Source of the DNA: a virus | Direction: 5' to 3' (one strand) | Virus genome (UHGV): UHGV-0097687 | DNA length: 26,529 nucleotides | Shown here: one piece after another, positions 1 to 26,529 of the stretch | Numbering within the stretch: the stretch's first letter is position 1 | Layout of the letters: each line of letters begins with the position of its first letter | The notes under the pieces: generated by a model | Databases searched by the model: none | What the model saw: the letters and a program-made list of their open reading frames with translations, nothing else | What the model was told of the DNA's origin: nothing | Program-made: the position numbers and the translations under genes

Positions 1-1808
1 ACAGCGGGGAATATCAGGTGCTGGCGCGCTGGGACACGCCGAAGGTGGTGAAGGGCGTGAGCTTCCTGCTCCGTCTGACCGTAACAGCGGATGACGGCAG
101 TGAGCGGCTGGTCAGCACGGCCCGGACGGCGGAAACCACTTACCGCTTCAGGCAGCTGGCGCTGGGGCGTTACACGCTGACGGTCCGGGCGGTAAATGCC
201 CGGGGACAGCAGGGCGATCCGGCGTCGGTATCGTTCCGGATTAACGCACCTGCAAAACCCGCCACCATTGAGCTGACGCCGGGGTATTTTCAGATAACGG
301 CGGTCCCGCGTCTTGCGGTGTATGACCCGACGGTACAGTTTGAATTCTGGTTCTCAGAAAAACGCATCACGAACACAGCACAGGTGGAAAAATCTGCCCG
401 TTATCTGGGGACCGGCAGTCAGTGGACTGTCCAGGGGAGCCGGATTAAGCCGGGAACGGATTTCTGGTTTTACGTGCGAAGCGTCAACCTGGTGGGAAAA
501 TCTGCTTTTGTGGAAGCCAGCGGGCAGCCCAGCAATGATGGTGAAGGGTATCTGGAAATTTTCCGGGGGCTGATAGATGAGACGCTTCTGGGTCAGGCAC
601 TGAAAGAGCGCATTGATGCTTCAGCGCTGCGTACGGAGGTCACGCAACTGGAAGAAGATATCCGTCAGCGGATGGACACGGATATCGCAGAAGTGACCCG
701 GAAAATCGGGAAGGCGGAAAACAGCCTCACGCAGCTGGTTGCGAAAAAGAATGAGGATCAGACACTGGCCATCGCGCAGGTGAGCCAGAAAGTGGACCGG
801 GTGAGCAGTGAAATCTCACAGACTGTCAGCCAGGGGCAGTCAGAAAACGCCCGACAGATAGCACAGGTCCGCCAGTACGTGGATAAAAAAGGGAGTGAAA
901 TTACCTCGACCACGGATAAAAAGCTGGGTGACCAGGCCGTGACCATACAGCAAATCCAGCGGGTTCAGTCAGACACGCGCAATGAGCTGAATGCCATGTA
1001 TATGCTGAAGGTGCAGAAAACAAAAAACGGTATTCCCTATGTGGCCGGGATTGGTGCGGGGATTGAGGATGTTGATGGTCAGACCCTGAGTAACATTCTG
1101 CTGCAGGCCGATCGCATTGCGATGATTACCCCGGAGAACGGCAACACCACGCCGCTGTTTGTGGCGCAGGGGAATCAGCTGTTCATGAACGACGTGTTCC
1201 TGAAGCGACTGTTTGCGGTGAGCATCACGTCATCCGGCAATCCTCCGACGTTTTCCCTGACGCCGGATGGCAGGCTGACAGCCCGCAATGCGGATATCAG
1301 TGGAGCCATCACGGCGAATACCGGCACGCTCAATAATGTCACCATTAACGAGAACTGTGTCATCAGAGGGAAACTGTCTGCAAACCAGATTGAAGGCGAT
1401 CTCGTTAAAACAGTGGGTAAGGCTTTCCCTCGTGACTCCCGTGCACCGAAGCGTTGGCCATCAGGAACCATTACCGTCAGGGTTTATGACGATCAGCCGT
1501 TTAACCGGCAGATTGTTATTCCGGCGGTGGCTTTCAGCGGTGCCAGACATGAGCGGGAGAACAGCGATACTTATTCGTCATGCCGCCTGATAGTGAAGAA
1601 AAACGGTGCTGAAATTTATAACCGTACCGCGATGGATAATACGCTGGTTTACAGTGGTGTTATTGATATGCCTGCTGGTCGCGGCGACATGACGCTGGAG
1701 TTTTCTGTATCAGCATGGTGGGTAAATGGCTGGTATCCCACAGCAAGTATCAGCGATTTGCTGGTTGTTGTGATGAAGAAAGCCACTGCAGGCATCACGA
1801 TTAGCTGA
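1..1808 (+). CDS. J: Tail tip host-specificity protein J, C-terminal part (5' end lies outside the window)
   Basis: Open frame runs from window edge; translation (..[39 protein letters not shown].. and ..[28 protein letters not shown]..) matches remembered lambda J C-terminus; central coiled-coil segment differs from lambda. Confidence 0.88.
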
Positions 1809-1827
1809 ATTTTATAACCCCAATACG

Positions 1828-1851
1828 GGCGCCAGAAATGGCGCCTTTTTT
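1828..1851 (+). terminator. Intrinsic terminator after J
   Basis: GGCGCCA-GAAA-TGGCGCC hairpin followed by TTTTTT. Confidence 0.7.
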
Positions 1852-1875
1852 ATTGCAGAAAAGCGAGAGGTAATT

Positions 1876-2475
1876 ATGCGTAAATTATGTGCAGCCATTT
1901 TGTCCGCAGCCATCTGTCTGTCCGTATCCGGTGCGCCTGCATGGGCGTCTGAACATCAGTCCACACTGAGCGCGGGGTATCTTCATGCCCGTACGAACGC
2001 TCCCGGCAGCGATAATCTGAACGGGATTAACGTGAAATACCGTTATGAGTTTACGGACGCGCTGGGGCTGATTACGTCCTTCAGTTATGCCAATGCTGAG
2101 GATGAGCAAAAAACGCACTACAGCGATACCCGCTGGCATGAAGATTCCGTGCGTAACCGCTGGTTCAGCATGATGGCGGGGCCGTCTGTACGCGTGAATG
2201 AATGGTTCAGCACGTATGCGATGGCGGGCGTGGCTTACAGCCGTGTGTCGACTTTCTCCGGGGATTATCTCCGCGTAACTGATAACAAGGGGAAAACGGA
2301 CGATGTGCTGACCGGAAGTGATGACGGTCGCTACAGCGACACGTCTCTGGCGTGGGGGGCTGGCGTGCAGTTTAACCCGACCGAATCCGTGGCCATTGAT
2401 ATTGCTTATGAAGGTTCCGGCAGTGGCGACTGGCGCACTGACGGTTTCATCGTTGGTGTCGGTTATAAATTCTGA
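1876..2475 (+). CDS. lom: Lom-like outer membrane beta-barrel protein (Ail/Lom/OmpX family), lysogenic-conversion moron
   Basis: 199 aa with signal peptide (MRKLCAAILSAAICLSVSGAPAWA), ends in aromatic residue (..GYKF); position after J as in lambda; GAGAGG RBS; flanked by terminators. Confidence 0.82.
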   Translation: MRKLCAAILSAAICLSVSGAPAWASEHQSTLSAGYLHARTNAPGSDNLNGINVKYRYEFTDALGLITSFSYANAEDEQKTHYSDTRWHEDSVRNRWFSMMAGPSVRVNEWFSTYAMAGVAYSRVSTFSGDYLRVTDNKGKTDDVLTGSDDGRYSDTSLAWGAGVQFNPTESVAIDIAYEGSGSGDWRTDGFIVGVGYKF

Positions 2476-2501
2476 TTAACCAGGCAACACAGTGTTATGA
2501 C

Positions 2502-2528
2502 AGCCCGCCGGTTCAGGCGGGCTTTTTT
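2502..2528 (+). terminator. Intrinsic terminator after lom
   Basis: AGCCCGCC / GGCGGGCT stem followed by TTTTTT. Confidence 0.7.
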
Positions 2529-2539
2529 GTGGAGTGGAT

Positions 2540-4603
2540 ATGGCAGCAGTAAAAATCTCAGGTGTGCTGAAAGATGGTGCGGGAAAACCAATACAGAACT
2601 GCACTATTCAACTGAAGGCAAAGCGTAACAGCACCACGGTACTGGTGAACACGGTGGCCTCTGAAAATCCTGATGAAGCCGGGCGTTACAGTATGGACGT
2701 TGAGTATGGTCAGTACAGCGTCATCCTGTGGATTGAGGGTTCTCAGCCATCACATGTTGGGACCATTACCGTCTATGAAGGTTCCAGTCCGGGGACGCTG
2801 AATGATTTTCTCGGTGCCATGACGGAAGATGATGTCATGCCGGAGGCATTGCGCCGTTTTCAGGAAATGGTGGAGGATGTGGCACGCAACGCTGAAGCCG
2901 CCTCTCAGAGCGCAGCGGCAGCAAAGAAATCAGAAACAGCAGCGGCATCGTCCAGGAACGCGGCGAAAACATCAGAGACGAATGCAGGTAACAGCGCGAA
3001 AGCGGCAGCTTCTTCAAAAACAGCCGCACAAAACGCAGCAACAGCGGCAGAACGTTCAGAGACAAATGCCCGTGCGTCAGAAGAAGCCTCCGCAGACAGT
3101 GAAGAGGCTTCCCGCCGTAATGCAGAGTCAGCCGCTGAAAATGCCGGAGTCGCCACCACAAAAGCGCGGGAGGCTGCAGCAGACGCAACAAAGGCCGGGC
3201 AGAAAAAGGATGAGGCTCTGTCGGCAGCGACACGAGCTGAAAAGGCGGCAGACCGCGCAGAAGCCGCAGCGGAAGTGACTGCAGAGCCCTATGCGAATAT
3301 AGTGCCGCCGCTGCCTGATGTGTGGATACCGTTTAACGATTCACTGGATATGATTGCGGGTTTTTCTCCGGGCTATAAAAAAATAGCTATTGGTGACGAT
3401 GTGGTTCAGGTCGCCAGTGATAAACAGGTTAATTTCAGTCGCGCATCAACGGCAACATATATCAACAAATCTGGCGAACTGAAAACGGCGGAAATTAATG
3501 AGCCGCGATTTGAGTGTGATGGCCTGCTTATTGAGGGACAAAGAACGAACTACATGCTCAATTCGGAAAGTCCAGCCAGCTGGGGGAAGTCATCAAACAT
3601 GGATGTGCCCGAAACCGGGAGGGATAGTTTTGGTTTTACTTATGGAAAGTTTGTCTGCAACGATTCTCTGGTTGGGCAAACTTCGGCTATTAATATGGCA
3701 TCAATTGCTGCAACAAAGTCAGTTGATGTCTCAGGCGATAATAAATACGTGACAACCTCATGTCGCTTTAAAACAGAACTGCAGGTAAGGTTGCGAATCC
3801 GGTTTGATAAATATGACGGAAGTGCAACAACTTTTCTTGGCGATGCGTACATTGATACGCAAACGCTTGAAATTAATATGACAGGTGGTGCTGCCGGCAG
3901 AATTACGGCACGAGTCAGGAAGGATAAGACCACGGGCTGGATTTTTGCAGAGGCAACGATTCAGGCAATTGATGGTGAGTTAAAAATAGGCTCTCAGATA
4001 CAGTATTCTCCTGAGAAGGGTGGGGCAACAGTATCTGGTGACTATATTTATCTTGCCACCCCACAAGTAGAGAATGGGCCGTGTGTATCATCATTTATTA
4101 TTTCAGGAGGCAGCGCAACGACAAGAGCCAGTGATTTGGTTAGTATCCCCACCAGAAATAATCTTTATAAGTTACCATTTACTTTTTTACTTGAGATTCA
4201 TAAAAACTGGGATATTGCACCAAACGCCGCACCCCGCGTGTGGGATATAGCAGCAGCCAATACCGGGCAATCAGCAATTGCAGCAGTCAACAGAGGTAGT
4301 GGTAAGTTATATATGAGTCTGTCAAACCCTTCAGGCTCGTATGTTAATAGCGCAGCGACAGATGTATTTGCAGAGAAAACCACATTTGGATGTATTGCAA
4401 AAGCTGATGGTCACTTTCATGTGGTGACAAATGGTAAAGCGGTTAATGAAGTTTATTGTGAATATAATGGCGTGACCGCTGATAAAAATATCCGATTTGG
4501 AGGGCAGACGAATACTGGAGAACGACATCTGTTTGGCCATATTCGCAATTTCCGCATATGGCATAAAGAATTAAATGACAGGCAATTAAAAGAGGTCGTA
4601 TGA
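2540..4603 (+). CDS. stf: Side tail fiber protein (Stf-like) with conserved N-terminus, Ala/Ser-rich repeat stalk and divergent C-terminal lectin-like (LamG-type) domain
   Basis: ATG at 2540 with GGAG RBS; N-terminus MAAVKISGVLKDGAGKPIQNCTIQLKA..GRYSMDVEYGQYSV matches remembered lambda Stf; low-complexity SETNA/AAAS repeats 2880-3280; C-terminal ..NIRFGGQTNTGERHLFGHIRNFRIWHKELNDRQLKEV resembles LamG_3 terminal motif. Confidence 0.82.
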   Translation: MAAVKISGVLKDGAGKPIQNCTIQLKAKRNSTTVLVNTVASENPDEAGRYSMDVEYGQYSVILWIEGSQPSHVGTITVYEGSSPGTLNDFLGAMTEDDVMPEALRRFQEMVEDVARNAEAASQSAAAAKKSETAAASSRNAAKTSETNAGNSAKAAASSKTAAQNAATAAERSETNARASEEASADSEEASRRNAESAAENAGVATTKAREAAADATKAGQKKDEALSAATRAEKAADRAEAAAEVTAEPYANIVPPLPDVWIPFNDSLDMIAGFSPGYKKIAIGDDVVQVASDKQVNFSRASTATYINKSGELKTAEINEPRFECDGLLIEGQRTNYMLNSESPASWGKSSNMDVPETGRDSFGFTYGKFVCNDSLVGQTSAINMASIAATKSVDVSGDNKYVTTSCRFKTELQVRLRIRFDKYDGSATTFLGDAYIDTQTLEINMTGGAAGRITARVRKDKTTGWIFAEATIQAIDGELKIGSQIQYSPEKGGATVSGDYIYLATPQVENGPCVSSFIISGGSATTRASDLVSIPTRNNLYKLPFTFLLEIHKNWDIAPNAAPRVWDIAAANTGQSAIAAVNRGSGKLYMSLSNPSGSYVNSAATDVFAEKTTFGCIAKADGHFHVVTNGKAVNEVYCEYNGVTADKNIRFGGQTNTGERHLFGHIRNFRIWHKELNDRQLKEVV

Positions 4604-4878
4604 AAGATTTAACTTTGAAGTTTCATGACAAACTGCAGTTTAAGGCCTTCCTGTCATCTCTTGGCTGGGCGGAAGATGAAGACCTCCAGAATAAACTGTT
4701 AGTTGATGAAATTGGTTTCACCTACACAGAAACAGGGGTAACAGAAGAGGGAGAACCTGTCTGTATCCGGAATGATGGTTATTTTGTCAACATTCGCATT
4801 CTTGATGACTTGTTTGATGTTTCTGTATTCTCTGATTATGTCGTGGAGCTGGAAACACCGCTTCGGGAATGGAGCTGA
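4600..4878 (+). CDS. Hypothetical protein, translationally coupled to stf (possible fiber chaperone/assembly factor)
   Basis: ATGA overlap with stf stop; 92 aa acidic protein; no recognised motif. Confidence 0.5.
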   Translation: MKDLTLKFHDKLQFKAFLSSLGWAEDEDLQNKLLVDEIGFTYTETGVTEEGEPVCIRNDGYFVNIRILDDLFDVSVFSDYVVELETPLREWS

Positions 4879-4890
4879 AAGGAGGAAATA

Positions 4891-5178
4891 ATGGATATAA
4901 GCCCCTTACTTCATGCACTTTGTGCTGTGGCTGCGCAGATACTGGTTGGTCTTTTTACCGGAAACTGGGCTTACGGAGCGATAGCCGGTTGTACGTTCTT
5001 CATTGCGCGTGAACATACCCAGGCAGAATATCGCTGGATTGAAATGTTCGGGCATGGCAAGCGAATGAATATGCCGTGGTGGGGCGGTTTTGATCCGCGA
5101 GCTTGGGATGTGGCAAGCCTGATGGATTTTGCTGTGCCGGTGGTGGCGTGTCTGCTGGTCTGGCTGTTTATCCGTTAA
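4891..5178 (+). CDS. Small hydrophobic (membrane) protein of unknown function
   Basis: Strong RBS GGAGGAAATAATG; 95 aa with two hydrophobic segments (LLHALCAVAAQILVGLF.., ..FAVPVVACLLVWLF). Confidence 0.5.
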   Translation: MDISPLLHALCAVAAQILVGLFTGNWAYGAIAGCTFFIAREHTQAEYRWIEMFGHGKRMNMPWWGGFDPRAWDVASLMDFAVPVVACLLVWLFIR

Positions 5179-5849
5179 ACATAAAAAGCCGCAGCAACTT
5201 GTCATGGCAGAATACTGCGGCTGGCTGGTGAACTTCCGATAGTGCGAGTATTGAATGATTTCCAGCCGTTATCGATTTTACGTATTTTTTGTATGAGAGA
5301 ATTTGCACCACCTCCTTCCGACCATCTATAACTGCACGCCACTATTTCTAGGGCTGCTATGTGCCAGAAACGGTAGTTTTTTATTTCTATCATTGATGTC
5401 GAGTTACTTGGACTATTTGATATGAATTAATAGGGTACAAAGCGATGCATAATGTGCAAATTGATTGTTTAGTTTACTGAAAGGGAGCCCCTCTCCCTTA
5501 GCATAAAATCATAAATCCAATAATTTAATGCATAGTGAGAAGAAGATTATCAACAGAATGAACTTCATTTCTTTTTTTGATTTTTCTTTTGAACCCCGTT
5601 ATAACAATCCGAGAAGTTAATTTTTCTATCGGTTTAAACATGGCAGCAACGAAGAACAAAGGAATAACGCCTGATATTAATGAAGCGACGCTAACCACCG
5701 TGTCCGACGGGACATTAAAATACGCAATAAATGAAACAGGTATGGTTACTAATAACATAAAATAAACAGAACGAATGAGTTTATATTTTAATTTGGCATT
5801 TCTTTTTAATTTTGCACCCTCACGGATTCGTGTCTGAATTATTACATTT

Positions 5850-7562
5850 CTAGGCCTGGGCTTCAGTTATAGTGGCAGCTTTTTCTAGATTCGATTTGAT
5901 GACAAGTTCATTTTTGTCTGCACTTATTTCTTCAAGTTTTTTCTGAAGAACCTCAACTTGTTTTTCACTTTCGATACCTTGCTTAGCCCGAATTTCGAGT
6001 AAAGATTTTGTCCTAAGTGCATTTTCTATTACATCTTCATCCATAAAACTCATGATATCCTCAACCAGATCCGGTACAAATCCCTCCGGCTGTAAATTTT
6101 TGCTTCTCAACTCTATAACCAAGTTGGCTGCAGTCTCTTTTGACATGGCTCCACTCGCGACAGAACCTTTCATATCTTTGTATACATTAGCGACTTTTGC
6201 TGCCACCTGTGTAGAAAGAATAACTTGTGCTCTAGCAACTACATCAAAAGTCGTAGGTAATTTCACTCCATTAGCAAACCCCTTATGAGACTTAAACCAT
6301 AATCTCTCAGTTATATAGTCTAAAGTGGCTGCGAATGGTATTGTTCTTTCTCCTTGAGTAGAAAAGTAATGTGATAGGGATTTGGTTATATTTTTACCCG
6401 TGATGAGTAGGGCTCCAGTTTGCTCTAACTTTATATTGCTTCTTCCTTTTCTTTTGTAATTTATCTTTGTGAAAATTTTTAAAGTATCAGCAATTTTATC
6501 CAATTCATAATCTGGGAATTCTCTTTTTAGTTTATCAAGTGTAGAGGTGCTTTCAATATTATACTCCGGCTTATCGTAATAATCAGTGTTAGCATCAAGA
6601 GAAATTTTCATTTTTCCTAGTTTTTCAAAAAACTCTATTTTTTTTATTGTGATGTCTGATTTTGTAGAACAGCTTTGTAGTAGATTGATCATTCCAGTCT
6701 TAGATGGGTCTGGATGTTGATTACGCTCGAAAATCTTTTCTGCTGCATAAAAGTAACTTTCAACTTCGCTTTGTGTTTCTTCAAAGTACTTTAATTCTAT
6801 TTTTGATTTATTTCCTGAGCGGTCTCGTAACCCCTTGACTAATAATAGAAATTCTTCAAACATACGATAATGAATATCGCCATTTAATCCTACAGCATCA
6901 AATAATAATTCCGTATCAAGAACTATTTGAAAATCATTCCTCCATGGCTCAGCATTCACTAAGTCTGAGTTATAACAGATCCCACCGTAAAGAATTAGTC
7001 CTTCTTCAACCTTGTTTAACTTATCGGTGAACAGAGGGTCTTTTGAATTCTGAATGATGAACTGACTGATAACTACGGAGTTCTCACTCTGCTTTCTGTC
7101 ATGAATAAAATATGAATAAAAATCTGATAATAGCTCTTCAATCTGCTCTAGATTAAGTTCTTCTTTACTAAAGGACTTAACGAATTGAATGAGCAAGTTT
7201 TTTATATAGTCTTGTTCTTCCTTTACTTGCTCGTAACTTGCTTTTAGATTATTGTTTCTATCAAATTTTTCAGTAACATAATATTTGCCATTTTTAAATT
7301 CCAACAAACCTATTTTCTTGAGTCTGTTTTTTAGACATGATTTCACTACAGCTTCAGGTATATCAAATCCATAGTCAGAATTTAGTTCCTGAGAGCACTT
7401 AGTTACGTCGAACTCCCATAACTGATGTATGACTATAGTTGAACATAGGAACTGAGCTAAAACATCGTATATATCTTTCTTATTTTCATGTAATTGACGA
7501 AAAAGAGCTGCAGATGCCAATAAACGTTGATCTTCCATAATTCCTTTCTTGAGAATACTCAT
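5850..7562 (-). CDS. Hypothetical 570-aa protein, AT-rich cargo gene (candidate defence or exclusion protein, function unknown)
   Basis: Long uninterrupted ORF in roughly 33% GC DNA; GGAGGGG RBS 4 nt before ATG; C-terminal coiled-coil-like region; no Walker, nuclease or RT motif recognised by eye. Confidence 0.7.
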   Translation of the reverse strand: MSILKKGIMEDQRLLASAALFRQLHENKKDIYDVLAQFLCSTIVIHQLWEFDVTKCSQELNSDYGFDIPEAVVKSCLKNRLKKIGLLEFKNGKYYVTEKFDRNNNLKASYEQVKEEQDYIKNLLIQFVKSFSKEELNLEQIEELLSDFYSYFIHDRKQSENSVVISQFIIQNSKDPLFTDKLNKVEEGLILYGGICYNSDLVNAEPWRNDFQIVLDTELLFDAVGLNGDIHYRMFEEFLLLVKGLRDRSGNKSKIELKYFEETQSEVESYFYAAEKIFERNQHPDPSKTGMINLLQSCSTKSDITIKKIEFFEKLGKMKISLDANTDYYDKPEYNIESTSTLDKLKREFPDYELDKIADTLKIFTKINYKRKGRSNIKLEQTGALLITGKNITKSLSHYFSTQGERTIPFAATLDYITERLWFKSHKGFANGVKLPTTFDVVARAQVILSTQVAAKVANVYKDMKGSVASGAMSKETAANLVIELRSKNLQPEGFVPDLVEDIMSFMDEDVIENALRTKSLLEIRAKQGIESEKQVEVLQKKLEEISADKNELVIKSNLEKAATITEAQA

Positions 7563-7634
7563 ACAGCCCCTCCGATCACATTTTTGATGGTTTGATACAG
7601 AAGCAACGTGTACTTATTTAATATTTAACAATAA

Positions 7635-7663
7635 ATCTACAATATTATTTCAAAGTGTGTCAA
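7635..7663 (-). promoter_or_regulatory. Candidate sigma70 promoter for the 570-aa gene
   Basis: Minus strand TTGACA (7663-7658), 18-nt spacer, TAGATT; about 70 nt upstream of the start codon. Confidence 0.3.
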
Positions 7664-8300
7664 TTTTTTTTAACTATCTAAAGCTAGATTCCCTTGGTAT
7701 ACAAATATTGTACAACAAAACAAAAATTTTCAGAGTTTTATTCTTTTATTTGCCGTAGGGGCTCGGGTTTGTTCGAGGTTTCCATCTGAAGCCCTCAAAC
7801 TGATGACCGACTTCCCTTGATTAAGGATAGCGTTGCATTGACCCGTTGAACTCACAGCTCATAACAGACATTCACTACGGTTATGGCAGAAAGGTATGCA
7901 TGCTGGGGATGGGGAAGTTGTGAAAGAAAAGAAGGCTGCTGCGTCGTTTGACATCACGTCTATCTTTTTATTGGTTATGCAGGTCGTAGTGGGACAAAAC
8001 TGAGACACATAAGGCCTCACAATGGCTTGCAAGGCTTTACATGTTTTGATGTAGTGGGACGTGTGAGCGCAGTGTTGATGGGGTAATGCATTGAATTAGA
8101 AGCGAATTCTTATAATTCGTAATGCTAAGATCGTAGGGGCGTCCCCATTTTCGGTACTACCTAAATCAATGAGTTACCTAACTTTTAGTTATGACATAAA
8201 GATATATATGCTAAGTAAGATATAGAGAAGCTGGTAAAGCAATTAAAGCTGTTGCTACGTGTGTGGCGGCTGATGTATAGCCATTTATGCAGATGAAACG

Positions 8301-8326
8301 AAAAAAAGCCCACATCTGTGGGCTTT
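8301..8326 (-). terminator. Intrinsic terminator (strong on minus strand, weak on plus)
   Basis: Minus strand GCCCACA-GA-TGTGGGC followed by TTTTTTT; lies about 230 nt downstream of the methyltransferase stop. Confidence 0.65.
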
Positions 8327-8443
8327 CAAGTCACTCGGGAGCCGCGGCTCCTTTGCGTATCCTTTTTTGTCTCCTCACCGTCTGGTCGGTGTCCTGCTGA
8401 GACTGCTAACTTCCTGTTTTTCTTGGTGTTGTCCTTACACCGT

Positions 8444-8457
8444 CCAATCATGATTGG
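8444..8457. repeat. Perfect 14-bp palindrome CCAATCATGATTGG abutting the att-like core
   Basis: Read directly from sequence. Confidence 0.6.
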
Positions 8458-8482
8458 CTGGCGGGAGTTGAACCCGAGTCCG
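8457..8482 (-). other. tmRNA (ssrA) 3'-end-like segment, candidate phage attachment-site core or remnant
   Basis: Minus strand CGGACTCGGGTTCAACTCCCGCCAGC matches the T-arm/acceptor region of E. coli ssrA as remembered (..CGGACGCGGGTTCAACTCCCGCCAGCTCCACCA), 25 of 26; similarity ends before the CCA end. Confidence 0.5.
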
Positions 8483-8554
8483 TATTTTTATAATTAGCTG
8501 AAATAAAACGATTAATACTAACCATTTTATTCTGCGGATCTTTTGCGGCTCCTT

Positions 8555-9454
8555 TTATGTCTGGATGTGGTCGTCAACACATCCTCTTTTAAATACAGGC
8601 GCTTTTACCTTAGTTGGATCATCTGTTTTAAAGATTTTCAATCGTTCACTGAAGAACATTACCTCAGATCCTTTGTACCGATCTTGAGCACTGTAGTTTA
8701 TTCCATATACTAATGATGATGTCTTATACATAGCTTGGATCTCAGGAGTGTTATCGTAAGAAACAATCCAAGGTGTTTTAATATTATTCTGTACGACTTT
8801 TGCAACCCTAACATGATCATCATGATCATAATGGTTGATATATAAACCTTTACCTTTTATGTAATAAGGTGGATCCAAATATGTTAATGAGTTTTGTGGC
8901 AATTGAGTAACTATTTTTTTAATGAAATCAATTGCATCCATGTTATATAAATCTATTCTGTGACGATTTTCTGATATTTTATGGATTCGAGAAATCAAAT
9001 CACTCTTATTATAGCGAGCGTCAAGCTTCCATTTCCCTTCTTGATTTTTACCGCCAATTACTCCACCTTTTAATATTCCAGAACGATTTGTTCTATTGAG
9101 AAAAAAGGTTGAGAAACCAATTGTTAAAAGATCATGGTCTTTAGGATTATTAATTATATCTTTCTGCCTAAACCATTCATCCATTGTAACTTCTGTTCTT
9201 TCAATTAAAGAACATAATTGATCTGCATGATTTAATACACTGTGCCAAAAAGCATAAACAGAAATATTAATATCATTAAGGATGATTTTTTCAGCTGCAT
9301 TTAGATGTAACAGTTTCAATGCTAAACCAGCACCCCCAGCATATGGTTCGGCATAATGTATAGGCGAAAGATTATTTTCTTCAATAATCCGAAGCATGAA
9401 ATTTGCAAGCTTGCCTTTACCGCCAGGATAGCGAAGTGGGGTGTTAAAACGCAT
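8555..9454 (-). CDS. Dam-family (alpha-class) N6-adenine DNA methyltransferase
   Basis: N-terminal PLRYPGGKGKL and EPYAGGAG (SAM-binding motifs comparable to E. coli Dam) and catalytic YLDPPYY; AGAGG RBS; AT-rich. Confidence 0.85.
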   Translation of the reverse strand: MRFNTPLRYPGGKGKLANFMLRIIEENNLSPIHYAEPYAGGAGLALKLLHLNAAEKIILNDINISVYAFWHSVLNHADQLCSLIERTEVTMDEWFRQKDIINNPKDHDLLTIGFSTFFLNRTNRSGILKGGVIGGKNQEGKWKLDARYNKSDLISRIHKISENRHRIDLYNMDAIDFIKKIVTQLPQNSLTYLDPPYYIKGKGLYINHYDHDDHVRVAKVVQNNIKTPWIVSYDNTPEIQAMYKTSSLVYGINYSAQDRYKGSEVMFFSERLKIFKTDDPTKVKAPVFKRGCVDDHIQT

Positions 9455-9488
9455 ATGATACCTCTAAATGTCAGATCTAAAGTATATC

Positions 9489-9528
9489 AAAAAAAGGGCT
9501 TTATGGCCATCACATAAAACCCTTTTTT
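9489..9528. repeat. Long near-perfect inverted repeat (about 16-bp stem, 7-nt loop) between the ATPase and methyltransferase genes
   Basis: AAAAAAGGGCTTTATG-GCCATCA-CATAAAACCCTTTTTT; on the minus-strand RNA the single mismatch is a G-U pair. Confidence 0.6.
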
Positions 9529-9534
9529 AATCAA

Positions 9535-11268
9535 TTAGTTATCTGACAGATATGATGAGATGGTAGCAGAATCGACACCATGTCCACTTATCATAATAAC
9601 TTTAAGACTCTTTATTAGTTCATTCTTGAAGCTATCCGATTGAACAGGATTTTTCTCGACCCAATATCGATATGGGTTATCTTTAACTCTTCCTTTGACT
9701 TGGGCCTGAAATTGAGTCGTATGTGCAAAATCTTTAAACAGTTTTCTAACTCTCCCTCCATGGTTTTTGTTAACTTTTTTATAATTATCTATAAGGATTT
9801 TTAAATCAATCGGAGCGTTACCAATCTTTAGCGTTGCAATTATGTCTTTAGCTGTTTTCATAAAAACAGCTTTTGTAAATTTATTTTTATTTTCCCAATA
9901 TGCATCATCAGGTGGTAAATTATATAAAAACTCAAAAATCATTTGGTCTGGAGGTAAGGTGCTTGGAAGCAAACATAAGTTTTTTTCTTTTTTGGCTTTT
10001 TTTGCATTAGCACTGTTGTCGTGAACAACATCACCGTCTAAGACGATCAAGCTTTTAGCTGTAAATTCTGGTATTTTTCTTGCCATTAAGTCAAGCATGG
10101 CAGAGCAGCTAATATTTATATTTCCTAATGGATTTAATATTTTATTTATTTTTCGATCTGTTATCAATTGTTTGAAAAAGTCGAAACCTTCTTTGTCTTC
10201 AAAATATACATTTGCCTTTGGAAGACAAATGTCATCATTAATTTTTACAGTTTCAACATGTAAATCAGCGTGGATATCTGTCCATGAAAGATTATTCTTT
10301 GTTTTAATATCTCCATATGTGTCTGTAAGATATATTGTTTTAAAGCTATCACTATCTTGTTTTGAACGATTATAGATATCCTCTATTATTAATGGAGAGT
10401 GCGAGGTCATGATTATTTGCAGATCGTATTGTTTTGCTGCTTTAGTTAGAATATTAATTAGCTCTAACTGTGCCGCAGGGAAAAGACCTGCATCGGCTTC
10501 ATCAATTAACAATATTCCGCCATGATAATCAGAATAAGTTTCCTTCAATCTTTTAAATGAAAAAATTGCCTGGATTAATTGTCCAACATTATCTTCACCA
10601 ACAGATACTGATTGGTGATCATAATTGTCACCATGGACAACCATTGAATCGATAGTACCTTTTGTTGCTGTTACTGAGCTTCCATTGTTTTTTAGTAAGA
10701 GTTGGTTACTCATCATTCTGATTTCATCAGAATTTTCATTGATGTACTGAACATCCCGTGTTGAGTAATCAGTCCTTAATGTAATAGGAAGAAGTCGTGC
10801 TAAGCTTAAAAAAATAACAGGATGAGTAACGTTTCTACTTTGGTTTTTTTCCGGTATTGAATCATTTCCCCTGACTACAGGCCTAGATTTATCTCTGTCA
10901 CTGTAGCTGTATAAACCTAATGTTAGTTTTTCAAGATGTTTGTTCGATGCACCATCATAGACACTAATTTTGACGTCCATTGAACCAGGAACATCAAATT
11001 GTTCTGAAAGCCTAAAATGTTCGCTGAAAGCTGACTTGAAGCTGCCATTTGTTAATGTTTTATATTGTGTTAAATCAGTCTCAGGGTTTTTGGTAAAGTC
11101 CTTTGTAAAGCTAAATATTTGGGCGATAATGCCAAGAATTGTGGATTTAGATGTGCCATTTTTACCACAAATAACAGTTAGGCGAGAACCAAACTCGATG
11201 TTTATATTTTTCAGTCCGCGAAACTTCACAACATTTATATTTTTTAGTTTGGTAATTTGATTTGCCAT
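9535..11268 (-). CDS. OLD-family ATP-dependent nuclease-like protein (N-terminal ABC-type ATPase, C-terminal Toprim-like domain)
   Basis: Start set at MANQITKLKNINVVKFRGL..; Walker A GKNGTSKST, Walker B/D-loop ILLIDEADAGL, H-loop MTSHSP; C-terminal ..FEDKEGFD.. and ..LIVLDGD.. resemble Toprim E and DxD motifs; 577 aa, similar in size to P2 Old and GajA. Confidence 0.72.
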   Translation of the reverse strand: MANQITKLKNINVVKFRGLKNINIEFGSRLTVICGKNGTSKSTILGIIAQIFSFTKDFTKNPETDLTQYKTLTNGSFKSAFSEHFRLSEQFDVPGSMDVKISVYDGASNKHLEKLTLGLYSYSDRDKSRPVVRGNDSIPEKNQSRNVTHPVIFLSLARLLPITLRTDYSTRDVQYINENSDEIRMMSNQLLLKNNGSSVTATKGTIDSMVVHGDNYDHQSVSVGEDNVGQLIQAIFSFKRLKETYSDYHGGILLIDEADAGLFPAAQLELINILTKAAKQYDLQIIMTSHSPLIIEDIYNRSKQDSDSFKTIYLTDTYGDIKTKNNLSWTDIHADLHVETVKINDDICLPKANVYFEDKEGFDFFKQLITDRKINKILNPLGNINISCSAMLDLMARKIPEFTAKSLIVLDGDVVHDNSANAKKAKKEKNLCLLPSTLPPDQMIFEFLYNLPPDDAYWENKNKFTKAVFMKTAKDIIATLKIGNAPIDLKILIDNYKKVNKNHGGRVRKLFKDFAHTTQFQAQVKGRVKDNPYRYWVEKNPVQSDSFKNELIKSLKVIMISGHGVDSATISSYLSDN

Positions 11269-11290
11269 GTTTCTATCTTGCTCCGTAAAA

Positions 11291-11309
11291 TGGCCACAAA
11301 TTGTGGCCA
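11291..11309. promoter_or_regulatory. Perfect palindrome TGGCCACAA-A-TTGTGGCCA between int stop and ATPase start (int terminator or operator)
   Basis: 9-bp perfect arms; on minus strand followed by ATTTTAC. Confidence 0.35.
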
Positions 11310-11326
11310 ATAGTTTCATGCTTGGA

Positions 11327-12493
11327 TTATATTGTTATCTTCTTCAAGCTTGTTTGTCCATCATATTCCTTCAGATATGAGCCATAGTGCCTGAAAAGCA
11401 TCTCCGGCCCTTTATGCCCCATTTGAGCTGCAAGCCAAAACAGGTTTGCTCCCCGGCTGATATGGCGGGTGGCGAATGTATGCCTGGTTTGATATGGATT
11501 TCTGTAACGAATACCTGCTTTTCGCAATGTTGGCACCCATGCTTTTTTCCTGATTGCATCAGCACTTGCCCAGGGCTTATTGGTCTTTGGATCTTCAAAG
11601 ACAGTAGCATCCTTCATGAATGTAAATGGCTTCTGATTTATCAGCGCCAACATTGCATCTTCTGTCAGTTCAACTTTACGAGTACCGGCTTTTGTCTTTG
11701 TTCCTTTGATAACACCGACAACACTTGCGCTCTGGACATGGGCAGTTTTTCCAACAAAGTCGATATCACGCCATCGAAGGGCACATAATTCAGAACTACG
11801 CAGGCCTGTATGTATAGCGAACCGGAACAGATTCTCCCATTGTTTGTTTCCGGCTGCTGTTAGTAATGCATCAACTTCTGCTGGTGATAGCGGATCAACC
11901 ACGTAGCTGCTTTCTGCTTCTGACTTATCACTTTGGTAGCGCGAAGCAGTTACCAACGATACGGGGTTAATTTGAAGTACCCCATCGGTTACGGCTTCAT
12001 CAAGTGCTGACCGCAGGAAAGATAACTGGTTGCGAATTGTTTTTAAGGTCGTTTTCTGGCTTTGAATCCACGCTTTCAGGATTGCTGGTGTTAATTCACT
12101 TGCAGGGCAAATGTGGAGTGAGGCTAACGCACTACGGCATTTTTTATAACCACCAATCGTAGAGGGTGAAAGTTTTCTCGTTTCGCAGATTTCAAGGTAT
12201 TCGTCCAGGTACATTTTTACCGTTTTGCCTGCAGCAGCATTACCAAAAATTTTCAAACGAGCAGAACGGGGAAAATATTCCGCATAAATGAATGTTCCCC
12301 TTTCGATCTTATTATGAATTTCGCCGAGTGTGCGCTCGGCGTATTTAATGTTCTTTGGTGTTACTTCCAGATTGGAAAGAGGCTCACGACATTTAACTCC
12401 TTTGTAGGTGAAAGTTATATTGATCGTTTCGCCCTGGCGGTGTTTCCTGATTGTTACGCCGCGCGGTAGTTTGAGCAGTTTTGTCTGGCCCAT
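11327..12493 (-). CDS. int: Tyrosine recombinase (phage integrase) with N-terminal arm-binding domain
   Basis: 388 aa; C-terminal catalytic motifs ..HTGLRSSEL.. and ..RHTFATRHISRGANLFWLAAQMGHKGPEMLFRHYGSYL (R..H..R..Y); start overlaps xis. Confidence 0.9.
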   Translation of the reverse strand: MGQTKLLKLPRGVTIRKHRQGETINITFTYKGVKCREPLSNLEVTPKNIKYAERTLGEIHNKIERGTFIYAEYFPRSARLKIFGNAAAGKTVKMYLDEYLEICETRKLSPSTIGGYKKCRSALASLHICPASELTPAILKAWIQSQKTTLKTIRNQLSFLRSALDEAVTDGVLQINPVSLVTASRYQSDKSEAESSYVVDPLSPAEVDALLTAAGNKQWENLFRFAIHTGLRSSELCALRWRDIDFVGKTAHVQSASVVGVIKGTKTKAGTRKVELTEDAMLALINQKPFTFMKDATVFEDPKTNKPWASADAIRKKAWVPTLRKAGIRYRNPYQTRHTFATRHISRGANLFWLAAQMGHKGPEMLFRHYGSYLKEYDGQTSLKKITI

Positions 12494-12672
12494 TTTGCAA
12501 CCTCACTAAGATCAATCCACCTCTCCTTAACGCCTTCAACCTTTAAAACCTGAACACCTTCACGCCAAACACCGCGCTGTACACGTTTGTTTATTGCTTC
12601 AGGAGTTTCGCCAGTTTCTTTGCAATAAGTTGAGATTGGAACGCAATCGAGGTTCAGCATATGTTTCTCCAC
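12454..12672 (-). CDS. xis: Excisionase-like DNA-binding protein
   Basis: 72 aa, directly upstream of and overlapping int; basic/aromatic small protein typical of Xis. Confidence 0.65.
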   Translation of the reverse strand: MEKHMLNLDCVPISTYCKETGETPEAINKRVQRGVWREGVQVLKVEGVKERWIDLSEVAKWARQNCSNYRAA

Positions 12673-12719
12673 TTAGCCCGCTGCACACGGGCAGTAATAT
12701 CAAATTCCAGTCCTGATAA

Positions 12720-12935
12720 TTAATTTTGTTCCCTGGTTGCTACCTGTTTTATTGGCCTGATGCTGTCCAGTAGCAGACGGCGACGCATGTTTGGTGCACC
12801 CCAACGGTAACCAGTCTTTTTGTCGTAGGATTCACAACGTCCGGCAACCCAGGACGTTTCAGTGGAATGTAATTTCATCCGCTTTTCACCGTCTCGGGTG
12901 ATAACAATTCCTGTATGAGTTTTTATCACGCTCAT
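12720..12935 (-). CDS. Hypothetical early-left protein
   Basis: 71 aa ORF; start overlaps stop of upstream gene (coupled). Confidence 0.45.
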   Translation of the reverse strand: MSVIKTHTGIVITRDGEKRMKLHSTETSWVAGRCESYDKKTGYRWGAPNMRRRLLLDSIRPIKQVATREQN

Positions 12936-13294
12936 TTCTTAGTCTCTGGTGCTTTCGGCATTACTGCCCAGTGAGTGATATTGACGTTTTCAAGGTCCCC
13001 GACCTGAAATGTCCACTGCCATTCTCCGGTTTCTTTTTGTTCCCAGGTGTACCAGAGAGAACGCCAGCCAATCAGCCAGCCTTCTCCGTTAGCATCAAAT
13101 AACAGAACACTTTCATTTGCTGGTGGCAGTTCAGCTGACACTGGTATTATTTTGTTTTCCAGTGCCGCACATTTAGCTTCAAGCGCGTCGAATTTACGTA
13201 CCAGGTACTCAGCATTTGTTTCGTTCACTTTCAGATCTCGCGGTACACATTTCCCGCGAAGAAACCCTTCCATTTCGAAAACATTCATGCGCAT
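12932..13294 (-). CDS. Hypothetical protein, YfdS-like (Trp-rich)
   Basis: 120 aa; ATG start; position and length match remembered CPS-53 prophage yfdS. Confidence 0.5.
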   Translation of the reverse strand: MRMNVFEMEGFLRGKCVPRDLKVNETNAEYLVRKFDALEAKCAALENKIIPVSAELPPANESVLLFDANGEGWLIGWRSLWYTWEQKETGEWQWTFQVGDLENVNITHWAVMPKAPETKK

Positions 13295-13821
13295 TTGCGT
13301 AACTCCGATAACTCGTTAAAACGTTCCATAAACATCCCGTAGGCGTGGCCCGGTGCCAGTGGAATCACGTTGAACATCTCTGTTGCCGGGATGCCTTCCA
13401 GTACAGGCCAGAAAGAGCCATCATCAAGCCCGAGATCACGGCGTTCGGTTGCCAGCATGATTAGATCGGCATATTTCACAGGCGTACTCATAACCGGGGG
13501 CAACTCGTATTTCTCACGGATTACTGCGTCTATTTTTTCTTCCATCCGTTTATAGTCAGGAAGAAGGCGTTTCAGTGGTGCGGGGATGTCCTGGCAATAC
13601 GCTTCTGTTGCATCATGCATTAACGCTTCAAAAGCAAATTCCTGCGGCACCAGCTGGCTGCAAAGCACCGCATGTTGGGCGACGCTGTAGAAGTGAGAAA
13701 GATGACCGGCAAAGCGGCAGATATTTGAAAGGGAAACCGCGATATCGTTAATCACGATGTCGTCTTTATTTATCTTGTCATAGTAAAAATGCTTCCCGGA
13801 AAAAGTTTTAATAAATGACAT
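13285..13821 (-). CDS. HD-domain phosphohydrolase (YfdR-like 5'-deoxynucleotidase)
   Basis: Start placed at ATG 13821 (GGAG RBS) giving 178 aa MSFIKTFSGKHFYYDK..; HD signature ..EALMHDATEAY..; longer ORF-track version begins at TTG. Confidence 0.7.
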   Translation of the reverse strand: MSFIKTFSGKHFYYDKINKDDIVINDIAVSLSNICRFAGHLSHFYSVAQHAVLCSQLVPQEFAFEALMHDATEAYCQDIPAPLKRLLPDYKRMEEKIDAVIREKYELPPVMSTPVKYADLIMLATERRDLGLDDGSFWPVLEGIPATEMFNVIPLAPGHAYGMFMERFNELSELRKCA

Positions 13822-13948
13822 TTTGTTCTCCACGTATATGCGCTGCACCGCGCTGAATTCGGGTAAAAGGAAGCCCTCGCCATCAGGCGATTGTTGAGTC
13901 AATTACGTTTCCATAAATGCCCCCGCAGGGGCATTTGCAGCAATGAAA

Positions 13949-14773
13949 TCAGGCGGTGAAAGTACCAATAAAGGTTTCTACTTTGCTGTCTTTGAATTTC
14001 TCAACAAGCAGATCACGAAATTCGTTAGCCATTTCTTCCTGGACTGCTTCCAACTGAATAATGCGCAGAACCAGTACAGGACGATCGCCAGTGATAATGC
14101 TGAGGCGTAATTTAAACGGACGTTCTTTCAGACCTTCAAACGGAACGCATTTAAATTCAAATGCCACTGGCATAATATCTTTGGTCTTCGCTTCGACAGA
14201 CTCCATCAGGGAGCGTTTTCCGCTGAAGTCATTATCTTCAAAATCAGCGGTCTGGTTTGCTTCAATCGTGATTTTACGGACAGCCGCAGCCGCTTTTGTT
14301 GCCTGAATAGCGTCACCATTAGCATCAAAGCCTACAAGGTAGTCGGCCCAGTCTTCAATCCATTCTGCCAGTGACTTCTGGGAGTTACGCTCGCCGTTAA
14401 CAGACAACAGAGCAGAGAACGGTGCTGTCTTTTTCAGTTTGAGAGTGGCGGTGTTATCTGCGTGACCTGGTTCATCAATAGTACCCAGGTTAAGCACACT
14501 GACGGCACGCATATTATCGGCATCAATAAAGCAGCGGGTGCCTTCATTTGCAAGATCTTTAGAATAACGGGTAAAGTCATCGATGCTGGCAGTGGAAAGC
14601 GCACCACGGAAACGGAAGCGATTTAAATTAAATTTTTCCAGATCATGAATGCGGAAGTTCTCAGGCAATGCCACAGCATCGGCACCAATCTTACTGATAA
14701 TTTCATTAACACCCTGAGCAGAAATAAGGGCATGGATTTGATTAATTGCGGTTGCGTCTAAGTTCTGAGACAT
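13949..14773 (-). CDS. Hypothetical protein, YfdQ-like (DUF2303-type)
   Basis: 274 aa; same length and position as remembered E. coli prophage YfdQ; assignment from memory. Confidence 0.55.
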
Positions 14774-14838
14774 AATAAGTCCTCACTATATAAAGATATT
14801 CAGTGATGAGATAAATAATCAGTTTATTAAAAACGATA

Positions 14839-15201
14839 TTAACGACCTGCTGCGCGGAGTTTTCCGTCAGGTTCACCGGCAAGAGTCAGTAATTGTCCCT
14901 GGTCTTCCTGCAGAATAGTCAGGCGACCACCGCGATTGACATACATCGGCGTTTCGGTGGTGTCTTCTTCGGAAATTTTCCCGCGGTTAGTCGGGCGAAC
15001 ATATGAGAGTTTGTGTTTGATTTTCACTCGGTTCTCATCAAACGGTTCGATTTCCAGATTGAGTGAGACCTTACCTTTGGTTTTCGTGTTCATCACACCG
15101 GAAGCGACTTCACTGAGAACTGCGCCGATTTTGGTTTCAAATACGCCGCCGTCCAGCTCCCCGATAAATGCCTGCACATCAGTACTGCGTTCGCTAGCCA
15201 T
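14839..15201 (-). CDS. Hypothetical protein, YfdP-like; first gene of leftward early operon
   Basis: Start placed at ATG 15201 with GAGGAG RBS (120 aa, MASERSTDVQAF..); upstream 60 codons of the tracked ORF lack RBS. Confidence 0.55.
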   Translation of the reverse strand: MASERSTDVQAFIGELDGGVFETKIGAVLSEVASGVMNTKTKGKVSLNLEIEPFDENRVKIKHKLSYVRPTNRGKISEEDTTETPMYVNRGGRLTILQEDQGQLLTLAGEPDGKLRAAGR

Positions 15202-15245
15202 TTTGCTGCTCCTCATCATATCGACCCTGCAAGGTCGGTTAGTTT

Positions 15246-15342
15246 CTCCACAAAACAGAGAAGAACACCTGCGGTGGCAGCCGCCCGGATGGATTGGGTT
15301 ATGAGCCCGTCGTCCGGTGATGCTCTTCTCTGTTTTGTAAAA
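15246..15342 (-). promoter_or_regulatory. Structured leader of early-left transcript (15-bp perfect inverted repeat enclosing a GC-rich roughly 60-nt insert)
   Basis: ACAAAACAGAGAAGA (15250-15264) pairs with TCTTCTCTGTTTTGT (15324-15338); lies between operator region and first early-left gene. Confidence 0.4.
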
Positions 15343-15543
15343 AGAGCGGTACCAGCCGGAAGCAAGTGTACAAACTGGTACCGCCAAAGCAGTGGCTGTT
15401 GTGGTGACCGGTGCTGATCTCCGGCTTGCGGTTATTTCAGACTCTCACGGGCGTTTAATTGCCCCGCCGAACAGCTCTTTTCCGCAATAGCTGCAATGTC
15501 TTTCGCGCATCAGCCTGCGCATTCACCACAACTCTAAAAACAA

Positions 15544-15596
15544 ATGTAGGATATCCAACATGTAGGTGTCAAGAGTTTATGTTGGTTATCCTACAT
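15544..15596. promoter_or_regulatory. Left operator region (OL) with two 18-bp repressor-type sites, presumed leftward early promoter
   Basis: ATGTAGGATATCCAACAT (15544-15561) and ATGTTGGTTATCCTACAT (15579-15596); same palindrome family recurs at OR. Confidence 0.6.
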
Positions 15597-15612
15597 AAAA
15601 AGATAGGCTCAT

Positions 15613-15638
15613 AAAAAAACCGGGGATACCCCGGTTTT
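15613..15638 (-). terminator. Bidirectional intrinsic terminator downstream of the repressor gene
   Basis: AAAAAAA-CCGGGG-ATA-CCCCGG-TTTT. Confidence 0.7.
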
Positions 15639-15658
15639 GCGATAGTAAGGAAGATGTG

Positions 15659-16303
15659 TCAAAAATCCATTATTACTTGTTTGACAAGACCAACTATTCT
15701 GCAGTTCTCACCGCATTCAATAGTTTTATAGTTAGGATTTAGTGGGACGAGATACCTGTTCGGCCAGTCCTCAACAAATTTTTTGAGTGTCGCTTCTTGC
15801 CCACCATTGATATGGGCAACAACGATTTTTCCGTTAATACACTCTGTATCAATAATATCTGGCTCTACGATAACGATAGAACCTTCTGGTATCGATGGTG
15901 AGCCGAGGGGATTGGTCATTGAATCACCACGGACCCGTAGTGCAAATGCCATTTCTGATACAAGGGCGGTAGTATAAACCCACTCTTCAGCATCTTCTTT
16001 CCTGACACCAGGCTCCGTCATTGTCCATGAACCCGCCTGAACCCACGAGATGAGGGGGACTTTTTTAACTGCGAATATTTCAGGTTTTAGATTTATCTTT
16101 GGTTCAGGCGAGCCTTTTCCGCTAACAAGCCACAGAGGATCGCATTTAAGTGCGTTGGCTAGGGCTTGAAGGTTGGCTCCATTTGGTTGGTAGTCGTCCT
16201 TTTCCCATCCAGTAACCGTGACACGGTTCACACCAGTCAAATCAGCCAGTGCTTGTTGTGTCAGGTTCAGTTCTTTTCGCCTTTGGCGAATACGATCACT
16301 CAT
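15659..16303 (-). CDS. cI: CI-type repressor (N-terminal HTH, C-terminal S24 LexA-like autopeptidase)
   Basis: HTH LNLTQQALADLTGVNRVTVTGWEK; Ala-Gly cleavage site (..VQAGSW..), catalytic Ser in ..GDSM.., Lys in ..LKKFV..; start uncertain among Met codons at 16312, 16309 and 16303 (possible leaderless mRNA). Confidence 0.85.
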   Translation of the reverse strand: MSDRIRQRRKELNLTQQALADLTGVNRVTVTGWEKDDYQPNGANLQALANALKCDPLWLVSGKGSPEPKINLKPEIFAVKKVPLISWVQAGSWTMTEPGVRKEDAEEWVYTTALVSEMAFALRVRGDSMTNPLGSPSIPEGSIVIVEPDIIDTECINGKIVVAHINGGQEATLKKFVEDWPNRYLVPLNPNYKTIECGENCRIVGLVKQVIMDF

Positions 16304-16310
16304 GTTCATC

Positions 16311-16374
16311 ATGTAGGCAATCCTACCACATGCCAATGTAGGATTCTTGACATTGGCATGTTGGATATCCTACA
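16311..16374. promoter_or_regulatory. Right operator region (OR) with three repressor-type sites between repressor and cro-like genes
   Basis: ATGTAGGCAATCCTACCACAT (16311-16331), ATGTAGGATTCTTGACAT (16335-16352), ATGTTGGATATCCTACAT (16357-16374); the third is the reverse complement of the OL site. Confidence 0.6.
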
Positions 16375-16407
16375 TTCCTGCTTGACGTAATTTAACGGGA
16401 GACAGAA

Positions 16408-16605
16408 ATGCGGAAATCCGACGTGATTAATTATTTCGGCGGAGTTTGTAAAACCGCCGAAGCCCTAGGTATTAAGCATCCGTCTGTTTCAGAGTGGCCT
16501 GAGATTATTCCTGAAGGCCGAGCGTACCAGTTAGAAAAAATTACTAACGGGAAACTGAAAGTTGACGTGTCTTTATATCAAAAGACTAACAGTGCTGCGG
16601 CATAA
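16408..16605 (+). CDS. Cro-like small regulator (DicC-like)
   Basis: 65 aa; GGGAGA RBS; divergent from repressor; ..YFGG..AEALGI..VSEW..PEGRA.. resembles remembered DicC pattern. Confidence 0.7.
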   Translation: MRKSDVINYFGGVCKTAEALGIKHPSVSEWPEIIPEGRAYQLEKITNGKLKVDVSLYQKTNSAAA

Positions 16606-16632
16606 AAACACCACAGAAATGAGGAATTAACC

Positions 16633-17217
16633 GTGGGTAAAGAACCTGAATGGAAAGTTGATAAACAACCAGCATGGCTGGTGGCAGCAATACGAAGAAC
16701 GATTGCTGATTTACCTCATGGCTATGAGGAAGCAGCAGAAATTCTTGGTTTGTATAAATCTGATGATATCACCCCAGCAAAAGATCAATTGCATAACAGA
16801 CTGCGTAGCGGTGGGGATCAAATTTTTCCACTTGAGTGGGCCATGGTTTTACAGGATGCCAGTGGTACCAGGCATGTAACAGATGCAATAGCCCGTCGTA
16901 GTAATGGGGTGTTTGTGCCGCTGGTGGTCATTGATGACATTGACAATGGTGACATTAATCAGCGGCTGATGGAGTCAATAGAATGGATTGGCAAGCATTC
17001 CCAGTACTTACGCAAGGCAACTGCTGATGGAGTTATTGACCAGGCTGAGCGTGAGCAAATCGAAGAGAACAGCTACCAAGTAATGGCGAAGTGGCAGGAG
17101 CATTTAACACTGTTATTTCGTGTTTTTTGTGCGCCGGAAAAGAGTAACGCCCGCGAGTGTGCAGCTCCGGGCGTCGTGGCGTCGATTGCTTCTGGTTGTG
17201 GAGAAACTAACGCATGA
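16633..17217 (+). CDS. CII-like early regulatory protein (YdaT/CP76-like)
   Basis: GTG start with GAGGAA RBS; 194 aa; position after cro; family assignment from memory, moderate. Confidence 0.5.
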
Positions 17218-17392
17218 ACAGTTTAACAACACACTACCGTCGCTCGCAACTGATTGCGCTTCCTGTACCGGGTGGAAAAGCGAAGGTGGAGTATTGCTAT
17301 GCAGTGAATGTACCAGGTGACAGGGAAATTGTAACCCACAGCTTTGCAGAGTGGGCTGTGGGTGATTTCAACCGGCAGAAGGAGACAGTCCT

Positions 17393-17605
17393 TTGCGACA
17401 AGTTAACCGCTGGTTCAAAGATCACTACGGAGTGCCCGTCAGAGTCATTCGTTGGGAGCCGGAAACACAACGGGTTATCTACCTCCGTGAAGGCTATGAA
17501 CATGAATGCTTCAGTCCGCTCGAACAGTTTCGTCGTAAATTCAGGGAAATAGAGGTCGGTCATGAGCCTGTTAATGACATCCCAGCCCATTGTGATAAAT
17601 CGTGA
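17393..17605 (+). CDS. Hypothetical protein (TTG start)
   Basis: GGAGACAG RBS 8 nt upstream of TTG; 70 aa; competes with overlapping ORF 17214-17552 in another frame. Confidence 0.4.
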
Positions 17606-18554
17606 TCTTGCATGCCGTATTGGTCTGAATGAGGCAATTGTGTTGCAGCAGCTTCATTACTGGCTGAATGAAACGAATTCAGGCACTGAGCATGGCGGAA
17701 TTCGCTGGGTTTATAACACGACAGAACAGTGGCTGGAGCAGTTTCCGTTCTGGTCAGAGTCCACTCTGAAACGCACATTTGCAAGCCTGAAATCACTTGG
17801 GGTTTTGCGTCGCGAGCAACTCAATAAATCGAAGCGTGACATGACCAACTTCTACACGATCAACTATGAAAGTGAGCTTTTAGAAGAGGTCAAAGTGAAC
17901 GAATCCATCAGGTCAAAATGCACTTCTCCATCGGGTCAAAGTGACCTGATGGATGGGCGCAAAATGACACGATCCATTGGTTCAAAACGACACGCTGTCA
18001 TCGGGTCAAAATGGCCCAATGATCTTACAGAGAATACAACAGAGATTACTACAGAGAATAAAACCTCTTCTCGTCCGGACGCTTCGCAACCGGACACGCA
18101 AACGGCTGAACAGGAGTTTTTAACTCGCCATCCTGATGCGGTTGTATTCAGCCCTAAAAAGCGCCAGTGGGGAACGCAGGATGATTTGACCTGCGCACAG
18201 TGGCTCTGGAAAAAAATCATCGCCCTGTACGAGCAGGCCGCCGAATGTGACGGCGAGGTGGTTCGTCCCAAAGAACCGAACTGGACAGCATGGGCAAACG
18301 AAATTCGCCTGATGTGTGTGCAGGATGGTCGTACTCACAAACAAATCTGCGAGATGTACAGCCGCGTCAGCCGCGATCCGTTCTGGTGCCGTAACGTGCT
18401 CAGCCCGTCGAAGTTGCGGGAAAAATGGGATGAGCTTTCCCTGCGCTTATCGCCGTCCGTCAGCACGCACACAGAAAAACGTGAAGACCCGTACTTCAAA
18501 GCCAGTTACGACAACGTGGACTACAGCCAGATCCCGGCAGGATTCAGGGGGTGA
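17562..18554 (+). CDS. Replication initiation protein (O-like replisome organiser) containing the origin iterons
   Basis: GAGG RBS; N-terminal ..[29 protein letters not shown].. winged-helix-like; iterons embedded in the coding sequence as in lambda O. Confidence 0.75.
   Translation: MSLLMTSQPIVINRDLACRIGLNEAIVLQQLHYWLNETNSGTEHGGIRWVYNTTEQWLEQFPFWSESTLKRTFASLKSLGVLRREQLNKSKRDMTNFYTINYESELLEEVKVNESIRSKCTSPSGQSDLMDGRKMTRSIGSKRHAVIGSKWPNDLTENTTEITTENKTSSRPDASQPDTQTAEQEFLTRHPDAVVFSPKKRQWGTQDDLTCAQWLWKKIIALYEQAAECDGEVVRPKEPNWTAWANEIRLMCVQDGRTHKQICEMYSRVSRDPFWCRNVLSPSKLREKWDELSLRLSPSVSTHTEKREDPYFKASYDNVDYSQIPAGFRG
17885..18065. repeat. Candidate origin of replication: five iterons (consensus about CATCGGGTCAAAATG) plus adjacent A-rich ACAGAGA(A/T)TA repeats
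   Basis: Iteron copies at about 17887, 17906, 17929, 17975 and 17999; A-rich repeated segment 18020-18065. Confidence 0.65.
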
Positions 18555-18648
18555 TCATGAGTCTGTTAAATGACGTTCAGAAATTCATTGAAGCCCATCC
18601 GGGCTGTACTTCCGGAGACATTGCGGATGCTTTTTACGTGGGGGCTTA

Positions 18649-19302
18649 ATGAGTAATAAATATTGCCAGGCGCTGGTAGAACTGCGGAACAAACCAGCCC
18701 ATGAACTGAAGGAAGTGGGCGATCAGTGGCGCACGCCGGACAACATTTTCTGGGGAATTAACACCTTGTTTGGTCCGTTTGTTCTGGATCTGTTCACTGA
18801 CGGTGATAACGCCAAATGTGCCGCGTATTACACGGCGGAAGACAACGCGCTGGCGCATGACTGGTCAGAACGTCTTGCGGAGCTTAAAGGTGCTGCCTTT
18901 GGTAATCCCCCATACAGCCGCGCCAGTCAGCATGAGGGGCAATACATCACCGGCATGCGTTACATCATGAAACATGCCAGTGCCATGCGTGATAAGGGCG
19001 GGCGCTATGTTTTCCTGATCAAAGCTGCCACCAGCGAAGTGTGGTGGCCGGAAGATGCGGACCATATTGCTTTTATTCGCGGGCGTATTGGTTTTGAACT
19101 GCCTGCCTGGTTTATCCCGAAGGATGAGAAGCAGGTGCCGACAGGCGCTTTCTTCGCTGGTGCTATTGCTGTTTTCGACAAGACCTGGAAGGGACCGGCA
19201 ATCAGCTACATCGGGCGCGATGAACTTGAGGCATGTGGTGAGGCGTTTCTGGCGCAGGTTCGCCAGCAGGCAGAAAAACTTGTCAGGGAGATGGCGGCAT
19301 GA
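18649..19302 (+). CDS. Phage Dam-type N6-adenine DNA methyltransferase (small NPPY class)
   Basis: 217 aa; catalytic ..AFGNPPYS..; typical location in lambdoid early-right region. Confidence 0.8.
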   Translation: MSNKYCQALVELRNKPAHELKEVGDQWRTPDNIFWGINTLFGPFVLDLFTDGDNAKCAAYYTAEDNALAHDWSERLAELKGAAFGNPPYSRASQHEGQYITGMRYIMKHASAMRDKGGRYVFLIKAATSEVWWPEDADHIAFIRGRIGFELPAWFIPKDEKQVPTGAFFAGAIAVFDKTWKGPAISYIGRDELEACGEAFLAQVRQQAEKLVREMAA

Positions 19303-19625
19303 CGACGTTAACTCAATGCCAGCAGCAGGTGCTGGATATGCTGATTTCTTACCAGCAAGAGCGTGGCTTTCCGCCAACCAATCAGGAGGTGGCAACCATG
19401 CTGGGATACCGTTCGGTGAATGCAGCGGTGGAGCATCTTCGCGCACTGGAGAAAAAAGGCGTCATCACGATAAAGCGTGGCGTGGCCCGGGGGATAACGC
19501 TTCATACCGCAGTGAAGGACGACGACAGCGAAGCGGTCGGTATCATCCGCGCACTGCTTGCCGGTGAGGAGAACGCCAGGCTGCGTGCAGCCCACTGGTT
19601 ACATGAGAGGGGCCTGAAAGTATGA
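19299..19625 (+). CDS. LexA-like N-terminal DNA-binding domain protein
   Basis: 108 aa; ..QQVLDMLISYQQERGFPPTNQEVATMLGYRSVNAAVEHLRALEKKGVI.. resembles LexA winged helix; ATGA coupling. Confidence 0.6.
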   Translation: MTTLTQCQQQVLDMLISYQQERGFPPTNQEVATMLGYRSVNAAVEHLRALEKKGVITIKRGVARGITLHTAVKDDDSEAVGIIRALLAGEENARLRAAHWLHERGLKV

Positions 19626-20011
19626 AGTTGATCCTGCCTTTCCCGCCCAGTGTGAACACGTACTGGCGACACCCCAACAAAGGGGCATTTGCTGGTAAGA
19701 GCCTGATAAGCGAGGCGGGGCGAAAATTTCAGAGCGCGGCGTGCGCAGCAATAGTTGAGCAGTTACGTCGTCTGCCGAAACCAACGTCGGCACCTGCTTC
19801 AGTGGAGATCGTGTTGTTTCCTCCGGATAACCGGATCCGCGATCTGGACAACTATAACAAGGCGCTGTTTGACGCCCTGACCCACGCGGGTGTGTGGGAA
19901 GACGACAGACAGGTGAAAAGAATGCTGGTGGAGTGGGGACCGGTTATCCCGAAAGGGAAGGTCGAGATCACTATCAGTAAGTATGAGAAACCGGCGGGTG
20001 CAGCCGCCTGA
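19622..20011 (+). CDS. rusA: Holliday junction resolvase RusA
   Basis: 129 aa; ..PPSVNTYWRH.., ..RDLDNYNKALFDALTHAGVWEDDRQV.. match RusA signature. Confidence 0.85.
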   Translation: MKLILPFPPSVNTYWRHPNKGAFAGKSLISEAGRKFQSAACAAIVEQLRRLPKPTSAPASVEIVLFPPDNRIRDLDNYNKALFDALTHAGVWEDDRQVKRMLVEWGPVIPKGKVEITISKYEKPAGAAA

Positions 20012-20030
20012 TTAAGAGGAGAAACGAAGT

Positions 20031-20840
20031 ATGAATAATCTGATGGTCATTGATGGTATTGAAGTTCGTCGTGATGCTTATGGGCGTTACAGCCTGAACG
20101 ATCTGCATCGCGCAGCAGTAGCATCTGGTGCAAATGCCAGAACCAAGGAGCCAGGAAAGTTTCTTTCCAGCCAACAAACTGTTGAGCTTGTTCATGAATT
20201 GACCAACACCCAGAATTTGGGTGTTGACCCGGTGAGTGTGATTCATGGGGGAAATGAACGGGGAACGTATGTCTGCAAGGAACTGGTGTATGCCTATGCA
20301 ATGTGGATCAGCCCGTCATTCCATCTGAAGGTGATCCGTACTTTCGACATGGTAACCAGCGCACCGGAAAAATTATCCGGACAGGCTGCTGACAAGATGC
20401 AGGCTGGTGTGATTCTGCTGGACTTTATGCGCCGGGAATTAAACCTGTCTAACTCTTCAGTGCTTGGTGCCTGTCAGAAACTCCAGGAGGCTGTTGGCTT
20501 ACCGAATCTGGCACCGCGCTATGCCATTGATGCTCCTGCTGACGCGCCTGATGGCTCAAGTCGTCCTACGCTGTCGCTGAGTGCACTGCTGAAACAGTAT
20601 GGTATCCGCCTTACGGCTAATCAGGCATATCACCAGATGGCGAAGCTGGGGATCGTTGAACAACGCGAACGATACAGCCGTACCGCGATTAACAACATCA
20701 AAAAATTCTGGTCGCTGACAGCGAAAGGTTGCATGTTCGGCAAGAACATCACCAGTCCCGCAAATCCGCGCGAGACGCAGCCGCATTTCTTCGAATCCCG
20801 ATTCCCTGAGCTGTTAAAGCTGCTCGATACCGTTCATTGA
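20031..20840 (+). CDS. KilA-N domain-containing protein
   Basis: Strong RBS GAGGAGAAACGAAGTATG; N-terminal ..MVIDGIEVRRDAYGRYSLNDLHRAA.. KilA-N-like. Confidence 0.65.
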   Translation: MNNLMVIDGIEVRRDAYGRYSLNDLHRAAVASGANARTKEPGKFLSSQQTVELVHELTNTQNLGVDPVSVIHGGNERGTYVCKELVYAYAMWISPSFHLKVIRTFDMVTSAPEKLSGQAADKMQAGVILLDFMRRELNLSNSSVLGACQKLQEAVGLPNLAPRYAIDAPADAPDGSSRPTLSLSALLKQYGIRLTANQAYHQMAKLGIVEQRERYSRTAINNIKKFWSLTAKGCMFGKNITSPANPRETQPHFFESRFPELLKLLDTVH

Positions 20841-20841
20841 G

Positions 20842-21837
20842 GTGACCGTGAGAGCACTACTGACCCCTGAAATTGCCCCGCGTATGGGGATCGTATTGTT
20901 CAGGCCAGGTTCAGAGCTGATGCCCCTGTTTATGCAGGGGCGTGTCCTGCTGGAGCCTGAGCCGGAACGTTATTCATCTTTCGCCAGTGGTGCCGTTCCG
21001 GCGGCATCACAACCGCTGGCGGATGATCCTGCCGTTCGGGCCGTGTTCCGCAATGAGGAAGTGATCCGTCGTGCTGGTGGCGTGGAATGTCTTGAAAGCT
21101 GGTTACTTCGTGAAAAAGGCTGCCAGTGGCCTCATTCCGACTGGCACAGCGAGAACATGACAACAATGCGACACGCGCCGGGCGCAATCCGTCTGTGCTG
21201 GCACTGCGATAACCAGCTGCGCGATCAGTTCACGGAACGGCTGGAATCAATGGCAACGGATAACTGTGCCCGCTGGGTGTTGTCTGTTGTGCGTCGGGAT
21301 CTCGGTTTTGATGACAGTCACGTTGTGACAATGCCGGAACTGTGCTGGTGGCTGATTCGTAATGACTTGGCGGATGCCTTACCGGAAAGTGCAGCCCGTA
21401 AGGCACTGAGATTACCGAAGCCTGTTGTGCCGTCTGTCACCCGGGAAAGTGACCTTGTGCCTTCGGTTCCTGCCACCAGCATCATCCAGGATAAGGCGAA
21501 AAAGGTGCTGGCGCTGAAAGTGGATCCGGAGTCGCCGGAGTCTTTTATGTTACGCCCAAAACGTCGCCGCTGGGTTAATGAAAAGTACACACGCTGGGTT
21601 AAGACACAGCCGTGTGCATGTTGTGGAAAGCCTGCTGATGATCCCCACCACCTGATAGGCCACGGTCAGGGGGGAATGGGTACAAAAGCGCATGACCTCT
21701 TTGTGTTGCCTTTGTGCAGAAAGCATCACGACGAGCTGCATGCGGATACCGTGGCATTTGAAGAGAAGTATGGCTCCCAGCTGGAGCTGATATTTCGTTT
21801 TATCGATCGTGCGCTGGCAATTGGCGTGCTGGCCTGA
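20842..21837 (+). CDS. DUF968-type prophage protein with C-terminal Cys/His cluster
   Basis: 331 aa; ..[28 protein letters not shown].. metal-binding-like; start (GTG 20842 or downstream ATG) uncertain. Confidence 0.6.
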
Positions 21838-21854
21838 TTTTGTGGAGAACGTTG

Positions 21855-22220
21855 ATGCGTGATATTCAAATGGTTCTTGAACGTTGGGGGGCATGGGTGG
21901 CAAATAATCACGAGGATGTCACCTGGTCGTCTATTGCTGCAGGATTTAAAGGACTAATCCCTTCAAAAGTAAAATCCCGCCCGCAATGTTGTGACGATGA
22001 TGCGATGATCATTTGTGGGTGCATGGCTCGCCTGAAAAAGAACAACAGCGATTTGCACGATTTATTAGTGGATTATTATGTAGGTGGTATGACGTTTATG
22101 GCGCTTGCCCGTAAACATGGGCGTTCTGATTGCTGGGTTGGGCGTTTATTGCAAAAGGCTGAAGGTGTAGTTGATGGCATGTTAATGATGTTAGAAATTG
22201 AGCTAGAGATGGATCGTTAG
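21855..22220 (+). CDS. Q: Late-gene antiterminator Q
   Basis: [42 protein letters not shown].. matches remembered Q of Stx-type lambdoid phages; Cys-rich zinc-binding-like motif. Confidence 0.78.
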
Positions 22221-22262
22221 AAGACCTCTTATTGAGGGGGTAATTGAATCAGTTTAATGTGT

Positions 22263-22293
22263 GGGGAGTCGATTTATTCTCCCCATTTTATTT
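22263..22293 (+). terminator. Intrinsic terminator just downstream of Q
   Basis: GGGGAG-10 nt-CTCCCC followed by ATTTTATTT. Confidence 0.5.
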
Positions 22294-22304
22294 AATTAAT
22301 TTAC

Positions 22305-22751
22305 TTAAGGTTTTAATTCATCAAGACGTTGTTGGATAGTGTTTTTGCTTGCGTTGTCTGTTATAGCCATTTGTTGTACTTGCCCCATTGCCATTTGAGT
22401 TTCCATCCACATATCGGCCCACACTTTTGTATCGTTATTAACTTGAGCGATAGTAAATCTGACTTTTGATACCGGGGTTGTTGAATAGGCATTGCCGATT
22501 AACATTTGTCCAAAAACAGCAGACCCGCCTTCCAGTTCTTTACCACATATAACACTGCTGTTATCAGCGTTGTAAATTATCAACCCTCTACTATTGCAGT
22601 AATTCACAAGGGCATCTTTGACTTTATCTTTTGTCGTATTTTGATAAACCCCCTCAGGTTTTCCTGATTGAGTTTTTTTTATCAATGGTACGGAAGAAGT
22701 ACAACCTGAAATGATAGTTGCGCTAAGTAATAGTACAGTCATTTTATTCAT
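22305..22751 (-). CDS. Lipoprotein moron of unknown function (opposite strand, AT-rich)
   Basis: 148 aa; signal peptide with lipobox ..LLSATIISGC; low GC relative to flanks. Confidence 0.6.
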   Translation of the reverse strand: MNKMTVLLLSATIISGCTSSVPLIKKTQSGKPEGVYQNTTKDKVKDALVNYCNSRGLIIYNADNSSVICGKELEGGSAVFGQMLIGNAYSTTPVSKVRFTIAQVNNDTKVWADMWMETQMAMGQVQQMAITDNASKNTIQQRLDELKP

Positions 22752-22875
22752 GTTTCTTATCCATTGTTAAGGGCATACCTACACAATTATTTTTATTGGA
22801 GATGAATAATCAACCGTTTACAATCGTAAAAAATCAAATATGCTGTTAAGAGTGGTTACTTCGCCACACAACTTA

Positions 22876-22899
22876 AACCCGCCGCTGAGCGGTTTTTTT
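22876..22899 (+). terminator. Intrinsic terminator (candidate tR'-type target of Q antitermination)
   Basis: CCGC-TGA-GCGG hairpin followed by TTTTTTT; possible promoter TTTACA-16-TATGCT about 60 nt upstream. Confidence 0.4.
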
Positions 22900-22997
22900 G
22901 TACCTGTAAACTTGGTGCAGTACAGTAAACACGCTGGTGGTCGTGAATACTGACCTTTTATCTTGCTGGCTTTTTAGACAAGAGTTATTGGTATGTC

Positions 22998-23216
22998 ATG
23001 TTAACCAGAAGGGAAAAAGACATGCTAAAACAGCAAGATATGACAGAAACCGCCGCCGCAGTCCTTCATTTCTTACCTGCTGACAAGTGGGTAACGCCAC
23101 GCATGATGACGAGAACTACCGGAGTAAGCGAAGCCCGGTGCCAGTTAATACTGACTCAGTTAGTTCTGGCGGGTCTGGCGAAGGATAACGGGAATAAATT
23201 CAGACGCTGCCAGTAA
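22998..23216 (+). CDS. Hypothetical small protein
   Basis: 72 aa ORF; start ambiguous (22998 or 23022). Confidence 0.4.
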   Translation: MLTRREKDMLKQQDMTETAAAVLHFLPADKWVTPRMMTRTTGVSEARCQLILTQLVLAGLAKDNGNKFRRCQ

Positions 23217-23366
23217 TGGCGGTTTCCTGCTGTGAAAATGGGCGGCTGGTGGGTGTTGGTAGCACCTGCCAGCCATTCGCTCATGCTTACTGGTCACAAG
23301 CGAACCACGGCCCACTGCTTTAGCGCAAAAGCAGAGTGAGCCTACCAGAGTTACGCTTACTGATCC

Positions 23367-24419
23367 ATGAAAAATACTGTAAAAATAAACAGTGTTGATT
23401 TAATCAACGCTGATTGCCTGCATTTTATTCAGTCCCTGCCTGATGATTCCATTGACCTGATTGTTACCGATCCGCCGTACTTCAAGGTGAAACCCAACGG
23501 TTGGGACAATCAGTGGAAAGGGGACGAAGATTACCTTAAGTGGCTGGACCACTGTCTGGCCCAGTTCTGGCGGGTGTTAAAACCTGCCGGAAGCCTTTAC
23601 CTGTTCTGTGGGCATCGCCTGGCATCTGATATTGAGATCATGATGCGTGAACGTTTCAACGTGCTTAACCATATCATCTGGGCGAAGCCGTCCGGACGTT
23701 GGAATGGGTGTAATAAAGAAAGTCTGCGCGCATATTTTCCTGCCACAGAGCGCGTTCTGTTTGCTGAACATTACCAGGGGCCATATCGCGGCAAAAGTGA
23801 CGGCTATGCGGCAAAAGAAAGGGAACTCAAACAGCACATAATGGCACCGCTGATATCGTATTTCAGGGATGCTCGTGCCGAACTGGGTATAACGGCAAAA
23901 CAAATTGCCGAAGCCACAGGTAAGAAAAATATGGTTTCCCACTGGTTTGGTGCCAGTCAGTGGCAGTTGCCGAATGAGGCTGACTATCGGAAGTTACAGG
24001 CACTGTTTTCCCGTATAGCGGCAGAGAAGTTTCAGGAACAACAACTGGAACAACCACACCACCAGCTGGTGGCATCTTATGATTCACTGAATCGCAAATA
24101 TTCTGAATTGCTGGATGAGTTTAAATCTCTCCGGCGCTATTTCTCCGTATCAGTCTCCGTGCCTTATACCGATGTCTGGATGCATAAACCCGTTCAGTTC
24201 TACCCGGGTAAACATCCGTGTGAGAAACCGGCGGATATGCTCAGGCAAATAATCAATGCCAGTAGTCGACCTGGTGATCTGGTTGCTGATTTTTTTATGG
24301 GATCCGGTTCCACAATAAAAGCAGCAATGGCGCTGGGGCGTCGGGCCTTAGGTGTTGAGCTTGAGTCAGAGCGGTTTAACCAGACAGTGAAAGAGATAAA
24401 CGAGCTGGTGGGGAAATAA
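23367..24419 (+). CDS. DNA methyltransferase, N6/N4 (beta-class, DPPY motif near N-terminus)
   Basis: 350 aa; ..[10 protein letters not shown].. catalytic motif early, SAM-binding ..DFFMGSGST.. late. Confidence 0.85.
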
Positions 24420-24425
24420 TCTGGT

Positions 24426-24447
24426 GGCCACGTCAGGTGGCCTTTTT
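24426..24447 (+). terminator. Intrinsic terminator between methyltransferase and lysis cassette
   Basis: GGCCAC-GTCAG-GTGGCC followed by TTTTT. Confidence 0.6.
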
Positions 24448-24486
24448 ATTTCCATTACACAGCACCCGCATCTGCGAGGTGGGGTT

Positions 24487-24702
24487 ATGAAATCCATGGA
24501 TAAGTTAACAACGGGTGTCGCCTATGGCACCTCCGCAGGCAGTGCTGGCTACTGGTTTTTACAGTGGCTTGATCAGGTCAGTCCGTCACAGTGGGCTGCG
24601 ATTGGTGTACTGGGGAGTCTGGTTCTGGGCTTCCTGACTTATCTGACAAATCTGTACTTCAAAATCAGAGAAGACAAGCGTAAGGCTGCACGGGGAGAGT
24701 AA
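24487..24702 (+). CDS. S: Holin with dual-start motif (MKSM)
   Basis: GAGGTGGGG RBS; 71 aa; TM segments ..[10 protein letters not shown].. and ..[22 protein letters not shown].. with charged C-terminus. Confidence 0.8.
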
Positions 24703-24706
24703 TTCA

Positions 24707-25057
24707 ATGACTCAAAACTATGAACTGATTGTGAAAGGGATCCGCAATTTTGAGAATAAAGTTACGGTAACTTTAGCGTTACGGGACAAAAAACGCTTTG
24801 ACGGTGAAATTTTTGACCTGGACATCTCGCTGGACCGTGTTGAAGGTGCCGCGCTGGAGTTTTATGAGGCAGCAGCCAGAATGAGCATCAGACAGGTCTT
24901 CCTGGATGTTGCTGCCGGGTTATGTGAAGGGGATGAGCTGTCGCCGGAAAAGCGCCCCATAATTTTAGAGGCGCAGAATGTGTGGATAACCTACAAAGGA
25001 AAGCTACCGGGAAGAATTACTGGTTCTCTGAAGACTCCTCCGGAATCACAACCTTAA
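24707..25057 (+). CDS. Hypothetical protein within lysis cassette
   Basis: 116 aa ORF tightly following holin. Confidence 0.55.
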   Translation: MTQNYELIVKGIRNFENKVTVTLALRDKKRFDGEIFDLDISLDRVEGAALEFYEAAARMSIRQVFLDVAAGLCEGDELSPEKRPIILEAQNVWITYKGKLPGRITGSLKTPPESQP

Positions 25058-25120
25058 GTCACTGACCGGAACAGATAAACCTGTCCGTGGGCAGAAACCG
25101 ATAAATCCTGATAAATATCC

Positions 25121-25654
25121 ATGAACGTAAAAATCAGATACAGCCTGTCGGCTGCTGTTCTGGCACTGATTGCCGTCGGTGCGCCCGCGCCTGACATTCT
25201 CGATCAGTTTCTGGATGAAAAAGAGGGGAATCACATCACTGCATACCGCGATGGCTCCGGCATATGGACCATCTGTCGGGGAGCAACGATGGTGGACGGT
25301 AAACCTGTTATTCCGGGAATGAAACTGTCGAAGGAAAAATGCGCCCAGGTTAACGCCATTGAGCGGGATAAGGCGCTGGCATGGGTGGAGCGCAATATTA
25401 AAGTGCCACTGACCGAACCACAGAAAGCGGGTATCGCGTCATTTTGTCCCTATAACATTGGCCCCGGTAAGTGTTTCCCGTCGACGTTTTATAAGCGGCT
25501 GAATGCCGGTGATCGTAAGGGTGCATGTGAGGCGATTCGTTGGTGGATAAAAGATGGTGGGCGCGATTGCCGCATACGTTCAAATAACTGCTATGGGCAA
25601 GTTATTCGTCGTGACCAGGAAAGCGCATTAGCCTGTTGGGGGATAGATCAGTGA
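25121..25654 (+). CDS. R: SAR endolysin (phage lysozyme, R21-like)
   Basis: N-terminal signal-anchor ..[15 protein letters not shown]..; catalytic E-D-T region ..[22 protein letters not shown]..; resembles remembered phage 21 R. Confidence 0.85.
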
Positions 25655-26109
25655 GCAGAGTCGCCGCGATTATTTATGCTCTGGTTATCTGCATCATCGT
25701 CTGCCTGTCATGGGCTGTTAATCATTACCGTGATAACGCAATCGCCTACAAAGAGCAGCGCGATAACAAGGCCAGTGAACTGGAGAAGGCGAACGCCACC
25801 ATCGCTGACATGCGGAAGCGTCAACGTGATGTAGCAGAACTCGACGCCAGATACACAAAGGAGCTTGCTGATGCTAATGCGACTATCGAAAGTCTCCGTG
25901 CTGATGTTTCTGCTGGTCGTAAGCGCCTGCAAGTCGCCGCCACCTGTGCAAAGTCAACGACCGGAGCCAGCAGCATGGGCGATGGAGAAAGCCCAAGACT
26001 TACAGCAGATGCTGAACTCAATTATTACCGTCTCCGAAGTGGAATCGACAAGATAACCGCGCAGGTTAACTACCTGCAGGAATACATCAGGACGCAATGC
26101 CTGAAATAA
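25651..26109 (+). CDS. Rz: i-spanin Rz
   Basis: GTG start overlapping R stop; ..[33 protein letters not shown].. matches remembered lambda Rz. Confidence 0.8.
25871..26056 (+). CDS. Rz1: o-spanin Rz1 (lipoprotein, embedded in +1 frame of Rz)
   Basis: ..LVVSAC lipobox followed by Pro-rich [16 protein letters not shown]; embedded like lambda Rz1. Confidence 0.72.
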
Positions 26110-26141
26110 TTTTTTTGCAAATCACAAAGTCCATTTAATGA

Positions 26142-26163
26142 GCCTCGCGATGCGGGGCTTTTT
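26142..26163 (+). terminator. Intrinsic terminator after lysis cassette (first of two)
   Basis: GCCTCGC-GAT-GCGGGGC followed by TTTTT. Confidence 0.65.
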
Positions 26164-26170
26164 GCAATAA

Positions 26171-26195
26171 ATGCGTACCGCAACGCATGTTTTTT
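26171..26195 (+). terminator. Second tandem intrinsic terminator
   Basis: ATGCGT-ACCGCA-ACGCAT followed by TTTTT. Confidence 0.55.
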
Positions 26196-26310
26196 ACACC
26201 GAACCTGCCCCTTTGGAATGGGCCTTTGAGGATACCAGTTAGTGCTGGCGAGCCTCGGTGGGCTGGTTTCCTGTGCGGCAAAGGTTCATTTCAAAGAGTA
26301 GGTACACGCT

Positions 26311-26529
26311 ATGAAATCATTAACCCTCTTCAATCAACCAATTCGTATCGGTGAAGATGGCATGATCTGCCTCACTGATATGTGGAAAGCCAGTGGTAAA
26401 AGTGAATCTGAATCGCCTTACCACTACCTGCGAAACAAGCAGACCAAAGAGTTCTTAGCCGAGCTGGAGAAAAACCACGAATCTGTGGTTTTTACTGAGC
26501 GCGGTGTACACGGTGGAACATATGGCGGG
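26311..26529 (+). CDS. KilA-N/antirepressor-like protein, N-terminal part (continues beyond window)
   Basis: ATG at 26311; ..LFNQPIRIGEDGMICLTDMWKASGK.. resembles KilA-N/Bro-N-type N-terminus; open to window end. Confidence 0.5.
   Translation, partial: MKSLTLFNQPIRIGEDGMICLTDMWKASGKSESESPYHYLRNKQTKEFLAELEKNHESVVFTERGVHGGTYGG

Follow-up and report, generated by a model that had tools for sequence, protein, structure and literature searches.

The side and lateral tail fibers of a phage determine the O-antigen or capsule types through which it can pass, and they are the main handle for host-range reprogramming in phage therapy and in λ- or P2-based delivery vectors. A chimeric fiber usually does not work unless the right accessory gene is transferred along with the tip. 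Which gene, then, accompanies the tip of a λ-type side tail fiber (Stf) that is unrelated to λ at its C-terminal end and is followed by two small genes instead of the assembly gene tfa? The locus that raises this question lies in a 26,529-nucleotide stretch of the viral genome UHGV-0097687 (hereafter the window). The initial annotation described a swapped receptor-specificity module in which two small genes, here called ORF92 and ORF95, replace Tfa; all of the features that it placed in the region are present.

The side tail fiber module

[quoted passage not shown] The ORF list gives three genes, all on the plus strand: stf, encoding a phage 21-type side tail fiber of 687 aa (2540..4603; phrog_1419 tail protein, E = 0); ORF92, a proposed fiber accessory factor of 92 aa (4600..4878; phrog_1361, E = 3e-42); and ORF95, a small membrane protein of 95 aa and the last gene of the operon (4891..5178; phrog_1443, E = 2.5e-57). 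For stf, which stops at 4603, the ATG at 2540 is preferred to an alternative GTG at 2534 because it agrees with λ Stf (MAVKISG...) and with the phage 21 annotation. The interval between lom and stf holds a terminator-like hairpin and T-run on the plus strand (2502..2531), detected by terminator scan as an 8-bp stem with seven GC pairs followed by TTTTTTGTGG. GGAG lies ahead of the stf ATG, and the phage 21 record has a terminator and an RBS marked at the corresponding site. The ORF92 ATG overlaps the stf TGA (ATGA), with AGAGG upstream, and ORF95 has a strong GGAGG Shine-Dalgarno sequence.

Phage 21 (OL657228) carries the same three genes in the same order, CPT_21_22, 23, and 24, again with a terminator upstream. 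Identity to the window is 96.8% for Stf (CPT_21_22, "side tail fiber"), 96.7% for ORF92, and 96.8% for ORF95. The surroundings differ: phage 21 lacks lom and has sitABCD downstream, whereas the window has lom upstream of stf and low-GC cargo with a PD-Lambda-5-type methyltransferase downstream of the module. Genes 23 and 24 have no assigned function in the phage 21 record, which annotates the ORF95 equivalent as "putative membrane protein, 2 TMDs". The module is also found in mEp460, ev017, ev207, and Perceval, and in about 450 of 5,426 complete E. coli genomes (~8%), a frequency that contradicts the rarity implied by the initial annotation. The small genes, there called unrecognised, are so with respect to function, but phage 21 and many further records already list them, as hypothetical or membrane proteins. 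By their PHROG matches, both are genuine genes rather than chance ORFs, and for ORF92 this is further supported by homologs in 147 phage records and by a median dN/dS of 0.32 in loci that have ORF95 directly downstream and no second fiber. That ratio places ORF92 under purifying selection even where there is no second fiber.

A λ-type anchor and stalk with two lectin-like domains

The N-terminal tail-attachment domain of Stf (2546..2935, plus strand) is of the λ type. It matches PF08400 (phage_tail_N) with E = 6e-64 and 214.5 bits, well past the cut-off of 26.6, and the solved λ Stf N terminus, 9e7m, with E = 1.3e-46; residues 3-159 are 71% identical to λ orf-401. An Ala-rich stalk of AAKTSETNA-type repeats follows (2936..3298, plus strand), with ~53% identity to the repeat region of orf-401, so that the λ-like anchor and stalk recognized initially are borne out. 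The stalk is presumed to be a trimeric coiled coil; the homologous helix of DT57C LtfA forms a trimeric bundle (PMC10713586). It is 97-100% conserved in most of the E. coli alleles that carry it, and some fibers have a different stalk. Similarity to λ stops, and a shared tip cassette starts, at a conserved junction (3299..3526, plus strand; ..PLPDVWIPFNDSL..ATYINKSG..), which has invariant columns in two tip alignments (A4 and A5) covering E. coli and Leclercia fibers and low confidence in the AF2 model. Since matches to the λ proteins orf-401 and orf-314 are absent beyond about residue 241, the unrelated part of Stf is ~445 aa long, rather than the ~400 aa first estimated.

The tip consists of two concanavalin A (ConA)/LamG-like domains in tandem, where the initial annotation had noted a single LamG-type ending. 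The first (3527..4129, plus strand) is a variable ConA-like jelly-roll domain of the "GTA head-spike fiber" type and a candidate for glycan binding. Residues 332-532 match NF048003 with 54.1 bits, past the curated cut-off of 36, and the domain matches Rcc01080 of RcGTA (PDB 6tb9 sequence) with E = 5.5e-9. The second, a LamG/Laminin_G_3-like domain (4220..4585, plus strand), ends in the conserved motif RHLFGHIRNFRIWH close to the end of the protein, ...RHLFGHIRNFRIWHKELNDRQLKEVV. Its PF13385 match (E = 1e-5) scores 26.1 bits, slightly below the gathering score of 27.6; precomputed PF13385 matches exist for the close homologs P0118, P0202, and P0302, and homologs of the domain are named "LamG domain-containing". 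In the AF2 model it is all-beta, at moderate pLDDT (54-77). Domain search and structure prediction thus support the LamG assignment, and the tip has the jelly-roll beta-sandwich fold. The corresponding domain of phage IrisVonRoten Gp22 has been termed a "galectin-like domain" (PMC11990801).

Stalk and tip together are joined to varied anchors: λ-type (PF08400), P2-type (PF12571), and Mu/P2-repeat (PF03406), and likewise those of T1-like, T5-like, and rV5-like phages and of Leclercia prophages. Between alleles with 99%-identical stalk and ORF92, the lectin-like domains fall to 19-44% identity. This is the pattern expected of the receptor-specificity swap that had been suggested, and the two lectin-like domains are probably the hypervariable receptor-recognition part of the fiber; their ligand would probably be a glycan of the O-antigen or capsule.

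This fiber class has already been published and modelled, as the proximal lateral tail fiber of the BASEL phages. IrisVonRoten Gp22 has a homologous stalk and homologs of both lectin-like domains (46% identity over residues 130-689, E = 6e-169; Humolli et al. 2025, PMC11990801). It shares the C-terminal motif, and its gene is overlapped by one of 92 aa, gp23, to which PMC11990801 gives no role. The N-terminal anchor of Gp22 is of the T5 type, and its gene precedes that of a T-shaped distal fiber, Gp24, whereas the window has no distal fiber. The first lectin-like domain is also homologous to that of RcGTA Rcc01080, a protein that binds capsular polysaccharide (PMC7296036). The GTA protein is a single subunit mounted on capsid vertices through an N-terminal (I/L)-G repeat, whereas the domain in the window would sit on a trimeric tail fiber stalk; the folds are compared by prediction, as the GTA structure resolves residues 2-10 alone.

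No standard chaperone accompanies the tip

The λ Stf/Tfa genes (orf-401, orf-314, orf-194) resemble the window in their position after J and lom, in the anchor and Ala-rich stalk, and in the presence of a small gene 3' of the fiber. They differ in the tip and in that the gene downstream of the window fiber is not a Caudo_TAP member. A tblastn search of all 26.5 kb of the window found no λ Tfa-like sequence (best E = 0.48), no window ORF matches Caudo_TAP, and neither Stf nor the remainder of the window matches orf-314; a λ-like receptor-binding region with its cognate Tfa is therefore not present. ORF92 bears no sequence, profile, or fold relation to Tfa (Caudo_TAP PF02413: λ Tfa, P2 G, Mu U). 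Its hhalign probability against Caudo_TAP is 0.06%, its predicted fold is a different one, and it is half the size. Nor does Stf match PF13884 (Peptidase_S74); the S74 domain does not occur in the window and is found in the optional second fibers of related loci. The possibility that this is simply a known tip with its standard chaperone thus finds no support. ORF92 does have the position of an assembly protein gene, directly 3' of the tip and co-inherited with it.

ORF92 is acidic (pI 4.17; 20 D+E versus 8 K+R), has no hydrophobic segment, and is modelled by AF2 as an alpha/beta protein with a pLDDT of 89.9. Its family comprises phrog_1361 and phrog_18574 and has the signature M-K/R-D-x-x-L-K/R-F ... 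D-x-I-G ... G-Y-F/H-V-N-x-R ... P-x-R-x-W. Searches of Pfam, NCBIfam, and PADLOC returned no match for ORF92 or ORF95, and in the literature we found no functional description of the ORF92 family, which is annotated "hypothetical" almost everywhere. Matches to the ORF92 profile within proteins of 1-2.7 kaa belonged to PKD or TPR repeat proteins and were judged spurious. A genome-contig scan with the E. coli-type alignment recovered only E. ruysiae because its patterns were too narrow, and is not a measure of breadth; the Leclercia, Aeromonas, and Synechococcus-phage relatives came by other routes.

ORF92 is linked to the tip in many lineages

In 205 loci from at least seven lineages (lambdoid, P2-like, T1-like, T5-like, Dhillon-, rV5-like, and Leclercia phages), the ORF92 start abuts or overlaps the stop of a fiber ending ...GHIRNFRIWH.... 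When loci were selected by ORF92, a homologous tip lay directly 5' of it in every case (57/57: 52 E. coli viral contigs, E. ruysiae, and the four annotated phages L001-L004). When they were selected by the tip, an ORF92-family gene was positioned 0 or +3 nt relative to the final codon of the fiber in 78 of 82. Of the other four, two run into a contig end, one has a fiber truncated by an IS, and one is a nonsense mutant; ORF92 is intact in 78 of the 79 assessable loci. All 80 Leclercia prophage loci, which like the first set were selected by ORF92, have a fiber that ends YHIRNFRIWHR.., its stop codon overlapping by 1 nt the start of an ORF92 that is only ~30% identical. The same arrangement recurs in T1-like KarlJaspers and T5-like IrisVonRoten, where the tip is 46-50% identical. 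A P2-like prophage has gene H with a LamG tip followed by 92-aa and 97-aa ORFs, its canonical chaperone reduced to a 74-aa Caudo_TAP remnant. Two apparent cases of LamG tips without ORF92, rV5-like JeffSchatz and T5-like AKFV33, were dismissed, as divergent family members are present in both (HMM E = 6e-12 and 1e-24, respectively).

A single ORF92 allele (≥95% identical) accompanies tips that share only 19% identity in their variable LamG part. It is the last 30 residues of the fiber that ORF92 identity follows best (rho 0.78, versus 0.46 for the variable LamG part). We do not take this covariation as proof of contact, since recombination junctions lie just upstream and physical linkage alone could yield it.

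ORF95 has its own distribution

ORF95 has hydrophobic segments at residues ~1-27 and 71-95. In the large majority of E. coli-type loci its identity is 92-99% whatever the tip allele (79-84% in L052 and L053). It is found in none of the 80 Leclercia loci, nor in the T1-, T5-, and rV5-like loci that were examined. Inserted fiber genes part it from ORF92 in the Tritos-type phages, and in phiv142-3 and phiHAP-1 it stands beside other fiber types with no ORF92. By this distribution, ORF95 is a separate, dispensable accessory membrane protein of fiber-locus ends, outside the partnership of ORF92 and the fiber; superinfection exclusion or surface modification, in the manner of Cor or Llp, is a plausible role, judging from position. 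The initial proposal that both small genes replace Tfa, which their absence from relatives with the same fiber would have undermined, thus stands as a hypothesis for ORF92, which is intact in nearly all assessable loci with no standard chaperone at the tip. It is not supported for ORF95, which Leclercia, T1-like, and T5-like relatives lack.

Possible functions of ORF92

We propose that ORF92 may be a dedicated accessory partner of LamG-tipped fibers, in the place of Tfa, a proposal to which we give even weight for and against. By homology, the N-terminal domain of Stf plugs into a λ-type tail tip; the Ala-rich stalk would trimerize, each chain ending in the two tandem lectin-like domains. ORF92, a small acidic protein of the cytoplasm, would be made by stop/start coupling with stf and hence be roughly equimolar with the fiber. 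It would bind the conserved framework at the extreme C terminus (the ...GHIRNFRIWH... strands), rather than the variable receptor surface, and would be needed for a functional fiber as an assembly factor in the broad sense, possibly remaining on the tip. ORF95 would stand apart, as a small inner-membrane protein recurring at the 3' end of diverse fiber loci. ConA/LamG beta-sandwiches are mostly self-folding. Moreover, for the single-subunit RcGTA head-spike fiber no chaperone is mentioned in PMC7296036. On both counts a folding requirement for the tip is not obvious, and a role for ORF92 as structural connector or as chaperone, both predicted, seems about equally likely.

As a connector, ORF92 would be bound to the virion, assembled on the C-terminal end of the proximal fiber and in many phages docking the N terminus of a distal fiber to give a branched structure; in phage 21-type fibers it would be a mere cap. 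This we entertain as a possibility, though not a probable one. In Tritos-type lambdoids, T1-like KarlJaspers, the T5-like phages IrisVonRoten, fp01, and AKFV33, rV5-like JeffSchatz, and Leclercia prophages, ORF92 lies between the gene of the proximal fiber and that of a distal fiber of the S74 type, an order that fits a connector as well as it fits an accessory factor. Distal-fiber N termini are conserved and covary with ORF92 subtype (M[AV]TxT[VN]IPxDIxxLK with GYFVN; MAxRID with GYHVNLR), stop/start coupling would suit stoichiometric structural partners, and the IrisVonRoten record labels gp23 a "tail fiber protein". The BASEL study predicts that T-shaped Gp24 attaches to proximal Gp22, but its AF-Multimer model gives gp23 no role (PMC11990801). 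A proximal fiber that bears a distal one is familiar from LtfA/LtfB of T5-like DT57C and gp14/gp15 of phiEco32, and some ORF92 loci have that gene order. However, S74 intramolecular chaperone domains form the C termini of LtfA and LtfB alike, and no gene of the ORF92 type has been described beside them, whereas the window fiber has no S74; we rejected the pair as a direct analogue because both are S74-type and cryo-EM resolves only the LtfA N terminus. Against a connector, purifying selection keeps ORF92 intact in many loci with no distal fiber: the window, where ORF95 is directly 3' of ORF92 and no further fiber gene follows, phage 21, and the P2-like prophage. Nor has the ORF92 product been seen in virion proteomics, the one relevant data set found, that of AKFV33, being four gel bands, blind to a 10-kDa protein. 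The AKFV33 bands confirm the LamG fiber ORF137 in virions; SH6 virion proteomics was set aside as irrelevant, as its second fiber is S74-type. It is improbable that ORF92 has no connection with the fiber and is a late regulator, anti-defence protein, or moron carried along in the recombination cassette of the tip. ORF92 does lack detectable homology or fold match to fiber-related proteins, and its identity is largely uncoupled from that of the tip. Yet hitch-hiking leaves unexplained why the overlap or adjacency is retained down to ~30% identity in at least seven lineages with differing anchors and downstream genes, true morons at this position (sitABCD, the cargo of the window, ORF95) are exchangeable, and PADLOC, as noted, finds no match. 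Least credible, and in our view very unlikely, is a joint replacement of Tfa by ORF92 and ORF95, for example as a membrane-anchored assembly site. In the window and phage 21 the two are adjacent, as they are in the P2-like prophage, to which they were transferred as a pair, but the absences, separation, and independent occurrence of ORF95 described above argue against such a unit, as does its near-constancy (92-99% in nearly all loci) where ORF92 falls to 54%.

Implications

We consider it rather probable that the ORF92 family is a widespread, hitherto uncharacterised class of tail fiber accessory proteins, structurally unrelated to Tfa, gp38, gp57A, and S74. It would be obligatory for all LamG "...HIRNFRIWH..." fibers, those of lambdoid prophages as well as those of virulent T1-, T5-, and rV5-like phages, and may double as a distal-fiber hub. 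The value of this lies in the generalisation rather than in the single locus, as the sequence itself is neither rare nor surprising. A very common class of lectin-tipped fiber comes with a small proposed partner gene of its own, not Tfa, one allele of which accompanies highly divergent tips. The concrete and inexpensive design rule that we propose is to transplant the tip along with ORF92, ORF95 being optional. ORF92 is also a well-defined target in the search for a novel kind of protein in fiber assembly or connection and, if it does double as a hub, would be the missing piece for moving a lectin-type tip between phages.

A phage 21-type side tail fiber with a lectin-like tip

The side tail fiber gene (stf) runs from an ATG at 2540 to 4603, with an alternative GTG at 2534, and its 687-aa product ends in ...RHLFGHIRNFRIWHKELNDRQLKEVV. 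Domain residue numbers, and the part coordinates derived from them, are counted here from the GTG (689-aa form; ATG numbering is lower by 2); the comparison with lambda used the 687-aa form. Stf carries the lambda-type anchor PF08400 (Pfam, E = 6e-64), and a PDB sequence search matched it to the solved N terminus of lambda Stf (9e7m). Residues 3-159 are 71% identical to lambda and the Ala-rich repeats about 53%, whereas past about residue 241 there is no match. Across the whole 26.5-kb window, nothing resembles lambda Tfa, the canonical tail fiber assembly protein, or orf-314 (best E = 0.48). The features described in the initial annotation are all present, and its reading of the region as a module swap is right.

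The same annotation called the tip lectin-like, which is supported and, if anything, understated: domain and PDB matches, together with an all-beta AF2 model, point to two lectin-like domains in tandem. Residues 332-532 score above cut-off for the NCBIfam "GTA head-spike fiber" domain, and residues 563-684 lie near threshold for Laminin_G_3 (Pfam, 26.1 bits versus 27.6). Rcc01080, the RcGTA head-spike fiber, was a further hit of the PDB sequence search (E = 5.5e-9); this protein is flexible, consists of a single subunit and binds capsular polysaccharide (PMC7296036). Because its structure resolves no more than residues 2-10, this match is one of sequence homology, not of a solved fold. The AF2 model, built from a 22-sequence alignment of E. 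coli and Leclercia homologs, makes the last 434 residues all-beta, with confident prediction of the first domain (pLDDT 85-93) and moderate prediction of the C-terminal one (54-77).

As a mosaic Stf of the phage 21 type, the fiber is unremarkable: it is widespread and has been sequenced before, and its tip class is already noted in the literature. The 3-kb module, comprising stf and the small genes ORF92 and ORF95, is 96 to 97% identical in phage 21, mEp460, ev017, ev207 and Perceval, and at least 80% of it is present in about 450 of 5,426 complete E. coli genomes. In phage 21 the three genes are labeled "side tail fiber," "hypothetical protein" and "putative membrane protein." All three products belong to existing PHROGs, both small-protein families under "unknown function." More than 2,600 tip homologs are found in the database, and the N termini fused to the tip are of the lambda type (PF08400), the P2 type (PF12571) or the Mu/P2-repeat type (PF03406).

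Genomic context of the module

The window has the vegetative lambdoid gene order: the J C terminus (18-1808; Ig_J, Phage_Tail_Tip and Ig_GpJ_C domains), Lom (1876-2475), a terminator-like hairpin (2502-2523), the fiber module, low-GC cargo and a minus-strand integrase gene (11327-12493), past which follow an S24/HTH repressor, replication genes, DUF968, a methylase and a lysozyme. The succession J, stf, cargo, int, repressor, lysis (2534-26529) corresponds to the vegetative (circular or phage) permutation and not to that of an integrated prophage; no tRNA gene is present in the window.

The cargo block (5500-11320; 32 to 38% GC), with minus-strand genes at 5850-7562, 8555-9454 and 9535-11319, looks like a defense island at the lambda b-region position, where phage 21 instead has sitABCD. 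Its D12 methyltransferase is a full-length PD-Lambda-5_B match (E = 2e-124), a 594-aa AAA_15/AAA_21 ATPase resembles PtuA, AriA and GajA, and a 570-aa protein has no match in Pfam or PADLOC. Directly past ORF95, an 8-bp GC-rich inverted repeat, AGCCGCAG...CTGCGGCT (5187-5222), was overlooked by the terminator scan because its 20-nt loop is long. On the minus strand TTTTATGTTT comes next, so the repeat probably terminates the leftward cargo transcript.

Linkage of ORF92 to the tip

The start codon of ORF92 (4600-4878) is merged with the stf stop in an ATGA overlap; the ORF92 product is acidic (pI 4.17), with no hydrophobic segment. Its confident AF2 model (pLDDT 89.9) is a small beta-alpha-alpha-beta4 domain, and profile-profile comparison with Tfa was null. 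A deep profile search recovered remote relatives of 85-110 aa with the common signature M-K/R-D..L-K/R-F ... D.IG ... GY(F/H)VN.R ... P.R.W.

Among 57 loci selected by ORF92 (52 E. coli viral contigs, E. ruysiae and the four annotated phages L001-L004), the gene lies directly 3′ of a homologous-tip fiber in every one. The initial annotation had named absence of the small genes from close relatives with the same fiber as grounds for rejecting its reading; an ORF92-family gene is kept, at 0 or +3 nt, in 78 of 82 loci selected by the tip, the exceptions being two contig ends, an IS-truncated fiber and a nonsense-codon copy. The ORF92 clade of Leclercia prophages is remote (about 30% identical), and its ATG overlaps the fiber stop by one base at all 80 loci; the fiber there (556-586 aa) has another N terminus, is homologous from the Ala-rich stalk on and ends in YHIRNFRIWHRLLTLNQINGLR. 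In the P2-like prophage L212 (GCA_031791655.1), the tip is borne by tail fiber H and followed by 92-aa and 97-aa ORFs. Downstream of this imported tip/ORF92/ORF95 cassette, all that is left of the displaced P2 chaperone gene G is a 74-aa Caudo_TAP remnant (7612-7836).

The curated phage collection holds 147 ORF92-family records, from T1-like Drexlerviridae, T5-like Demerecviridae, Dhillonvirus, JenP2, Aeromonas phages and a Synechococcus phage; the LamG tip alone matched 205. From stalk to stop, the window Stf is 46 to 50% identical to the lateral fibers of KarlJaspers and IrisVonRoten. Two candidates for LamG tips without ORF92, rV5-like JeffSchatz and T5-like AKFV33, were rejected, as in each a divergent family gene sits where the fiber ends (HMM E = 6e-12 and 1e-24, respectively). 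Records labeled "Campylobacter phage" (C13, A116, C15) and "Listeria phage LM 4-14-1" (H124, H128, H236, H237, H292-H294) are identical or near-identical in sequence to T5-like and rV5-like phages of E. coli; they probably name the wrong host or come from contaminant assemblies.

In several phages and prophages (4C10, 4A7, 1W, 3W and D2), a mobile element of three genes that is probably an insertion sequence of the IS66 type cuts stf about 44 codons before its end (5947-8577 in L002, Lambda_4C10; also L017 and L165-L167), with ORF92 and ORF95 intact downstream.

ORF95 behaves differently from ORF92

ORF95 (4891-5178) is served by a strong GGAGG site, and its product has a hydrophobic segment at each terminus. 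It is 92 to 99% identical across nearly all E. coli-type loci (79 to 84% in L052 and L053), regardless of tip or ORF92 allele. Inserted fiber genes displace it downstream in Tritos-type phages, and it is absent from Leclercia, T1-like, T5-like and rV5-like loci. ORF95 occurs without ORF92 3′ of the podovirus phiv142-3 fiber, just before the lysis genes (L217 3486-3785), and in the Halomonas myovirus phiHAP-1, overlapping the Tfa gene (L218 3501-3806). This recurrence at the 3′ ends of unrelated fiber loci hints at a general membrane function associated with such loci.

ORF92 as a possible chaperone or connector

The earlier suggestion of a possibly new chaperone withstood every test applied to ORF92, which is a candidate for that role; ORF95 should be uncoupled from the idea. 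In 135 unique pairs of fiber and ORF92, the identity of ORF92 follows that of the last 30 fiber residues most closely (rho 0.78) and that of the variable LamG part least (rho 0.46 overall, 0.13 outside Leclercia). Indeed, tips only 19 to 36% identical in their variable parts share ORF92 alleles at least 95% identical. Because identity follows the last 30 residues and not the variable LamG part, any ORF92-fiber contact would be with the conserved framework, although linkage alone could yield this pattern.

A role for ORF92 as a structural connector is nearly as likely. In several lineages it lies between a LamG-tipped proximal fiber and a second fiber with a Peptidase_S74 (intramolecular chaperone) domain, whose N terminus co-varies with ORF92 subtype (L004 5682-6722, L214 4270-4947, L215 5289-7013, L058 6315-7313), and this gene order favors a connector. 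In the BASEL AF-Multimer model of IrisVonRoten, the T-shaped Gp24 attaches to the proximal fiber Gp22, which has a C-terminal "galectin-like domain"; gp23, the ORF92 homolog, is given no role (PMC11990801). However, ORF92 is under purifying selection in loci that, like the window, have no second fiber (median dN/dS 0.32 over 68 pairs), which speaks against a connector-only role.

The short N-terminal motifs of the second fibers are conserved and sort with ORF92 subtype. The KarlJaspers second fiber (225 aa) is nearly just this N terminus plus S74; its annotation reads "putative lateral tail fiber chaperone." The lambdoid prophage L187 (6669-8704) has three consecutive fiber genes: Stf is followed by ORF93 and an S74 fiber, and the third fiber, with an Stf-like N terminus, comes with a canonical Tfa. 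The LamG-tipped fiber of AKFV33 (ORF137; L221 1584-3938) has 784 residues, presumably about 85 kDa by rough estimate. Its gel mass is 95.8 kDa (PMC3326045, Table 3), and the excess of about 10 kDa is near the size of an ORF92-family product but could be a gel artifact.

All LamG-motif fibers examined, in at least seven phage lineages, are followed by a member of one uncharacterized small-protein family, which stands in place of Tfa or an S74 domain. This generalization, which we did not find stated in the literature, is what gives the finding its moderate interest.

Follow-up and report, generated by a model that had tools for sequence, protein, structure and literature searches.

What occupies a gap of about 0.9 kb between a 570-aa gene and a methyltransferase gene in a viral genome? 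The gap (7563-8554) lies in UHGV virus genome UHGV-0097687, a metagenome contig of 26,529 nucleotides with 4.3x coverage, called the window below. A preliminary description had left three options for the gap: that it contains arm sites for recombination, that it encodes a structured RNA not yet annotated, or that it is coding sequence in decay. We estimate a probability of about 0.8 that the gap combines the attachment region of a lambda-like temperate phage with a scar that a previous integration module left. It is a composite att region, neither a free-standing ncRNA gene nor decayed coding sequence, and consists of the following parts.

7563-7743, minus strand: AT-rich upstream region (28% GC) of the 570-aa gene (5850-7562)
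7744-7813, no strand assigned: GC-balanced piece with CGTAGGGG at 7754
7814-8114, plus: fossil P arm of the P22/SfII/SfIV/SfV type
7986-7995, plus: GTAGTGGGAC, copy 1
8051-8060, plus: GTAGTGGGAC, copy 2
8115-8159, plus: decayed 46-nt P22/Sf attP core (3' end of the tRNA-Thr gene thrW)
8160-8178, plus: last bases in common with Sf-type phages, breakpoint of the former P22-type int
8179-8301, no strand assigned: spacer between fossil and working attP
8302-8443, minus: phage-borne copy of the host ssrA 3' trailer, P' arm
8327-8304, minus: H4, intrinsic terminator of the trailer
8338-8351, minus: H3, hairpin of the trailer (tmRNA strand)
8344-8366, minus: tandem AAAGGAGCCGC / AAAAGGATACGC within the trailer
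8369-8403, minus: H2, hairpin of the trailer (tmRNA strand)
8425-8441, minus: H1, hairpin of the trailer (tmRNA strand)
8444-8457, no strand assigned: core palindrome CCAATCATGATTGG
8455-8483, minus: tmRNA-derived 3' fragment (T-arm and acceptor strand)
8484-8556, minus: AT-rich P arm, running into the methyltransferase stop codon

Composition and context of the gap

As described before, neither strand of 7563-8554 contains a complete ORF of at least 60 codons; the longest ones there encode 59 aa (8318-8497, plus) and 57 aa (7859-8032, minus). The GC content of 7740-8100, which had been called GC-rich, is indeed 45.7%, compared to about 28-34% in its flanks. The other parts have 27.7% (7563-7739), 53% (8302-8482) and 29% (8483-8554), and the flanking genes 33-34%. 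The “balanced GC” of the gap is due to the origin of its pieces, which stem from host-like tRNA, tmRNA and flank sequence and are placed between AT-rich cargo genes.

Most of the short motifs noticed earlier were recovered. The repeat CGTAG(G/T)GG is exact at 7754, 7985 and 8132, but the copy reported at about 8050 actually reads TGTAGTGG. These three copies are the only ones in the 26.5-kb window (0.77 expected), and at least three were reached in 6 of 100 shuffles. The true repeat near 8050 is GTAGTGGGAC, which is found at 7986 and 8051 (0.07 expected) in exact copies 65 bp apart. The GGGGCGTCCCC hairpin exists, at 8136-8146 and not at 8133-8143, and the palindrome GGAGCCGCGGCTCC is shifted by one base to 8338-8351. 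The direct repeats GCGGCTCCTTT are exact at 8344 and 8545; there are no other copies in the window, and none of 100 shuffles contained one. Coordinates were thus off by 1-3 bases in two cases, and all described features were otherwise found.

The gene order in the window (tail genes, 570-aa gene, gap, methyltransferase, ATPase, int, xis) is the vegetative, or attP, order. The tail genes J, lom and stf were found along with int and xis. Int contains the domains PF12167 (Arm-DNA-bind_2) and PF00589 (Phage_integrase) and is 87% identical to Int of phage LLS, while the match of xis is to phrog_2917 (1.6e-45). Between int and the att site there are two cargo genes.

A probable working attP at the end of ssrA

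The region from about 8302 to 8556 most probably functions as attP for a lambdoid phage that inserts at the end of the tmRNA gene ssrA. It matches the ssrA end of E. coli across 8302-8482 except for a 5-nt indel. Comparison with prophage junctions, one of the checks named in the preliminary description, showed that window positions 7563-8482 abut ssrA in E. coli MS21324 with 99.4% identity. The int-ATPase-methyltransferase end of this prophage is found about 44 kb away, adjoining glaH, and strain 19AR0253 has the same attR. A second metagenome contig is of the attL type, with smpB, a gap and then the 570-aa gene. The suggestion of recombination arms thus most probably holds for 8302-8556, which is present as attP in the phage and as attL and attR hybrids in lysogens, and GCGGCTCCTTT is part of the putative arm motif. 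However, the GC-rich part 7740-8100 that had been stressed is not a working site but the fossil of a P22/SfV thrW-type attP.

In a four-way alignment of attP, attB, attL and attR, strand exchange is confined to 8431-8456. On its two sides, the nearest discriminating differences are position 8430 and the 5-nt indel (8456/8457). The attL site combines the phage-type trailer with native ssrA, and attR joins the phage-type truncated tmRNA end to the native trailer. The crossover is thus at or just beyond the mature 3' end of ssrA, and ssrA therefore stays native in the lysogen. The last three bases of the putative core palindrome CCAATCATGATTGG are the CCA end of ssrA. In the alignment to ssrA, the tmRNA-derived fragment at 8455-8483 lacks 5 nt (TCCAC), and it is not a functional tmRNA. 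ARAGORN detected no tmRNA, and cmscan with RF00023 gave 9 bits for model positions 348-362 (15 nt; threshold 47), compared to 292.8 bits for a genuine ssrA with the same tool. The homologous piece of phage LLS is annotated as “tmRNA pseudogene”.

Both arms carry a tandem AAARGNNCCGY motif. In the trailer, the tandem AAAGGAGCCGC / AAAAGGATACGC (8344-8366) includes the copy of GCGGCTCCTTT at 8344, and the P arm contains AAAAGGAGCCGC (8545-8556) and AAAAGATCCGC (8534-8544) in tandem. The sequence AAGGAKMCGC occurs three times in the window (0.19 expected), each time within 8344-8366 or the P arm. We compared eight related attP/attR loci, chosen for an Int 87-99% identical to that of the window. 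Their P arms could not be aligned except for the tandem block, which is the sole conserved block and lies 85-110 nt from the core in all eight loci. Phage phiNP, which is outside this alignment, has the same tandem block. To judge from this pattern, AAAAGGAGCCGC and AAAAGATCCGC are probably arm-type Int sites of the P arm, and the tandem at 8344-8366 probably provides those of the P' arm.

Int would thus bind the CCAATCATGATTGG core as well as the tandem AAARGNNCCGY repeats about 90 bp to either side, and would exchange strands with the identical sequence at the ssrA end. Integration severs ssrA from its own 150-nt trailer and terminator, and the near-identical copy of both in the phage (8302-8443) replaces the severed native one. 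The 5-nt-short tmRNA-like fragment (8455-8483) comes to lie at attR, where it does no harm.

With a contig coverage of 4.3x, the attP could in principle be an assembly chimera: if only lysogens were present in the metagenome, attL might have been joined to attR via their shared repeat, i.e. the core and the approximately 90%-identical trailer common to both (roughly 180 bp). We consider this improbable. The sequenced virion genome of LLS has the identical order of P arm, core and trailer. In addition, the junction is the same as the product of site-specific excision, so that mis-assembly would yield the true attP sequence, too, and the anatomy of the parts is unchanged whichever holds. The viral contigs with the order P arm, core, trailer beside int could represent attP or attR because attR shares this order.

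The closest known system is LLS (PQ299149; Genome Res 2025), whose authors deduced an attP within the ssrA 3' end and placed it in a 29-bp block of identity to tmRNA (PMC12315714). LLS has int, cargo, P arm, tmRNA 3' fragment, core and ssrA trailer in the same layout. Nucleotide identity across 8302-8490 is 85.6%, and the LLS annotation gives the homologous sequence as tmRNA pseudogene and attP. Still, the tmRNA acceptor end is intact in LLS, whereas TCCAC is missing in the window; the cargo between int and attP is different; and no P22-type fossil lies beside the LLS attP. By the lysogen junctions described here, the crossover is located at the CCA end or past it, in contrast to the authors' 29-bp block.

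As in lambda attP (the heterobivalent Int model, with sib and tI), int and xis are transcribed towards attP, the core has dyad symmetry, direct repeats are present in both arms, and, seen from int, a terminator follows just beyond attP. The arm motif and the core are unrelated in sequence to those of lambda, however, and two cargo genes lie between int and attP. A further difference is that the host attB flank contains the trailer that serves as P' arm, so that attR is laid out as attP. Retroregulation of the lambda sib type was considered and rejected: attR, too, has a native trailer and terminator after the P arm. The int operon thus faces an equivalent trailer in the phage and prophage states, and as the terminator stays with int on integration, sib-type control is not expected.

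In Haemophilus phage HP1, a long block of identity between attP and a host tRNA operon preserves the operon. The window's phage resembles HP1 in that host-identical sequence far past the crossover keeps a host RNA transcription unit intact, but it preserves an untranslated ssrA trailer and terminator, whereas HP1 preserves tRNA genes.

The speA prophage of S. pyogenes sits between two ssrA terminators (PMC9951164). It is likewise located directly downstream of ssrA with a co-oriented cargo gene, so that the strength of the ssrA terminator governs read-through into the cargo. While this phage splits the host terminators, the window's phage supplies a complete copy of trailer and terminator. In E. 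coli K-12, the element CP4-57, which has a P4-type IntA, shares the ssrA target; a damaged ssrA fragment (psaA) remains at its attR, and it has displaced the native trailer by 22 kb. CP4-57 differs from the window's phage in having an unrelated integrase (IntA and LLS Int share 17% identity) and a crossover inside the tmRNA sequence, and in bringing an unrelated 75-nt trailer with terminator.

The ssrA 3' trailer and its phage-borne copy

In most E. coli, ssrA is followed by 150 nt to which the copy at 8302-8443 is 88-94% identical. Read along the tmRNA strand, this copy contains the hairpins H1, H2 and H3, the last of which is the palindrome GGAGCCGCGGCTCC, and it ends in the terminator H4 (10 pairs and a loop of 4, followed by UUUUUUU; terminator scan). 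The H4 stem is retained with differing sequences in LLS, phiNP and Erwinia. Among 18 Enterobacterales genomes scanned, the trailer was located directly 3' of a complete tmRNA gene in nine, ranging from Escherichia to Erwinia. An alignment for compensatory substitutions, which had been proposed as a check, revealed covarying stems: 96.8% and 90.7% of the cells are paired, compared to 39-47% with a slid partner. Pair 72-83, for instance, is CG in 22 cases, GC in 8 and unpaired in none. The trailer copy has been demonstrated for the Int group of LLS and the window only.

The covariance-model scan that had also been proposed found no Rfam match in the gap. With Rfam 15, no family reached its gathering score anywhere in the window, and the trailer in the native ssrA locus is not covered either. 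Between 7400 and 8700, matches up to an E of 10 were at chance level; these included a Tymo tRNA-like hit on the tmRNA fragment (21.9 bits) and STnc350 and toxic sRNA on the terminator hairpin. The structured-RNA option is thus right in part only: no known RNA family is matched and there is no self-contained RNA gene, but the minus strand of 8302-8456 contains a copy of the ssrA trailer with covarying hairpins. In our literature search, no paper with the core, H2 or H3 sequences and no description of an enterobacterial ssrA trailer was found; Williams 2003, “Traffic at the tmRNA gene”, might hold an earlier account of this flank. Judged by these comparisons, the ssrA trailer is a new structured element that is conserved across Enterobacterales and has no Rfam family.

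For the phage, the trailer copy would serve to end ssrA transcription ahead of the co-oriented 570-aa cargo gene and, at the same time, act as the P' arm. The copied trailer is dispensable for tmRNA function as such because ssrA of K-12 works with the unrelated CP4-57 trailer.

An extension of this explanation, which would not replace it, is that, beyond its terminator and arm roles, the trailer copy (minus strand, 8302-8456) functions as a structured RNA, co-transcribed with tmRNA, freed by 3' processing like a 3' external transcribed spacer, and preserved by the phage of necessity. We regard this as possible but doubtful. There is no terminator between the ssrA end and H4, and the trailer must therefore be transcribed with tmRNA. 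Compensatory changes maintain the hairpins in two structural classes. The inner part of H2 occurs as CACCG/CGGTG, GGTG/CACC or GCG/CGC, pair 28-36 of H1 is AU (n = 18), CG (n = 13) or UA (n = 12), and the long-range stem of class 2 reads AGTGGC/GCCACT or AGCGGC/GCCGCT. The ratio of G-U to A-C cells, which is 19:0 in the outer part of H2, 8:3 in H3 and 19:2 in H4, speaks for this reading, but the bias is reversed in H1 (1:9) and the inner part of H2 (0:6). Unpaired stretches are near-invariant from Escherichia to Erwinia, and the element is outside every Rfam family. However, the invariant stretches overlap the putative Int arm motif, so that constraint at the DNA level and phage traffic could suffice, and the trailer sequences were gathered by exact anchors inside the element itself. 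In addition, an unrelated trailer is sufficient for a working tmRNA in K-12, and the seven GGA motifs are no significant enrichment over shuffled sequences (4.1 +/- 1.6).

Several specific roles or explanations for the trailer were rejected. A CsrA sponge formed by the GGA motifs is not supported, as 137 of 2000 shuffles reach seven and the GGA of the H2 loop varies (GCAAGAC, GCAAAAC). A 41-aa ORF (8326-8451, minus) spans the trailer, but homologues have in-frame stops (GGTGATAG...) and there is no ATG in Erwinia. Relaxed constraint after displacement from ssrA does not account for the GG>AA change in K-12, as the same variants occur directly 3' of complete ssrA ends. An apparent presence of the trailer in several unrelated phage families, with P arms containing GGTATAC repeats or AATTCAGACTCCGCC, is more simply explained by attR junctions of islands such as CP4-57 against the native trailer.

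The same data leave some room, with a probability of a little under one in three, for a wider proposal from the sequence comparisons: the approximately 150 nt after ssrA in Enterobacterales may form a structured RNA module that is conserved and functional in its own right, with two covarying classes, made in equimolar amounts with tmRNA and freed through 3' processing. Such a module could have been overlooked because CP4-57 displaced the K-12 copy 22 kb from ssrA. Phages that use the ssrA end would then copy the trailer exactly, and the integrase would have adopted part of it as arm-type sites. This would explain the 150 nt of host-like sequence past the crossover in ssrA-inserting phages, and a gene that is among the most strongly transcribed in bacteria would have the trailer as a new by-product RNA. 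If the module is real, attB already has a P'-like arm, with the consequence that attR is laid out like attP, and attL like attB. In that case, the direction of recombination would not rest on the architecture that usually underlies it. The likeness of attR and attP bears on the control of recombination direction and on the pile-up of elements at ssrA. Apart from the ssrA trailer, the findings at this locus are mostly ordinary.

A relic of a P22/Sf-type attP and the remaining pieces

The sequence from 7814 to 8178 is a dead attP of the P22/SfV type with a decayed tRNA-Thr core. Its arm (7814-8114) is homologous to the attP regions between gtrA and int. Positions 7990-8177 are 89-90% identical to the attP region of SfIV, SfII, SfV and SfI, and 75% identical to that of P22. 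To the left, the homology reaches 7857 in phi458 and 7814 in 566 E. coli genomes. The first copy of GTAGTGGGAC (7986-7995) is conserved in every aligned P22-type attP and is probably an arm-type site of a P22-type Int, given this conservation. At the place of the second copy (8051-8060), relatives have GTGGTGGGAC. The 46-mer is the published core of SfI, SfII, SfV, SfX, P22 and DLP12 (PMC3636060). It is intact in SfIV, phi458 and two E. coli loci, but at 8115-8159 only 36 of 46 positions are identical, with one deletion. The GGGGCGTCCCC hairpin (8136-8146) is the ruined T-arm of this core, CGTAGGGG at 8132 derives from GGTCGTAGGTTCGA, and ARAGORN identified no tRNA or tmRNA gene.

Compared to the thrW-type attP of P22, SfI, SfII, SfIV, SfV and SfX, the window thus has the arm, the 46-nt tRNA-Thr core and the place where int starts in the same order. 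It differs in that a perfect 46-bp core and an adjoining P22-type int are absent; here, the site is a relic rather than a working one. The dead attP would have been left over after its int module was swapped for the ssrA-specific one, and the gap would then record a switch from a thrW-type to an ssrA-type integration module. For annotation, this means that a long gene-free, GC-balanced stretch in AT-rich phage cargo can be resolved, down to single bases, into stacked att sites, one live and one dead.

BLAST matches to Sf phages and P22 carry the name “integrase”, which could suggest a frameshifted remnant of a protein-coding gene such as an integrase. This is extremely unlikely, since the SfIV match overlaps int by 4 bp only, at the stop codon, where the homology to Sf phages ends. 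A tblastn search with SfIV Int against 7400-8700 gave nothing better than E = 0.78 and thus no Int coding remnant past 8178. All parts with identifiable homology are att, tRNA, tmRNA or flank DNA. A free-standing phage small RNA encoded in 7740-8100 is also highly unlikely. The GC content exceeds that of the flanks, the minus strand has terminator-like hairpins (8035-8014 and 8019-8001), and the sequence is conserved in many prophages. However, what is conserved is the attP region of the P22/Sf type that lies between gtrA and int, the “terminators” are without a proper U-run, and the promoter scan found no promoter-like site within 7740-8100. Furthermore, Rfam gave no match up to E 10, and the neighbouring tRNA-derived core is decayed, as a dead site predicts.

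The leftmost piece (7563-7743) is the promoter region of the 570-aa cargo gene. The promoter scan detected a sigma-70-like promoter on the minus strand with 10 of 12 matches (-35 TTGACA, 7663-7658; -10 TAGATT, 7639-7634). Positions 7563-7813 are present in 4 of 5426 E. coli genomes, each time beside the 570-aa gene. Within this stretch, 7744-7813 is found in these four E. coli genomes only; an exact 21-mer from it is absent from IMG/VR, and it had no match in the Rfam scan. Its folding has a z of -2.25 on the minus strand and 0.17 on the plus strand. An inverted match between 7756-7769 and 8471-8484 was discarded as a clue to its origin, as 12 of 14 positions are chance-like. The spacer between the fossil and the working attP (8179-8301) has neither annotation nor Rfam match. 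It is about 92% identical to sequence in prophages, where it is contiguous with both neighbouring parts; one of these prophages adjoins yecD in E. coli EC9682.

Gene context of the ORF-poor segment

The window sequence comes from a metagenome assembly (ENA ERZ824673, NODE_1104; 26,529 bp, coverage 4.3). The genes are arranged as in a vegetative lambdoid phage genome, where attP would be expected to lie between int and the cargo of the b region.

Genes and other features around the gap
start to ~5400: tail tip protein J, Lom, side tail fibre and small ORFs
5850-7562 (-): 570-aa ORF without family match
7563-8554: gap
7563-7743: AT-rich region upstream of the 570-aa gene, for which it has a good promoter match and a Shine-Dalgarno sequence
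8555-9454 (-): D12 methyltransferase
9535-11319 (-): AAA ATPase
11327-12493 (-): integrase (Int) with Arm-DNA-bind_2 domain
12454-12672 (-): excisionase
beyond 12672: early genes

The ORF at 5850-7562 (-) had no match in Pfam, NCBIfam or PADLOC. The methyltransferase matches PD-Lambda-5_B of PADLOC (2e-124) and, with the adjoining ATPase (phrog_3940), forms an AT-rich cargo between int and attP (8555-11319, -). Phages with the same Int carry different cargo, or none, at this place.

ORF calls confirmed that the gap contains no ORF of at least 60 codons. The GC-rich middle was also reproduced, with 45.7% GC in 7740-8100 versus 27.7% in 7563-7739 and 33-34% in the neighbouring genes; further right, the values are 53% (8302-8482) and 29% (8483-8554). 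The motifs listed in the preliminary description are present, but their coordinates were slightly off and the copy placed at 8050 reads TGTAGTGG, not CGTAGKGG. Its reading of the gap as att arm sites is borne out by lysogen junctions for the right-hand part, but not for the GC-rich middle, which is a dead attP of a different kind from the working site. Overall, the region belongs to a familiar kind of feature, as a further LLS/ssrA-type attachment region with a fossil thrW-type site alongside.

The working attP and its putative arm-type sites

By megablast, 7563-8482 was found to abut ssrA directly at 99.4% identity in four E. coli genomes. In MS21324, smpB and ssrA are followed by the gap sequence, then by a 672-aa version of the 570-aa cargo ORF with a longer C-terminus and by the tail genes; some 44 kb beyond, int, the ATPase and the methyltransferase come next, then ~250 bp and glaH. 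The right end in strain 19AR0253 is the same, and an element-free strain has ypjA, 150 nt and then ssrA. On the phage, 8302-8456 (-) shares 88-94% identity with the 150 nt 3' of ssrA (the trailer) in most E. coli genomes, and this copy of the host trailer makes up the P' arm.

The crossover was mapped by aligning attP (the window), attB, attL and attR. The attL junction follows the phage sequence across 8200 to 8456 and the host sequence beyond, and attR shows the reverse. Since the last parental differences lie at 8430 on one side and at a 5-nt indel (8456/8457) on the other, strand exchange takes place within GTCCTTACACCGTCCAATCATGATTG (8431-8456), which leaves ssrA wholly native in the lysogen. 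This interval includes most of the perfect palindrome CCAATCATGATTGG (8444-8457), whose final three bases form the CCA end of ssrA because position 12893 of database locus L001 equals window 8455. The tmRNA-like fragment of the phage (8455-8483), which lacks TCCAC, ends up at attR; ARAGORN and cmscan ruled it out as a tmRNA gene. The TCCAC deletion is confined to a sub-lineage (the window and loci L004, L049, L155 and L166), and the acceptor end is intact in the relatives with about the same Int that were compared (L087, L065, L134 and LLS).

The Int of Escherichia phage LLS is 87% identical to that of the window. The LLS record labels the sequence homologous to the window attP as attP and tmRNA pseudogene, and its authors inferred that the phage integrates into the 3' end of ssrA (PMC12315714). 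In the Citrobacter phage phiNP (L011/L012), two tandem copies of the tmRNA 3' 25-mer lie where record start and end meet, which may be an artefact of circularising the prophage from attL and attR.

In each arm, the direct repeat GCGGCTCCTTT reported at 8344 and 8545 belongs to a tandem pair.

Tandem pairs, read on the tmRNA strand
8556-8534: P arm, AAAAGGAGCCGC-AAAAGATCCGC
8366-8344: P' arm, AAAAGGATACGC-AAAGGAGCCGC

The four tandem copies share one orientation and lie ~90 bp from the core. The window has three occurrences of AAGGAKMCGC, all of them within the arm tandems, against an expectation of 0.19. Eight attP/attR loci that share 87-99% Int identity with the window have P arms that are unalignable except for a tandem AAARGNNCCGY block at a constant distance from the core. 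The same block is present in phiNP, outside the eight-locus alignment, and loci with an Int only 66-69% identical have ATGCACGTAAAATGCACGT at its position instead. From these sequence comparisons, we regard the tandem AAARGNNCCGY repeats as putative arm-type Int sites. As the tandem motif of the P' arm is also present in the host ssrA flank, attR (P arm, core, native trailer) is organised like attP, and attL like attB.

The conserved ssrA trailer

Trailer homology stops exactly after the intrinsic terminator at 8327-8304 (-), and the endpoint is the same in the host flank, LLS and phiNP. A search with a 19-mer from the trailer matched genomes of 18 Enterobacterales species, nine of which had a complete tmRNA gene according to ARAGORN (three Escherichia species, two Klebsiella, Leclercia, Pseudenterobacter and two Erwinia). 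In the aligned rows the tmRNA end is followed directly by the trailer, and the genes downstream of it in some of these genomes are ordinary chromosomal ones, for example glaH-lhgO or ypjA. The phiNP trailer is similar to the Erwinia type. No Rfam family covers the trailer, and a literature search found no description of it. In E. coli K-12, the conserved trailer is located at the right end of CP4-57 after a psaA fragment, 22 kb from ssrA, and CP4-57 supplies ssrA with an unrelated ~75-nt trailer and its own terminator (L172, NC_000913.3, ~2,777,985-2,778,140 and 2,755,956-2,756,040). This displacement may explain the lack of studies on the native trailer.

On the tmRNA strand, the trailer RNA is predicted to fold into four hairpins.

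Predicted hairpins of the trailer RNA
8425-8441: H1, GGUGU-AAGGACA-ACACC
8369-8403: H2, GUCUC..CACCG-ACCAGA-CGGUG..GAGAC
8338-8351: H3, the palindrome of the preliminary description, GGAGC-CGCG-GCUCC
8304-8327: H4, the terminator

In a first alignment of 44 sequences, 96.8% of the cells were paired versus 39-47% with the partner slid, and seven pairs showed changes on both sides; one H1 pair was AU in 18, CG in 13 and UA in 12 sequences and never unpaired. A second collection, anchored at another place in the trailer, yielded a second structural class, members of which occur in IMG/VR loci L174, L180, L190, L194, L196, L202, L205 and L207. Here a long-range stem replaces H1 (AGUGGC/GCCACU; AGCGGC/GCCGCU in one member, and a G-U pair in another), and H2 has a flipped inner stem (GGUG/CACC or GCG/CGC) around an unchanged loop. 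In the two sets aligned together, 22 sequences have CG and 8 have GC at pair 72-83, 27 have CG and 3 have UA at pair 73-82, and neither pair is ever unpaired.

With H4 as the sole terminator after ssrA, the trailer is necessarily co-transcribed with tmRNA. Integration places the co-oriented 570-aa gene immediately after ssrA and the copied terminator, and the phage copy thus restores a terminator between the two genes. Read-through from ssrA into prophage cargo is documented in S. pyogenes (PMC9951164). The trailer may do something besides terminating ssrA transcription, but K-12 ssrA works with the unrelated 75-nt trailer and terminator of CP4-57, and the invariant unpaired stretches fall in the same places as the putative arm motif. 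Moreover, A-C cells outnumber G-U cells in H1 and the inner stem of H2 (the opposite holds for outer H2, H3 and H4), the anchors used to collect the sequences were inside the element, and the enrichment of GGA motifs was not significant. This conserved, covarying trailer, copied by the phage, is the one element possibly deserving follow-up.

A fossil thrW-type attP in the GC-rich middle

The stretch 7990-8177 matches the gtrA-int intergenic region of SfIV, SfII, SfV and SfI (89-90% identical) and of P22 (75%); the SfIV match reaches only 4 bp into int. [quoted passage not shown] Window 8115-8159 agrees with this core at 36/46 positions, with one deletion. The decayed core accounts for two features of the preliminary description: GGGGCGTCCCC is a remnant of the T-arm GGTTCGACTCC, and CGTAGGGG at 8132 is derived from GGTCGTAGG. 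GTAGTGGGAC (7986 and 8051) is retained in all P22-type copies and is probably an arm-type repeat of the P22-type system. A tblastn search with SfIV Int found no integrase coding remnant 3' of the core. In the simplest history, an ancestor would have used a P22-type int and attP, and an ssrA-specific module would then have replaced the one to the right of 8178.

No origin was identified for the spacer 8179-8301 or for 7744-7813, a GC-balanced stretch upstream of the cargo promoter. Of 5426 E. coli genomes, only 4 contain the latter, which gave no match in IMG/VR; its minus strand folds somewhat better than shuffled sequences (z = -2.25).

A prophage of E. coli EC9682 adjoining yecD (L002, 6001-6557) carries the decayed thrW core, spacer, trailer and truncated tmRNA end as one block. 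This block is inert cargo, a set of nested att fossils in a prophage integrated at a different locus, and it indicates that att relics travel and accumulate. In E. coli O157:H7 FRIK2069 (L010, 4001-4345), a perfect 46-bp thrW-type core with an arm, near which no tRNA gene is annotated, lies just upstream of a tyrosine recombinase gene, followed by genes of an ABC-three-component system.

Follow-up and report, generated by a model that had tools for sequence, protein, structure and literature searches.

What is an incomplete copy of the end of a tmRNA gene doing inside a phage-like genome, nearly 3 kb from the integrase gene, and why does it break off just before the CCA end? The locus lies in the virus genome UHGV-0097687, a sequence of 26,529 nt that was analyzed as a whole (hereafter, the window). 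ssrA is among the busiest integration sites in enterobacteria; elements that use it normally supply a working tmRNA 3' end, and the displaced end of the host gene often decays. The first-pass annotation left two possibilities: an attP core that inserted cargo had separated from int, or a decayed att remnant from an older or tandem integration. The best explanation of the locus as a whole, and a reasonably probable one, is that it represents the ssrA attP of a lambdoid coliphage, with a cargo slot beside it and a defective allele of the ssrA end, a 5-bp deletion designated D5, on the phage side.

The ssrA-like 26-mer, CGGACTCGGGTTCAACTCCCGCCAGC, runs on the minus strand from position 8482 to 8457 and agrees with nt 331–356 of E. 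coli ssrA at 25 of 26 bases (reference: the annotated 363-nt gene of E. coli JJ1886, which ends in ...CGGACGCGGGTTCAACTCCCGCCAGCTCCACCA). The E. coli 26-mer matched the window at this single place, with one mismatch, and was absent from 100 dinucleotide-preserving shuffles of the window (0 matches expected by chance). The resemblance to the T-arm/acceptor part of ssrA is thereby confirmed by alignment and lies well above chance level. Identity is perfect over 20 bp, CGGGTTCAACTCCCGCCAGC (8457–8476), and its 5' boundary is the same in the window, in phages phiNP and LLS, and in two related loci (L008 and L009), the block beginning at the T loop in each case. A reading as a tmRNA gene was rejected: ARAGORN detected neither tRNA nor tmRNA in the window, an Rfam scan of positions 7500–9500 returned only sub-threshold matches (RF00023 tmRNA, 15 nt, 12.9 bits against a gathering score of 47), and there is no complete tRNA-like domain (5' and 3' halves, tag frame). 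The features of the locus and of the adjacent genes are collected in Table 1.

Table 1. Features of the putative ssrA attachment site and neighboring genes in the window.
Feature	Position	Strand	Description
P' arm, phage-supplied ssrA 3' trailer	8296..8456	-	Hairpins, arm-type repeat pair, palindrome, terminator
Intrinsic terminator in P' arm	8327->8304 plus T run	-	
P' arm-type repeats	8344-8372	+	Tandem pair AAAGGATACGC AAAGGAGCCGC
14-bp palindrome CCAATCATGATTGG	8444..8457	strandless	Overlaps ssrA match by one base
D5, 5-bp deletion	8456..8458	-	CTCCA or TCCAC missing (ssrA 356-360 or 357-361), by alignment with MS21324 attL and attR
attP core	8457..8482	-	Copy of ssrA nt 331-356: T arm and start of acceptor 3' strand
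T-loop equivalent TTCAACT	8466-8472		Probable strand-exchange region
P arm	8483..8562	-	Begins directly at the stop codon of the upstream gene
P-arm arm-type repeats	8534-8562	+	Tandem pair AAAGGAGCCGC AAAAGATCCGC
Cargo gene 1, D12-class N6-adenine DNA methyltransferase	8555..9454	-	Pfam PF02086, 1.8e-19; PADLOC PD-Lambda-5_B, 2e-124, full length
Cargo gene 2, ABC/AAA_15-type ATPase	9535..11319	-	PtuA-, GajA-, AriA-like
Tyrosine integrase, 388 aa	11327..12493	-	N-terminal arm-binding domain PF12167 and PF00589 (Pfam)
Excisionase	12454..12672	-	PHROG 2917 (excisionase), 1.6e-45

The core is flanked by a direct repeat, D1, of 29 nt (83% identity) with one copy in each arm, and each copy consists of two 11-bp units of the AAAGGAGCCGC type. 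Such pairs are also present in phiNP and in the related loci L005, L008, L009 and L033, and in a diverged form in LLS, and the D1 copies are regarded as putative arm-type sites for the integrase (Int). With these arms, window 8296–8562 has the make-up of a complete attP of a lambdoid coliphage, with the minus-strand 26-mer as its core. The P' arm is identical to that found at attL of the ssrA prophage in E. coli MS21324 and at a metagenomic attL (L041).

As first reported, the core adjoins the 14-bp palindrome, the two overlapping by one base at 8457. In intact copies the first CCA of the palindrome is the CCA end of the tmRNA. The motif is conserved in E. coli trailers and LLS, altered in the attR of ST131, and absent from phiNP and from P' arms of the L029 type. 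As a statistical anomaly it was rejected, since about 1.6–1.9 perfect 14-bp palindromes are expected per 26.5 kb and three were found. Another of this length, GGAGCCGCGGCTCC, occurs at 8338–8351 and overlaps an arm-type repeat; the ST131 (JJ1886) attR carries a doubly compensated form of it, GGAGTCGCGACTCC, in which the symmetry is kept (L003, 8025–8045).

A trailer of about 150 nt, with hairpins, arm-type repeats and a terminator, is common to the P' arms of these phages and to the chromosomal side of attR (compared at window 8296–8456, L024 22973–23140, and in L003, L002 and L010). RNAalifold applied to seven trailer sequences gave hairpins with a few compensatory changes and a covariation term near zero, which was too weak for a claim of structured RNA, and that claim was dropped. 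In about 2,340 of 5,426 complete E. coli genomes the ssrA match reaches into the palindrome and the start of this trailer, so ‘empty’ ssrA sites may already hold a P' arm left by a phage of this family in the distant past. In lysogens, the phage P' arm (8296–8456) replaces the host's own ssrA 3' end, trailer and terminator, and the displaced host end comes to lie at attR, beside the methylase gene. A P' arm that supplies the ssrA 3' end is seen directly at attL of JJ1886, MS21324 and L041.

Lysogens carrying the same integrase indicate how the site is used. The Int of the window is 100% identical to those of the ssrA prophages of JJ1886 and MS21324, 93% identical to that of phiNP and 87% to that of LLS, and is specific for ssrA. 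For phiNP, the attP/attB core GGTTCAACTCCCGCCAGCTCCACCA was mapped by sequencing lysogens of K-12, in which integration into the ssrA 3' end rebuilds the gene (PMC6456863); the LLS attP was deduced from a prophage in ssrA and is annotated as a ‘tmRNA pseudogene’ (PQ299149; PMC12315714). JJ1886 and MS21324 share the order smpB-ssrA-attL-[b region, tail, head, lysis, early genes, xis, int, ATPase, methylase]-attR-glaH. The window aligns to the two ends of the MS21324 prophage with 99.8% and 99.7% identity, the two alignments meet at the core, and attL and attR of JJ1886, MS21324 and A2 show the same pattern, with matches to the window arms that change over at the core. Mapped junctions for this integrase could have fallen elsewhere, but they coincide exactly with the 8457–8482 core. 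Since the integrases are identical and the alignments to both MS21324 ends meet at the core, the window would represent the excised (P-O-P') form of an MS21324/JJ1886-type phage.

The distance between int and the core, put at about 3 kb in the first-pass annotation, measures 2.8 kb and is occupied by the two cargo genes, as described there. It is explained by a variable cargo slot between int and the P arm, which was compared across window 8555–11319 (minus strand) and the loci L012, L005, L008, L009, L001 and L033. In L033 the slot is empty: the stop codon of int, about 85 bp from the core, runs directly into the first arm repeat, and the methylase gene of the window ends at the same ACATAAAAGGAGCCGC junction as the L033 int gene. 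A methylase and ATPase pair lies between att and int in the window and phiNP alike. Elsewhere the slot is filled by a DUF4760 protein (L005), by a HATPase_c_2 and STAS-like DUF4325 pair (L008), or by uncharacterized proteins (L009 and LLS). In all of these, L033 included, Int is at least 87% identical. The proposal that cargo had displaced the attP core from int is supported by this variation, by the paired arm repeats on either side of the core, and by the lysogen junctions. The methylase and ABC-type ATPase are a candidate defense pair, and contigs encoding the methylase that were looked up showed chromosomal attR contexts only. On the other side of the locus, in the b region beside the P' arm, is an ORF of 570 aa (5850–7562, minus strand) for which Pfam, PHROGs and PADLOC gave no match. 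Exact copies of the protein are rare in the gene index, and the matches listed (at least five contigs) include the contig of the window, L041 with a normal attL, and a Logan lysogen contig (L042).

Where the strands exchange determines what a lesion near the core means. At 13 tandem-array junctions in IMG/VR the same P arm is followed by unrelated downstream arms, such as the arm of a CP4-57-like element, and these have nothing in common beyond ...CCAGCTCCACCA(A), i.e., TCCACCA(A). Similarly, the identity between phiNP and the K-12 attB is limited to 25 bp ending at CCA. Because the 13 junctions stop at TCCACCA(A) and phiNP shares only those 25 bp with K-12, exchange takes place inside CGGGTTCAACTCCCGCCAGCTCCACCA, in neither the palindrome nor the trailer. 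The palindrome was for this reason rejected as the crossover site; phiNP, moreover, does without it. In six divergent phages, ssrA identity begins sharply at GGTTCAAC while the preceding 10 bp vary, and five different P arms, from elements with Int at least 92% identical, adjoin a D5 partner. From this sharp start and the five D5 partners, we consider it very probable that exchange occurs at the T loop, 5' of the D5 deletion.

In place of the intact form CCAGCTCCACCAATCATGATTGG, found in LLS, phiNP and attL/attR of related E. coli prophages, the window has CCAGCCAATCATGATTGG. After the 26-mer it runs on as CAATCATGATTGG, whereas JJ1886 ssrA ends in TCCACCA. LLS, phiNP, L041 and both attL and attR of JJ1886 and A2 carry CCAGCTCCACCA, from which the window lacks CTCCA, and all relatives examined have an intact TCCACCA in the P' position. 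With D5, the gene end loses U357, one member of the G3-U357 identity pair, along with the greater part of the acceptor 3' strand, and a simulated attL, in which host ssrA up to the T loop was joined to the P' arm of the window, was not recognized as a tmRNA by ARAGORN. The match thus breaks before the CCA and could not rebuild a functional tmRNA 3' end, as first proposed. The break stems from a 5-bp deletion and not from general divergence, and the core is otherwise standard.

D5 itself has been described. In Table 1 of PMC10107115 (after Williams 2003), the form CGCCAGC-----CA is given for displaced fragments in E. coli RS218 (Eco48X) and EDL933 (OI-108) and in S. Typhimurium LT2 (Stm27X). 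Lesions of this kind at the ssrA 3' end, D5 among them, were tested and reported to inactivate trans-translation, as does dT357, which results from CP4-57 excision (PMC10107115). The deletions of 1, 4 and 5 nt in displaced ssrA ends of many genera all start directly after CAGC (PMC10107115, Table 1; L024, K-12, 22960–22990), and in K-12 this point coincides with the right-hand limit of the 8-bp block CCGCCAGC that attL and attR of CP4-57 have in common. Such deletions could be scars of cleavage by P4-type integrases, or could reflect selection for lesions that spare the overlap.

Of the 5,426 complete E. coli genomes, 149 contain a single exact copy of the D5 38-mer, which in 148 of them lies at attR. 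The exception, the natural isolate WB61 (NZ_CP020025; L010, 5665–6040), is the only one of these genomes with D5 in a full-length ssrA; this gene is the only ssrA of the strain and stands at an island-free site (smpB-ssrA-ypjA). WB61 is predicted to be tmRNA-null, as would be expected after curing of a lineage with D5 at attR. All 14 further loci with D5, five from IMG/VR and nine from metagenomes, are of the attR type. The locus L022 (ERZ1106981 NODE_793, 3756–3946) has a phiNP-like P arm, D5 and a diverged trailer followed directly by a tRNA 3' fragment, GGTCGGAGGTTCAAATCCTCTCGTGCCGACCA, and resembles a stack of att remnants from two distinct integration sites. The window shares one trait of displaced fragments, the lesion in the acceptor 3' strand after CAGC, but lacks the other, a chromosomal flank. 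What follows D5 is the P' arm and b region, as on the attL side of MS21324 and L041 and unlike the glaH/ypjA flanks. A second copy of D5 in attP form was found neither in IMG/VR (scanned with a D5 31-mer, a P-arm pattern and P'-arm patterns) nor in metagenome contigs, GTDB species representatives (0 hits) or 50,697 phage records (no match). An ssrA with D5 followed by a P' arm of the window type was likewise absent from the 5,426 E. coli genomes; the absence of such lysogens fits counter-selection or rarity.

How, then, did D5 reach the phage side? Its presence there is anomalous because a core crossover 5' of D5 would give an intact attP. In MS21324, the closest lysogen, attL is intact and attR carries D5, and canonical Int-mediated excision would be expected to yield an intact attP, so that an additional, rare event is needed. 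The window is of the attR type up to and including D5, and of the attL type from the next SNP, 28 bp further on. The difficulty recurs at population level, where D5 is associated with four or more trailer haplotypes and five or more P arms. A D5 host such as E. coli MS21324 may have been the source of the allele, its attR being copied through recombination in the 27-bp segment CCAATCATGATTGGACGGTGTAAGGAC or other trailer homology, which would amount to excision independent of Int or to gene conversion; as an alternative route, D5 may have arisen again de novo. The origin of the allele is therefore one of three: recombination within CCAATCATGATTGGACGGTGTAAGGAC, independent recurrence, or a junction that is not a simple attP. 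A slippage hot spot was judged an unlikely source, as only 1 nt of microhomology flanks the deletion. Most likely, the D5 allele in the attP is real and was acquired by recombination in the shared trailer.

The window is the whole of metagenome contig NODE_1104 (ENA assembly ERZ824673), with a k-mer coverage of 4.33. Its ends lie inside tail gene J and inside a KilA-N gene after Rz, both of which are shared among lambdoid phages, and are probably breaks at repeats and not genome ends. We think it likely that the contig derives from a real excised phage molecule.

It could also be the internal junction of a chromosomal tandem array at ssrA, in which the P arm belongs to an upstream prophage and the P' arm to a similar downstream one. 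An ssrA fragment between two prophages would be under no selection and could have a decayed 3' end, and defective ends (D5 and dT357) are otherwise seen only at unselected positions. The phage occurs in tandem arrays at the 13 IMG/VR loci, and L039 is an array of this kind, in which a dead 3' end precedes a prophage like that of the window: a dT357 fragment, trailer and P' arm of the window type lie behind a different P arm. In this locus (IMGVR_UViG_2541047884_000011) the dT357-type fragment (CCAGC-CCACCA) lies about 250 bp upstream of the P'-arm match at 10806–10837 on the minus strand, and the order is different P arm, dT357 fragment, palindrome, trailer and window-type P' arm. We nevertheless regard an array as unlikely, given that the two sides of the junction in the window are 99.7–99.8% identical to the two ends of one prophage, and that the junction was found in none of the 5,426 complete E. 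coli genomes, where no place covers 80% or more of positions 7600–9500. Two near-identical copies would also be expected to split a short-read graph where P ends and where P' begins, but the contig continues without a break, and the internal site of a dilysogen made by Int would start out intact, so that D5 would still have to be transferred within the 27 bp. For the suggestion that the locus is a decayed remnant of an older or tandem integration, the outcome is divided: the locus as a whole does not fit, both arms being intact at 99.7–99.8% identity, while the lesion is indeed the allele that marks decayed attR fragments.

A further alternative is a chimeric assembly, the real attP then being intact and the linkage of P arm, D5 and CCAATCATGATTGGACGGTGTAAGGACAACACC an artifact that joined part of an attR (P arm, core and D5) to part of an attL (trailer and P' arm). 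The low k-mer coverage of the source contig (4.33), the switch from attR type to attL type inside a 27-bp exact repeat, and the lack of another attP-form D5 sequence in the collections searched are all compatible with this. We consider it quite improbable, however, since the exact repeats between attL and attR are of 52, 27, 20 and 15 bp, all shorter than k = 55 (assumed from the SPAdes-style contig name, as the default final k of metaSPAdes), and in a plain lysogen, or a lysogen together with wild-type phage, would provide neither a shared vertex nor a 55-mer of the form D5–27 bp–A. The L042 lysogen contig, produced by another assembler, broke inside the 52-bp repeat without such a join, and independent collapse of bubbles should have left mixed SNPs, whereas all trailer SNPs of the window are of the attL type.

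It is very unlikely that the Int crossover instead lies within the palindrome or past it, immediately 3' of ssrA, leaving the ssrA piece as a harmless P-side relic in which D5 is irrelevant to tmRNA. The window could then be the direct attP precursor of attL and attR in MS21324, no further event being required, and the association of D5 with several trailer haplotypes, as if recombination just 3' of D5 were frequent, would fit as well, but this reading is contradicted by the 13 same-P-arm junctions ending at TCCACCA(A), by phiNP (Int 93%), which has no palindrome and a mapped K-12 attB identity of 25 bp up to CCA, and by the occurrence of D5 beside at least five P arms and in the ssrA of WB61, where it behaves as an allele of the chromosome side.

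If the preferred reading, a real attP with D5 acquired in the trailer, is correct, a phage of this kind that integrated into a wild-type host would produce a lysogen in which ssrA carries D5 and trans-translation is lost. The attL expected of it is ssrA-D5 followed by ...GGACAACACCAAGAAAAACAGG...CGTTTCATCTGCATAAATGG. Lysogeny would then disable trans-translation and make the cell rely on ArfA rescue, a mirror-image counterpart to the excision switches of CP4-57 and CP4So. Whether a temperate phage with a dead D5 attP circulates as such, or a prophage escaped from a D5 host independently of Int through the 27-bp palindrome-bearing segment, we put either forward only tentatively and as rather doubtful; in both cases a defective allele would be moving between chromosome and phage, and its travel between attR sites and phages would help to explain why the same lesion appears on many backgrounds. 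The locus also provides a fully resolved example of an ssrA attP, in which the core, both arms and the terminator can be seen along with an exchangeable cargo slot that holds the candidate defense pair. For annotation, tmRNA-like fragments in phages mark attP whether or not int is adjacent.

In phage lambda, the attP core lies between P and P' arms with arm-type sites that are bound by the N-terminal domain of the tyrosine integrase, and xis is beside int. The window appears to share this plan (core, P and P' arms, putative arm sites, and xis adjacent to int), but differs from lambda in having an RNA gene as its target, a P' arm that is also a gene end with a terminator, and an int gene separated from attP by 3 kb of cargo. 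Closer still is the Citrobacter rodentium phage phiNP (Int 93%), with the same order of att, methylase, AAA ATPase, int and xis, the same core GGTTCAACTCCCGCCAGC, arm-type repeats in pairs on either side of it, and a structured trailer and terminator homologous to those of the window. Unlike the window, phiNP has no CCAATCATGATTGG palindrome, and its full 25-bp core extends to the end of TCCACCA, so that ssrA is rebuilt; CTCCA is missing from the window. Escherichia phage LLS (Int 87%) resembles the window in core, palindrome, trailer and arm repeats, but its identity with the ssrA 3' end spans 29 bp and takes in the CCA, and it has only one, unrelated gene between att and int where the window has two. 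The site is of the phiNP/LLS type, and neither this sort of element, nor its integrase family, nor the lesion is new; what is new is that the lesion lies on the phage side, as seen in a single low-coverage contig.

The displaced fragments of RS218, EDL933 and LT2 have the same 5-bp lesion as the window, and it is followed by the same palindrome and trailer. They then pass into a chromosomal flank on the glaH or ypjA side, whereas the copy in the window is followed by its own P' arm and b region, which places D5 on the side that joins the expressed gene. In K-12, dT357 is found at the attR of CP4-57, and the displaced ssrA end at psaA is likewise given with dT357 in Table 1 of PMC10107115 (after Williams 2003). 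In CP4-57 of K-12 and CP4So of Shewanella, the element residing in ssrA provides the functional 3' end, with a dead copy on its opposite side. In this ‘phage regulatory switch’ it is site-specific recombination that decides whether the tmRNA works, and excision kills the tmRNA (PMC10107115, PMC5148205), the loss of trans-translation with the element being documented for CP4-57 in K-12 (PMC10107115). These elements use a P4-type integrase unrelated to the family in the window (LLS Int is 17% identical to IntA), and a comparison of attL and attR in K-12 suggests that CP4-57 crosses over in the shared 8-bp CCGCCAGC block. The phage in the window would thus represent the same kind of switch with its polarity reversed: for CP4-57 and CP4So it is excision that kills the tmRNA, while here it would be integration.

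Follow-up and report, generated by a model that had tools for sequence, protein, structure and literature searches.

The window analyzed here, a 26,529-nucleotide stretch of the viral genome UHGV-0097687, belongs to an E. coli prophage. A tyrosine integrase gene (11327..12493, minus strand) was identified by its Arm-DNA-bind_2 (E = 5e-23) and Phage_integrase (E = 3.4e-16) domains. Between this gene and an attP-type core (8302..8482) lie two intact genes, both on the minus strand, encoding a putative ATPase-nuclease (9535..11268) and a D12-class N6-adenine DNA methyltransferase of the PD-Lambda-5_B family (8555..9454; 299 residues). The first-pass annotation had described two co-oriented AT-rich genes between an integrase and an att-like core, and the open reading frames, the strand, and the GC contents (0.32 to 0.34, versus 0.45 to 0.57 elsewhere in the window) agree with this description. 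The core is genuine, since the two halves of the window match E. coli MS21324 ~35 kb apart and both prophage ends overlap at window positions ~8302 to 8482. Its final ~33 nucleotides correspond to the 3' end of ssrA, an assignment taken from the RefSeq annotation of MS21324; neither Rfam (E ≤ 0.01) nor ARAGORN reported a tmRNA or tRNA in the att region.

The open reading frame of the upstream gene extends to position 11319 (594 residues). Translation more likely starts at the internal codon M18 (position 11268), giving a protein of 577 residues, since this start is also used by RefSeq WP_001596855.1 and most homologues; a 577-residue cluster matches the protein at 100% identity. Pfam detected AAA_15 (E = 3.8e-15) and AAA_21 domains, thereby recovering the ATPase part of the first-pass annotation. 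The protein belongs to phrog_3940, a PHROGs family of "unknown function" (E = 6e-201). It comprises an N-terminal ABC-type ATPase domain (residues ~1 to 315; 10324..11268, minus strand) with a β-rich insert (residues ~55 to 215), followed by a Toprim-like core (residues ~350 to 435) and a helical domain (residues ~440 to 577) that together occupy 9538..10317 (minus strand). The AF2 model has a pLDDT of 88.5. The Walker A, Walker B, signature, and H-loop motifs of the OLD-type N-terminal half are all present. Walker A (GKNGTSKST, K41), Walker B (LLIDEAD, D256-E257), and TSHSP (H290), numbered according to the 577-residue form, are invariant in 41 aligned ATPases, as are the acidic residues E357-D358 and D411-G-D413 of the C-terminal half. 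Every motif previously quoted for the ATPase and for the methylase was found, and all are invariant in the alignments of 41 and 23 sequences, respectively. A search of the ATPase for a sequence-reading or methyl-reading recognition domain identified none. The family comprises ~430 clusters at 50% identity, distributed in Proteobacteria, Bacteroidetes, and many prophages. It has no model of its own among the 2023 PADLOC models scanned, and the HMM scores place the protein nearer PtuA than Old.

Assignment of the upstream protein to the OLD nucleases, as initially proposed, stands for the ATPase motifs, is suggested by an E/DxD pair in apparent Toprim topology, and finds no support in sequence profiles of the Toprim domain. 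In the model, the C-terminal domain has four strands, with E357 after strand 1 and D411xD413 after strand 3, and its closest folds include AriB, the PARIS nuclease. At the sequence level, the first-pass annotation had named the lack of a Toprim or OLD match in an HMM search as refuting the relationship, and this search was negative: Pfam returned no match of the C-terminal half to Toprim, OLD-like_TOPRIM (PF20469), or DUF4435. Pfam Toprim was likewise not detected in 24 C-terminal fragments or in 40 distant relatives that a profile search retrieved from 1.84 billion representatives, and NCBIfam, PADLOC, and PHROGs revealed no Toprim in the whole protein or its fragments. The C-terminal and middle fragments had no PADLOC match at E ≤ 10, and a PDB profile search with the C-terminal half gave no match. 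Comparison with hhalign gave a probability of 0.1% against a profile of the class 1 OLD C-terminal (Toprim) domain built from 58 sequences and was negative against P2 Old alone. A Foldseek search of the structure against the PDB gave nothing significant and no Toprim. A Toprim domain is suggested by the modeled fold and the conserved acidic residues, and the OLD assignment is only partly supported.

Four classes of OLD nucleases are distinguished, namely, P2 Old and TsOLD (class 1), GajA (class 2), the retron Eco8 protein (class 3), and PARIS AriA/AriB (class 4). They share with the protein described here an AAA_15/AAA_21-type N-terminal ABC ATPase, coding by phages and prophages, and, as far as the model suggests, a C-terminal four-strand domain with a glutamate after strand 1 and a DxD motif after strand 3. 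The insert of the ATPase domain, described in reviews as the dimerization domain of OLD proteins (PMC10568477), is predicted to be β-rich in our protein. Among the 120 matches listed, all P2 Old relatives except one 335-residue fragment carry PF20469, whereas our protein has no significant match to PF20469 or DUF2813. The genetic context also differs: OLD proteins stand alone or are associated with a UvrD-like helicase, with a retron reverse transcriptase and noncoding RNA, or as the split AriA/AriB pair, whereas the obligate neighbor is here a methylase.

The downstream protein matched Pfam MethyltransfD12 (PF02086) with an E value of 1.8e-19 (70.9 bits for a cutoff of 22). The PADLOC model PD-Lambda-5_B (PDLC04018) aligned residues 1 to 282 with profile positions 1 to 283 of 291 (E = 2e-124; 412.6 bits), and the PADLOC "MTase_II" model also matched (1.8e-107). 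Motif X (PLRYPGGK, residues 6 to 13), motif I (EPxAGG), and motif IV (DPPYY, with DPPY at residues 194 to 197) are invariant in the 23 aligned methylases, so the enzyme is predicted to be catalytically competent. The earlier proposal of a Dam-family methylase holds for the D12 class, in which the protein is Dam-like; the TIGR00571 "dam" model scored 56.6 bits, below its cutoff of 114.85, and orthology to Dam was rejected on this basis. Members of the methylase family, which has more than 8000 homologues, are ~50 to 60% identical across phyla. This conservation would be consistent with one fixed specificity and would be unusual for diversifying restriction-modification (RM) systems.

Analysis of genomic neighborhoods revealed an obligate linkage of the two genes. 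In IMG/VR, the methylase gene was present at all 64 ATPase loci having enough flanking sequence, nearly always immediately downstream and on the same strand. An intact ATPase gene lacking the methylase was found at none of these loci, and at four of them a truncated ATPase open reading frame adjoined an intact methylase gene, an asymmetry expected of a guarded toxin. Among 5426 complete E. coli genomes, the ATPase was found in 85 and the methylase in 85, and these were the same 85 genomes; the carriers include the ST131 strain JJ1886, strain 042, and MS21324. In a set of 80 species-dereplicated genomes, the ATPase gene was located directly upstream of the methylase gene in 23, from several phyla, with a gap of typically 3 nucleotides or an overlap. 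The two genes travel together among differing moron sites of prophages, being located by int in the present phage, by cI in P. aeruginosa, and between Q and the holin gene in Yersinia. No helicase or reverse transcriptase gene was seen adjoining the ATPase loci examined. Co-conservation across genomes, which had been suggested as a check of the pairing, was thus observed in both data sets (64/64 and 85/85). The ATPase and the methylase very probably form one functional unit, and this unit probably serves in defense.

The two genes are separated by an 80-nucleotide spacer (9455..9534, minus strand) containing a terminator-like hairpin (core ~9496 to 9522; folding energy of -18 kcal/mol; z = -4.6). 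The hairpin overlaps a promoter-like element detected by a promoter scan, in which TGGCCA (9504 to 9509) and TATACT (9481 to 9486) are 17 nucleotides apart. Of 37 unique long spacers from divergent loci, 31 have an exact TGGCCA at this position. Since the methylase gene apparently has its own promoter behind a terminator-like hairpin, production of the methylase may be separable from that of the nuclease. The same hexamer occurs twice in a perfect palindrome, TGGCCACA-ATT-TGTGGCCA (11291..11309), located 23 to 41 nucleotides upstream of the ATPase start. In the closest clade (ATPase identity of at least 77%), 8 of the 9 unique upstream regions retain both hexamers; the palindrome is missing from more distant clades. 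TGGCCA was considered as a family-wide control element and rejected, since it was found neither upstream of operons combining PD-Lambda-5_A with the methylase nor, in tightly coupled pairs, ahead of the ATPase gene. Its total in the window is at chance level (8 observed, 8.35 expected). We hypothesize that TGGCCA is the recognition site of the methylase.

The methylase family links the pair to PD-λ-5 (PD-Lambda-5), a validated defense system from a prophage of E. coli ECOR7 that protected against nine of ten phages tested and was among the broadest-acting systems of an E. coli pangenome screen (Vassallo 2022; PMC9519451). It was effective against T7 and T-even phages, and its authors labeled it a compacted "RM+Abi" system (PMC9519451). 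The cloning host had to be Δmrr (PMC9519451), indicating that the PD-λ-5 methylase is active. We found no account of the mechanism of PD-λ-5 in the literature. Both PD-λ-5 and the present pair are prophage-borne two-gene operons with the effector gene upstream and a gene for the same methylase family downstream. They differ in the effector, since gene A of PD-λ-5 encodes a ParB/HEPN protein of ~500 residues whereas the partner is here an ABC-ATPase with a Toprim-like C terminus. In the 80 species-level genomes, the methylase gene was preceded by PD-Lambda-5_A in 45, and in 5 the ATPase, PD-Lambda-5_A, and the methylase were all present. The ATPase-paired methylases form two clades nested among the A-paired methylases, and the clades follow the partner type. 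PD-Lambda-5_A models were not among the best 25 PADLOC matches of the ATPase, whereas a genuine PD-Lambda-5_A protein (L006) scored 3.7e-207 with its model; we thus ruled out that the ATPase is a diverged PD-Lambda-5_A. A neighboring open reading frame of 570 codons was considered as the missing gene A and rejected, as it had no match in Pfam, NCBIfam, PADLOC, or PHROGs. Because gene A is not matched, the pair is not callable as PD-λ-5 by the 2023 PADLOC models. The first-pass annotation had regarded the pairing as possibly undescribed. This holds for the combination of partners as far as the literature was searched, in which we found no named system that pairs an AAA_15-type ATPase with a D12 methylase, and has to be corrected for the methylase, which is the PD-Lambda-5_B component of a validated system. 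On sequence comparison, the best reading is that of an unnamed PD-λ-5-like, RM-like module with an exchanged effector, the function of which we infer.

As in type II RM systems, the effector gene and the gene for an m6A methylase are adjacent and co-oriented, the putative nuclease is never found without the methylase, and the methylase may have its own promoter. Type II effectors are PD-(D/E)XK, HNH, or GIY-YIG nucleases, whereas the partner is here predicted to be an ATP-dependent ABC/Toprim-like protein, and no recognition module common to the two proteins is evident. Several observations point away from an RM-like reading. PD-λ-5 behaved unlike classical RM systems in the source screen (PMC9519451): it passed the filter that removed clones combining high-frequency escape plaques with an identifiable RM system and lacked the escape phenotype typical of classical RM. 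It was best on T-even phages, which are resistant to most RM systems. Characterized relatives of this architecture, P2 Old (PMC12445682) and PARIS AriB (PMC11464382), are reported to act in abortive infection by cutting tRNA and not unmethylated DNA. The conservation of the methylase family, which would fit one fixed specificity, is also unusual for diversifying RM systems.

We favor, with about as much belief as doubt, an explanation in which the two genes form a mobile immunity operon that is carried by the prophage, follows RM-like logic, and is of the PD-λ-5 type with its effector exchanged. The methylase, as an active m6A enzyme, would mark resident DNA, that of the host as well as that of the prophage, at one short, fixed site (possibly TGGCCA). 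The product of the upstream gene would combine an ABC-ATPase with a Toprim-like nuclease domain that depends on metal, and ATP-driven engagement would lead the nuclease to attack the nucleic acid of incoming unmarked phage. The methylase would prevent harm to the lysogen by the nuclease and, if expressed from its own promoter behind the terminator-like hairpin, would be made independently of it. The nuclease activity, its target, the protection by methylation, and the anti-phage function are predicted components of this scheme. For the methylation-guarded mechanism specifically, the balance is close to even, tilted if anything toward doubt.

A rather unlikely alternative is a guard or abortive infection mechanism resembling PrrC-EcoprrI or PARIS, in which the methylase, or its activity, would hold the ATPase/Toprim-like protein latent. 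A phage anti-restriction factor (DNA mimic, SAM-degrading enzyme, or methylase inhibitor) would hit the methylase and release the effector, which would cut tRNA or host RNA, and methylation would not be the shield of the DNA. These systems also couple an ABC-type NTPase to an RNase- or Toprim-type effector and have a genetic tie to a DNA modification system, with the "RM+Abi" flavor of PD-λ-5. The resemblance of the C-terminal domain to AriB, reported to be a host-tRNA cleaver (PMC12409363, PMC11464382), argues for this alternative, as do the tRNA cutting similarly reported for P2 Old (PMC12445682), the HEPN (RNase-type) domain of the other partner of the same methylase, and the activity of PD-λ-5 against T7 and the T-even phages. 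Modules of the OLD type, in which ABC and Toprim are combined, have also been described as back-up suicidal effectors on methylation-based systems (PMC12839542), and obligate linkage suits a bait-and-guard pair as well as an RM pair. However, PARIS and P2 Old function without a methylase, so the dependence seen at 64 of 64 loci is not predicted by their known mechanisms. PrrC, which uses an HEPN-like anticodon nuclease, is partnered with a complete type Ic RM system, and PARIS consists of two split proteins that do not need a methylase, whereas a lone methylase is here the only partner and the effector of the two-gene form would have no primary restriction enzyme for which to serve as a backup. 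A toxic nuclease accounts equally well for truncated ATPase genes next to intact methylase genes.

Strict linkage, with no nuclease-only state among the 64 IMG/VR loci, would also be produced by selfish addiction, in which the pair is mainly a postsegregational killer that stabilizes the prophage or island in the manner of some RM systems, defense being incidental. The location at the prophage end beside int and attP and the predicted separate methylase promoter fit this idea. We consider it improbable as the main role: PD-λ-5, whose methylase is of the same family, was recovered by direct selection for phage resistance (PMC9519451), and the pair occupies classic moron or defense positions in unrelated prophages; addiction and defense can nevertheless hold together. 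The first-pass annotation had also considered that the ATPase is an Old-type exclusion protein and the methylase an orphan anti-restriction enzyme, the two being merely adjacent. In favor of this reading, the 80-nucleotide spacer of this clade, with its terminator-like hairpin and promoter-like element, sets the genes apart, and REBASE-type surveys list methylases of this kind as putatively type II or orphan; M.Eco1886ORF14565P, a type II methyltransferase listed from JJ1886 (PMC4659465), is possibly this methylase. Co-occurrence in all 64 viral contigs and all 85 E. coli carriers, the 3-nucleotide gap or gene overlap in other clades, and methylase clades that track the partner type make independence very unlikely, to the point that we give it little credence; moreover, the phage already carries a separate and typical orphan Dam of the phage type (PF05869; 18649 to 19302).

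More broadly, and tentatively, one conserved m6A methylase may serve as a hub shared by two effectors that are unrelated to each other, either the ParB/HEPN protein of PD-λ-5 or an ABC-ATPase whose Toprim-like nuclease domain is highly divergent. The ATPase type would then represent a fifth, methylase-coupled class of OLD-like nucleases. The methylase, and not the effector, would provide the self/non-self information, either by setting a fixed mark, with TGGCC(m6A) as a candidate whose sequence is also present in the control regions of the module, or by being itself guarded as a target of phage anti-restriction factors.

The PD-λ-5 methylase thus appears as a reusable chassis, found with another, unrelated effector as well as with the two together. 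Its alternative effectors provide a natural comparison for whether the methylase contributes a mark that protects, a subunit that confers specificity, or a bait. Recognition of the ATPase family would widen the known range of ABC/Toprim-type effectors and close a gap in defense annotation. Since the pair is present in ~1.6% of complete E. coli genomes, including those of ST131 JJ1886 and 042, it may shape the phage susceptibility and the methylomes of clinical lineages.

The ATPase and methylase genes are carried by a lambdoid phage of E. coli with CPS-53-like yfd genes, in which they form a block of low GC content (0.32 to 0.34, versus 0.45 to 0.57 in the rest of the window) downstream from a tyrosine integrase gene (11327-12493, minus strand). 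The ATPase open reading frame (9535-11319, minus strand) encodes 594 aa, the most likely start being M18 (11268), as in RefSeq and the majority of homologues, which gives a 577-aa protein. The methylase open reading frame (8555-9454, minus strand) encodes 299 aa. Positions 3500-8482 and 8302-12600 of the window map ~35 kb apart in E. coli MS21324, at opposite ends of one prophage that is flanked by ssrA and glaH. Both matches cover ~8302-8482, the final ~33 nt of this overlap being the 3' end of ssrA, which is the attachment site. This places the pair between int and attP, in agreement with the first-pass annotation. The gene order in the window is tail fiber end, attP, methylase, ATPase, and int, a circular permutation of the integrated prophage that gives the window the appearance of a phage genome that is excised or circular, or of a phage contig. 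On the opposite side of attP from the pair lies an AT-rich orphan gene (5525-7562, minus strand) with no match in Pfam, PADLOC, or NCBIfam and no informative PHROG match. Its open reading frame in the window (5850-7562, 570 aa) is shortened by an indel near 5850-5853 in comparison to a 672-aa protein of E. coli MS21324; this may be another moron or defense candidate, or a sequencing error.

Genomic data link the ATPase to the methylase about as firmly as such data can. A scan of IMG/VR from the ATPase side identified 72 loci, of which 64 had enough flanking sequence to be judged. The methylase gene was present in all 64, almost always directly downstream and on the same strand. Four of these loci combined a truncated ATPase open reading frame with an intact methylase gene, whereas the opposite case, an intact ATPase gene lacking its methylase, was not found. 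Among 5,426 complete E. coli genomes, the ATPase, the methylase, and the joint 4.6-kb segment were each found in 85, in agreement with the co-conservation expected for a module. The moron site of the pair varies, since it is next to int in the window phage and in Citrobacter phage phiNP, next to cI in a P. aeruginosa prophage, and between Q and the holin gene in Yersinia. In E. coli GN4143 (hits H71 and H111), the ATPase gene is 85% identical to that of the window and the adjoining methylase gene 98.1%, a hint that alleles have been exchanged or that the effector evolves faster.

Residues ~1 to 315 of the ATPase matched AAA_15, AAA_21, and SMC_N in Pfam, and the top PADLOC matches of this domain were PtuA, AriA, and GajA. 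The ABC motifs are intact and invariant in the alignment, which identifies the N-terminal domain, as judged from its sequence, as an ABC-type ATPase. The C-terminal 260 residues matched nothing in Pfam, in PADLOC (2023 models) at E<=10, or in a PDB profile search, and a Foldseek search returned no significant match. Toprim was likewise matched in none of 40 distant relatives (29% mean column identity) retrieved when 1.84 billion representatives were searched with a profile, whereas PF20469 (OLD-like_TOPRIM) is present in all true P2 Old relatives; profile-profile comparison (hhalign) of the two C-terminal regions gave a probability of 0.1%. In a separate model (pLDDT 89), the C-terminal region folds into an alpha/beta core of four strands and then a helical domain, with the invariant residues E357-D358 after strand 1, D411xD413 after strand 3, and D441-Q442 after strand 4. 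These residues, also invariant among the 40 distant relatives, match the Toprim arrangement and point to Toprim. The OLD-type ATPase/Toprim nuclease initially proposed is therefore retained for its ABC motifs and E/DxD placement but not by domain searches: the protein, at most a candidate member of the OLD family, probably has an OLD-like architecture with a very divergent Toprim-like domain predicted to be catalytic.

The methylase belongs to the D12 class of N6-adenine methyltransferases (PF02086, 1.8e-19), and its PLRYPGGK, EPxAGG, and DPPYY motifs are invariant. The "Dam-family" label holds for this class but not for Dam orthology, which was rejected (56.6 bits versus a TIGR00571 cutoff of 114.85). 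The early region encodes a second, unrelated phage-type N6-adenine methyltransferase, an orphan Dam (18649-19302, plus strand; PF05869, 9.7e-46). The phage thus codes for two adenine methylases, and the D12 enzyme is not required as "the" anti-restriction methylase.

In PADLOC, the D12 methylase aligned over its full length with PD-Lambda-5_B (E value, 2e-124), the methylase of PD-λ-5. PD-λ-5 comes from a prophage of ECOR7 and consists of two genes, listed as "ParB/HEPN, methyltransferase." It conferred protection against nine of ten phages, most strongly against T-even phages, and its cloning required a Δmrr host (Vassallo 2022, PMC9519451). The two pairs have the methylase family in common and differ by the upstream partner, ParB/HEPN (PD-Lambda-5_A) versus the ATPase. 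In 80 species-dereplicated genomes from many phyla, the gene directly upstream of the methylase was the ATPase only in 23 (typically with a 3-nt gap or overlap) and PD-Lambda-5_A only in 45; both genes were upstream in 5, and the upstream gene was not assignable in 7, 5 of which ended at a contig edge. In a neighbor-joining tree (without bootstrap), methylases paired solely with the ATPase formed two clades inside those paired with PD-Lambda-5_A.

The 80-nt spacer between the two genes (9455-9534, minus strand) contains a terminator-like hairpin (9496-9522, minus strand; -18 kcal/mol, z -4.6) that has an A-run on one side and a U-run on the other and overlaps a promoter-like element, TGGCCA (9504-9509)-17 nt-TATACT. 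This suggests separate transcription of the methylase gene in the clade of the window, other clades having a 3-nt gap. Of 37 unique long spacers (loci L095-L160, L002, L012, and L092; ATPases 47 to 100% identical; AT-rich and GC-rich hosts), 31 had exact TGGCCA at the same position, with a -10-like hexamer ~17 nt downstream, against a background rate of 0.36 per kb, and the spacers have otherwise diverged. Two others had TGTCCA, and Yersinia had TGAACA, which supports a -35 role. The conservation of TGGCCA is stricter than such a role would require. A perfect palindrome (8+3+8), TGGCCACA-ATT-TGTGGCCA (11291-11309), lies 23 to 41 nt upstream of the ATPase start in the closest clade, both TGGCCA hexamers being kept in 8 of 9 unique upstream regions of that clade. 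Three of the eight TGGCCA sites of the window are inside the two control regions of the module. Methylation (m6A) at TGGCCA is known from P. luminescens TT01, without an assigned enzyme (PMC6092372), and an alpha-type orphan methylase of Chania is predicted to recognize TGGCCA (PMC5005818). Given that m6A methylomes with this motif exist, the hexamer may be the methylase's own site, a candidate for methylation-dependent control or autoregulation. The absence of TGGCCA upstream of PD-Lambda-5_A-methylase operons counts against a general rule.

The linkage pattern is best explained by a restriction-modification-like logic, in which the ATPase-nuclease would be tolerable only alongside its methylase, because the nuclease is always accompanied by the methylase and is the decaying gene, and because the effector is upstream of a methylase apparently having its own promoter. 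We give this explanation about an even chance. It is held loosely because PD-λ-5 differed in its screen from a classical restriction-modification system and acts on T-even phages and T7 (PMC9519451), because the characterized OLD-type Toprims AriB and P2 Old are reported (PMC11464382 and PMC12445682) as tRNA nucleases in abortive infection, and because OLD-type ABC plus Toprim modules have been described as back-up effectors on methylation-based systems (PMC12839542). The same three points favor the main rival, a guard model, possible though clearly less probable, in which the ATPase-Toprim protein would watch the methylase and fire on RNA. A role of the pair solely in addiction is unlikely and comes behind both, and two independent functions, the alternative of the first-pass annotation (Old-type exclusion and an orphan anti-restriction methylase), is the lowest of the four readings, to be regarded as highly improbable.

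The ATPase family is phrog_3940, labeled "unknown function," and its RefSeq label is "AAA family ATPase" or, in some relatives, "ATP-dependent nuclease." Our literature search found no paper naming the pair. Since the methylase is that of an experimentally validated system and effector swapping is a familiar theme, we rate the pair as a variant rather than as wholly new. A three-gene version, consisting of a shorter ATPase (~517 to 560 aa), PD-Lambda-5_A, and the methylase, co-directional or with the ATPase gene convergent, was found in Enterovibrio (L006), in Vibrio phage ValB1MD-2 (L093), and at loci L047, L051, L058, and L078. This version may be the fuller form and the source of both two-gene systems.

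Follow-up and report, generated by a model that had tools for sequence, protein, structure and literature searches.

A lambdoid coliphage with three adenine methyltransferases: two solitary enzymes and the likely modification half of a mobile cassette related to PD-lambda-5

Why would a single phage carry three DNA methyltransferase genes, and are they the unrelated orphans, maintained for layered anti-restriction or epigenetic regulation, that an earlier note on this DNA took them to be? The stretch analysed here (the window; 26,529 nt) comes from a lambda-like (lambdoid, mEp460/cdtI-like) temperate phage of Escherichia coli. The three open reading frames lie where the note had placed them, at 8555-9454 on the minus strand (MTase1) and at 18649-19302 and 23367-24419 on the plus strand (MTase2 and MTase3), and they match three different Pfam families (PF02086, PF05869 and PF01555, respectively), all well over threshold. 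Catalytic death, which would have undercut the original reading, is not observed: the motifs are intact in MTase1, MTase2 and MTase3, and all three genes encode intact N6-adenine methyltransferases. When the three proteins were compared by BLASTP, similarity was confined to a short stretch around the DPPY motif (the best pair, MTase1 and MTase3, reached an E-value of 0.001 over 57 residues); and since there is no likeness beyond this stretch, calling them unrelated is fair at the family level. The exact protein sequences of all three are already present in public data.

Two of these genes lie on the right-hand side of the window, among the following features:

18649..19302, plus strand: MTase2, small phage N6-adenine methyltransferase, 217 aa (PF05869, TIGR01712)
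21840..22220, plus strand: antiterminator Q (Pfam Phage_antitermQ, 173 bits)
23367..24419, plus strand: MTase3, beta-class N6-adenine methyltransferase of the M.EcoGII clade, 350 aa (PF01555, identity to M.EcoGII)
24424..24702, plus strand: holin, directly downstream of MTase3 (Pfam Phage_holin_2_1, 119.5 bits)

MTase2 scores 156 bits against the Pfam Dam model PF05869 (cut-off 28.1) and 255.6 bits against the NCBIfam equivalog TIGR01712 (cut-off 97.05), and it has an NPPY motif at residue 86. T1 Dam and HP1 Dam, which methylate GATC, are members of the PF05869/TIGR01712 family, and MTase2 shares with the phage Dam family (these two enzymes and M.EcoVT2Dam) both the NPPY motif and scores above the two family thresholds. 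The VT2-Sakai enzyme M.EcoVT2Dam, listed as a GATC enzyme (PMC6602927, Table 3), belongs to the same Pfam family and has the same position in the nin region, but its identity to MTase2 is only 31%; the two are therefore not the same enzyme, and a GATC specificity for MTase2 would be an extrapolation. GATC occurs 85 times in the window against about 102-111 expected, which is no informative depletion. Many lambdoid and Stx phages encode MTase2 at 99.5-100% identity. The gene is part of the rightward early operon, in its nin-like region, where its neighbours (a replication O-like protein, a LexA-like protein matching LexA_DNA_bind, RusA and KilA-N) are otherwise assigned, leaving no adjacent cognate endonuclease of the Type II restriction-modification kind. 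Four genes away, at 20842-21837, is a DUF968/HNH-like gene that is common in lambdoid phages (phrog_96).

MTase3 scores 145.9 bits against PF01555 (N6_N4_Mtase; cut-off 26.7), and its motifs, DPPY at residue 35 and FMGSG at 310, stand in the beta-class order. It is 100% identical to the methylase of phage cdtI and, over its full length, identical at 281 of 349 residues (81%) to M.EcoGII, whose sequence we took from the supplement of PMC11551740. M.EcoGII is a characterised non-specific adenine methylase of a prophage, silent in the lysogen (PMC5778455); it and M.EcoGI, which shares this lack of specificity, come from prophages of E. coli O104:H4. MTase3 resembles M.EcoGII in its layout (DPPY, TRD, FxGxG), its length (350 vs. 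349 aa) and its carriage by a lambdoid prophage, but 19% of the residues differ; non-specific activity of the MTase3 allele is predicted by homology. M.EcoGIX, which was also considered as a relative, is plasmid-borne and was discarded, the true relative being M.EcoGII. The gene is positioned between Q and the holin, hence in the late region; the neighbours other than these two are phrog_3152 and phrog_331 (both annotated 'unknown function'), and here too no cognate Type II endonuclease is adjacent, the neighbours being otherwise assigned.

Because mEp460 and cdtI already carry both MTase2 and MTase3, this combination is ordinary, and most of the three-methylase finding is likewise ordinary, two of the enzymes being routine in lambdoid and Stx phages. 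The anti-restriction reading suits this pair, for which no nuclease-like partner is present and one of which belongs to the M.EcoGII clade. They would act as solitary self-protection enzymes, probably expressed alongside the lytic programme. By homology, MTase3 would methylate adenines largely or wholly regardless of sequence context, and this could render progeny DNA resistant to many restriction enzymes that are sensitive to adenine methylation.

The orphan claim, which holds for MTase2 and MTase3, fails for MTase1, the downstream gene of a two-gene cassette. The relevant features are:

8296..8482, minus strand: attP region, the stretch common to both prophage junctions
8304-8327: terminator-like hairpin within the attP region (terminator scan)
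about 8450-8482, minus strand: copy of the 3' end of ssrA (tmRNA), within the attP region (comparison with lysogens)
8555..9454, minus strand: MTase1, alpha-class (D12) N6-adenine methyltransferase, 299 aa (PF02086, PD-Lambda-5_B)
9535..11268, minus strand: ABC-type ATPase with a probable C-terminal Toprim-like domain, 577 aa (presumed effector)
11327..12493, minus strand: tyrosine integrase (Pfam Arm-DNA-bind_2, Phage_integrase, Phage_int_SAM_5)

MTase1 had been described as a Dam-family, alpha-class enzyme. Its class is borne out by a match of 70.9 bits to PF02086 (MethyltransfD12; cut-off 22) that covers profile positions 1-245 of 253, but its score against the NCBIfam 'dam' model TIGR00571 is 56.6 bits, below the cut-off of 114.85, and the name Dam is therefore not warranted. 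The motif EPYAGGAG is found near residue 36 and DPPY at 194, and PLRYPGGK, EPxxGG and DPPY are unchanging across 15 homologues. Judged by its profile match to PADLOC PD-Lambda-5_B (PDLC04018; E-value 2e-124, residues 1-282), MTase1 belongs to the methylase family of the PD-lambda-5 defence system. In hundreds of E. coli genomes, among them those of ST131 strains such as JJ1886, the gene is entered as a 'DNA adenine methylase'.

The upstream gene of the cassette, which the earlier note had called OLD-like, is real: its open reading frame spans 9535-11319, and translation probably begins at 11268, giving 577 aa, although the start could lie as far out as 11319. Of 80 genomes, drawn from several phyla, 78 have an MTase1 homologue beside a homologue of this ATPase; since the other two loci stop at a contig edge, the genes are paired in all 78 assessable loci, usually on the same strand and 41-130 nt apart. 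MTase1 is thus no orphan, but the conserved operon partner of the ABC ATPase, and the note's fallback idea, that this methylase is coupled to the OLD-like protein, is the part that the obligate pairing supports.

The N-terminal portion of the partner is an ABC-type ATPase (AAA_15/AAA_21), which is a trait of the OLD family, and its best fold matches include the heads of SMC, Rad50 and RecF. Its C-terminal domain returned no sequence match in Pfam, PADLOC, NCBIfam or PDB, and no significant Foldseek match against PDB; neither the Pfam Toprim model nor DUF4435 matched the protein, its C-terminal 255 aa matched no PADLOC model, and its hhalign alignment to P2 Old was confined to the ATPase part, in the Walker B region. 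PADLOC matches to AriA (residues 208-312, E-value 3e-17) and AriAB (residues 24-85) are partial, and the full-length AriA with AriB/DUF4435 that would denote PARIS is lacking. Against the MADS MAD3 ATPase (NCBIfam NF047739) it scores 31.2 bits, in the P-loop region only, where 420 are required. The protein corresponds to phrog_3940, annotated 'unknown function', and has no full-length match to any PADLOC system component. What follow-up adds, then, is a catalogued 'DNA adenine methylase' tied to an ATPase-nuclease-like partner to which current annotation libraries give no function; methylome studies would otherwise score MTase1 as a silent orphan.

Several known systems invite comparison. OLD proteins are classed by genomic context: those of Class 1 stand alone, whereas Class 2 is accompanied by a UvrD-like helicase, Class 3 by a retron and Class 4 by GajB. 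Our comparison set comprised P2 Old and Class 1, UvrD-linked Class 2, retron-associated OLD and Gabija GajA, together with AriA/AriB, and the cassette differs from the described OLD classes in that the conserved neighbour, in every assessable locus, is a D12 DNA methyltransferase in place of a class-defining context. Its likeness to Type III restriction-modification (Mod plus Res) is an analogy of logic alone: a methylase capable of standing alone is joined to an NTP-dependent, nuclease-like partner, and the analogy is based on the fact that this partner was never found without the methylase at any assessable locus. Res is an SF2 helicase with a PD-(D/E)xK nuclease, to which the cassette ATPase is not homologous, and a specificity subunit is absent. 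Nor is the partner homologous to PrrC, the ABC-like ATPase-nuclease that is linked to a modification enzyme in PrrC/EcoprrI. The term 'methyltransferase' appears nowhere in the OLD review PMC10568477, and in the incomplete literature collection that we searched, no description of a system combining an OLD-like protein with a methylase was found.

The closest parallel is with PD-lambda-5, a validated anti-phage defence system consisting of a ParB/HEPN protein and a methyltransferase (Vassallo et al. 2022, Nat Microbiol; PMC9519451), which is also catalogued in PADLOC and DefenseFinder. Like PD-lambda-5, the cassette has two genes, is carried by prophages, and joins a methylase of the same family to a protein with an NTP-binding-type domain and a nuclease-type domain, the latter probable in the cassette. 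Unlike PD-lambda-5, it has no ParB/HEPN A component (about 470-530 aa) but a 577-aa ABC ATPase: the methylase component (PD-Lambda-5_B) is present without an adjacent PD-Lambda-5_A, which is absent among the listed matches of the full-length ATPase and of its middle segment, whereas true PD-Lambda-5_A neighbours in other loci match at 1e-90 to 1e-190. In viral contigs, one of these two effector-like neighbours, ParB/HEPN or the OLD-like ATPase, accompanies the MTase1 family in 52 of 60 loci, and both pairings interchange on closely related methylases. Two related prophages (L124 and L126) display a clean partner swap, the exchange proceeds without co-variation of the methylase, and both partner types can flank a single methylase.

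The cassette is also mobile. The pair occupies differing positions in different prophages and moves as a unit; in the window it lies between int and attP, with the integrase directly upstream on the same strand. The cassette has about 33-38% G+C and the phage about 50%, which identifies the pair as an accessory insertion, and it is absent from the close relatives mEp460 and cdtI. A promoter scan around the cassette performed no better than on shuffled sequence. A 570-aa gene at 5850-7562 was considered as a third member and rejected, because it lies across attP, and hence at the opposite end of the prophage, about 40 kb away, and is absent from the conserved neighbourhoods.

It is likely, in our judgement, that this phage combines two solitary lytic-phase methylases with MTase1 as the modification half of a mobile defence cassette related to PD-lambda-5. 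The cassette itself is most likely an undescribed variant of that anti-phage system, a partner-swapped relative in which a putative OLD-like NTPase-nuclease has replaced the ParB/HEPN effector. Under such a scheme, MTase1 would mark resident DNA in the lysogen, the putative ATPase-nuclease would serve as the effector against incoming phage, cleaving either DNA or RNA, and the methylase would render the effector tolerable or direct it, by analogy with restriction-modification or Type III systems.

If the three enzymes were instead independent anti-restriction or epigenetic orphans, and the ATPase an exclusion gene like P2 Old that acts alone and has nothing to do with MTase1, the lack of a recognisable classical restriction-endonuclease fold beside any of the three genes, on which the earlier note was correct, would be expected. 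Class 1 OLD proteins do act alone, and the methylases of E. coli prophages, most of which are listed as orphans, are in many cases silent in the lysogen (PMC4659465). However, such independence is improbable given an adjacency that spans phyla at all 78 assessable loci, a pair that travels as a unit among prophage positions, and viral methylase loci of which 52 in 60 have one of two effector-like neighbours, one such pairing being a validated defence system (PMC9519451). The placement of the cassette on the int strand, with int immediately to one side and attP to the other, together with the SMC, Rad50 and RecF heads among the fold matches of the ATPase, might suggest that it serves the phage's own life cycle, through methylation-dependent control of integration, excision or replication and an SMC/RecF-like DNA-handling factor. 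But in other prophages the cassette is distant from int, either adjoining the repressor or, on the opposite strand, between Q and the holin, and its absence from close relatives and its deviating G+C content also make this explanation hardly credible.

A guard or abortive-infection cassette deserves more weight, although we regard it as doubtful. In this model the ATPase-Toprim protein would be a latent RNase or tRNase (compare AriB and P2 Old), restrained by or monitoring the methylase, much as PrrC is held by EcoprrI; interference by a phage with methylation or restriction functions, or a delivered trigger, would fire it and kill the cell, and methylation would be either the activity under guard and nothing more, or a first line of defence in its own right. 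The HEPN and Toprim families have tRNA-cleaving defence members (PMC11464382, PMC12445682, PMC12409363), and the exchange of partners without co-variation, along with the flanking of one methylase by both, fits effectors that need no matched DNA specificity. Weighing against this model, the methylase family keeps its catalytic residues unchanged throughout, and the need for a host deleted for mrr indicates that the PD-lambda-5 methylase evidently works in uninfected cells; both features argue that methylation is constitutive and under selection, as in restriction-modification. In addition, there is no known trigger, and the ATPase is not PARIS by profile, its AriA and AriAB matches being partial only.

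Beyond the preferred reading of the cassette as a partner-swapped PD-lambda-5 relative, a broader proposition, to which we give slightly less than even chances, is that the ABC-ATPase/Toprim-like protein and D12 methylase form a distinct, widespread and unnamed anti-phage system, a methylase-coupled OLD-like class. The PD-lambda-5 methylase would then be a hub wired to interchangeable NTPase-nuclease effectors (ParB/HEPN, ABC/Toprim, sometimes both), which would imply that target recognition or licensing comes from the methylase, whatever the kind of effector. If the pair is a defence system, PD-lambda-5 gains a second effector type, OLD-like proteins gain a methylase-linked branch, and the L124/L126 swap provides natural material for studying how a methylase may control two unrelated effectors.

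The integration site of this coliphage is ssrA, and the gene order in the window (tail fibre, att, int) is that of the excised form. The window's matches to E. coli genomes fall into two sets, which overlap at positions 8296/8303-8482, and the two prophage junctions were read in lysogens, the ssrA side in L002 and the other side in L003. No tmRNA or tRNA was detected in the window by ARAGORN, nor by Rfam at gathering thresholds. The attP region consists of the copy of the ssrA 3' end and about 150 nt downstream of it, and comparison with lysogens was the sole means by which this ssrA-derived fragment could be detected.

The earlier note had described three unrelated orphan DNA methyltransferases in this phage genome, the first perhaps coupled to an OLD-like nuclease. 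The three open reading frames are indeed present, each scores above the Pfam gathering threshold of its own, different family, and all three retain their catalytic motifs:

8555-9454, minus strand: MTase1, PF02086 (D12 class), motifs EPYAGGAG and DPPY
18649-19302, plus strand: MTase2, PF05869 (phage Dam family), motif NPPY
23367-24419, plus strand: MTase3, PF01555 (N6_N4), motifs DPPY near the N-terminus and FMGSG near the C-terminus
9535-11268, minus strand: OLD-like ABC ATPase, upstream of MTase1

Pairwise BLASTP among the methylases returned only a weak match around DPPY, and the exact proteins are all common in public collections. The description as orphans holds for MTase2 and MTase3, which are orphans of an ordinary type, but fails for MTase1, which is coupled to the OLD-like protein. 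The possession of three methylases is in itself ordinary, and it is the cassette formed by the ATPase and MTase1, together with the swapping of its partners, that merits experiment.

The window covers part of a temperate, lambdoid coliphage. Blocks of 95-98% identity link it to mEp460, cdtI and several Stx phages, and its genes are ordered as follows:

2534-4603: tail fibre, first in the gene order
Between tail fibre and integrase: accessory stretch of low GC (33-40% G+C, vs. about 50% in the rest of the window)
11327-12493, minus strand: integrase, then early-left genes
15659-16336: repressor, then a cII-like gene
17562-18554: replication O-like gene, then a nin-like region
21840-22220: Q, 3' of the nin-like region
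24424-24702: holin, then lysozyme

MTase2, which is adjoined by replication and nin-type genes, is of an already known kind: With 255.6 bits vs. a cut-off of 97.05, it passes as the NCBIfam equivalog ‘phage N-6-adenine-methyltransferase’, and dozens of lambdoid and Stx phages have copies that are 99.5-100% identical. M.EcoVT2Dam, a characterised GATC enzyme (PMC6602927), belongs to the same Pfam family yet is only 31% identical to MTase2, so that GATC is a reasonable guess, and not a result, for the target of MTase2. Four genes downstream lies a gene (20842-21837, plus strand) for a DUF968 protein that has a marginal HNHc_6 match (26.9 bits vs. a cut-off of 26.6) and is named ‘HNH endonuclease’ in PHROGs (phrog_96); it is a common lambdoid gene, and we did not count it as a cognate nuclease.

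MTase3, too, is of a known kind and sits where such enzymes usually do. It is identical (100%) to the methylase of phage cdtI and, over its full length, 81% identical to M.EcoGII (reference sequence from the supplement of PMC11551740), a characterised non-specific adenine methyltransferase that is prophage-encoded, silent in the lysogen and harmful under constitutive expression, and that blocks many restriction enzymes (PMC5778455). The position of the MTase3 gene, 3' of Q and immediately followed by the holin, fits expression during lytic growth only, judging from lambdoid gene organisation. Because phage mEp460_4F5 has both MTase2 and MTase3 at positions corresponding to those in the window, the two can be regarded as standard for this phage group. 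Between Q and MTase3, a low-GC pocket (39% G+C) contains a 148-aa gene (22305-22751, minus strand; phrog_3152, function unassigned) that looks like a moron; the corresponding place in mEp460_4F5 is taken by a different minus-strand gene, of 308 aa.

MTase1 matches PD-Lambda-5_B, the PADLOC profile for the methylase part of the anti-phage defence system PD-lambda-5, with an E-value of 2e-124; since it falls below the NCBIfam cut-off for Dam (56.6 bits vs. 114.85), the name Dam is not warranted. PD-lambda-5, which was discovered in E. coli through functional selection, pairs a ParB/HEPN protein with a methyltransferase, affected nearly all phages tested, required a host lacking mrr for its cloning, and is viewed by its authors as the compact form that an ‘RM+Abi’ system takes in a prophage (PMC9519451). 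Although the methylase family is common to both, the window cassette lacks one defining feature of that system, the ParB/HEPN component, and has instead an ABC ATPase upstream of MTase1.

An alignment of ATPase homologues, scanned against one genome per GTDB species, yielded 80 ATPase loci (42-88% identity) from Proteobacteria, Bacteroidota, Mycobacterium, Listeria and Acidobacteria. A homologue of MTase1 is present in 78 of these, usually 41-130 nt downstream and on the same strand, and in the other two the sequence ends 4 and 104 nt past the ATPase match. This conserved linkage supports the fallback idea of the earlier note, that the first methylase is coupled to the OLD-like protein. The cassette adjoins int in the window, in Citrobacter phage phiNP and in Streptococcus phage Javan645 (in which the ATPase is only 25% identical), adjoins the repressor in P. 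aeruginosa, lies on the opposite strand between Q and the holin in Yersinia, has its gene order reversed in a Halomonas contig, and is missing from close relatives of the window phage. Such varied position and absence from close relatives, combined with conserved pairing, are characteristic of a mobile accessory cassette with mutually dependent genes. The literature that we searched, the coverage of which was incomplete, held no description of this ATPase and methylase pairing. Three cassette-bearing prophages of Yersinia enterocolitica (L011-L013) carry several DNA-modification functions each, as they also have a gene of the Mom family (PF25680) and one of 686 aa that matches DNA_methylase faintly.

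The methylase, for its part, has more than one kind of partner. Among 60 IMG/VR loci recovered with a methylase alignment at 38% identity or more, the ATPase adjoins the methylase in 21 and a neighbour of 470-530 aa does so in 31; representatives of these neighbours, when scanned, matched PD-Lambda-5_A, the profile for the ParB/HEPN part, with E-values of 1e-90 to 1e-190. Methylases with one partner type are interspersed with those of the other on a rough neighbour-joining tree, for which parsimony requires at least about 10 partner changes. Three loci illustrate the exchange:

L124, IMG/VR contig, prophage, 3214-5843: methylase with upstream ABC ATPase
L126, IMG/VR contig, prophage, 3503-5825: methylase with upstream PD-Lambda-5_A
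L005, Vibrio phage ValB1MD-2, 2452-6470: one methylase between both partner types

L124 and L126 come from related prophages with flanks that are 75-78% identical and methylase genes that are 87% identical, whereas the ATPase gene of one and the PD-Lambda-5_A gene of the other have no DNA similarity: This is a natural effector swap. In ValB1MD-2, the upstream PD-Lambda-5_A is broken into two ORFs, which cover positions 4-238 and 250-502 of the 503-position profile, and the ABC ATPase lies downstream of the methylase in convergent orientation.

The window ATPase (577 aa; ABC type, AAA_15/AAA_21) belongs to a phage protein family of ‘unknown function’ (phrog_3940), and its C-terminal 255 residues have no match in PADLOC, Pfam or NCBIfam. 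The residues of Walker A, Walker B and the H-loop do not vary across 28 homologues, and neither do E357, D358, D411 and D413. In the predicted structure of the C-terminal 258 residues (pLDDT 90), a Glu-Asp follows one strand and a DxD another, arranged as in Toprim domains. A Foldseek search with this domain gave nothing significant, its profile had no match among PDB sequences, and hhalign of the ATPase with P2 Old aligned nothing beyond the Walker B region. In the window protein, the retron I-B ‘ATPase-Toprim’ profile of PADLOC spans the region (residues 258-452, E = 9.7e-14); with the 45%-identical homologue in L124 it aligns end to end, and we consider a Toprim-like nuclease domain likely but not established. 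None of the described OLD classes fits the cassette by gene context, and by profile it is a member of neither PARIS nor MADS.

The two genes are thus obligately linked and move as a cassette, both proteins keep intact, conserved catalytic residues, and the methylase is kin to that of a validated defence system and has interchanged two partners of the NTPase-plus-nuclease type. We consider it probable that the cassette acts in coupled defence, as a prophage-borne module in which the methylase would mark resident DNA and the ATPase-nuclease would be the effector. We lean, modestly, to a restriction-like mode of action: The effector would attack DNA that lacks the mark, and the methylase may recruit or license the effector, as happens in Type III systems. 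This would accord with the asymmetry that the effector never occurs without the methylase, with the invariance of the methylase active site, and with the need of PD-lambda-5 for a host lacking mrr, which implies that its methylase is constitutively active. The effector could instead have an abortive or guard function, as a latent RNase or tRNase, which would accord with the free exchange of partners and with the tRNase activity reported for AriB and P2 Old (PMC11464382, PMC12445682, PMC12409363); we favour this less than restriction-like action.

Two sets of E. coli chromosomes have matches to the accessory stretch: One matches window positions 5200-8482 and continues into ssrA and smpB, and the second matches from 8296 or 8303 to 11330 and continues into host genes (ypjA or glaH, for example). 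Their overlap places the attachment region at about 8296-8482, inside the window, which is therefore in excised (attP) order. On the minus strand, this region contains a copy of the 3' end of ssrA followed by a strong terminator-like hairpin (8304-8327). A 41-kb IMG/VR contig carries a methylase and an ATPase that are 99% identical to those of the window.

A prophage of E. coli MS21324 (L002, an ssrA-side junction) is 99.8% identical, and two 5-nt stretches that it has are missing from the window, which may reflect real variation or errors of assembly. Absence of AACCA (about 5851) frameshifts a 672-aa ORF into ORFs of 570 aa (5850-7562) and 77 aa (5525-5758); TCCAC (about 8455) is lost from the ssrA-derived ...GCCAGCTCCACCA end within the att copy. 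The large low-GC protein encoded at 5850-7562 (minus strand; 570 aa here vs. 672 aa in MS21324) lies beside the att site, on the tail-fibre side of the prophage. Searches of Pfam, PADLOC and NCBIfam gave no match to it and PHROGs a single weak one, and it is possibly the product of a further accessory or defence gene. The tail-fibre segment (window 1-5200) has only 6 GATC sites vs. about 20 expected from its length, though these are small numbers, and the GATC count outside this segment is near expectation.

Follow-up and report, generated by a model that had tools for sequence, protein, structure and literature searches.

In the phage genome UHGV-0097687, an ATPase gene and a DNA methyltransferase gene follow one another on the minus strand, and a long hairpin lies between them. 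Whether this hairpin controls the two genes, and by which mechanism, is the question that the locus raises. The first-pass annotation had proposed an attenuator, an RNase processing site or a protein-binding palindrome setting the ratio of nuclease to methylase, a control point if the pair were toxin/immunity-like. We analysed the whole stretch of 26,529 nt (hereafter, the window) together with relatives of the locus. The hairpin DNA also carries a predicted methylase promoter, so that ATPase and methylase could be expressed separately, and it is on balance probable that the gap forms a composite terminator-promoter junction within a phage-borne, restriction-modification-like cassette whose two genes are transcribed separately.

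The ATPase-methylase cassette and its setting

Pfam and NCBIfam annotation identified the window as a lambdoid phage genome. The plus strand carries a tail tip J fragment, a lom/OmpX-like gene and a tail fibre, and the minus strand a cI-like repressor, YfdQ/YfdR-like genes and the integrase (11327-12493). Along the minus strand the order is int, ATPase, hairpin, methylase, a terminator-like hairpin (8327-8304) and the attachment region; the prophage junction of E. coli JJ1886 falls at about window position 8302, beside the latter hairpin. The window runs through the attachment region (~8290-8330), in the order J, lom, fibre and, after an interval, att, methylase, ATPase and int. Because it is continuous across att, it represents the phage (attP-intact) permutation and not an integrated prophage end. 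DNA on the att side resembles the attP region of a phage with an annotated tmRNA pseudogene there. Between int and attP, no ORF with family support was found besides ATPase and methylase, nor any small HTH controller gene. Beyond the attachment region lies a 570-aa ORF (5850-7562, minus strand) for which Pfam, PADLOC and NCBIfam gave no match. An inverted repeat at 16326-16363 (ACATGCCAATGT...ACATTGGCATGT), with 14-bp arms and a 10-nt loop, overlaps both a divergent promoter-like site (TTGACA) and the beginning of the cI-like repressor gene, and looks like an operator.

The units of the cassette are as follows.

9535-11319, minus strand: gene of an OLD-like, ABC-type ATPase whose C-terminal domain is probably TOPRIM; ORF of 594 aa, stop codon TAA at 9537-9535
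8555-9454, minus strand: gene of a D12-class (Dam-family) N6-adenine DNA methyltransferase; Pfam PF02086, 1.8e-19
8304-8327, minus strand: terminator-like hairpin and T-run closing the methylase unit; terminator scan, core d +31.5 (score defined below); adjoins the attachment site

The true start of the ATPase is probably the ATG at 11268, the 18th codon of the ORF (MANQITKL), which gives a protein of 577 aa; this is the RefSeq annotation in JJ1886 and also the length of most database homologues, and the first 17 codons of the 594-aa ORF span a conserved palindrome. Between this probable start and the stop of int (11327), the minus strand has at 11291-11309 a perfect palindrome (9+1+9), TGGCCACAA-T-TTGTGGCCA, with TTTT after it. 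It could serve as an operator, as a leader hairpin or, with d at about +0.8, as a weak tI-like terminator of int. One related locus, L069, retains the int-side hairpin with C-G to U-A changes and without the word TGGCCA.

The identification of the neighbouring genes as an ATPase and a methyltransferase was borne out by Pfam, with AAA_15, AAA_21 and AAA_23 matches for the former and the D12-class match for the latter. In PADLOC, the ATPase matched PtuA/GajA/AriA-like models. Its AlphaFold (AF2) model, made with 40 homologues, had a pLDDT of 88, and the best full-length Foldseek matches of this model were GajA (8u7i/8sm3) and the Thermus OLD protein (6p74), at a TM score of only about 0.3. The C-terminal 280 aa had no match in Pfam or the PDB by sequence, a 25-sequence profile included. 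Residues E357 and D411xD413 were invariant, as expected of a TOPRIM nuclease domain. That the ATPase is a nuclease is a reasonable inference from these model matches and residues, so that the earlier description of a nuclease in a possibly toxin/immunity-like pair is plausible in its first part, and in its second takes the form of a pair that is plausibly restriction-modification-like.

The methylase matched PD-Lambda-5_B best in PADLOC (2e-124), followed by MTase_II (1.8e-107), and in NCBIfam it fell in the dam subfamily. The PD-lambda-5 system consists of a methylase of the same family and a ParB/HEPN protein. Membership of the cassette in PD-lambda-5 was considered and rejected, since the partner is a PtuA/GajA/AriA-type ATPase and not ParB/HEPN; the PD-Lambda-5_A model was absent among the best 25 of 114 PADLOC matches for this ATPase. 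The cassette of OLD-like ATPase (probable TOPRIM) and D12 methylase is conserved in about 190 loci across Proteobacteria. Its carriers are lambdoid prophages and one of the e14-like kind, an ICE and chromosomal islands, and most copies from beta-proteobacteria have overlapping genes. It is not known to fit any of the four OLD classes. No description of the pairing was found in the literature searched, and the paper on the phiNP prophage gives these genes the label 'ATPase' only.

Hairpin, terminator features and probable promoter within one gap

The hairpin occupies the 80-nt gap between the ATPase stop and the methylase ATG (9455-9534). Read on the plus strand and then on the sense (minus) strand, its parts are as follows.

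9490-9505, plus-strand reading: 5' arm, AAAAAAGGGCTTTATG
9506-9512, plus-strand reading: loop, GCCATCA
9513-9528, plus-strand reading: 3' arm, CATAAAACCCTTTTTT
9513-9528, minus strand: sense 5' arm, AAAAAAGGGUUUUAUG; upstream of the promoter core
9506-9512, minus strand: sense loop, 7 nt, UGAUGGC; contains most of the -35 hexamer
9490-9505, minus strand: sense 3' arm, CAUAAAGCCCUUUUUU; doubles as promoter spacer
9489-9495, minus strand: T-run (U-tract) of seven T; abuts the GGG/CCC base of the 10-bp core stem

On the plus strand the stem has 16 pairs with a single mismatch, C9499:A9519, and A9489 lengthens its A-run to 7. On the minus, coding strand this mismatch reads as G.U, which leaves the RNA stem continuous. 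A whole-window scan showed that it is the longest short-loop inverted repeat of the 26.5 kb; in 40 first-order Markov shuffles, stems of at least 15 bp never appeared, and each shuffle had on average 0.48 stems of 12 bp or more. The sense strand of the 80-nt gap folded at -26.8 kcal/mol (z = -4.72), a stability that 0/200 shuffles equalled, and the plus strand at -17.1 kcal/mol (z = -3.43). The hairpin was retained in both the MFE and the centroid fold of its 221-nt context. Coordinates, folding and shuffles thus agree with the earlier claim of a roughly 16-bp stem and a 7-nt loop in the 80-nt ATPase-methyltransferase gap: the hairpin is real and non-random.

Outside the hairpin, an exact 8-bp complement between 9541-9548 and 9469-9476 (plus strand, ATCTGACA and TGTCAGAT) links the last ATPase codons to the methylase leader, and in the 221-nt fold it forms part of an 8+4-bp outer helix that encloses the hairpin; this outer helix is only partly retained in phiNP. 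Rfam 15 gave no match in the window at gathering score and, at a permissive threshold over 9350-9650, only chance-level matches (E >= 0.07). A tRNA/tmRNA scan found none.

The anatomy of the hairpin is most likely that of an intrinsic (Rho-independent) terminator of the ATPase gene. The stem begins 6 nt after the ATPase TAA, on the strand of the gene, and the minus-strand RNA reads AAAAAA-GGGUUUUAUG-UGAUGGC-CAUAAAGCCC-UUUUUUU from that point. The 10-bp core formed by GGGUUUUAUG and CAUAAAGCCC has a dG of -11.2 kcal/mol and reaches 16 bp with the A/U run, 6/7 U of the U-tract being able to pair with the upstream A-run. The GGG/CCC anchor of the core stem sits beside the U-tract. With a hairpin/U-tract formula of the d'Aubenton-Carafa type, the terminator score was d = +13.3 in the sense direction compared to -6.7 in antisense. 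A consensus terminator scan did not have the 9490-9528 hairpin among its listed sites, presumably because it treats the T-run as stem. A and U prevail in the upper part of the stem, the 10-bp core having 4 G-C pairs, and termination may therefore be partial. That transcripts do end at the hairpin U-tract we consider likely.

The same bases and those immediately downstream hold the elements of a candidate methylase promoter and its leader.

9504-9509, minus strand: -35-like hexamer TGGCCA; 4/6 match to TTGACA, promoter scan
9481-9489, minus strand: extended -10, TGaTATACT, with TG at 9489-9488 and TATACT at 9486-9481; promoter scan
9461-9464, minus strand: Shine-Dalgarno GAGG, 6 nt (9460-9455) ahead of the methylase ATG; nearly invariant in the alignment
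9456-9489, minus strand: possible second hairpin pairing the -10 region with the Shine-Dalgarno (SD) sequence; MFE fold

The scan scored minus-strand 9509-9481 at 9/12 with the TG, and the 17-nt spacer between -35 and -10 is made of the 3' arm and the T-run. The predicted transcription start of the methylase lies at ~9476-9472. Promoter-like sites are not enriched in the region (27 found compared to 31 expected), and the promoter call must therefore rest on conservation. The putative second hairpin, which pairs with the SD, could form only in read-through RNA; near relatives alone retain it, and L067, L069 and L199 have either another structure or none.

The gap across relatives

Protein-based searches of genomes, viral contigs and metagenomes, together with contig look-ups of homologues from Klebsiella, Rahnella, Pantoea, Cronobacter, Yersinia and Enterobacter, gathered about 200 loci. 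A methylase homologue follows nearly every ATPase homologue, down to 42% identity. Among co-oriented pairs, gap lengths were distributed as follows.

Overlapping or <=10 nt: 69 loci
11-39 nt: 9 loci
40-69 nt: 11 loci
70-100 nt: 87 loci
>100 nt: 1 locus

The tight pairs are mostly beta-proteobacterial, and gaps of ~80 nt belong to mobile elements of Enterobacterales; given a tight operon elsewhere, the gap is therefore a derived insertion of regulatory DNA. In addition to its presence in Citrobacter phage phiNP, the gap was found in 85/5426 complete E. coli genomes, as a single copy and always between ATPase and methylase; this single context led us to reject a dispersed repeat (REP/ERIC-like). 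As for individual loci, L007 (Symbiopectobacterium) has both cassette genes broken and the gap hairpin intact, with TGTCCA, and in L207 (Enterovibrio) the methylase is convergent to the ATPase, with a different, G+C-rich hairpin between them.

We compared the promoter positions in 32 distinct gaps of 70-95 nt, from loci with ATPase identity of 55-100%. Results showed TG at -15/-14 in 31/32 variants and TAnAnT in all 32. TGGCCA stood 17-18 nt upstream of the -10 in 27/32, and the exceptions TGTCCA, TGCGCA, TATTCA and TATCCA all retain T---CA. The distance from -10 to ATG was exactly 26 nt in 27/32. The invariant alignment columns of the gap coincide with these promoter positions, and the T-run before TG is retained even in variants that have no hairpin. 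A sigma-70 extended -10 promoter for the methylase is thus very probable, and it is the most secure inference of the analysis.

The hairpin has a more uneven record. It is intact in every variant of the clade with at least 87% ATPase identity, and also in L069/L205, L198 (Klebsiella), L199, L200, L202 (Rahnella), L204 (Cronobacter) and L184/L208. Several pairs changed with pairing preserved. Core pair 4 is C-G in phiNP, U.G in the window, U-A in L200 and G-C in L184; core pair 5 went from U-A to A-U independently in L204 and L184; core pair 3 went from G-C to C-G in L184, core pair 1 from G-C to A-U in L204, and lower-stem A-U pairs became U-A in L202. Quantification over 16 hairpin-bearing variants, a set (A4) picked for having the hairpin, with a small covariation sample and related sequences, gave 87.9% of cells paired and 7 pairs changed on both sides. 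This pairing was matched by 0/500 shuffles, and slid registers scored far lower. In 31 unselected variants, 71% of cells were paired compared to 62% after shuffling, with a covariation score of 0.262 compared to 0.143. Wobble pairs stood at roughly 2:1, sense to antisense, in a manual count with too few events to decide. In L204 an 11-bp stem is kept despite loss of TGGCCA, and the stem would therefore be maintained for its own sake. L003 (the ICE) and L194 have other hairpins at the same place.

The T-run is 5-8 T long in all hairpin-bearing variants, whereas the A-run erodes (GAAAA, GCAAA, TTAAA, AGTATT). Conservation of the T-run over the A-run fits a sense-direction terminator and equally a promoter spacer; because the promoter constrains the same bases, conservation of the T-run and 3' arm is not independent evidence of a terminator. 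The hairpin has decayed in L067/L145, L103/L203, L097, L157-160/L210 and L209, where the promoter is retained or has come nearer to consensus. About half of the gap variants still have the hairpin, and only 10/31 variants score as terminators. Since few variants score in this way and the hairpin has decayed while the promoter persists, termination appears dispensable for the cassette. As judged from the aligned gaps, the hairpin appears to be a selected yet dispensable accessory of the junction.

Alternative explanations, proposed operation and known systems

This record is also what a promoter acting by itself might leave, if the sense 5' arm were an A/T-rich, UP-like region, its complementarity to the T-rich spacer incidental, and termination slight or nil. 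The nearly invariant promoter geometry, the loss of the hairpin in about half of the lineages with the cassette kept, the A/U-rich upper stem and the persistence of the T-run before TG in hairpin-less variants, which marks it as a promoter feature, all point in that direction. We nevertheless regard this explanation as unlikely: compensatory double changes and G.U intermediates preserve pairing in L200, L202, L204 and L184/L208, the L204 stem survives loss of the -35 word, L003 and L194 carry different hairpins at the same place, and shuffles never reached an uninterrupted 16-bp stem. Selection on an RNA hairpin could instead reflect an RNase III/RNase E-type site, or a barrier to 3'-exonucleases, on a bicistronic mRNA whose parts decay differentially in the manner of lambda sib. 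In favour of this, the sense-strand duplex is long (16 bp) and stands between two phage-operon cistrons beside int, and the 8+4-bp outer helix encloses it in the longer fold. However, U7 after a G-C-anchored stem is a specific signature of termination, the independent, conserved promoter removes the need for an obligatory bicistronic mRNA, and the outer helix uses coding sequence and is kept only in part in phiNP. With 16 largely A-U pairs, moreover, the stem is short for RNase III. Processing is therefore a quite unlikely role for the element.

At the level of DNA, the inverted repeat or the loop palindrome ATGGCCAT might bind a dimeric regulator of the methylase promoter, with a controller protein, the methylase itself or a host factor as candidate binders and TGGCCA perhaps methylated. 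A palindrome overlapping -35 and spacer occupies the usual place of a repressor, TGGCCA is conserved at -35 down to 39-55% methylase identity (L098, L099, L008), L003 has a second TGGCCA at -10/+1, and the word is a documented m6A motif in Enterobacterales. Yet no regulator gene lies between int and attP, and the arm sequences vary by lineage while pairing persists, including through G.U pairs that are asymmetric in DNA. In addition, variants of the -35 word retain T---CA as a plain -35 would, and TGGCCA is not avoided in the window (8 found compared to 8.35 expected). We judge an operator very unlikely. All in all, the three mechanisms first proposed for the hairpin fared differently: an attenuator or terminator fits the sense-strand stem, the U7 and the position 6 nt past the stop, and we found no positive evidence for an RNase site or for protein binding.

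A related speculation, which we hold to be a long shot, is that TGGCCA, the -35 word and part of the loop, is the methylase's own target, and that the junction combines a terminator with a methylation-sensitive, self-limiting promoter in a restriction-like defence cassette. The word is kept 17-18 nt from the -10 in L098, L099 and L008 and occurs twice in the L003 promoter. Against a special role of TGGCCA stand the plain -35 behaviour of its variants, the L069 int-side hairpin that lacks it and the lack of site avoidance in the window. Published methylomes report TGGCCA as an m6A motif with no assigned enzyme in Photorhabdus, and in Chania REBASE-predicted alpha-class orphan methylases are given for it; neither m6A report links the word to this methylase family, and other papers describe TGGCCA as m4C. 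The ST131 methylome paper lists a JJ1886 methylase under a REBASE name only, with no motif. In the tight-operon relatives, TGGCCA was not found upstream of the ATPase; recurrent copies at +101/+161 lie within the methylase coding sequence. If the speculation were true, an OLD-like nuclease/Dam-family methylase defence system would be present on lambdoid phages, ICEs and chromosomal islands across Proteobacteria.

Returning to the composite terminator-promoter junction, we propose that minus-strand transcription of the ATPase gene would form the hairpin 6 nt past the stop codon and that most ATPase transcripts would end there. Pairing of the U-tail with the upstream A-run would next extend the hairpin to a blunt 16 bp and protect the 3' end. 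In the DNA, the loop TGGCCA, the 17-nt spacer and TGaTATACT would act as a sigma-70 promoter from which a methylase mRNA begins about 20 nt upstream of GAGG-ATG, so that methylase would be made from its own promoter regardless of nuclease transcription. The terminator would shield this promoter from occlusion by upstream transcription, read-through would add methylase and never nuclease alone, and the methylase unit would end at its own terminator (8327-8304). We infer actual termination, the actual start site and an effect on the expression ratio from the sequence. The suggestion of a control point holds insofar as the element stands at the boundary of the cargo genes and probably sets their relative expression; it had missed the embedded promoter.

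A terminator-promoter junction is an ordinary kind of element, part of routine gene punctuation. Its import here would be that ATPase and methylase form two transcription units in enterobacterial phages, when outside this clade they are mostly one overlapping operon. The model predicts that methylase is expressed on its own in lysogens. Separate methylase expression, at least equal to that of the nuclease, would, if true, explain how a temperate phage safely carries a nuclease-methylase pair. The junction is relevant to cloning of the cassette, to lysogen methylomes and to anti-phage tests of the OLD-like protein, and it offers an experimental handle, since mutations in the 5' arm would leave the promoter intact.

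Known systems share parts of this arrangement. With intrinsic terminators of E. coli and its phages, of the A-tract/U-tract kind, the hairpin shares a sense stem-loop, basal G-C pairs, a 7-nt loop, U7 and a position near the stop codon, and the upstream A-run gives it the two-way look of many bacterial ones; unlike ordinary examples, its upper stem is A/U-rich, it is superimposed on a promoter and it scores in the sense direction only. PD-lambda-5 has a methylase of the same family, with a ParB/HEPN partner where an ATPase stands here. Restriction-modification control makes use of separate methylase promoters, C-protein operators and methylation-sensitive promoters, the last as in CfrBI; the likeness lies in a nuclease-like gene next to a methylase that has a promoter of its own, whose -35 contains a palindromic word. 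Unlike C-protein restriction-modification systems, the cassette has no C gene, and its partner protein is OLD-like and not a classical REase.

Like the lambda tI/sib retroregulator, the hairpin lies near int in a lambdoid phage and could act on read-through transcripts. Here, however, another gene and a distance of 1.8 kb separate it from int, it lies on int's side of attP, its duplex is shorter, and nothing indicates dependence on RNase III. In E. coli K-12, the frd terminator overlaps the ampC promoter region, and the hairpin, downstream of the ampC promoter, attenuates its transcripts. Common to both loci are the end of one unit and the start of the next in one short stretch and a terminator hairpin that affects the downstream gene; in contrast to frd/ampC, the present hairpin lies in the -35 and spacer and is absent from promoter-derived RNA. 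Finally, Hendrix and colleagues reportedly described moron units in lambdoid prophages, each a gene with its own promoter and its own terminator. The methylase, close to int and att in a lambdoid genome, likewise has a predicted promoter (9509-9481) on one side and a terminator-like hairpin (8327-8304) on the other. Unlike moron units, the cassette has two tandem cargo genes, the same bases would serve both to end the first and to start the second, and distant relatives carry both genes as one overlapping operon.

Follow-up and report, generated by a model that had tools for sequence, protein, structure and literature searches.

A conserved structured non-coding RNA in the leader upstream of yfdP in a lambdoid prophage of Escherichia coli

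Organization of the early-left region

The window, i.e., the whole stretch of 26,529 nucleotides that we analyzed (UHGV virus genome UHGV-0097687), is part of an E. coli lambdoid prophage, and copies of the region that are 100% identical are present in several complete genomes; E. coli MS21324 carries such a copy. The leader under study runs on the minus strand from ~A15535 to the yfdP start codon at 15201, and is most likely the untranslated 5′ part of the early-left transcript (from PL) in a lambdoid prophage of the SfV/mEp460/ST64B type, which lacks N. The early-left operon on this strand begins with yfdP, followed by yfdQ (DUF2303), a 5′-deoxynucleotidase gene, a gene encoding a DUF551 protein, a 71-aa open reading frame and, last, int; since this operon is short and has int at its end, one checkpoint in the leader would suffice. 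The plus strand encodes Cro, a CII-like protein, an O-like protein and a Q-like antiterminator. The features of the region, from right to left, are as follows.

16347-16376: PR, the mirror image of PL, identified by consensus scan
16336-15659, minus strand: cI, encoding a LexA/S24-type repressor
15616-15638, no strand assigned: bidirectional terminator after cI, a perfect 10-bp inverted repeat (AAAACCGGGG/CCCCGGTTTT)
15543-15572, minus strand: candidate PL promoter, -35 TTGACA at 15572-15567 and -10 TACATT at 15548-15543 (consensus scan, 10 of 12 matches)
15397-15534, minus strand: module A, a structured RNA (model R1, covariation) beginning ~3 nt after the predicted PL start
15338-15385, minus strand: predicted intrinsic terminator/attenuator, a 13-bp GC-rich hairpin (15345-15385) followed by UCUUUUU (15338-15344)
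15250-15338, minus strand: module B, an 89-nt hairpin with a stem of 20-25 bp formed by an inverted repeat (fold and covariation)
15243-15249, minus strand: purine motif GGAGAAA, immediately 3′ of module B
15222-15237, minus strand: small GC hairpin (CGACCUUGCAGGGUCG) between module B and the ribosome-binding site
14839-15216, minus strand: yfdP with its Shine-Dalgarno sequence GAGGAG (~15210-15216), coding region 15201-14839 (PHROG and Pfam matches)

Both PL and PR consist of TTGACA, an 18-nt spacer and TACATT, and both are located among 18-bp operator repeats (15543-15596 and 16310-16376), with PL embedded between the operator inverted repeats at 15544-15561 and 15579-15596. The transcript start at ~A15535 is predicted solely from promoter spacing. 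The bidirectional terminator lies just upstream of OL/PL, and forms the right-hand boundary of the PL region; at the other end, the yfdP start codon at 15201 is supported by alignment with 14 homologues. The leader is richer in GC than the window (0.526 vs 0.458), and the predicted fold of the whole leader RNA is more stable than expected (z = -5.1).

In a comparison set of 80 loci encoding YfdP homologues (one genome per species), the elements are arranged identically in many genera, with module A first, followed by an intrinsic terminator, a long hairpin, GGAG(A/U)AA, a small GC hairpin, and the yfdP ribosome-binding site. BLAST against phage genomes demonstrated mosaic joints with other phages at 15535, 15406 and 15387, which are the module borders; homology breaks exactly at these borders, and the modules are swapped as units. 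The shared homology extends up to 15535, the predicted transcript start, in mEp460-type and Stx2a phages, up to 15406 in cdtI and Stx2c phages, and up to 15387 in SfV. The leader is a conserved, structured and functional non-coding RNA on the minus strand, made up of module A, the terminator and module B. In the CPS-53 prophage of E. coli K-12 (locus L213, 3400-3600), only the last ~20 nt before yfdP are retained, and repeated GATTTTGACGGGTCAGA-like units are located upstream of yfdP beside a truncated yfdO; PL, module A, the terminator and module B are therefore gone, and data from K-12 are uninformative for this leader.

Module A has a near-invariant scaffold and a hypervariable insert

Module A is composed of three helices and one insert, all on the minus strand.

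15524-15532 paired with 15399-15407: helix P1
15505-15520: hairpin P2 (GCGCA-GGCUGA-UGCGC)
15426-15504: hypervariable insert
15408-15425: hairpin P4 (GCCGG-AGAUCAGCA-CCGGC)

Our covariance model of this element (R1) identifies module A with 79.7 bits (E 6e-17), as a single copy in the window. Across 24 family members, helices P1, P2 and P4 contain 93.7% standard pairs and six pairs change on both sides, values that none of 500 shuffles reached. The loops of P2 (GGCUGA) and P4 (AUCAGC) are complementary to each other, and this loop-loop pairing (GCUGA/UCAGC) is kept in 99%, yet hardly varies. The excess of G.U pairs over A.C mismatches is modest in module A (18 vs 8), and the stability of module A on its own is unremarkable (z -1.8). 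The scaffold is near-invariant and the insert hypervariable: in prophages of Serratia, Kosakonia and Rahnella, where YfdP identity is only ~60%, the identity of the 5′ block GUUGUGGUGAAUGCGCAGGCUGAUGCGC and of the 3′ block GCCGGAGAUCAGCACCGGUCACCACAAC reaches up to 100%.

Searches for a known RNA at this position were negative. No Rfam 15 family reached its gathering score in the window, and relaxing the cutoff to E up to 10 yielded nothing within 15202-15543; over 20 related loci, the Rfam matches were only tRNAs and the IS1222 frameshifting element (IS1222_FSE). A tRNA/tmRNA scan identified neither in the window, and strings of the module A sequence had no match in the literature searched by sequence. 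The Pas sRNAs described in a preprint were considered as a candidate and rejected, as they are late-region sRNAs and a different element.

A predicted intrinsic terminator follows module A

The earlier note on this DNA missed a second inverted repeat (15346-15355 with 15375-15384), which is followed by UCUUUUU and is located 11 nt downstream of module A. A GC-rich hairpin (15345-15385) and then a U tract on the transcribed strand are the two parts of an intrinsic terminator, and termination is predicted here. The hairpin folds with -21.2 kcal/mol (z -4.1), and none of 200 shuffles was as stable. A terminator of the form GGCGG...CCGCC(C)UUUUU is present at the same place in ~40 of the 52 distinct yfdP leaders, representing many genera.

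In 26 distinct relatives, a strong Shine-Dalgarno sequence (GGAGG or GGGGAG) and AUG-UUC are present inside the terminator loop (for example, at ~2330-2360 of locus L038, and in four further loci). The open reading frames that begin at this AUG range from 2 codons (“MF*”) to more than 60, and there is no conserved peptide. A ribosome positioned at the AUG-UUC of the loop would cover the 3′ arm of the terminator, so that translation may relieve termination in those phages. The terminator in the window has a short loop, with neither a Shine-Dalgarno sequence nor AUG-UUC.

Pairings that involve the terminator region were also noted. When the whole leader is folded at minimum energy, CUGCUUU (15384-15390) pairs with GGAGCAG at the yfdP Shine-Dalgarno sequence (15209-15215). 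A candidate antiterminator pairing of 11 nt between the module A insert (15471-15481) and the terminator tail (15340-15350) was rejected, as it is not conserved in SfV; the same complementarity is also not kept where the 136-nt module occurs in P1 and IME207.

Module B is a long hairpin whose pairing is conserved

The earlier note had described a perfect 15-bp inverted repeat around an insert of ~60 nt, and this is confirmed: 15250-15264 (ACAAAACAGAGAAGA) is fully complementary to 15324-15338 (TCTTCTCTGTTTTGT), with a spacer of 59 nt. No other perfect 15-mer inverted repeat in the 26.5-kb window has arms separated by 100 nt or less, and 200 shuffles produced none. At 84% pairing, the arms can be lengthened to 25 nt (15250-15274 with 15314-15338). 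Module B, the hairpin that results, folds with -49.7 kcal/mol (z -7.0), and its stem has 20 continuous pairs, or 24-25 with the extension, which is within the length range of RNase III substrates (at least 20 bp). RNase III cuts double-stranded stems of 20 bp or longer, i.e., about two turns.

Module B starts directly after the U tract of the terminator, as it always does in relatives, and is located ~50 nt before yfdP. Our set of homologues comprises 35 distinct hairpins from Enterobacterales, including Escherichia, Serratia, Yersinia, Providencia, Morganella and others, and in these 93% of the 20 basal positions are paired; exchanging arms among the 35 hairpins as a control gave 53 ± 4% paired, with a maximum of 68%. 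The stems are wholly different between lineages (e.g., ACAAAACAGAGAAGAGCAUC, ACACAUCAGGUAGCGCACUG, ACAGAUAAGGCUACUGAUAU and UACAAAUAUAAGUCCACCGG), and hairpins at this position range in length from 40 to 116 nt. The covariation analysis across related prophages that had been proposed as a check thus found the pairing of the inverted repeat kept in 35 distinct versions. These homologues contain 52 G.U pairs and 7 A.C mismatches, and this excess of G.U over A.C shows that it is the yfdP-sense RNA that folds.

The apical part of module B carries GGGCUCAUAACCC (15297-15309, minus strand), which we take to be identical to the anticodon stem-loop of the E. coli initiator tRNA. Further downstream, almost every Enterobacterales locus has (U)GUGGAG(A/U)AA at 35-55 nt before the yfdP start, and in the predicted fold GGAGAAA can pair with the U tract of the terminator. 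Relatives contain a small GC hairpin of different sequence in the same place as the one at 15222-15237. In four Proteus yfdP loci, several copies of GTGTGAAGAGA, the Proteus version of GTGTGGAGAAA, are located 200-650 nt upstream of yfdP, and one of these loci (L060) contains three copies 13 nt apart; in loci from Yersinia, Xenorhabdus and Providencia, a second copy of GTGTGGAGTAA is located 380-690 nt upstream.

N, nut and put elements are absent

We observe no Arg-rich N-like protein, as the earlier note had stated: six-frame translation of the leader gave neither an ATG-initiated nor an Arg-rich open reading frame, and the first gene of the PL transcript is yfdP. The description of the leader as free of open reading frames also essentially holds, in that the transcribed strand contains no ATG-initiated frame, and the TTG- and GTG-initiated frames of 47-51 aa are not Arg-rich. 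True N genes were recognized by Pfam in other loci, so this test is able to detect them. The gap between cro and the CII-like gene is 27 nt, which leaves no room for nutR, as was previously noted. The boxA consensus (YGCTCTTWA) had no pattern matches in the window. The sole boxA-like string, CGCUCUUUUUACA, was discarded, being the tail of the terminator and not kept in SfV.

A second covariance model (R2) was constructed from seven put RNAs (HK022 putL and putR, HK639, phiEt88, CobraSix, UPF_BP1 and S9-5) and used with filters off. This model recovers putL with 96.6 bits, HK639 with 89.9 bits and putR with 47.6 bits, and finds nothing in the leader, the best matches in the window being at E 3.5 and outside the leader. 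Model R1 likewise identified no second copy of module A behind PR in the window.

Module A is also present in phages that possess antitermination systems. In N-encoding lambdoid phages, it is located between nutL (boxA and a boxB-like hairpin) and the start of N, with the downstream open reading frames identified as N by Pfam; in three of these loci and others, module A caps the long hairpin between nutL and N, on an outer stem (GGCUUUGGGG/CCACCAAAGCU). In the Salmonella phage S9-5, a weak look-alike of module A (17.7 bits, with P1 and P4 clear) follows putL; this diverged element (GUGCGGUGAAAUGC...CCGGGAAGAUAAGCAACCCGGCACCGCAC) is at 185-248 of the locus (L212) from this P22-like phage, directly after the putL-like RNA. 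Since module A coexists with nutL/N and apparently with putL, it does not replace these antitermination systems. What this analysis establishes is the presence of the three structures, the strand to which they belong, how they are conserved and covary, and the lack of N, nut and put.

Module A represents a widespread phage RNA family

Searching viral contigs for the exact pattern located module A in at least 120 loci. Among the matches listed, there are at least 83 distinct versions, in which the inserts between the conserved blocks are unrelated from version to version, and the whole module ranges in length from 69 to more than 200 nt. BLAST identified module A in 137 phage records, many of them from Klebsiella and E. 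coli phages, and including P1, the P1-like phage RCS47, the siphovirus IME207 and the N4-like phage IME11. In addition, R1 identified copies in 25 yfdP loci, where all those with E below 0.5 are on the yfdP strand and each leader contains one unit. An intrinsic terminator is present within 150 nt downstream in at least 34 of 81 distinct instances of module A, compared with 34 of 342 random positions.

Many of these copies have tRNA genes as neighbors. Among the matches listed in viral contigs, all 21 tRNA genes located within 1.5 kb of module A are co-oriented with it. For example, tRNAs adjoin module A in IME207 and IME11, and in RCS47 R1 identifies four co-oriented copies just after tRNA-Asn and tRNA-Thr. 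The occurrence of module A in tandem beside tRNA genes in these phages is as expected of a processed stable RNA. At 2420-3320 of the RCS47 locus (L204, NC_042128), the four copies and intervening “X” hairpins form an array on the same strand as the tRNAs, and the opposite-strand Plp and Upl annotations over this array may represent a mis-annotated RNA array. In P1, copies of module A lie under the “plp” and “upl” protein annotations.

Module A alternates in a large number of other phages with a second hairpin type, the X hairpins (GGUAAGAGCA...UGCUCUUUCC). Their cargo includes tRNA-like pieces, and in E. coli-type leaders a relationship to these hairpins is visible in module B. The sequence ACGGGyUCAUAwCCCAAUC recurs as X-hairpin cargo in unrelated phages (loci L101, L199 and, at ~3130-3160, L204), including the P1-like one. 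The insert of module A in locus L184 (~1860-1940) contains the tRNA-like sequence GTAAGCTCAATCGGTAGAGC...GGTTCGATTCC, and a Rahnella locus (L049, ~2170-2260) contains a second, partial module A start that carries a T-arm-like piece, GGGTTCGACTCCC. Judging from such sequences, the variable arm of module A can evidently hold tRNA-like cargo.

A third conserved hairpin, CACAACAGGUAAGAGCAUU...CAGUGCUCUUUCC, usually precedes module A, for example in seven IMG/VR loci, 100 nt upstream of the module. Its 3′ strand resembles the rrn boxA (UGCUCUUU). Often only a few nucleotides separate its start from the terminator of the gene before it, and often it is itself preceded by a CUCCACGAAACGGAG hairpin.

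We conclude that module A is a widespread, covarying phage RNA family that is contained in no database or paper that we searched.

Proposed function of the leader

Our favored reading, which we hold tentatively and at a little less than an even chance, is that the leader is an attenuator followed by an RNase III-type processing station, and not an antiterminator. Transcription from PL would first yield module A, with its closing helix, its two hairpins with potentially kissing loops and its variable insert. The terminator 11 nt further on would stop most polymerases, giving an RNA of ~200 nt that consists of module A and the terminator hairpin. Polymerases that read through would next make module B, the stem of which (20-25 bp) is typical of RNase III substrates. 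Either cleavage by RNase III or the hairpin itself, acting as a 5′ structure, would then part the 5′ RNA from the yfdP-int message, and would set the stability and translation of that message. The net result would be low, buffered early-left expression and a separate small structured RNA. In this scheme, the efficiency of termination, cleavage by RNase III, the ~200-nt RNA and any function of module A in trans are what we infer.

Some observations fit this reading poorly. The Shine-Dalgarno sequence and AUG-UUC in the terminator loop of relatives point to ribosome-dependent read-through, the near-invariant scaffold of module A suggests a specific partner that attenuation and processing leave unnamed, and the conserved GGAGAAA falls outside this account. 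We also identified in the window no device that would allow int expression on induction past an efficient terminator.

For module A itself, a broader role is conceivable, and we give it an appreciable chance while leaning against it. Module A may be the first representative of a class of phage non-coding RNAs not described so far, in which a near-invariant, tRNA-elbow-like scaffold displays a hypervariable “cargo” arm. Such an RNA would be released as a discrete stable species from early transcripts or tRNA clusters (in enterobacterial phages as different as lambdoid, P1 and N4-like phages and siphoviruses). Its target would be a conserved host factor, reached in trans, for which it might serve as a decoy or guide, rather than the transcript that contains it; tRNA-fragment-like cargo, for instance the initiator-tRNA-like loop GGGCUCAUAACCC, would be displayed by the X hairpins, module B among them.

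It is unlikely, in our estimate, that module A is a sensor (a riboswitch, or an aptamer that binds a protein or tRNA) with the terminator 11 nt downstream as its expression platform, so that a ligand or host factor decides read-through. A conserved structured domain closely followed by a terminator is what such a device would look like, aptamers typically combine a conserved core and a variable peripheral arm, as module A does, and in N phages the module adjoins the N ribosome-binding site, a possible translational platform. However, no conserved alternative pairing between module A and the terminator was identified, the 11-nt complementarity being lost in SfV, P1 and IME207; tandem copies among tRNA genes are unlike a riboswitch; and Rfam gave no match.

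The earlier note had suggested that the leader is a cis-acting antitermination or regulatory RNA. The second part of this suggestion is supported, in that the leader is a conserved, structured, non-coding RNA in which the repeat covaries; the first is not, given the terminator in the leader and the negative result with the put model. Moreover, the repeat is located downstream of the terminator and so cannot be what suppresses it. Module A could instead be the antiterminator, a put analogue that binds polymerase such that only PL transcripts pass the leader and later terminators, and we regard this as distinctly improbable. The phage has no N, nut or put, yet has a strong terminator between PL and int; module A is at the very 5′ end of the transcript, as putL is, and elsewhere precedes terminators significantly often; and a near-invariant scaffold would be expected of a contact with the host machinery. 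Against this, module A has no match to the put covariance model and no sequence resemblance to put, it has no copy behind PR, and it would be redundant after nutL in N phages and, as the weak look-alike, after putL in S9-5. In addition, four tandem copies beside tRNA genes in a P1-like phage are unfit for a polymerase modifier, and the hypervariable insert is left unexplained.

A role at the DNA level, as recombination “linkers” at mosaic boundaries or as sites for DNA-binding proteins, with the RNA structures incidental, is very improbable. The mosaic breakpoints at block edges, the conserved flanks around unrelated inserts, reminiscent of cassette exchange, and the GTGTGAAGAGA repeats spaced 13 nt apart in Proteus loci are all compatible with it; the orientation is tied to transcription, however (21 of 21 tRNA genes among the matches listed, and all yfdP loci), compensatory changes preserve pairing, and G.U pairs outnumber A.C mismatches, greatly in module B and modestly in module A.

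That the leader is protein coding, either as an N-terminal extension of YfdP from TTG 15387 or as a small leader peptide, is scarcely credible: the reading frame of yfdP remains open over the 62 codons before its start, the PHROG 204 profile is longer by 17 N-terminal positions and the terminator loops of relatives contain mini-ORFs behind a Shine-Dalgarno sequence, but homologues share the Met at 15201, which a strong Shine-Dalgarno sequence precedes, the hairpin lengths of relatives are not multiples of three and so break this frame, the stems change completely and stay paired, and the mini-ORFs encode no conserved peptide and have no counterpart of their motif in the window. An AlphaFold2 model of YfdP of modest confidence (pLDDT 66) gave no meaningful fold match and no hint that the protein binds its own leader. 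The probability beyond all the readings considered here belongs to something not yet conceived.

Significance

A 2025 survey of LLS-type phages offered a put-like mechanism for early-left control as a guess only (PMC12315714). For early-left control in lambdoid phages without N or put, the leader described here offers a concrete design, i.e., a 5′ RNA, an attenuator and a processing hairpin. Leaders that combine an attenuator with an RNase III-type hairpin are already known as a kind of device. The module A family is large and strongly conserved, and is present even in the textbook phage P1; if module A does act in trans, it would represent a new type of phage-host RNA interaction, and the annotation of many phage genomes would be corrected.

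Comparison with known systems

Put RNAs (~70 nt, two stems) cause read-through of terminators in cis via the zinc-binding domain of the beta-prime subunit, and put sites are located behind both PL and PR. The leader resembles the put systems of HK022 and HK639 in that the PL transcript of a lambdoid phage without N begins with a structured RNA, and putL of an N-less phage likewise lies just downstream of PL (PMC9378689). It differs from them in that there is no sequence or structure match and no copy at PR, and in that a conserved terminator follows 11 nt on.

In lambda, the hairpin of the N leader, between nutL and N, is an RNase III processing site and modulates translation of N. Module B shares with it the place in the PL leader and a long double-stranded stem, and the lambda N leader shares the outer stem GGCUUUGGGG/CCACCAAAGCU with N-encoding relatives that bear module A. 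Unlike in lambda, the leader contains neither nutL nor N, module B is a separate hairpin past a terminator, and the gene served is yfdP. Model R1 found no module A in lambda or HK022, so the link to lambda consists of position and the shared outer stem.

The CI RNA of P4 and the c4 RNA of P1/P7 are small structured immunity RNAs derived from the leaders of early transcripts that end prematurely. The leader described here would likewise yield a small structured RNA from the 5′ region of a prematurely terminated early transcript; in contrast to these systems, it has no match to the Rfam C4 family or any other Rfam family (E up to 10), and no complementary target sites were identified in it.

The pyrBI leader is a classical intrinsic-terminator attenuator with ribosome coupling. 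As in attenuators of this type, a conserved intrinsic terminator is located in the 5′ leader, and the loop in many relatives has a Shine-Dalgarno sequence and AUG-UUC; the differences are that the loop in the window is short, with no Shine-Dalgarno sequence or AUG, and that the peptide encoded in relatives is not conserved.

Follow-up and report, generated by a model that had tools for sequence, protein, structure and literature searches.

A lambda O-type phage initiator with an in-gene origin layout and a DnaT-type C-terminal tail, encoded next to a yfdN deletion remnant and without a recognisable helicase loader

The window analysed here, the whole stretch of 26,529 nucleotides from the virus genome UHGV-0097687, contains a replication module in which an O-like initiator gene is followed by a 30-codon open reading frame (ORF) and a Dam-type methyltransferase gene. 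The genes and features identified at this locus are listed below.

17562..18554, + strand: O-like replication initiator gene, 330 aa (phrog_391)
17583..17891, + strand: N-terminal winged-helix domain, aa 8-110, presumed to bind the iterons (AF2, Foldseek)
17888..18026, no strand assigned: six 23-bp iterons, consensus about CATCGGGTCAAAATGAC
17904..18071, + strand: disordered interdomain linker, aa 115-170, coinciding with the ori (AF2 pLDDT <50)
18026-18064, no strand assigned: A-rich 12-bp repeat in three copies (3.2 by TRF, at 18027-18064), ACAGAGAATACA, presumed DNA-unwinding element
18099..18449, + strand: lambda-O-type C-terminal helical domain, aa 180-296 (AF2, lambda O homology)
18480..18551, + strand: DnaT-type C-terminal tail, aa 307-330, ...REDPYFKASYDNVDYSQIPAGFRG (hhalign, DnaT identity)
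18557..18649, + strand: 30-codon ORF, remnant of yfdN (PerC-like regulator) (alignment to mEp460_4F5)
18649..19302, + strand: Dam-type N6-adenine methyltransferase gene (yfdM-like), 217 aa (PF05869, E 1e-45)

The O-like protein matches phrog_391 ("replication initiation O-like") with an E-value of 1e-101, and no sequence match was found in Pfam, NCBIfam or PDB. BLASTP against lambda O aligned 148 residues with 33% identity (E 1e-26) in the C-terminal domain, the half that interacts with P in lambda O, and the conserved motifs of this domain are WAN-IRLM and FW-N-LSP-KLR-KW. The C-domain is predicted with an AF2 pLDDT above 90 in one estimate and of 88 in the model used for Foldseek; it belongs to no Pfam family and has no match in PDB by profile or by fold (best Foldseek E 2.1). 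Its relatives, 2694 cluster representatives at E<=1e-3, are joined to many different N-domains. The N-domain of the window protein is modelled with block-mean pLDDT of 81-96 and the topology H-H-E-E-H-H-E-E. Its best Foldseek matches are weak (E 0.01-0.1) and comprise the plasmid RepA N-domains 4pql/5kbj/4pt7 and wHTH regulators, while its profile gives weak matches to MarR/AdcR, the DnaD N-domain and winged-helix entries in PDB. It has no Pfam match at E<=0.01 and so is not Phage_rep_O (PF04492), the family that lambda O matches at 6e-36 and that was found in 12 of 99 proteins sharing the C-domain.

Within the gene, both the iterons and the A-rich block lie in the DNA for the linker that is predicted to be disordered. 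Read in register, the iteron units start at 17888, 17911, 17934, 17957, 17980 and 18004; TRF reports a 23-bp period array of 5.4 copies at 17888-18013, and the repeat search gives families D1, D2 and D4. The original prediction had placed five iterons in the O-like coding sequence, and the location holds, whereas the count rises to six units, two of them degenerate. The exact core GGTCAAARTG is present in the other four of the six, which are also its only exact matches on either strand of the 26.5-kb window (about 0.1 expected by chance, by our own arithmetic). The third iteron unit, CATCGGGTCAAAGTGACCTGATG, is imperfectly palindromic and was also recovered as inverted repeat I3. The A-rich repeat block, likewise predicted inside the coding sequence and recovered there, lies directly 3' of the iterons and consists of 46% A and 67% A+T, compared with 50% A+T for the O-like gene. 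DnaA-box-assisted initiation was considered and found no support, as just two TTWTNCACA matches were found, far from the ori and not above the chance count.

The proposed likeness to the lambda origin is borne out by the placement of the ori in linker-coding DNA, by the C-domain homology to lambda O and by sister alleles in which the iterons covary with the N-domain. O alleles with other N-domains carry different iterons at the same place, with the C-domain still 98% identical; the iterons of SfII/CFS3292 are 15-bp TCTGACCCGTCAAAA in four copies, and those of cdtI are 21-bp units in 7.7 copies. In lambda, too, the origin lies within the initiator gene at the interdomain linker, tandem iterons with internal dyad symmetry are followed by an A/T-rich stretch (according to the lambda annotation), and the gene follows cro and cII within the rightward operon. 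The two systems differ in that lambda has four 18-bp iterons of unrelated sequence, a Phage_rep_O N-domain and a P gene, whereas the window phage has another type of winged helix and no P. Judged from its sequence, the initiator is of the lambda O type by its C-domain and ori placement, not by its N-domain or a P partner. We infer that the winged-helix N-domain would bind the six 23-bp iterons within its own gene and that the adjoining A-rich block would be the element that unwinds.

The next full-size gene was expected to encode a methyltransferase rather than a P- or DnaC-like loader, and it does: the product is of the Dam type (PF05869), and the gene is annotated yfdM in K-12-type genomes. 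The larger ORFs, from int up to the lysis genes, gave no family match to P (PF06992), to the DnaC/IstB AAA+ family (PF01695) or to DnaB in a protein-family scan that covered ORFs of at least 90 aa throughout the window and shorter ones within 14500-22000. The C-terminal half of the O-like protein had been singled out as a possible site of a fused DnaT- or loader-like domain. Such a domain is absent by family, PDB-profile and fold searches, and the C-domain matches none of DnaT, DnaC and P: neither profile nor fold gave any AAA+ or P similarity, the DnaT three-helix-bundle ssDNA-binding domain (PF17948) gave no Pfam match and an hhalign probability against DnaT of 0.1-0.2%, and no DnaT chain appears among the listed PDB sequence or Foldseek matches. 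What the homology search did recover in this half is a DnaT-type tail in the last ~22 residues. A defective prophage was rejected as the cause of the missing loader because the same loader-less layout is common to the phage genome records mEp460, SfII and cdtI.

The end of the initiator, ...YSQIPAGFRG, is identical to the last nine residues of E. coli DnaT at 8 of 9 positions, and hhalign aligned the tail of the O-like alignment with DnaT over the last 22 columns with a probability of 96.5% (E 7.6e-10). The pattern shared over the last ~20 residues is R-D-x-N-x-S-x-x-D-x-x-IPxGFRG-COOH. This tail is invariant in DnaT orthologues and strictly conserved among DnaT-tailed initiators. The globular domains of the two proteins are unrelated and the likeness is confined to the tail; the initiator resembles neither the DnaT N-domain nor its three-helix ssDNA-binding C-domain, and DnaT further differs in not being a sequence-specific origin binder. 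The alignments thus point to something new, namely that an O-like initiator carries the invariant tail of the host DnaT on unrelated globular domains. The tail may also explain why such phage proteins bear the label "primosomal protein I" in RAST and in PHROG-derived annotations. Lambda O differs in ending with ...DLTNTDWIYGVDL, as does one O representative among the relatives (P0239), whereas the window protein ends with the DnaT-like ...SQIPAGFRG. Similar tails are found elsewhere: Rac YdaU ends with ...VNTVSLPDSAIPPGFRG, and 271-aa proteins found in many phages combine the tail with a genuine DnaT C-domain (E 2e-38 to DnaT).

The type of tail co-occurs with the type of loader gene. With counts taken across relatives as they stand and shared ancestry ignored, a lambda P homologue lies directly downstream of the O gene for 13 of 19 O proteins that are not DnaT-tailed, and the other six, which are distant relatives, have no recognisable loader. 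Among about 17 DnaT-tailed O proteins, P follows in none, a DnaC-like AAA+ gene is found in three (L167, L182 and L185), and the remaining ones have no loader; the contig of P0199 is too short to show the downstream gene. A scan of viral contigs for ORFs ending in ...IPPGFRG-stop returned 23 ORFs, followed by P in no case and by a DnaC-like gene in two. Protein-query scans of IMG/VR returned near-identical relatives only and added little diversity. In the Rac prophage the DnaC paralogue YdaV follows YdaU, just as dnaC follows dnaT in the host. A DnaC gene adjoins only a minority of the DnaT-tailed initiators, so the link to DnaC rests on a few lineages and the host operon. A mosaic boundary at 18479, the start of the tail, is present in many phages, and the tail could therefore partly hitch-hike with the downstream yfdN-dam-rusA block.

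Taken as a whole, the locus, which belongs to a lambdoid E. coli phage, is probably best explained by a four-part initiator with an in-gene origin, a DnaT-type tail that would recruit the host loading machinery, and a yfdN scar. The lineage would have swapped a P-associated tail for a DnaT-type tail, P being absent, and the tail would recruit the helicase-loading machinery of the host that DnaT normally engages; if it does so, no phage loader would be needed. The target of the tail would most likely be DnaC-DnaB, which we favour because a DnaC-family gene comes immediately after the same tail in the dnaT-dnaC pair, in ydaU-ydaV of Rac and at some O-like loci. A wider reading, offered tentatively and on balance somewhat unlikely, is that the DnaT peptide ...IPxGFRG-COOH could be the DnaB-DnaC handle of the restart preprimosome, captured by at least three unrelated phage initiator architectures that would use it to load the host helicase, either needing no loader gene of their own or pairing with a DnaC paralogue. 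Tail-bearing proteins of three architectures are apparent from the sequences, namely the lambda-O C-domain proteins, the DUF1376 proteins (Rac YdaU) and the 271-aa DnaT-domain proteins. The Rac pair resembles the window module in having a DnaT-tailed initiator-like protein at the matching place in the operon, downstream of the cro-like ydaS and ydaT; it differs in the DUF1376 N-domain, in lacking the lambda-O C-domain and in the DnaC paralogue next to it, for which the window phage has no counterpart. The accessible literature yielded nothing specific on the partner of the DnaT tail, on "initiator-solo" modules or on a link between DnaT and phage O proteins.

The tail might instead dock on PriA or PriA-PriB rather than DnaC-DnaB, with the initiator replacing DnaT as the adaptor of a PriA-dependent primosome. 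A 2026 cryo-EM study points in this direction, since in its preprimosome structures the DnaT C-domain uses a conserved hydrophobic surface to dock on PriA, and its authors propose that it is the N-domain, not the C-terminal end, that may recruit DnaB/DnaC (PMC13377028); the 271-aa phage proteins with both the DnaT C-domain and the tail would also fit a hijack of the whole restart pathway. However, the window protein has the tail alone, without the three-helix domain that forms the DnaT-ssDNA filament, the crystallised ssDNA-binding fragment DnaT84-153 does not include the tail (PMC4132743), and the gene that recurs next to those for tail-bearing proteins belongs to the DnaC family, so that we regard docking on PriA as unlikely. 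The phage might also encode a loader without detectable similarity elsewhere in its genome, the DnaT-like tail being incidental. Several early genes have no known function, and the candidates would be the KilA-N protein, the DUF968/HNH protein and a 112-aa YmfM-like protein whose gene immediately precedes O; viruses are reportedly able to replace loaders non-homologously, according to one study, which we counted in favour of a hidden loader. The early neighbours of DnaT-tailed initiators vary, however (YmfM-like, DUF4222, YdaT, DUF1627 and DUF977), and this inconstancy of the candidates, set against the strict conservation of the tail, makes a hidden loader distinctly improbable. Recruitment of the host machinery through the tail, with DnaC-DnaB as the favoured target, is the reading that we retain.

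The relatives of the module provide the context for the 30-codon ORF. The E. coli K-12 prophage CPS-53/KpLE1 (yfdO-yfdN-yfdM) and the phages SfII, SfIV and mEp460 share the gene order O - yfdN - dam - lexA-like - rusA with the window, with O C-domains 97-98% identical and an identical tail. They differ in having a full-length yfdN (161-164 aa as called), whereas the window has a 396-bp deletion; SfII also differs in its N-domain and iterons. The K-12-type O-like ORF beside yfdN comprises the C-terminal 122 aa only, with the same tail (L168/L169). Stx phages with Eru-type (non-O/P) replication regions likewise lack P and have winged-helix proteins (HTH_36) encoded beside cI (PMC8951638); the tail-dam-lexA-like-rusA segment of the window recurs in several of them, including the Eru6 reference Stx2a_WGPS2.

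The tightly coupled 30-codon ORF at 18557-18649 was confirmed in its exact coordinates and translation; its ATG lies 2 nt past the O stop codon, and its TAA overlaps the dam start (TAATG). End-to-end alignment with mEp460_4F5 identifies it as the first 26 codons plus the last four of a 162-aa yfdN, joined by an in-frame deletion whose junction, at about 18634/18635, shows microhomology of 1 nt (T), and on this alignment it is a leftover of yfdN. Of the two suggestions made for it, a remnant or a micro-protein, the former is therefore upheld and the latter finds no support. The phrog_23071/phrog_1324 match covers residues 1-26 only, the 30-mer has no Pfam match, and the PerC domain of full-length YfdN (PF06069, aa 98-149) is missing. 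An independent small-protein family was rejected because the ORF aligns with both ends of yfdN. Of 5426 complete E. coli genomes, 116 share this junction, as does phage cdtI, and at least four different O alleles adjoin it. Recurrent deletion is unlikely given an identical junction with only 1 nt of microhomology beside at least four O alleles, a pattern that fits one event spread by recombination. An alternative, in which the ORF is more than neutral debris and either encodes a working micro-protein or is retained to couple the translation of dam, could be argued from the in-frame deletion, which leaves the ATG, its Shine-Dalgarno sequence and the TAATG overlap with dam intact, and from the breadth of genomes and O alleles with which the allele is found. 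Such a function is nonetheless very unlikely: the product lacks the PerC domain, the in-frame outcome has a 1-in-3 chance, PGAP/RefSeq annotates the fragment as a pseudogene, the last residue is A or D depending on the allele, and full-length yfdN beside dam is roughly ten times commoner, by a rough estimate from sampled rows. As a deletion remnant, the ORF would play no part in replication; the deletion, an old event, would have left the ancestral stop/start overlap with dam in place, and recombination among prophages would have spread the allele.

These observations are a caution for annotation, since what looks like a conserved, tightly coupled micro-ORF can be the scar of a deletion. The junction region from the 3' end of O through yfdN to dam is matched in about half of the complete E. 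coli genomes. Both the placement of the origin inside O and the O module without a loader are common, and the module extends to several Stx phages and to serotype-converting phages of Shigella. If the DnaT peptide does serve as a handle for the host loader, the tail of the lambda-O family would be an exchangeable address label that chooses the loader, in which case W/acidic tails would direct the initiator to P and the DnaT tail would direct it to DnaC.

The window reads as a lambdoid phage with its genes in vegetative order:

1-4603: tail tip J, lom and tail fibre
5850-11319: cargo block
11327-12493: integrase
After the integrase: DUF551, a YfdR-like gene and yfdQ
15659-16336, minus strand: cI-like repressor
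16408-16605: cro
16633-17217: cII/YmfL-like gene
17214-17552: YmfM-like ORF of 112 aa
17562-18554: O-like gene
18557-18649: 30-codon ORF
18649-19302, plus strand: dam, a Dam-family methyltransferase gene (PF05869, E 1e-45) and the next full gene after O
After dam, in order: LexA-N-domain protein, rusA, KilA-N and DUF968
21840-22220: Q
After Q: methyltransferase, then lysis genes

The early region from int to Q lies wholly within the window, and its larger ORFs were scanned against Pfam. Among the window ORFs scanned (outside 14500-22000, those of at least 90 aa), no match to lambda P, DnaC/IstB or DnaB was identified, which bears out the original observation that a methyltransferase gene, rather than a P-type helicase loader, follows the O-like gene. 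The loader-less order O, yfdN, dam, lexA-like gene, rusA, KilA-N, DUF968 and Q is also found in the phage genome records of mEp460_4F5, SfII and cdtI, which rules out prophage decay as the cause of the missing loader.

Three separate DNA methyltransferase genes are present in the window, of the D12 class (8555-9454), Dam (PF05869, 18649-19302) and N6_N4 (PF01555, 23367-24419) types. The 108-aa protein encoded at 19299-19625 (plus strand) consists of the LexA DNA-binding domain only (PF01726, E 3e-19; TIGR00498 residues 1-91), lacks the S24 peptidase domain and is conserved 3' of dam in the O-yfdN-dam module; such a LexA look-alike would not be cleavable by RecA. The cargo block between the tail-fibre genes and the integrase comprises 8555-11319 (minus strand) and 5850-7562, separated by a gap at 7563-8554, and about 1 kb of it is without an ORF of at least 70 aa. 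Its methyltransferase, of the D12 class, hits the PD-Lambda-5_B defence model at E 2e-124 and adjoins a 594-aa AAA_15/OLD-like ATPase with PtuA/GajA/AriA-like matches, and a 570-aa protein has no Pfam or PADLOC match. The block probably encodes an anti-phage system of PD-Lambda-5 type.

An AlphaFold2 model of the 330-aa O-like initiator, built on 99 diverse homologues, divides the protein into four parts.

Predicted regions of the O-like protein
aa 8-110: winged-helix N-domain, block-mean pLDDT 81-96
aa 115-170: disordered segment, pLDDT <50
aa 180-296: helical C-domain, pLDDT >90
aa 300-330: tail of lower confidence, no predicted secondary structure

The N-domain is not Phage_rep_O by Pfam scan, and structurally it most resembles, though weakly, plasmid RepA N-domains and other proteins of the winged-helix type. 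The C-domain is homologous to that of lambda O (33% identity over 148 aa, E 1e-26) and belongs to a large family without a Pfam model (2694 representatives of 50%-identity clusters at E<=1e-3), in which it is joined to many N-terminal DNA-binding domains, including HTH_36, Phage_rep_O, DUF1376, DnaD_N, GntR and MarR.

The putative origin lies in the middle of this gene. TRF identified an array of 23-bp period at 17888-18013, and the iterons noted within the O-like gene number six in register rather than five, starting at 17888, 17911, 17934, 17957, 17980 and 18004. The exact core GGTCAAARTG occurs in four of the six and nowhere else in the 26.5-kb window, whichever strand is read; unit 3 forms an imperfect palindrome, as lambda iterons do. 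Directly 3' of the iterons, the A-rich block noted at first is present as three copies of ACAGAGAATACA (18027-18064, TRF), with an A+T content of 67% against 50% for the O-like gene. Together these elements correspond to 17904-18071, the coding DNA of the disordered segment, and lambda has the same arrangement of annotated iterons and an A+T-rich stretch mid-gene. No DnaA box was found near the origin. The SfII/CFS3292 O shares 98% with the window O over the last 150 residues and only about 24% over the first 110, and carries a different array, four copies of TCTGACCCGTCAAAA, at the same mid-gene place; the cdtI O has a third N-domain and a 21-bp array of 7.7 copies. Each N-domain thus comes with an iteron sequence of its own, as would be expected of an initiator and its cognate sites, and this co-variation between sequences supports the origin reading, in which the iterons would be bound and the origin would fire.

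The 30-codon ORF is coupled as originally described, its ATG lying 2 nt past the O stop and its own stop overlapping the dam start (TAATG). Of its residues, PHROG models of transcriptional activators cover 1-26 alone, which align with the N-terminal end of profiles of 109-172 positions. Alignment with mEp460_4F5 revealed that the 489-bp gene separating O from dam is short of 396 bp in the window; codons 1-26 and the final four (YVGA) are retained, fused in frame near 18634/18635 with 1-nt microhomology. When complete, this gene encodes YfdN, a regulator of the PerC family whose PerC domain spans aa 98-149, and PGAP labels the fragment an incomplete pseudogene. A 51-nt probe, with flanks too short to seed on intact yfdN, found the junction in 116 of 5426 complete E. 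coli genomes; intact yfdN beside dam is far commoner. The same junction occurs in phage cdtI and beside at least four O N-terminal alleles, with a few substitutions, including one at the last residue, which points to a single old deletion spread by recombination. Of the two proposals made for this ORF, the remnant is therefore upheld by both ends of yfdN, and a micro-protein, or any role beyond passive coupling, is unsupported; the tight coupling is inherited from ancestral O-yfdN-dam overlaps. The start regions of O (17551-17574, AGAGGTCGGTCATGAGCCTGTTAA) and of the remnant (18546-18569, AGGGGGTGATCATGAGTCTGTTAA) are 79% identical over 24 nt and both proteins begin with MSLL, although the mEp460 O start is annotated four codons later (MTSQ); this likeness could reflect chance or a duplicated start region. 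The original observation and its interpretation as a whole are thus sustained, and neither the origin-in-O module nor the pseudogene remnant is out of the ordinary.

The C-terminal half of the O-like protein was searched for a fused loader. It has no Pfam, NCBIfam or PDB sequence match, its C-domain profile found nothing in the PDB, hhalign gave the globular domain a probability of 0.1-0.2% against DnaT, and Foldseek of the C-domain model (pLDDT 88, pTM 0.74) returned nothing in the PDB better than E 2.1. These searches rule out the globular domain as a loader or as DnaT, and only the tail is DnaT-like. The window O terminates in ...YSQIPAGFRG and E. coli DnaT in ...DSQIPPGFRG, with 8 of 9 residues identical at the very end of both; I173, P174, G176, F177, R178 and G179 are invariant in 27 DnaT orthologues. 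A profile of 13 O-like C-termini matched the DnaT alignment with an hhalign probability of 96.5% (E 7.6e-10), covering only the final 22 columns (O aa 307-330, DnaT 160-179). This tail probably explains the label 'primosomal protein I' from RAST and PHROG-derived annotation.

The tail also behaves as a module that can be exchanged. In many phage records (hits H16-H25, with cdtI, Stx1/Stx2 phages, PhiR40 and PhiR55), similarity to the window is confined to the stretch from 18479, the first tail codon, onward through dam, the lexA-like gene and rusA, which places a mosaic recombination boundary exactly at the tail start, and the cdtI O has a divergent C-domain (33% identity) and an identical tail. 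In the Rac prophage of E. coli K-12 (L207, 620-2230), YdaU (DUF1376) ends ...VNTVSLPDSAIPPGFRG, a near-exact copy of the DnaT tail VNTVSEPDSQIPPGFRG. Next after YdaU comes YdaV, a DnaC paralogue, and the pair mirrors the host operon, in which dnaC follows dnaT.

Representatives of the C-domain family end in [IV]PxGFRG (DnaT type), ..D[FW]DNTDWxxG.. (lambda type), ..HWNSxEAWENTL or other tails. The downstream gene was surveyed in GTDB species genomes, contigs encoding individual representatives and lambda itself.

Tail class and gene directly 3' of the initiator
Non-DnaT tails, 19 loci: P homologue 13; DnaC-like AAA+ 0; no recognisable loader 6 (distant relatives)
DnaT-type tails, about 17 loci: P 0; DnaC-like AAA+ 3 (L167, L182, L185); no recognisable loader about 14

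The 13 P loci are L178-181, L183, L184, L186, L188, lambda, P0171, P0173, P0177 and P0185, with P confirmed by Pfam (PF06992) where checked. The loader-less DnaT-tailed loci carry yfdN/dam/rusA, or DUF977 or DUF1627 with cargo genes. When viral contigs were scanned for the pattern ...IPPGFRG-stop, 23 ORFs emerged, two followed by a DnaC-like gene and none by P; 17 of the 23 belong to a phage family of 270-272 aa that is genuinely homologous to DnaT (E about 2e-38). Carried on a lambda-O C-domain and mutually exclusive with P, the DnaT-type tail is a variant for which we found no description, and we found no literature giving the DnaT tail a function or tying it to phage O proteins.

The common 270-272-aa family (L208-L234, IMG/VR contigs) ends ...EPDSEIPPGFRG, has strong homology to E. 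coli DnaT and is followed by ORFs of 114 or 154 aa with no function assigned; the family resembles a phage initiator constructed around a genuine DnaT C-domain. In the O-like lineage whose tail is ...VNHISEPDTEIPPGFRG (GTDB loci L174, L176 and L177), O and DUF977 are followed by cargo that varies between a SIR2-like protein, QueH and a RelA/SpoT-domain protein, which suggests that this slot is a hotspot for defence or accessory genes.

Together with the observed anatomy, homologies and co-occurrence of tails and loaders, a route to helicase loading may be proposed. The N-domain would bind the iterons, the A-rich element would melt, and the O C-domain and tail would recruit the helicase by way of whichever host protein partners the DnaT tail, making a phage loader unnecessary. 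We favour DnaC-DnaB as this partner because a DnaC-family gene recurs as the neighbour. The main alternative is PriA, on which the DnaT C-domain docks in the 2026 preprimosome structures; the authors of those structures suggest that the DnaT N-domain recruits DnaB/DnaC, although in their words how recruitment works 'remains unknown' (PMC13377028). The 'Eru' typing papers on Stx phages (PMC8951638) record HTH_36 proteins instead of O/P. The tail/P pattern points to a testable explanation of the way in which lambdoid phages that lack a loader, and perhaps DnaT as well, engage DnaB-DnaC.

Follow-up and report, generated by a model that had tools for sequence, protein, structure and literature searches.

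The DNA analysed here (the window, 26,529 nucleotides) is a lambdoid E. coli prophage which over positions 21840-23400 shares 99.4% identity with PhiR40_1, a viable phage for which Brenes & Laub 2025 is reportedly the source. On the plus strand the gene of the antiterminator Q (21855-22220) is followed by a cargo cassette of about 600 bp (22215-22816) that carries a lipoprotein gene on the minus strand (22305-22751) and by a hairpin terminator, T1 (22261-22298), which lies within the left part of the cassette. To the right of the cassette are the putative late promoter pR' (22817-22844), the first intrinsic terminator after it, tR' (22875-22899), a small ORF (22998-23216) and an N6/N4 DNA methyltransferase gene (23367-24419). 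The GC content falls to 0.35-0.39 between about 22150 and 23050 as against 0.46-0.59 on both sides, and the cassette itself is 36.5% GC (flanks 44-49%, whole window 45.8%). Hence, the AT-rich region after Q of the preliminary description was confirmed and has the look of foreign DNA. The PhiR40_1 record also annotates a lipoprotein between Q and the downstream genes. PhiR40_1 is a plaque-forming phage (PMC13190303) and, since so close a relative forms plaques, the layout is functional. We think it quite probable that this is a lambdoid late-control junction at which a cargo cassette parts the Q gene from its own promoter; the proposed role of the lipoprotein is weighed separately below. The layout is ordinary, DLP12 holding the porin gene nmpC in the same slot; only the function of the lipoprotein would be new ground, and no part of the result overturns current understanding.

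Q (121 aa from the ATG at 21855) matches PF06530 over profile positions 1-118 of 118 with an E value of 1.8e-51 (173.5 bits, cut-off 26). It is 82.6% identical to the Q protein of H-19B, 79-82% identical to 933W-type Q and 86-87% identical over 108 aa to Q of the DLP12/PA-2/2G7b group. Homology to other Q genes stops after ...LEMD at about 22214 (the alignment breaks after GAGATGGAT), and the final two Q codons and the stop codon are cassette sequence. The 3' tail of Q continues straight into pR' in H-19B, 933W and Sakai Sp5, where the Q match ends 86 nt from the leader motif described below; here this distance is 626 nt. The right edge of the cassette abuts the -35 hexamer of pR', and another locus (L106) has the same pR' with different DNA to its left. 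With both boundaries directly established by alignment, the cassette shows two of the features by which Hendrix defined morons, flanks that are adjacent in relatives and a composition unlike those flanks. As for a promoter and a terminator of its own, the predicted promoter matches the consensus at 9 of 12 positions only and the hairpin beyond the gene carries its U-tract on the strand opposite to the lipoprotein gene. No cargo separates Q from pR' in H-19B, 933W and 32 IMG/VR loci; of the 91 sampled IMG/VR loci having this leader, 59 have an insert of 0.6-3.1 kb between Q and the leader, with almost all of this cargo on the opposite strand. Known cargo at the junction of Q and pR' includes porins, KAP NTPases, NYN-domain proteins and ATPase-plus-methylase pairs, a list to which the lipoprotein is an addition. 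Phage 1H12, the Q of which is 95% identical over 108 aa, has an opposite-strand Blc lipocalin next to Q; a motif search of that phage found no exact copy of the leader motif.

The sequence TTTACA-16-TATGCT that begins at the cassette edge (-35 TTTACA at 22817-22822, -10 TATGCT at 22839-22844, 16-nt spacing) agrees with the promoter consensus at 9 of 12 positions, a match that alone is not significant (7 promoter-like sites versus 3.6 ± 2.1 in shuffled sequences). The case comes from homology. The hexamers align with the annotated pR' of 933W and also with H-19B, Sakai Sp5, DLP12 and 2G7b, and 22817-22904 can be aligned nucleotide by nucleotide to the segment of H-19B, 933W and Sakai Sp5 that overlaps the Q stop codon and continues beyond it. 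The 933W record labels exactly these aligned elements pR', qut and terminator. The conserved leader TGTTAAGAGTGGTTAC... (22844-22872, plus strand) spans the 933W site annotated 'qut', and its motif TAAGAGTGGTTAC, present in a single exact copy in the window (22847-22859), is identical in 933W, H-19B, Sp5, DLP12 and 2G7b. The homologous -35/-10 pair lies at the same distance from this motif as in pR' of the 933W/H-19B/DLP12 type. Homology to 933W, H-19B, Sakai PR' and the DLP12 late region thus supports TTTACA-16-TATGCT as the late promoter on which Q would act, which bears out the suggestion that this promoter and the second of two plus-strand terminators form a Q target. For annotation, this would put the late promoter and its terminator some 600 bp away from Q in a common type of E. 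coli prophage.

The start of Sakai PR' and the 258-nt PR'-tR' RNA were mapped by Sy et al. (PMC7547250). Conversion of the coordinates of that paper to the current record used an inferred shift of 142, which is consistent at both ends: in the Sakai sequence (L007) the RNA extends from A846 to T1103, the last T of the tR' run, giving 258 nt, and starts 7 nt after TATCAT. By this spacing from the Sakai dRNA-seq and Term-seq, transcription from pR' in the window would start at A22851.

tR', CCCGCCGCUGAGCGG followed by U7, extends from +25 to +49. A terminator at 22876-22899 had been noted previously, and it proved to be conserved. The hairpin has a GC stem of 4-5 bp and seven T residues, and its stability (dG -6.3 to -6.7, z -1.0) is not significant alone; the surrounding region, 21700-23500, has 8 terminator-like sites versus 1.6 ± 1.3 in shuffles. 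The hairpin is, however, homologous to those of 933W, H-19B, DLP12 and SfV, and the site corresponds to an annotated terminator in 933W, SfV and Ayreon. Of 54 distinct related leaders, 53 have a hairpin and U-run in this position, and the stem changes between them are compensatory. The window has a weakened allele (dG about -6.3 versus -11.7 in DLP12), and the transcripts that give the 258-nt StxS RNA of Stx phages evidently pass the homologous hairpin. We propose that Q acts in trans at pR' and that the modified RNA polymerase would pass tR' to transcribe the small ORF, the methylase gene and the lysis genes. The result singles out which terminator matters for Q.

The other plus-strand terminator, noted previously at 22263-22293, is also present. 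T1 has arms GUGGGGAG and CUCCCCAU (22261-22268 and 22279-22286, 8 bp) separated by a 10-nt loop and followed by UUUUAUUUAAUU, the tail UUUUAUUU being on the plus strand only. With a dG of -13.0 and a z score of -3.0 (1 of 200 shuffles folds equally well), T1 has the stable stem-loop and U-rich tract of an intrinsic terminator as predicted from sequence. It sits between the convergent Q and lipoprotein genes in the orientation for plus-strand transcripts, and we propose that it stops unmodified rightward transcripts leaving Q, which would shield the lipoprotein gene and prevent run-on into the late genes. It had also been considered a possible Q target, which does not hold. T1 is upstream of pR' and thus a polymerase modified by Q at pR' never meets it, so that a test of Q-dependent read-through of T1 would be uninformative. 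A pR' placed directly after Q was ruled out, as the interval between the Q stop codon and T1 (22221-22260) contains neither a promoter-like site nor the leader motif. T1 might instead be the lipoprotein gene's own terminator, acting bidirectionally rather than as an insulator against Q transcripts. It begins 7 nt and ends 44 nt past the lipoprotein stop codon, homologous morons have a canonical terminator in the same place after the gene, and the hairpin after quuD in DLP12 has its U-tract on the cargo strand. We think this somewhat unlikely given that the U-tract of T1 is on the plus strand, the stem being followed on the minus strand by ACACAUUAAAC, which has no U-tract. T1 could also be a mere RNA-stabilising hairpin between convergent genes.

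The -35 hexamer of pR' is overlapped by an imperfect 14-bp palindrome, TTTACAATCGTAAA (22817-22830), the sequence of which varies between Q subfamilies while its position is fixed. The element TTTAC(G/A)(A/T)(T/A)CGTAAA was present in all 44 of the 44 loci having a Q 79-100% identical to that of the window, and other Q subfamilies have other palindromes in the same position, for example GCGTACGC and GCGGTCCGC. The leader TGnTAAGAGTGGTTAC stays constant while the inverted repeat at -35 differs between the subfamilies. We regard the palindrome as a candidate Q-binding element, and the match of Q subfamily to palindrome suggests that pR' is Q dependent. Phage 21 (Q21, QBE, SDPE, tR') provides a comparison. 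Its Q belongs to the same PF06530 family with only 33% identity over part of the protein, and its terminator is at most about 50 nt from the start, as in the window. Another shared feature is an element for Q located between -35 and -10. That of Q21 is a direct repeat (ATTGAGCA / AATGAGCA) whereas the candidate of the window is an inverted repeat that overlaps -35. If the candidate is correct, Q proteins of the 933W/DLP12 type would recognize an inverted repeat, unlike the direct repeat bound by Q21.

The closest parallel to the whole arrangement is DLP12 (qsr') of E. coli K-12, in which quuD, minus-strand nmpC, the same pR'-hairpin and essD follow one another in the layout of the window. Phage 2G7b likewise has Q, a minus-strand porin gene, pR' and a holin gene. 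DLP12 and 2G7b share with the window the Q subfamily and the break after ...LEMD, opposite-strand cargo for an envelope protein, an intergenic hairpin where the genes converge, a pR' (there TTTACG-16-TATGCT) with leader TAAGAGTGGTTAC, a promoter-proximal hairpin and P21-type lysis genes. The slot of the cassette is the one that in DLP12 and PA-2 is taken by the porin genes nmpC and lc; by lowering OmpC, Lc shuts out PA-2. The differences are that the cargo of the window is a 148-aa lipoprotein rather than the 360-380 aa porin of the DLP12/PA-2/2G7b group, that the cassette is about 0.6 kb versus 1.7-2.9 kb in the porin-carrying systems and that the U-tract of the intergenic hairpin is on the Q strand in the window but on the cargo strand in DLP12. 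Also unlike the DLP12 group, the window has a small ORF and a methylase gene between tR' and the holin gene.

The 148-aa opposite-strand lipoprotein of the preliminary description withstood scrutiny. Its N-terminus (MNKMTVLLLSATIISGC) is a lipoprotein signal peptide ending in a lipobox, MNKMTVLLLSATIISG-C17 (IISG before the cysteine), that fits [LVI][ASTVI][GAS]C. Cys17 occurs in every one of 20 close homologues and in at least 90% of 49 diverse ones, all 49 of which have the pair Cys52/Cys69. Judged from the ORF, the lipobox and the conservation of these cysteines, 22305-22751 is a real gene. The +2 residue is Thr (Ala in most homologues), and lipoproteins without Asp at +2 are sorted to the outer membrane by the Lol rule in E. 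coli; outer-membrane sorting is thus predicted. Homology and structure analyses, proposed earlier for this protein, gave a family and a model but no name. The sole PHROG match is phrog_3152 (E 1e-104; unnamed, function unknown), the AlphaFold2 model has a pLDDT of 85.8, and the family profile retrieves 823 unnamed clusters at 50% identity. Pfam gave no family for the lipoprotein at E ≤ 0.01, NCBIfam gave no match, no defence family of PADLOC-DB (0 matches) was hit, a profile search of PDB sequences found nothing and a word-indexed homologue search with the 49-sequence profile added no new names. The source names listed for the homologues include a single functional one, 'Type IV secretion system putative lipoprotein virB7' (UniRef, one Xenorhabdus homologue), which we take to be an automatic mislabel. 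Identity as an o-spanin was ruled out by the presence of Rz (25636-26109) and Rz1 (25865-26056).

Upstream of the lipoprotein gene a consensus scan predicts a minus-strand promoter, TTGATT-16-AATAAT (22786-22813, start at about 22779), matching 9 of 12 consensus positions in AT-rich DNA. It is back to back with pR', 3 bp separating the two -35 hexamers. We propose that the lipoprotein is transcribed in the lysogen from this promoter, divergently from pR', and that the product would be a Lol-sorted, probably outer-membrane-anchored, disulfide-bonded periplasmic protein. Its most likely role would be to exclude superinfecting phage at the envelope by receptor masking or an injection block. Envelope-level superinfection exclusion is our best guess, although we put it somewhat below an even chance, and it is argued from context and analogy. 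Bor (lambda), Cor (phi80, N15, HK022) and Llp (T5) resemble the window protein in being small phage or prophage lipoproteins encoded by moron-like genes, cor and llp being located beside receptor-binding tail genes in some phages; all three are smaller than the 148-aa protein. The comparison with Bor and Cor made earlier can be kept as an analogy only, because no sequence similarity links the lipoprotein to Bor, Cor or Llp, the Bor/Iss profile (Pfam Lambda_Bor) does not match it and fold comparisons gave no match to a phage exclusion lipoprotein. The unnamed, apparently phage-restricted family is nonetheless a cheap candidate for a superinfection-exclusion test, because its carrier PhiR40_1 is already in culture.

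The lipoprotein might alternatively be a host-fitness or virulence factor expressed by the prophage, acting in serum resistance or adhesion in the manner of Bor, Iss or Lom and having no anti-phage role. It is encoded by an opposite-strand AT-rich moron specifying an envelope protein, as are bor and lom, and the Q-lipoprotein arrangement is present in 162 of 5,426 complete E. coli genomes, with human, poultry, cattle and river-water isolates among the matches listed. The blank Pfam result for Bor speaks against this reading, as do the sites of the homologues. The other homologue contexts were phage-like in 10 of 10 examined; some homologues lie within or beside tail-tip genes (H-M, K-I, before I/J, after J), others just downstream of a cI-like repressor or beside an Mrr-type nuclease. 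Such positions are typical of exclusion and defence genes but are not decisive, and we consider a host-fitness role unlikely. T5 Llp saves progeny from being lost to lysing cells and debris by blocking the receptor there, and the lipoprotein could similarly serve its own lytic cycle or have an envelope role unrelated to phage entry. In several prophages the homologues are part of late tail operons, co-oriented with them, and would be made late. In the window, however, the gene precedes pR' and is read against the direction of late transcription, so the lipoprotein is no late product here, and we regard this reading as quite unlikely. Returning to superinfection exclusion, a bolder proposal links it to the palindrome: the lipoproteins would be a new, widespread family of phage-encoded superinfection-excluding envelope proteins and the 14-bp inverted repeat would be the Q-binding element of 933W/DLP12-type Q. 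We are inclined to doubt that both hold. Were the inverted-repeat reading true, it would explain why the stretch from Q to the element is a general hotspot for opposite-strand defence cargo.

The Stx phages 933W, H-19B and Sakai Sp5/Sp15 have a Q 79-83% identical to that of the window and a homologous promoter, start site, 'qut' leader and first hairpin, and 22851-22904 is 82% identical to nt 1-54 of StxS_L. Unlike in the window, Q of these phages is longer (144 aa), and its 3' end and pR' overlap without intervening cargo. They also have a second terminator at +258, which yields StxS and which the window lacks. Only StxS_L nt 1-54 align; the last 74 nt of StxS, the functional part, gave nothing in the window beyond 11-nt chance matches. 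In Stx phages stx is downstream of pR'-tR', inside the late transcript. The preliminary description had the lipoprotein in this toxin slot, downstream of the site of Q action, with either plus-strand terminator as a Q-controlled tR'; despite the location of both lipoprotein and stx between Q and the lysis genes and the T-runs that follow both plus-strand hairpins, this is highly improbable, because in 933W and Sakai stx comes after pR', two terminators and tRNA genes, whereas the alignment puts the cassette before pR' on the opposite strand and the interval from the Q stop to T1 contains neither a promoter-like site nor the conserved leader. As the lipoprotein gene is on the opposite strand between Q and pR', late transcription never crosses the cassette.

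The counterpart of the stx slot, 3' of pR'-tR' and 5' of the holin gene, is occupied in the window by the small ORF and the methyltransferase gene (for the latter, PF01555, E 2e-42; PADLOC MTase_II). The window lacks stx and the tRNA genes that Stx phages carry here, a search of the region for such tRNA genes having found none. An Rfam scan of 21800-23500 gave nothing above threshold; a match to STnc130 on the minus strand over tR' (24 bits, cut-off 55) was judged to be due to chance. The small ORF that would be first in the late transcript encodes 72 aa (67 aa from the ATG at 23013) and belongs to phrog_331, function unknown. Together with the methylase gene it forms a module that is common to phages having other Q types.

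The window belongs to a lambdoid E. coli prophage. In nucleotide comparison, PhiR40_1 and PhiR55_1 are 99.4% identical to it over 21840-23400, and equally close prophages are found in 162 of 5,426 complete E. coli genomes. PhiR40_1 forms plaques and served as a test phage (PMC13190303); hence, a live phage functions with this arrangement. In order, the genes of this part are a KilA-N protein, a DUF968/HNH protein, the PF06530 antiterminator Q (21855-22220), a minus-strand 148-residue lipoprotein ORF (22305-22751), an ORF of 67-72 residues (22998-23216, phrog_331), an N6/N4 DNA methylase (23367-24419) and, downstream of the methylase, a P21-type holin, DUF1327, lysozyme and Rz/Rz1. The near-identical matches are all 9 bp longer than window 21840-23400 (1570 versus 1561 bases; PhiR40_1 13361-14930), and the indel relative to PhiR40_1 falls between about 23030 and 23400 because 21855-23030 aligns without gaps.

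The preliminary description placed in 22221-23366 an AT-rich moron region with an opposite-strand lipoprotein gene, two terminators as possible Q targets and a promoter-like TTTACA-16-TATGCT. All of these elements were found where it had put them, so the observation is confirmed, and its interpretation is partly right. The GC content drops to 0.35-0.39 over about 22150-23050. The first hairpin (T1, 22261-22298) is strong (8 bp, dG -13.0, z -3.0), and only on the plus strand does UUUUAUUU come after it. The second (22875-22899) is weak (dG about -6.5, z -1.0) and precedes seven U, and TTTACA-16-TATGCT matches just 9 of the 12 consensus positions. Terminator-like sites are enriched in the AT-rich stretch (8 versus 1.6 +/- 1.3), and the enrichment of promoter-like sites is not significant (7 versus 3.6 +/- 2.1). 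Given these weak statistics, both the promoter and the second hairpin required outside evidence.

Window Q shares 82.6% identity with the Q of H-19B and 79-82% with 933W-type Q. Window 22817-22904 can be aligned to the DNA running across the Q stop codon and beyond it in H-19B, 933W and Sakai Sp5. The elements in correspondence are a -35 of TTTAC(G/A), CGTAAAAA in the spacer, a TAnnnT-type -10, an invariant TAAGAGTGGTTAC block and a hairpin with its T-run. The 933W record labels them pR', qut and rho-independent terminator. By this alignment TTTACA-16-TATGCT (22817-22844) and the second hairpin are pR' and tR', which supports their proposed role as a Q target. Sy et al. (PMC7547250) mapped the PR' start (dRNA-seq) and the tR' 3' end (Term-seq) to sites separated by 258 nt in both Sakai Stx phages. 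Their coordinates refer to an older sequence version, and the shift of 142 to the current record that we infer is consistent at both ends: the distance from A846 of the Sp5 locus (7 nt after TATCAT) to position 1103, the T that ends the T-run of the second terminator, is exactly 258 nt. By the same alignment, the window counterpart of the Sakai PR' start is A22851. A small hairpin, GUGGU UACUUC GCCAC, could form in the initial 17 nt of the pR' transcript (window 22852-22867), and its sequence is kept in all relatives (in DLP12 one G-C pair becomes G-U); it overlaps the 'qut' annotated in 933W, and the constraint may act on RNA or DNA.

The tR' hairpin spans +25 to +49 from A22851, much like the annotated terminator of phage 21, which ends at about +50. 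Of 54 distinct leaders (the conserved stretch downstream of the pR' -10), 53 have a hairpin plus U-run at +43 to +65 relative to the start, with stems that vary yet remain complementary (CCCGC/GCGGG, CCUCGC/GCGGGG, CCGCCA/UGGUGG, CCUGCUA/UGGUAGG). The window allele has one G fewer than those of SfV and DLP12 and a dG of -6.3 in place of about -11.7, and is tolerated, as it is found with several Q subfamilies. Conservation of the StxS precursor of Stx phages in the window is limited to its first 54 nt, and the window lacks the functional 74-nt StxS part. In Stx phages, a strong hairpin with its U7 occupies +25 to +50 after PR' (870-895 in Sakai Sp5, L007; 762-784 in 933W, L018). As the StxS precursor is reported to measure 258 nt despite this hairpin, some transcripts must pass the first terminator without Q.

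In H-19B, 933W and Sp5, Q has 144 residues and its 3' tail passes directly into pR'. Window homology to these genes instead ends after ...LEMD at about 22214 and restarts at the -35 element at 22817. Between the two lies a cassette of 600 bp (36.5% GC) composed of two codons plus a stop, T1, the minus-strand lipoprotein gene and about 65 bp upstream of that gene. Since the homology break precedes pR', the cargo is upstream of pR' and excluded from the late transcript that holds stx; it does not occupy the stx slot to which it had been assigned. T1 is likewise upstream of pR', so Q-modified polymerase does not encounter it, and it thus fails as a Q target. From its U-tract on one strand, T1 would insulate against run-on from Q. 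In homologous morons elsewhere, the equivalent place has a canonical terminator on the strand of the gene itself, so T1 may instead be a bidirectional or RNA-stabilizing element. A lipoprotein promoter, TTGATT-16-AATAAT (22813-22786), is predicted from consensus match alone and, if real, would stand back to back with pR', leaving 3 bp between their -35 hexamers.

The layout of Q, opposite-strand cargo and pR' is already well known. E. coli K-12 DLP12 has quuD, a hairpin, minus-strand nmpC (interrupted by IS5), then TTTACGTACGTAAAAAATTGGTTATGCTGTTAAGAGTGGTTAC..., a hairpin and essD, and in phage 2G7b Q is followed by a minus-strand OmpD-like porin, then a pR' the same as that of the window and a holin. 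We scanned IMG/VR for the leader motif TGNTAAGAGTGGTTAC and placed Q homologues by tblastn. Among the matches listed, which as IMG/VR is redundant give sample proportions only, at least 91 loci had a PF06530-type Q upstream of the leader; the two were adjacent (71-111 nt apart) in 32 of the 91 and separated by 0.6-3.1 kb in 59. In these matches (loci L022-L141 from IMG/VR, with L017 and L019) the ORFs that separate the Q core, which ends at ...LEMD, from the pR' -35 were almost all on the opposite strand. Porins were the cargo in 25 of 63 cargo-bearing loci among the matches listed (including four reference loci from outside IMG/VR), and other cargo comprised a KAP NTPase, an NYN-domain protein, another lipoprotein, an AAA_15/AAA_21 ATPase with a neighboring putative methyltransferase-like ORF, and several unnamed two- or three-gene cassettes. 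Hence, the Q|pR' junction is a hotspot for cargo in general, and what is new here is another cargo member in a long-known arrangement. The unnamed multi-gene cassettes resemble defense systems. Phage 1H12 (L006/L020), in which Q is 95% identical over 108 residues, has an opposite-strand Blc lipocalin lipoprotein and a YbgA-like gene after Q, with a StxS-like terminator (GCCAGCCTCCCCAAAGGCTGG plus T8) close behind Q; the conserved leader motif is absent from this phage.

The opposite-strand gene was correctly recognized as encoding a lipoprotein: the minus-strand ORF begins MNKMTVLLLSATIISGC, and homologue alignments show a conserved lipobox Cys17, invariant Cys52 and Cys69, and the motifs SGKPE, GNAYST and WxETQM. 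Position +2 is not Asp, and the E. coli Lol rule therefore predicts outer-membrane anchoring; the Cys52/Cys69 pair suggests a periplasmic disulfide. The protein had no match in Pfam, NCBIfam or PADLOC, and its sole PHROG match was the unnamed phrog_3152. A profile search gave a family of 823 clusters at 50% identity, some members being fused to C-terminal PDZ or TPR/CpoB-like domains. This uncharacterized and apparently phage-restricted family is one source of modest interest.

Close homologues all lie in prophage-like contexts: between gpK and gpI in Salmonella, just before gpI/gpJ in Jejubacter, between the tape-measure gene and gpM in Citrobacter and a second assembly, and elsewhere following gpJ, within a P1-like darA region and within an early region. 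Distant homologues (31-43% identical) occur two genes after a cI-like S24 repressor, in the neighborhood of an Mrr-type nuclease and a small terminase, and in a region of phage replication. Hence, 10 of 10 other contexts examined were phage-like, and most are slots usually held by lysogen-expressed exclusion or defense genes. From these contexts we tentatively propose envelope-level superinfection exclusion, a possible role that we rate at somewhat under even chances. A Bor-like host-fitness factor is one rival explanation. A late, Llp-like role is another, but it does not fit the window copy, which lies beyond the reach of late transcription. In L143/L144 a 42%-identical homologue (2236-2688) is on the same strand as a cI-like (Peptidase_S24) repressor and divergent from a Cro-like gene, an order that suggests co-expression with the repressor in lysogens.

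The second source of modest interest is a palindrome at pR'. Among the matches listed, each of 12 Q clusters (39-100% identical to window Q) has its own palindrome, at a fixed position of about -34 to -21 from the start in the sampled loci. Where Q is 79-100% identical (44 loci among those matches, with or without cargo) it is TTTACGATCGTAAA or TTTACGTACGTAAA, at about 50% identity GCGGTCCGC, at about 43% GCGTACGC, and in other clusters TGTTATAACA, TTCGTTACGAA, TGGAATTCCA or TGTCATGACA. The window version, TTTACAATCGTAAA (22817-22830), has one mismatch and an improved -35. This pattern supports pairing of window Q with window pR' and marks the palindrome as a candidate inverted-repeat Q-binding element, in contrast to the direct repeat bound by Q21; it stays a candidate because genetic linkage could give the same pattern without binding. 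As the leader motif was the search pattern, its invariance in the sample is uninformative; its presence beside such divergent Q proteins is the informative part. The subfamily palindromes are 8-14 bp long, overlap the pR' -35 and are followed by an A-tract, upstream of the common leader TGnTAAGAGTGGTTAC (loci L022-L141).

The DNA from the tR' hairpin through the small ORF and methylase is common to SfV, Ayreon, mEp460, cdtI and Stx2c phages, the Q proteins of which are unrelated to that of the window. Thus, a module boundary lies just 5' of the tR' hairpin. The small ORF (22998-23216) and methylase (23367-24419) module is about 97% identical to that of the unrelated-Q phages and sits in the stx-equivalent slot; NCBI annotates the phiP27 homologue of the small ORF as a TrmB-family regulator.
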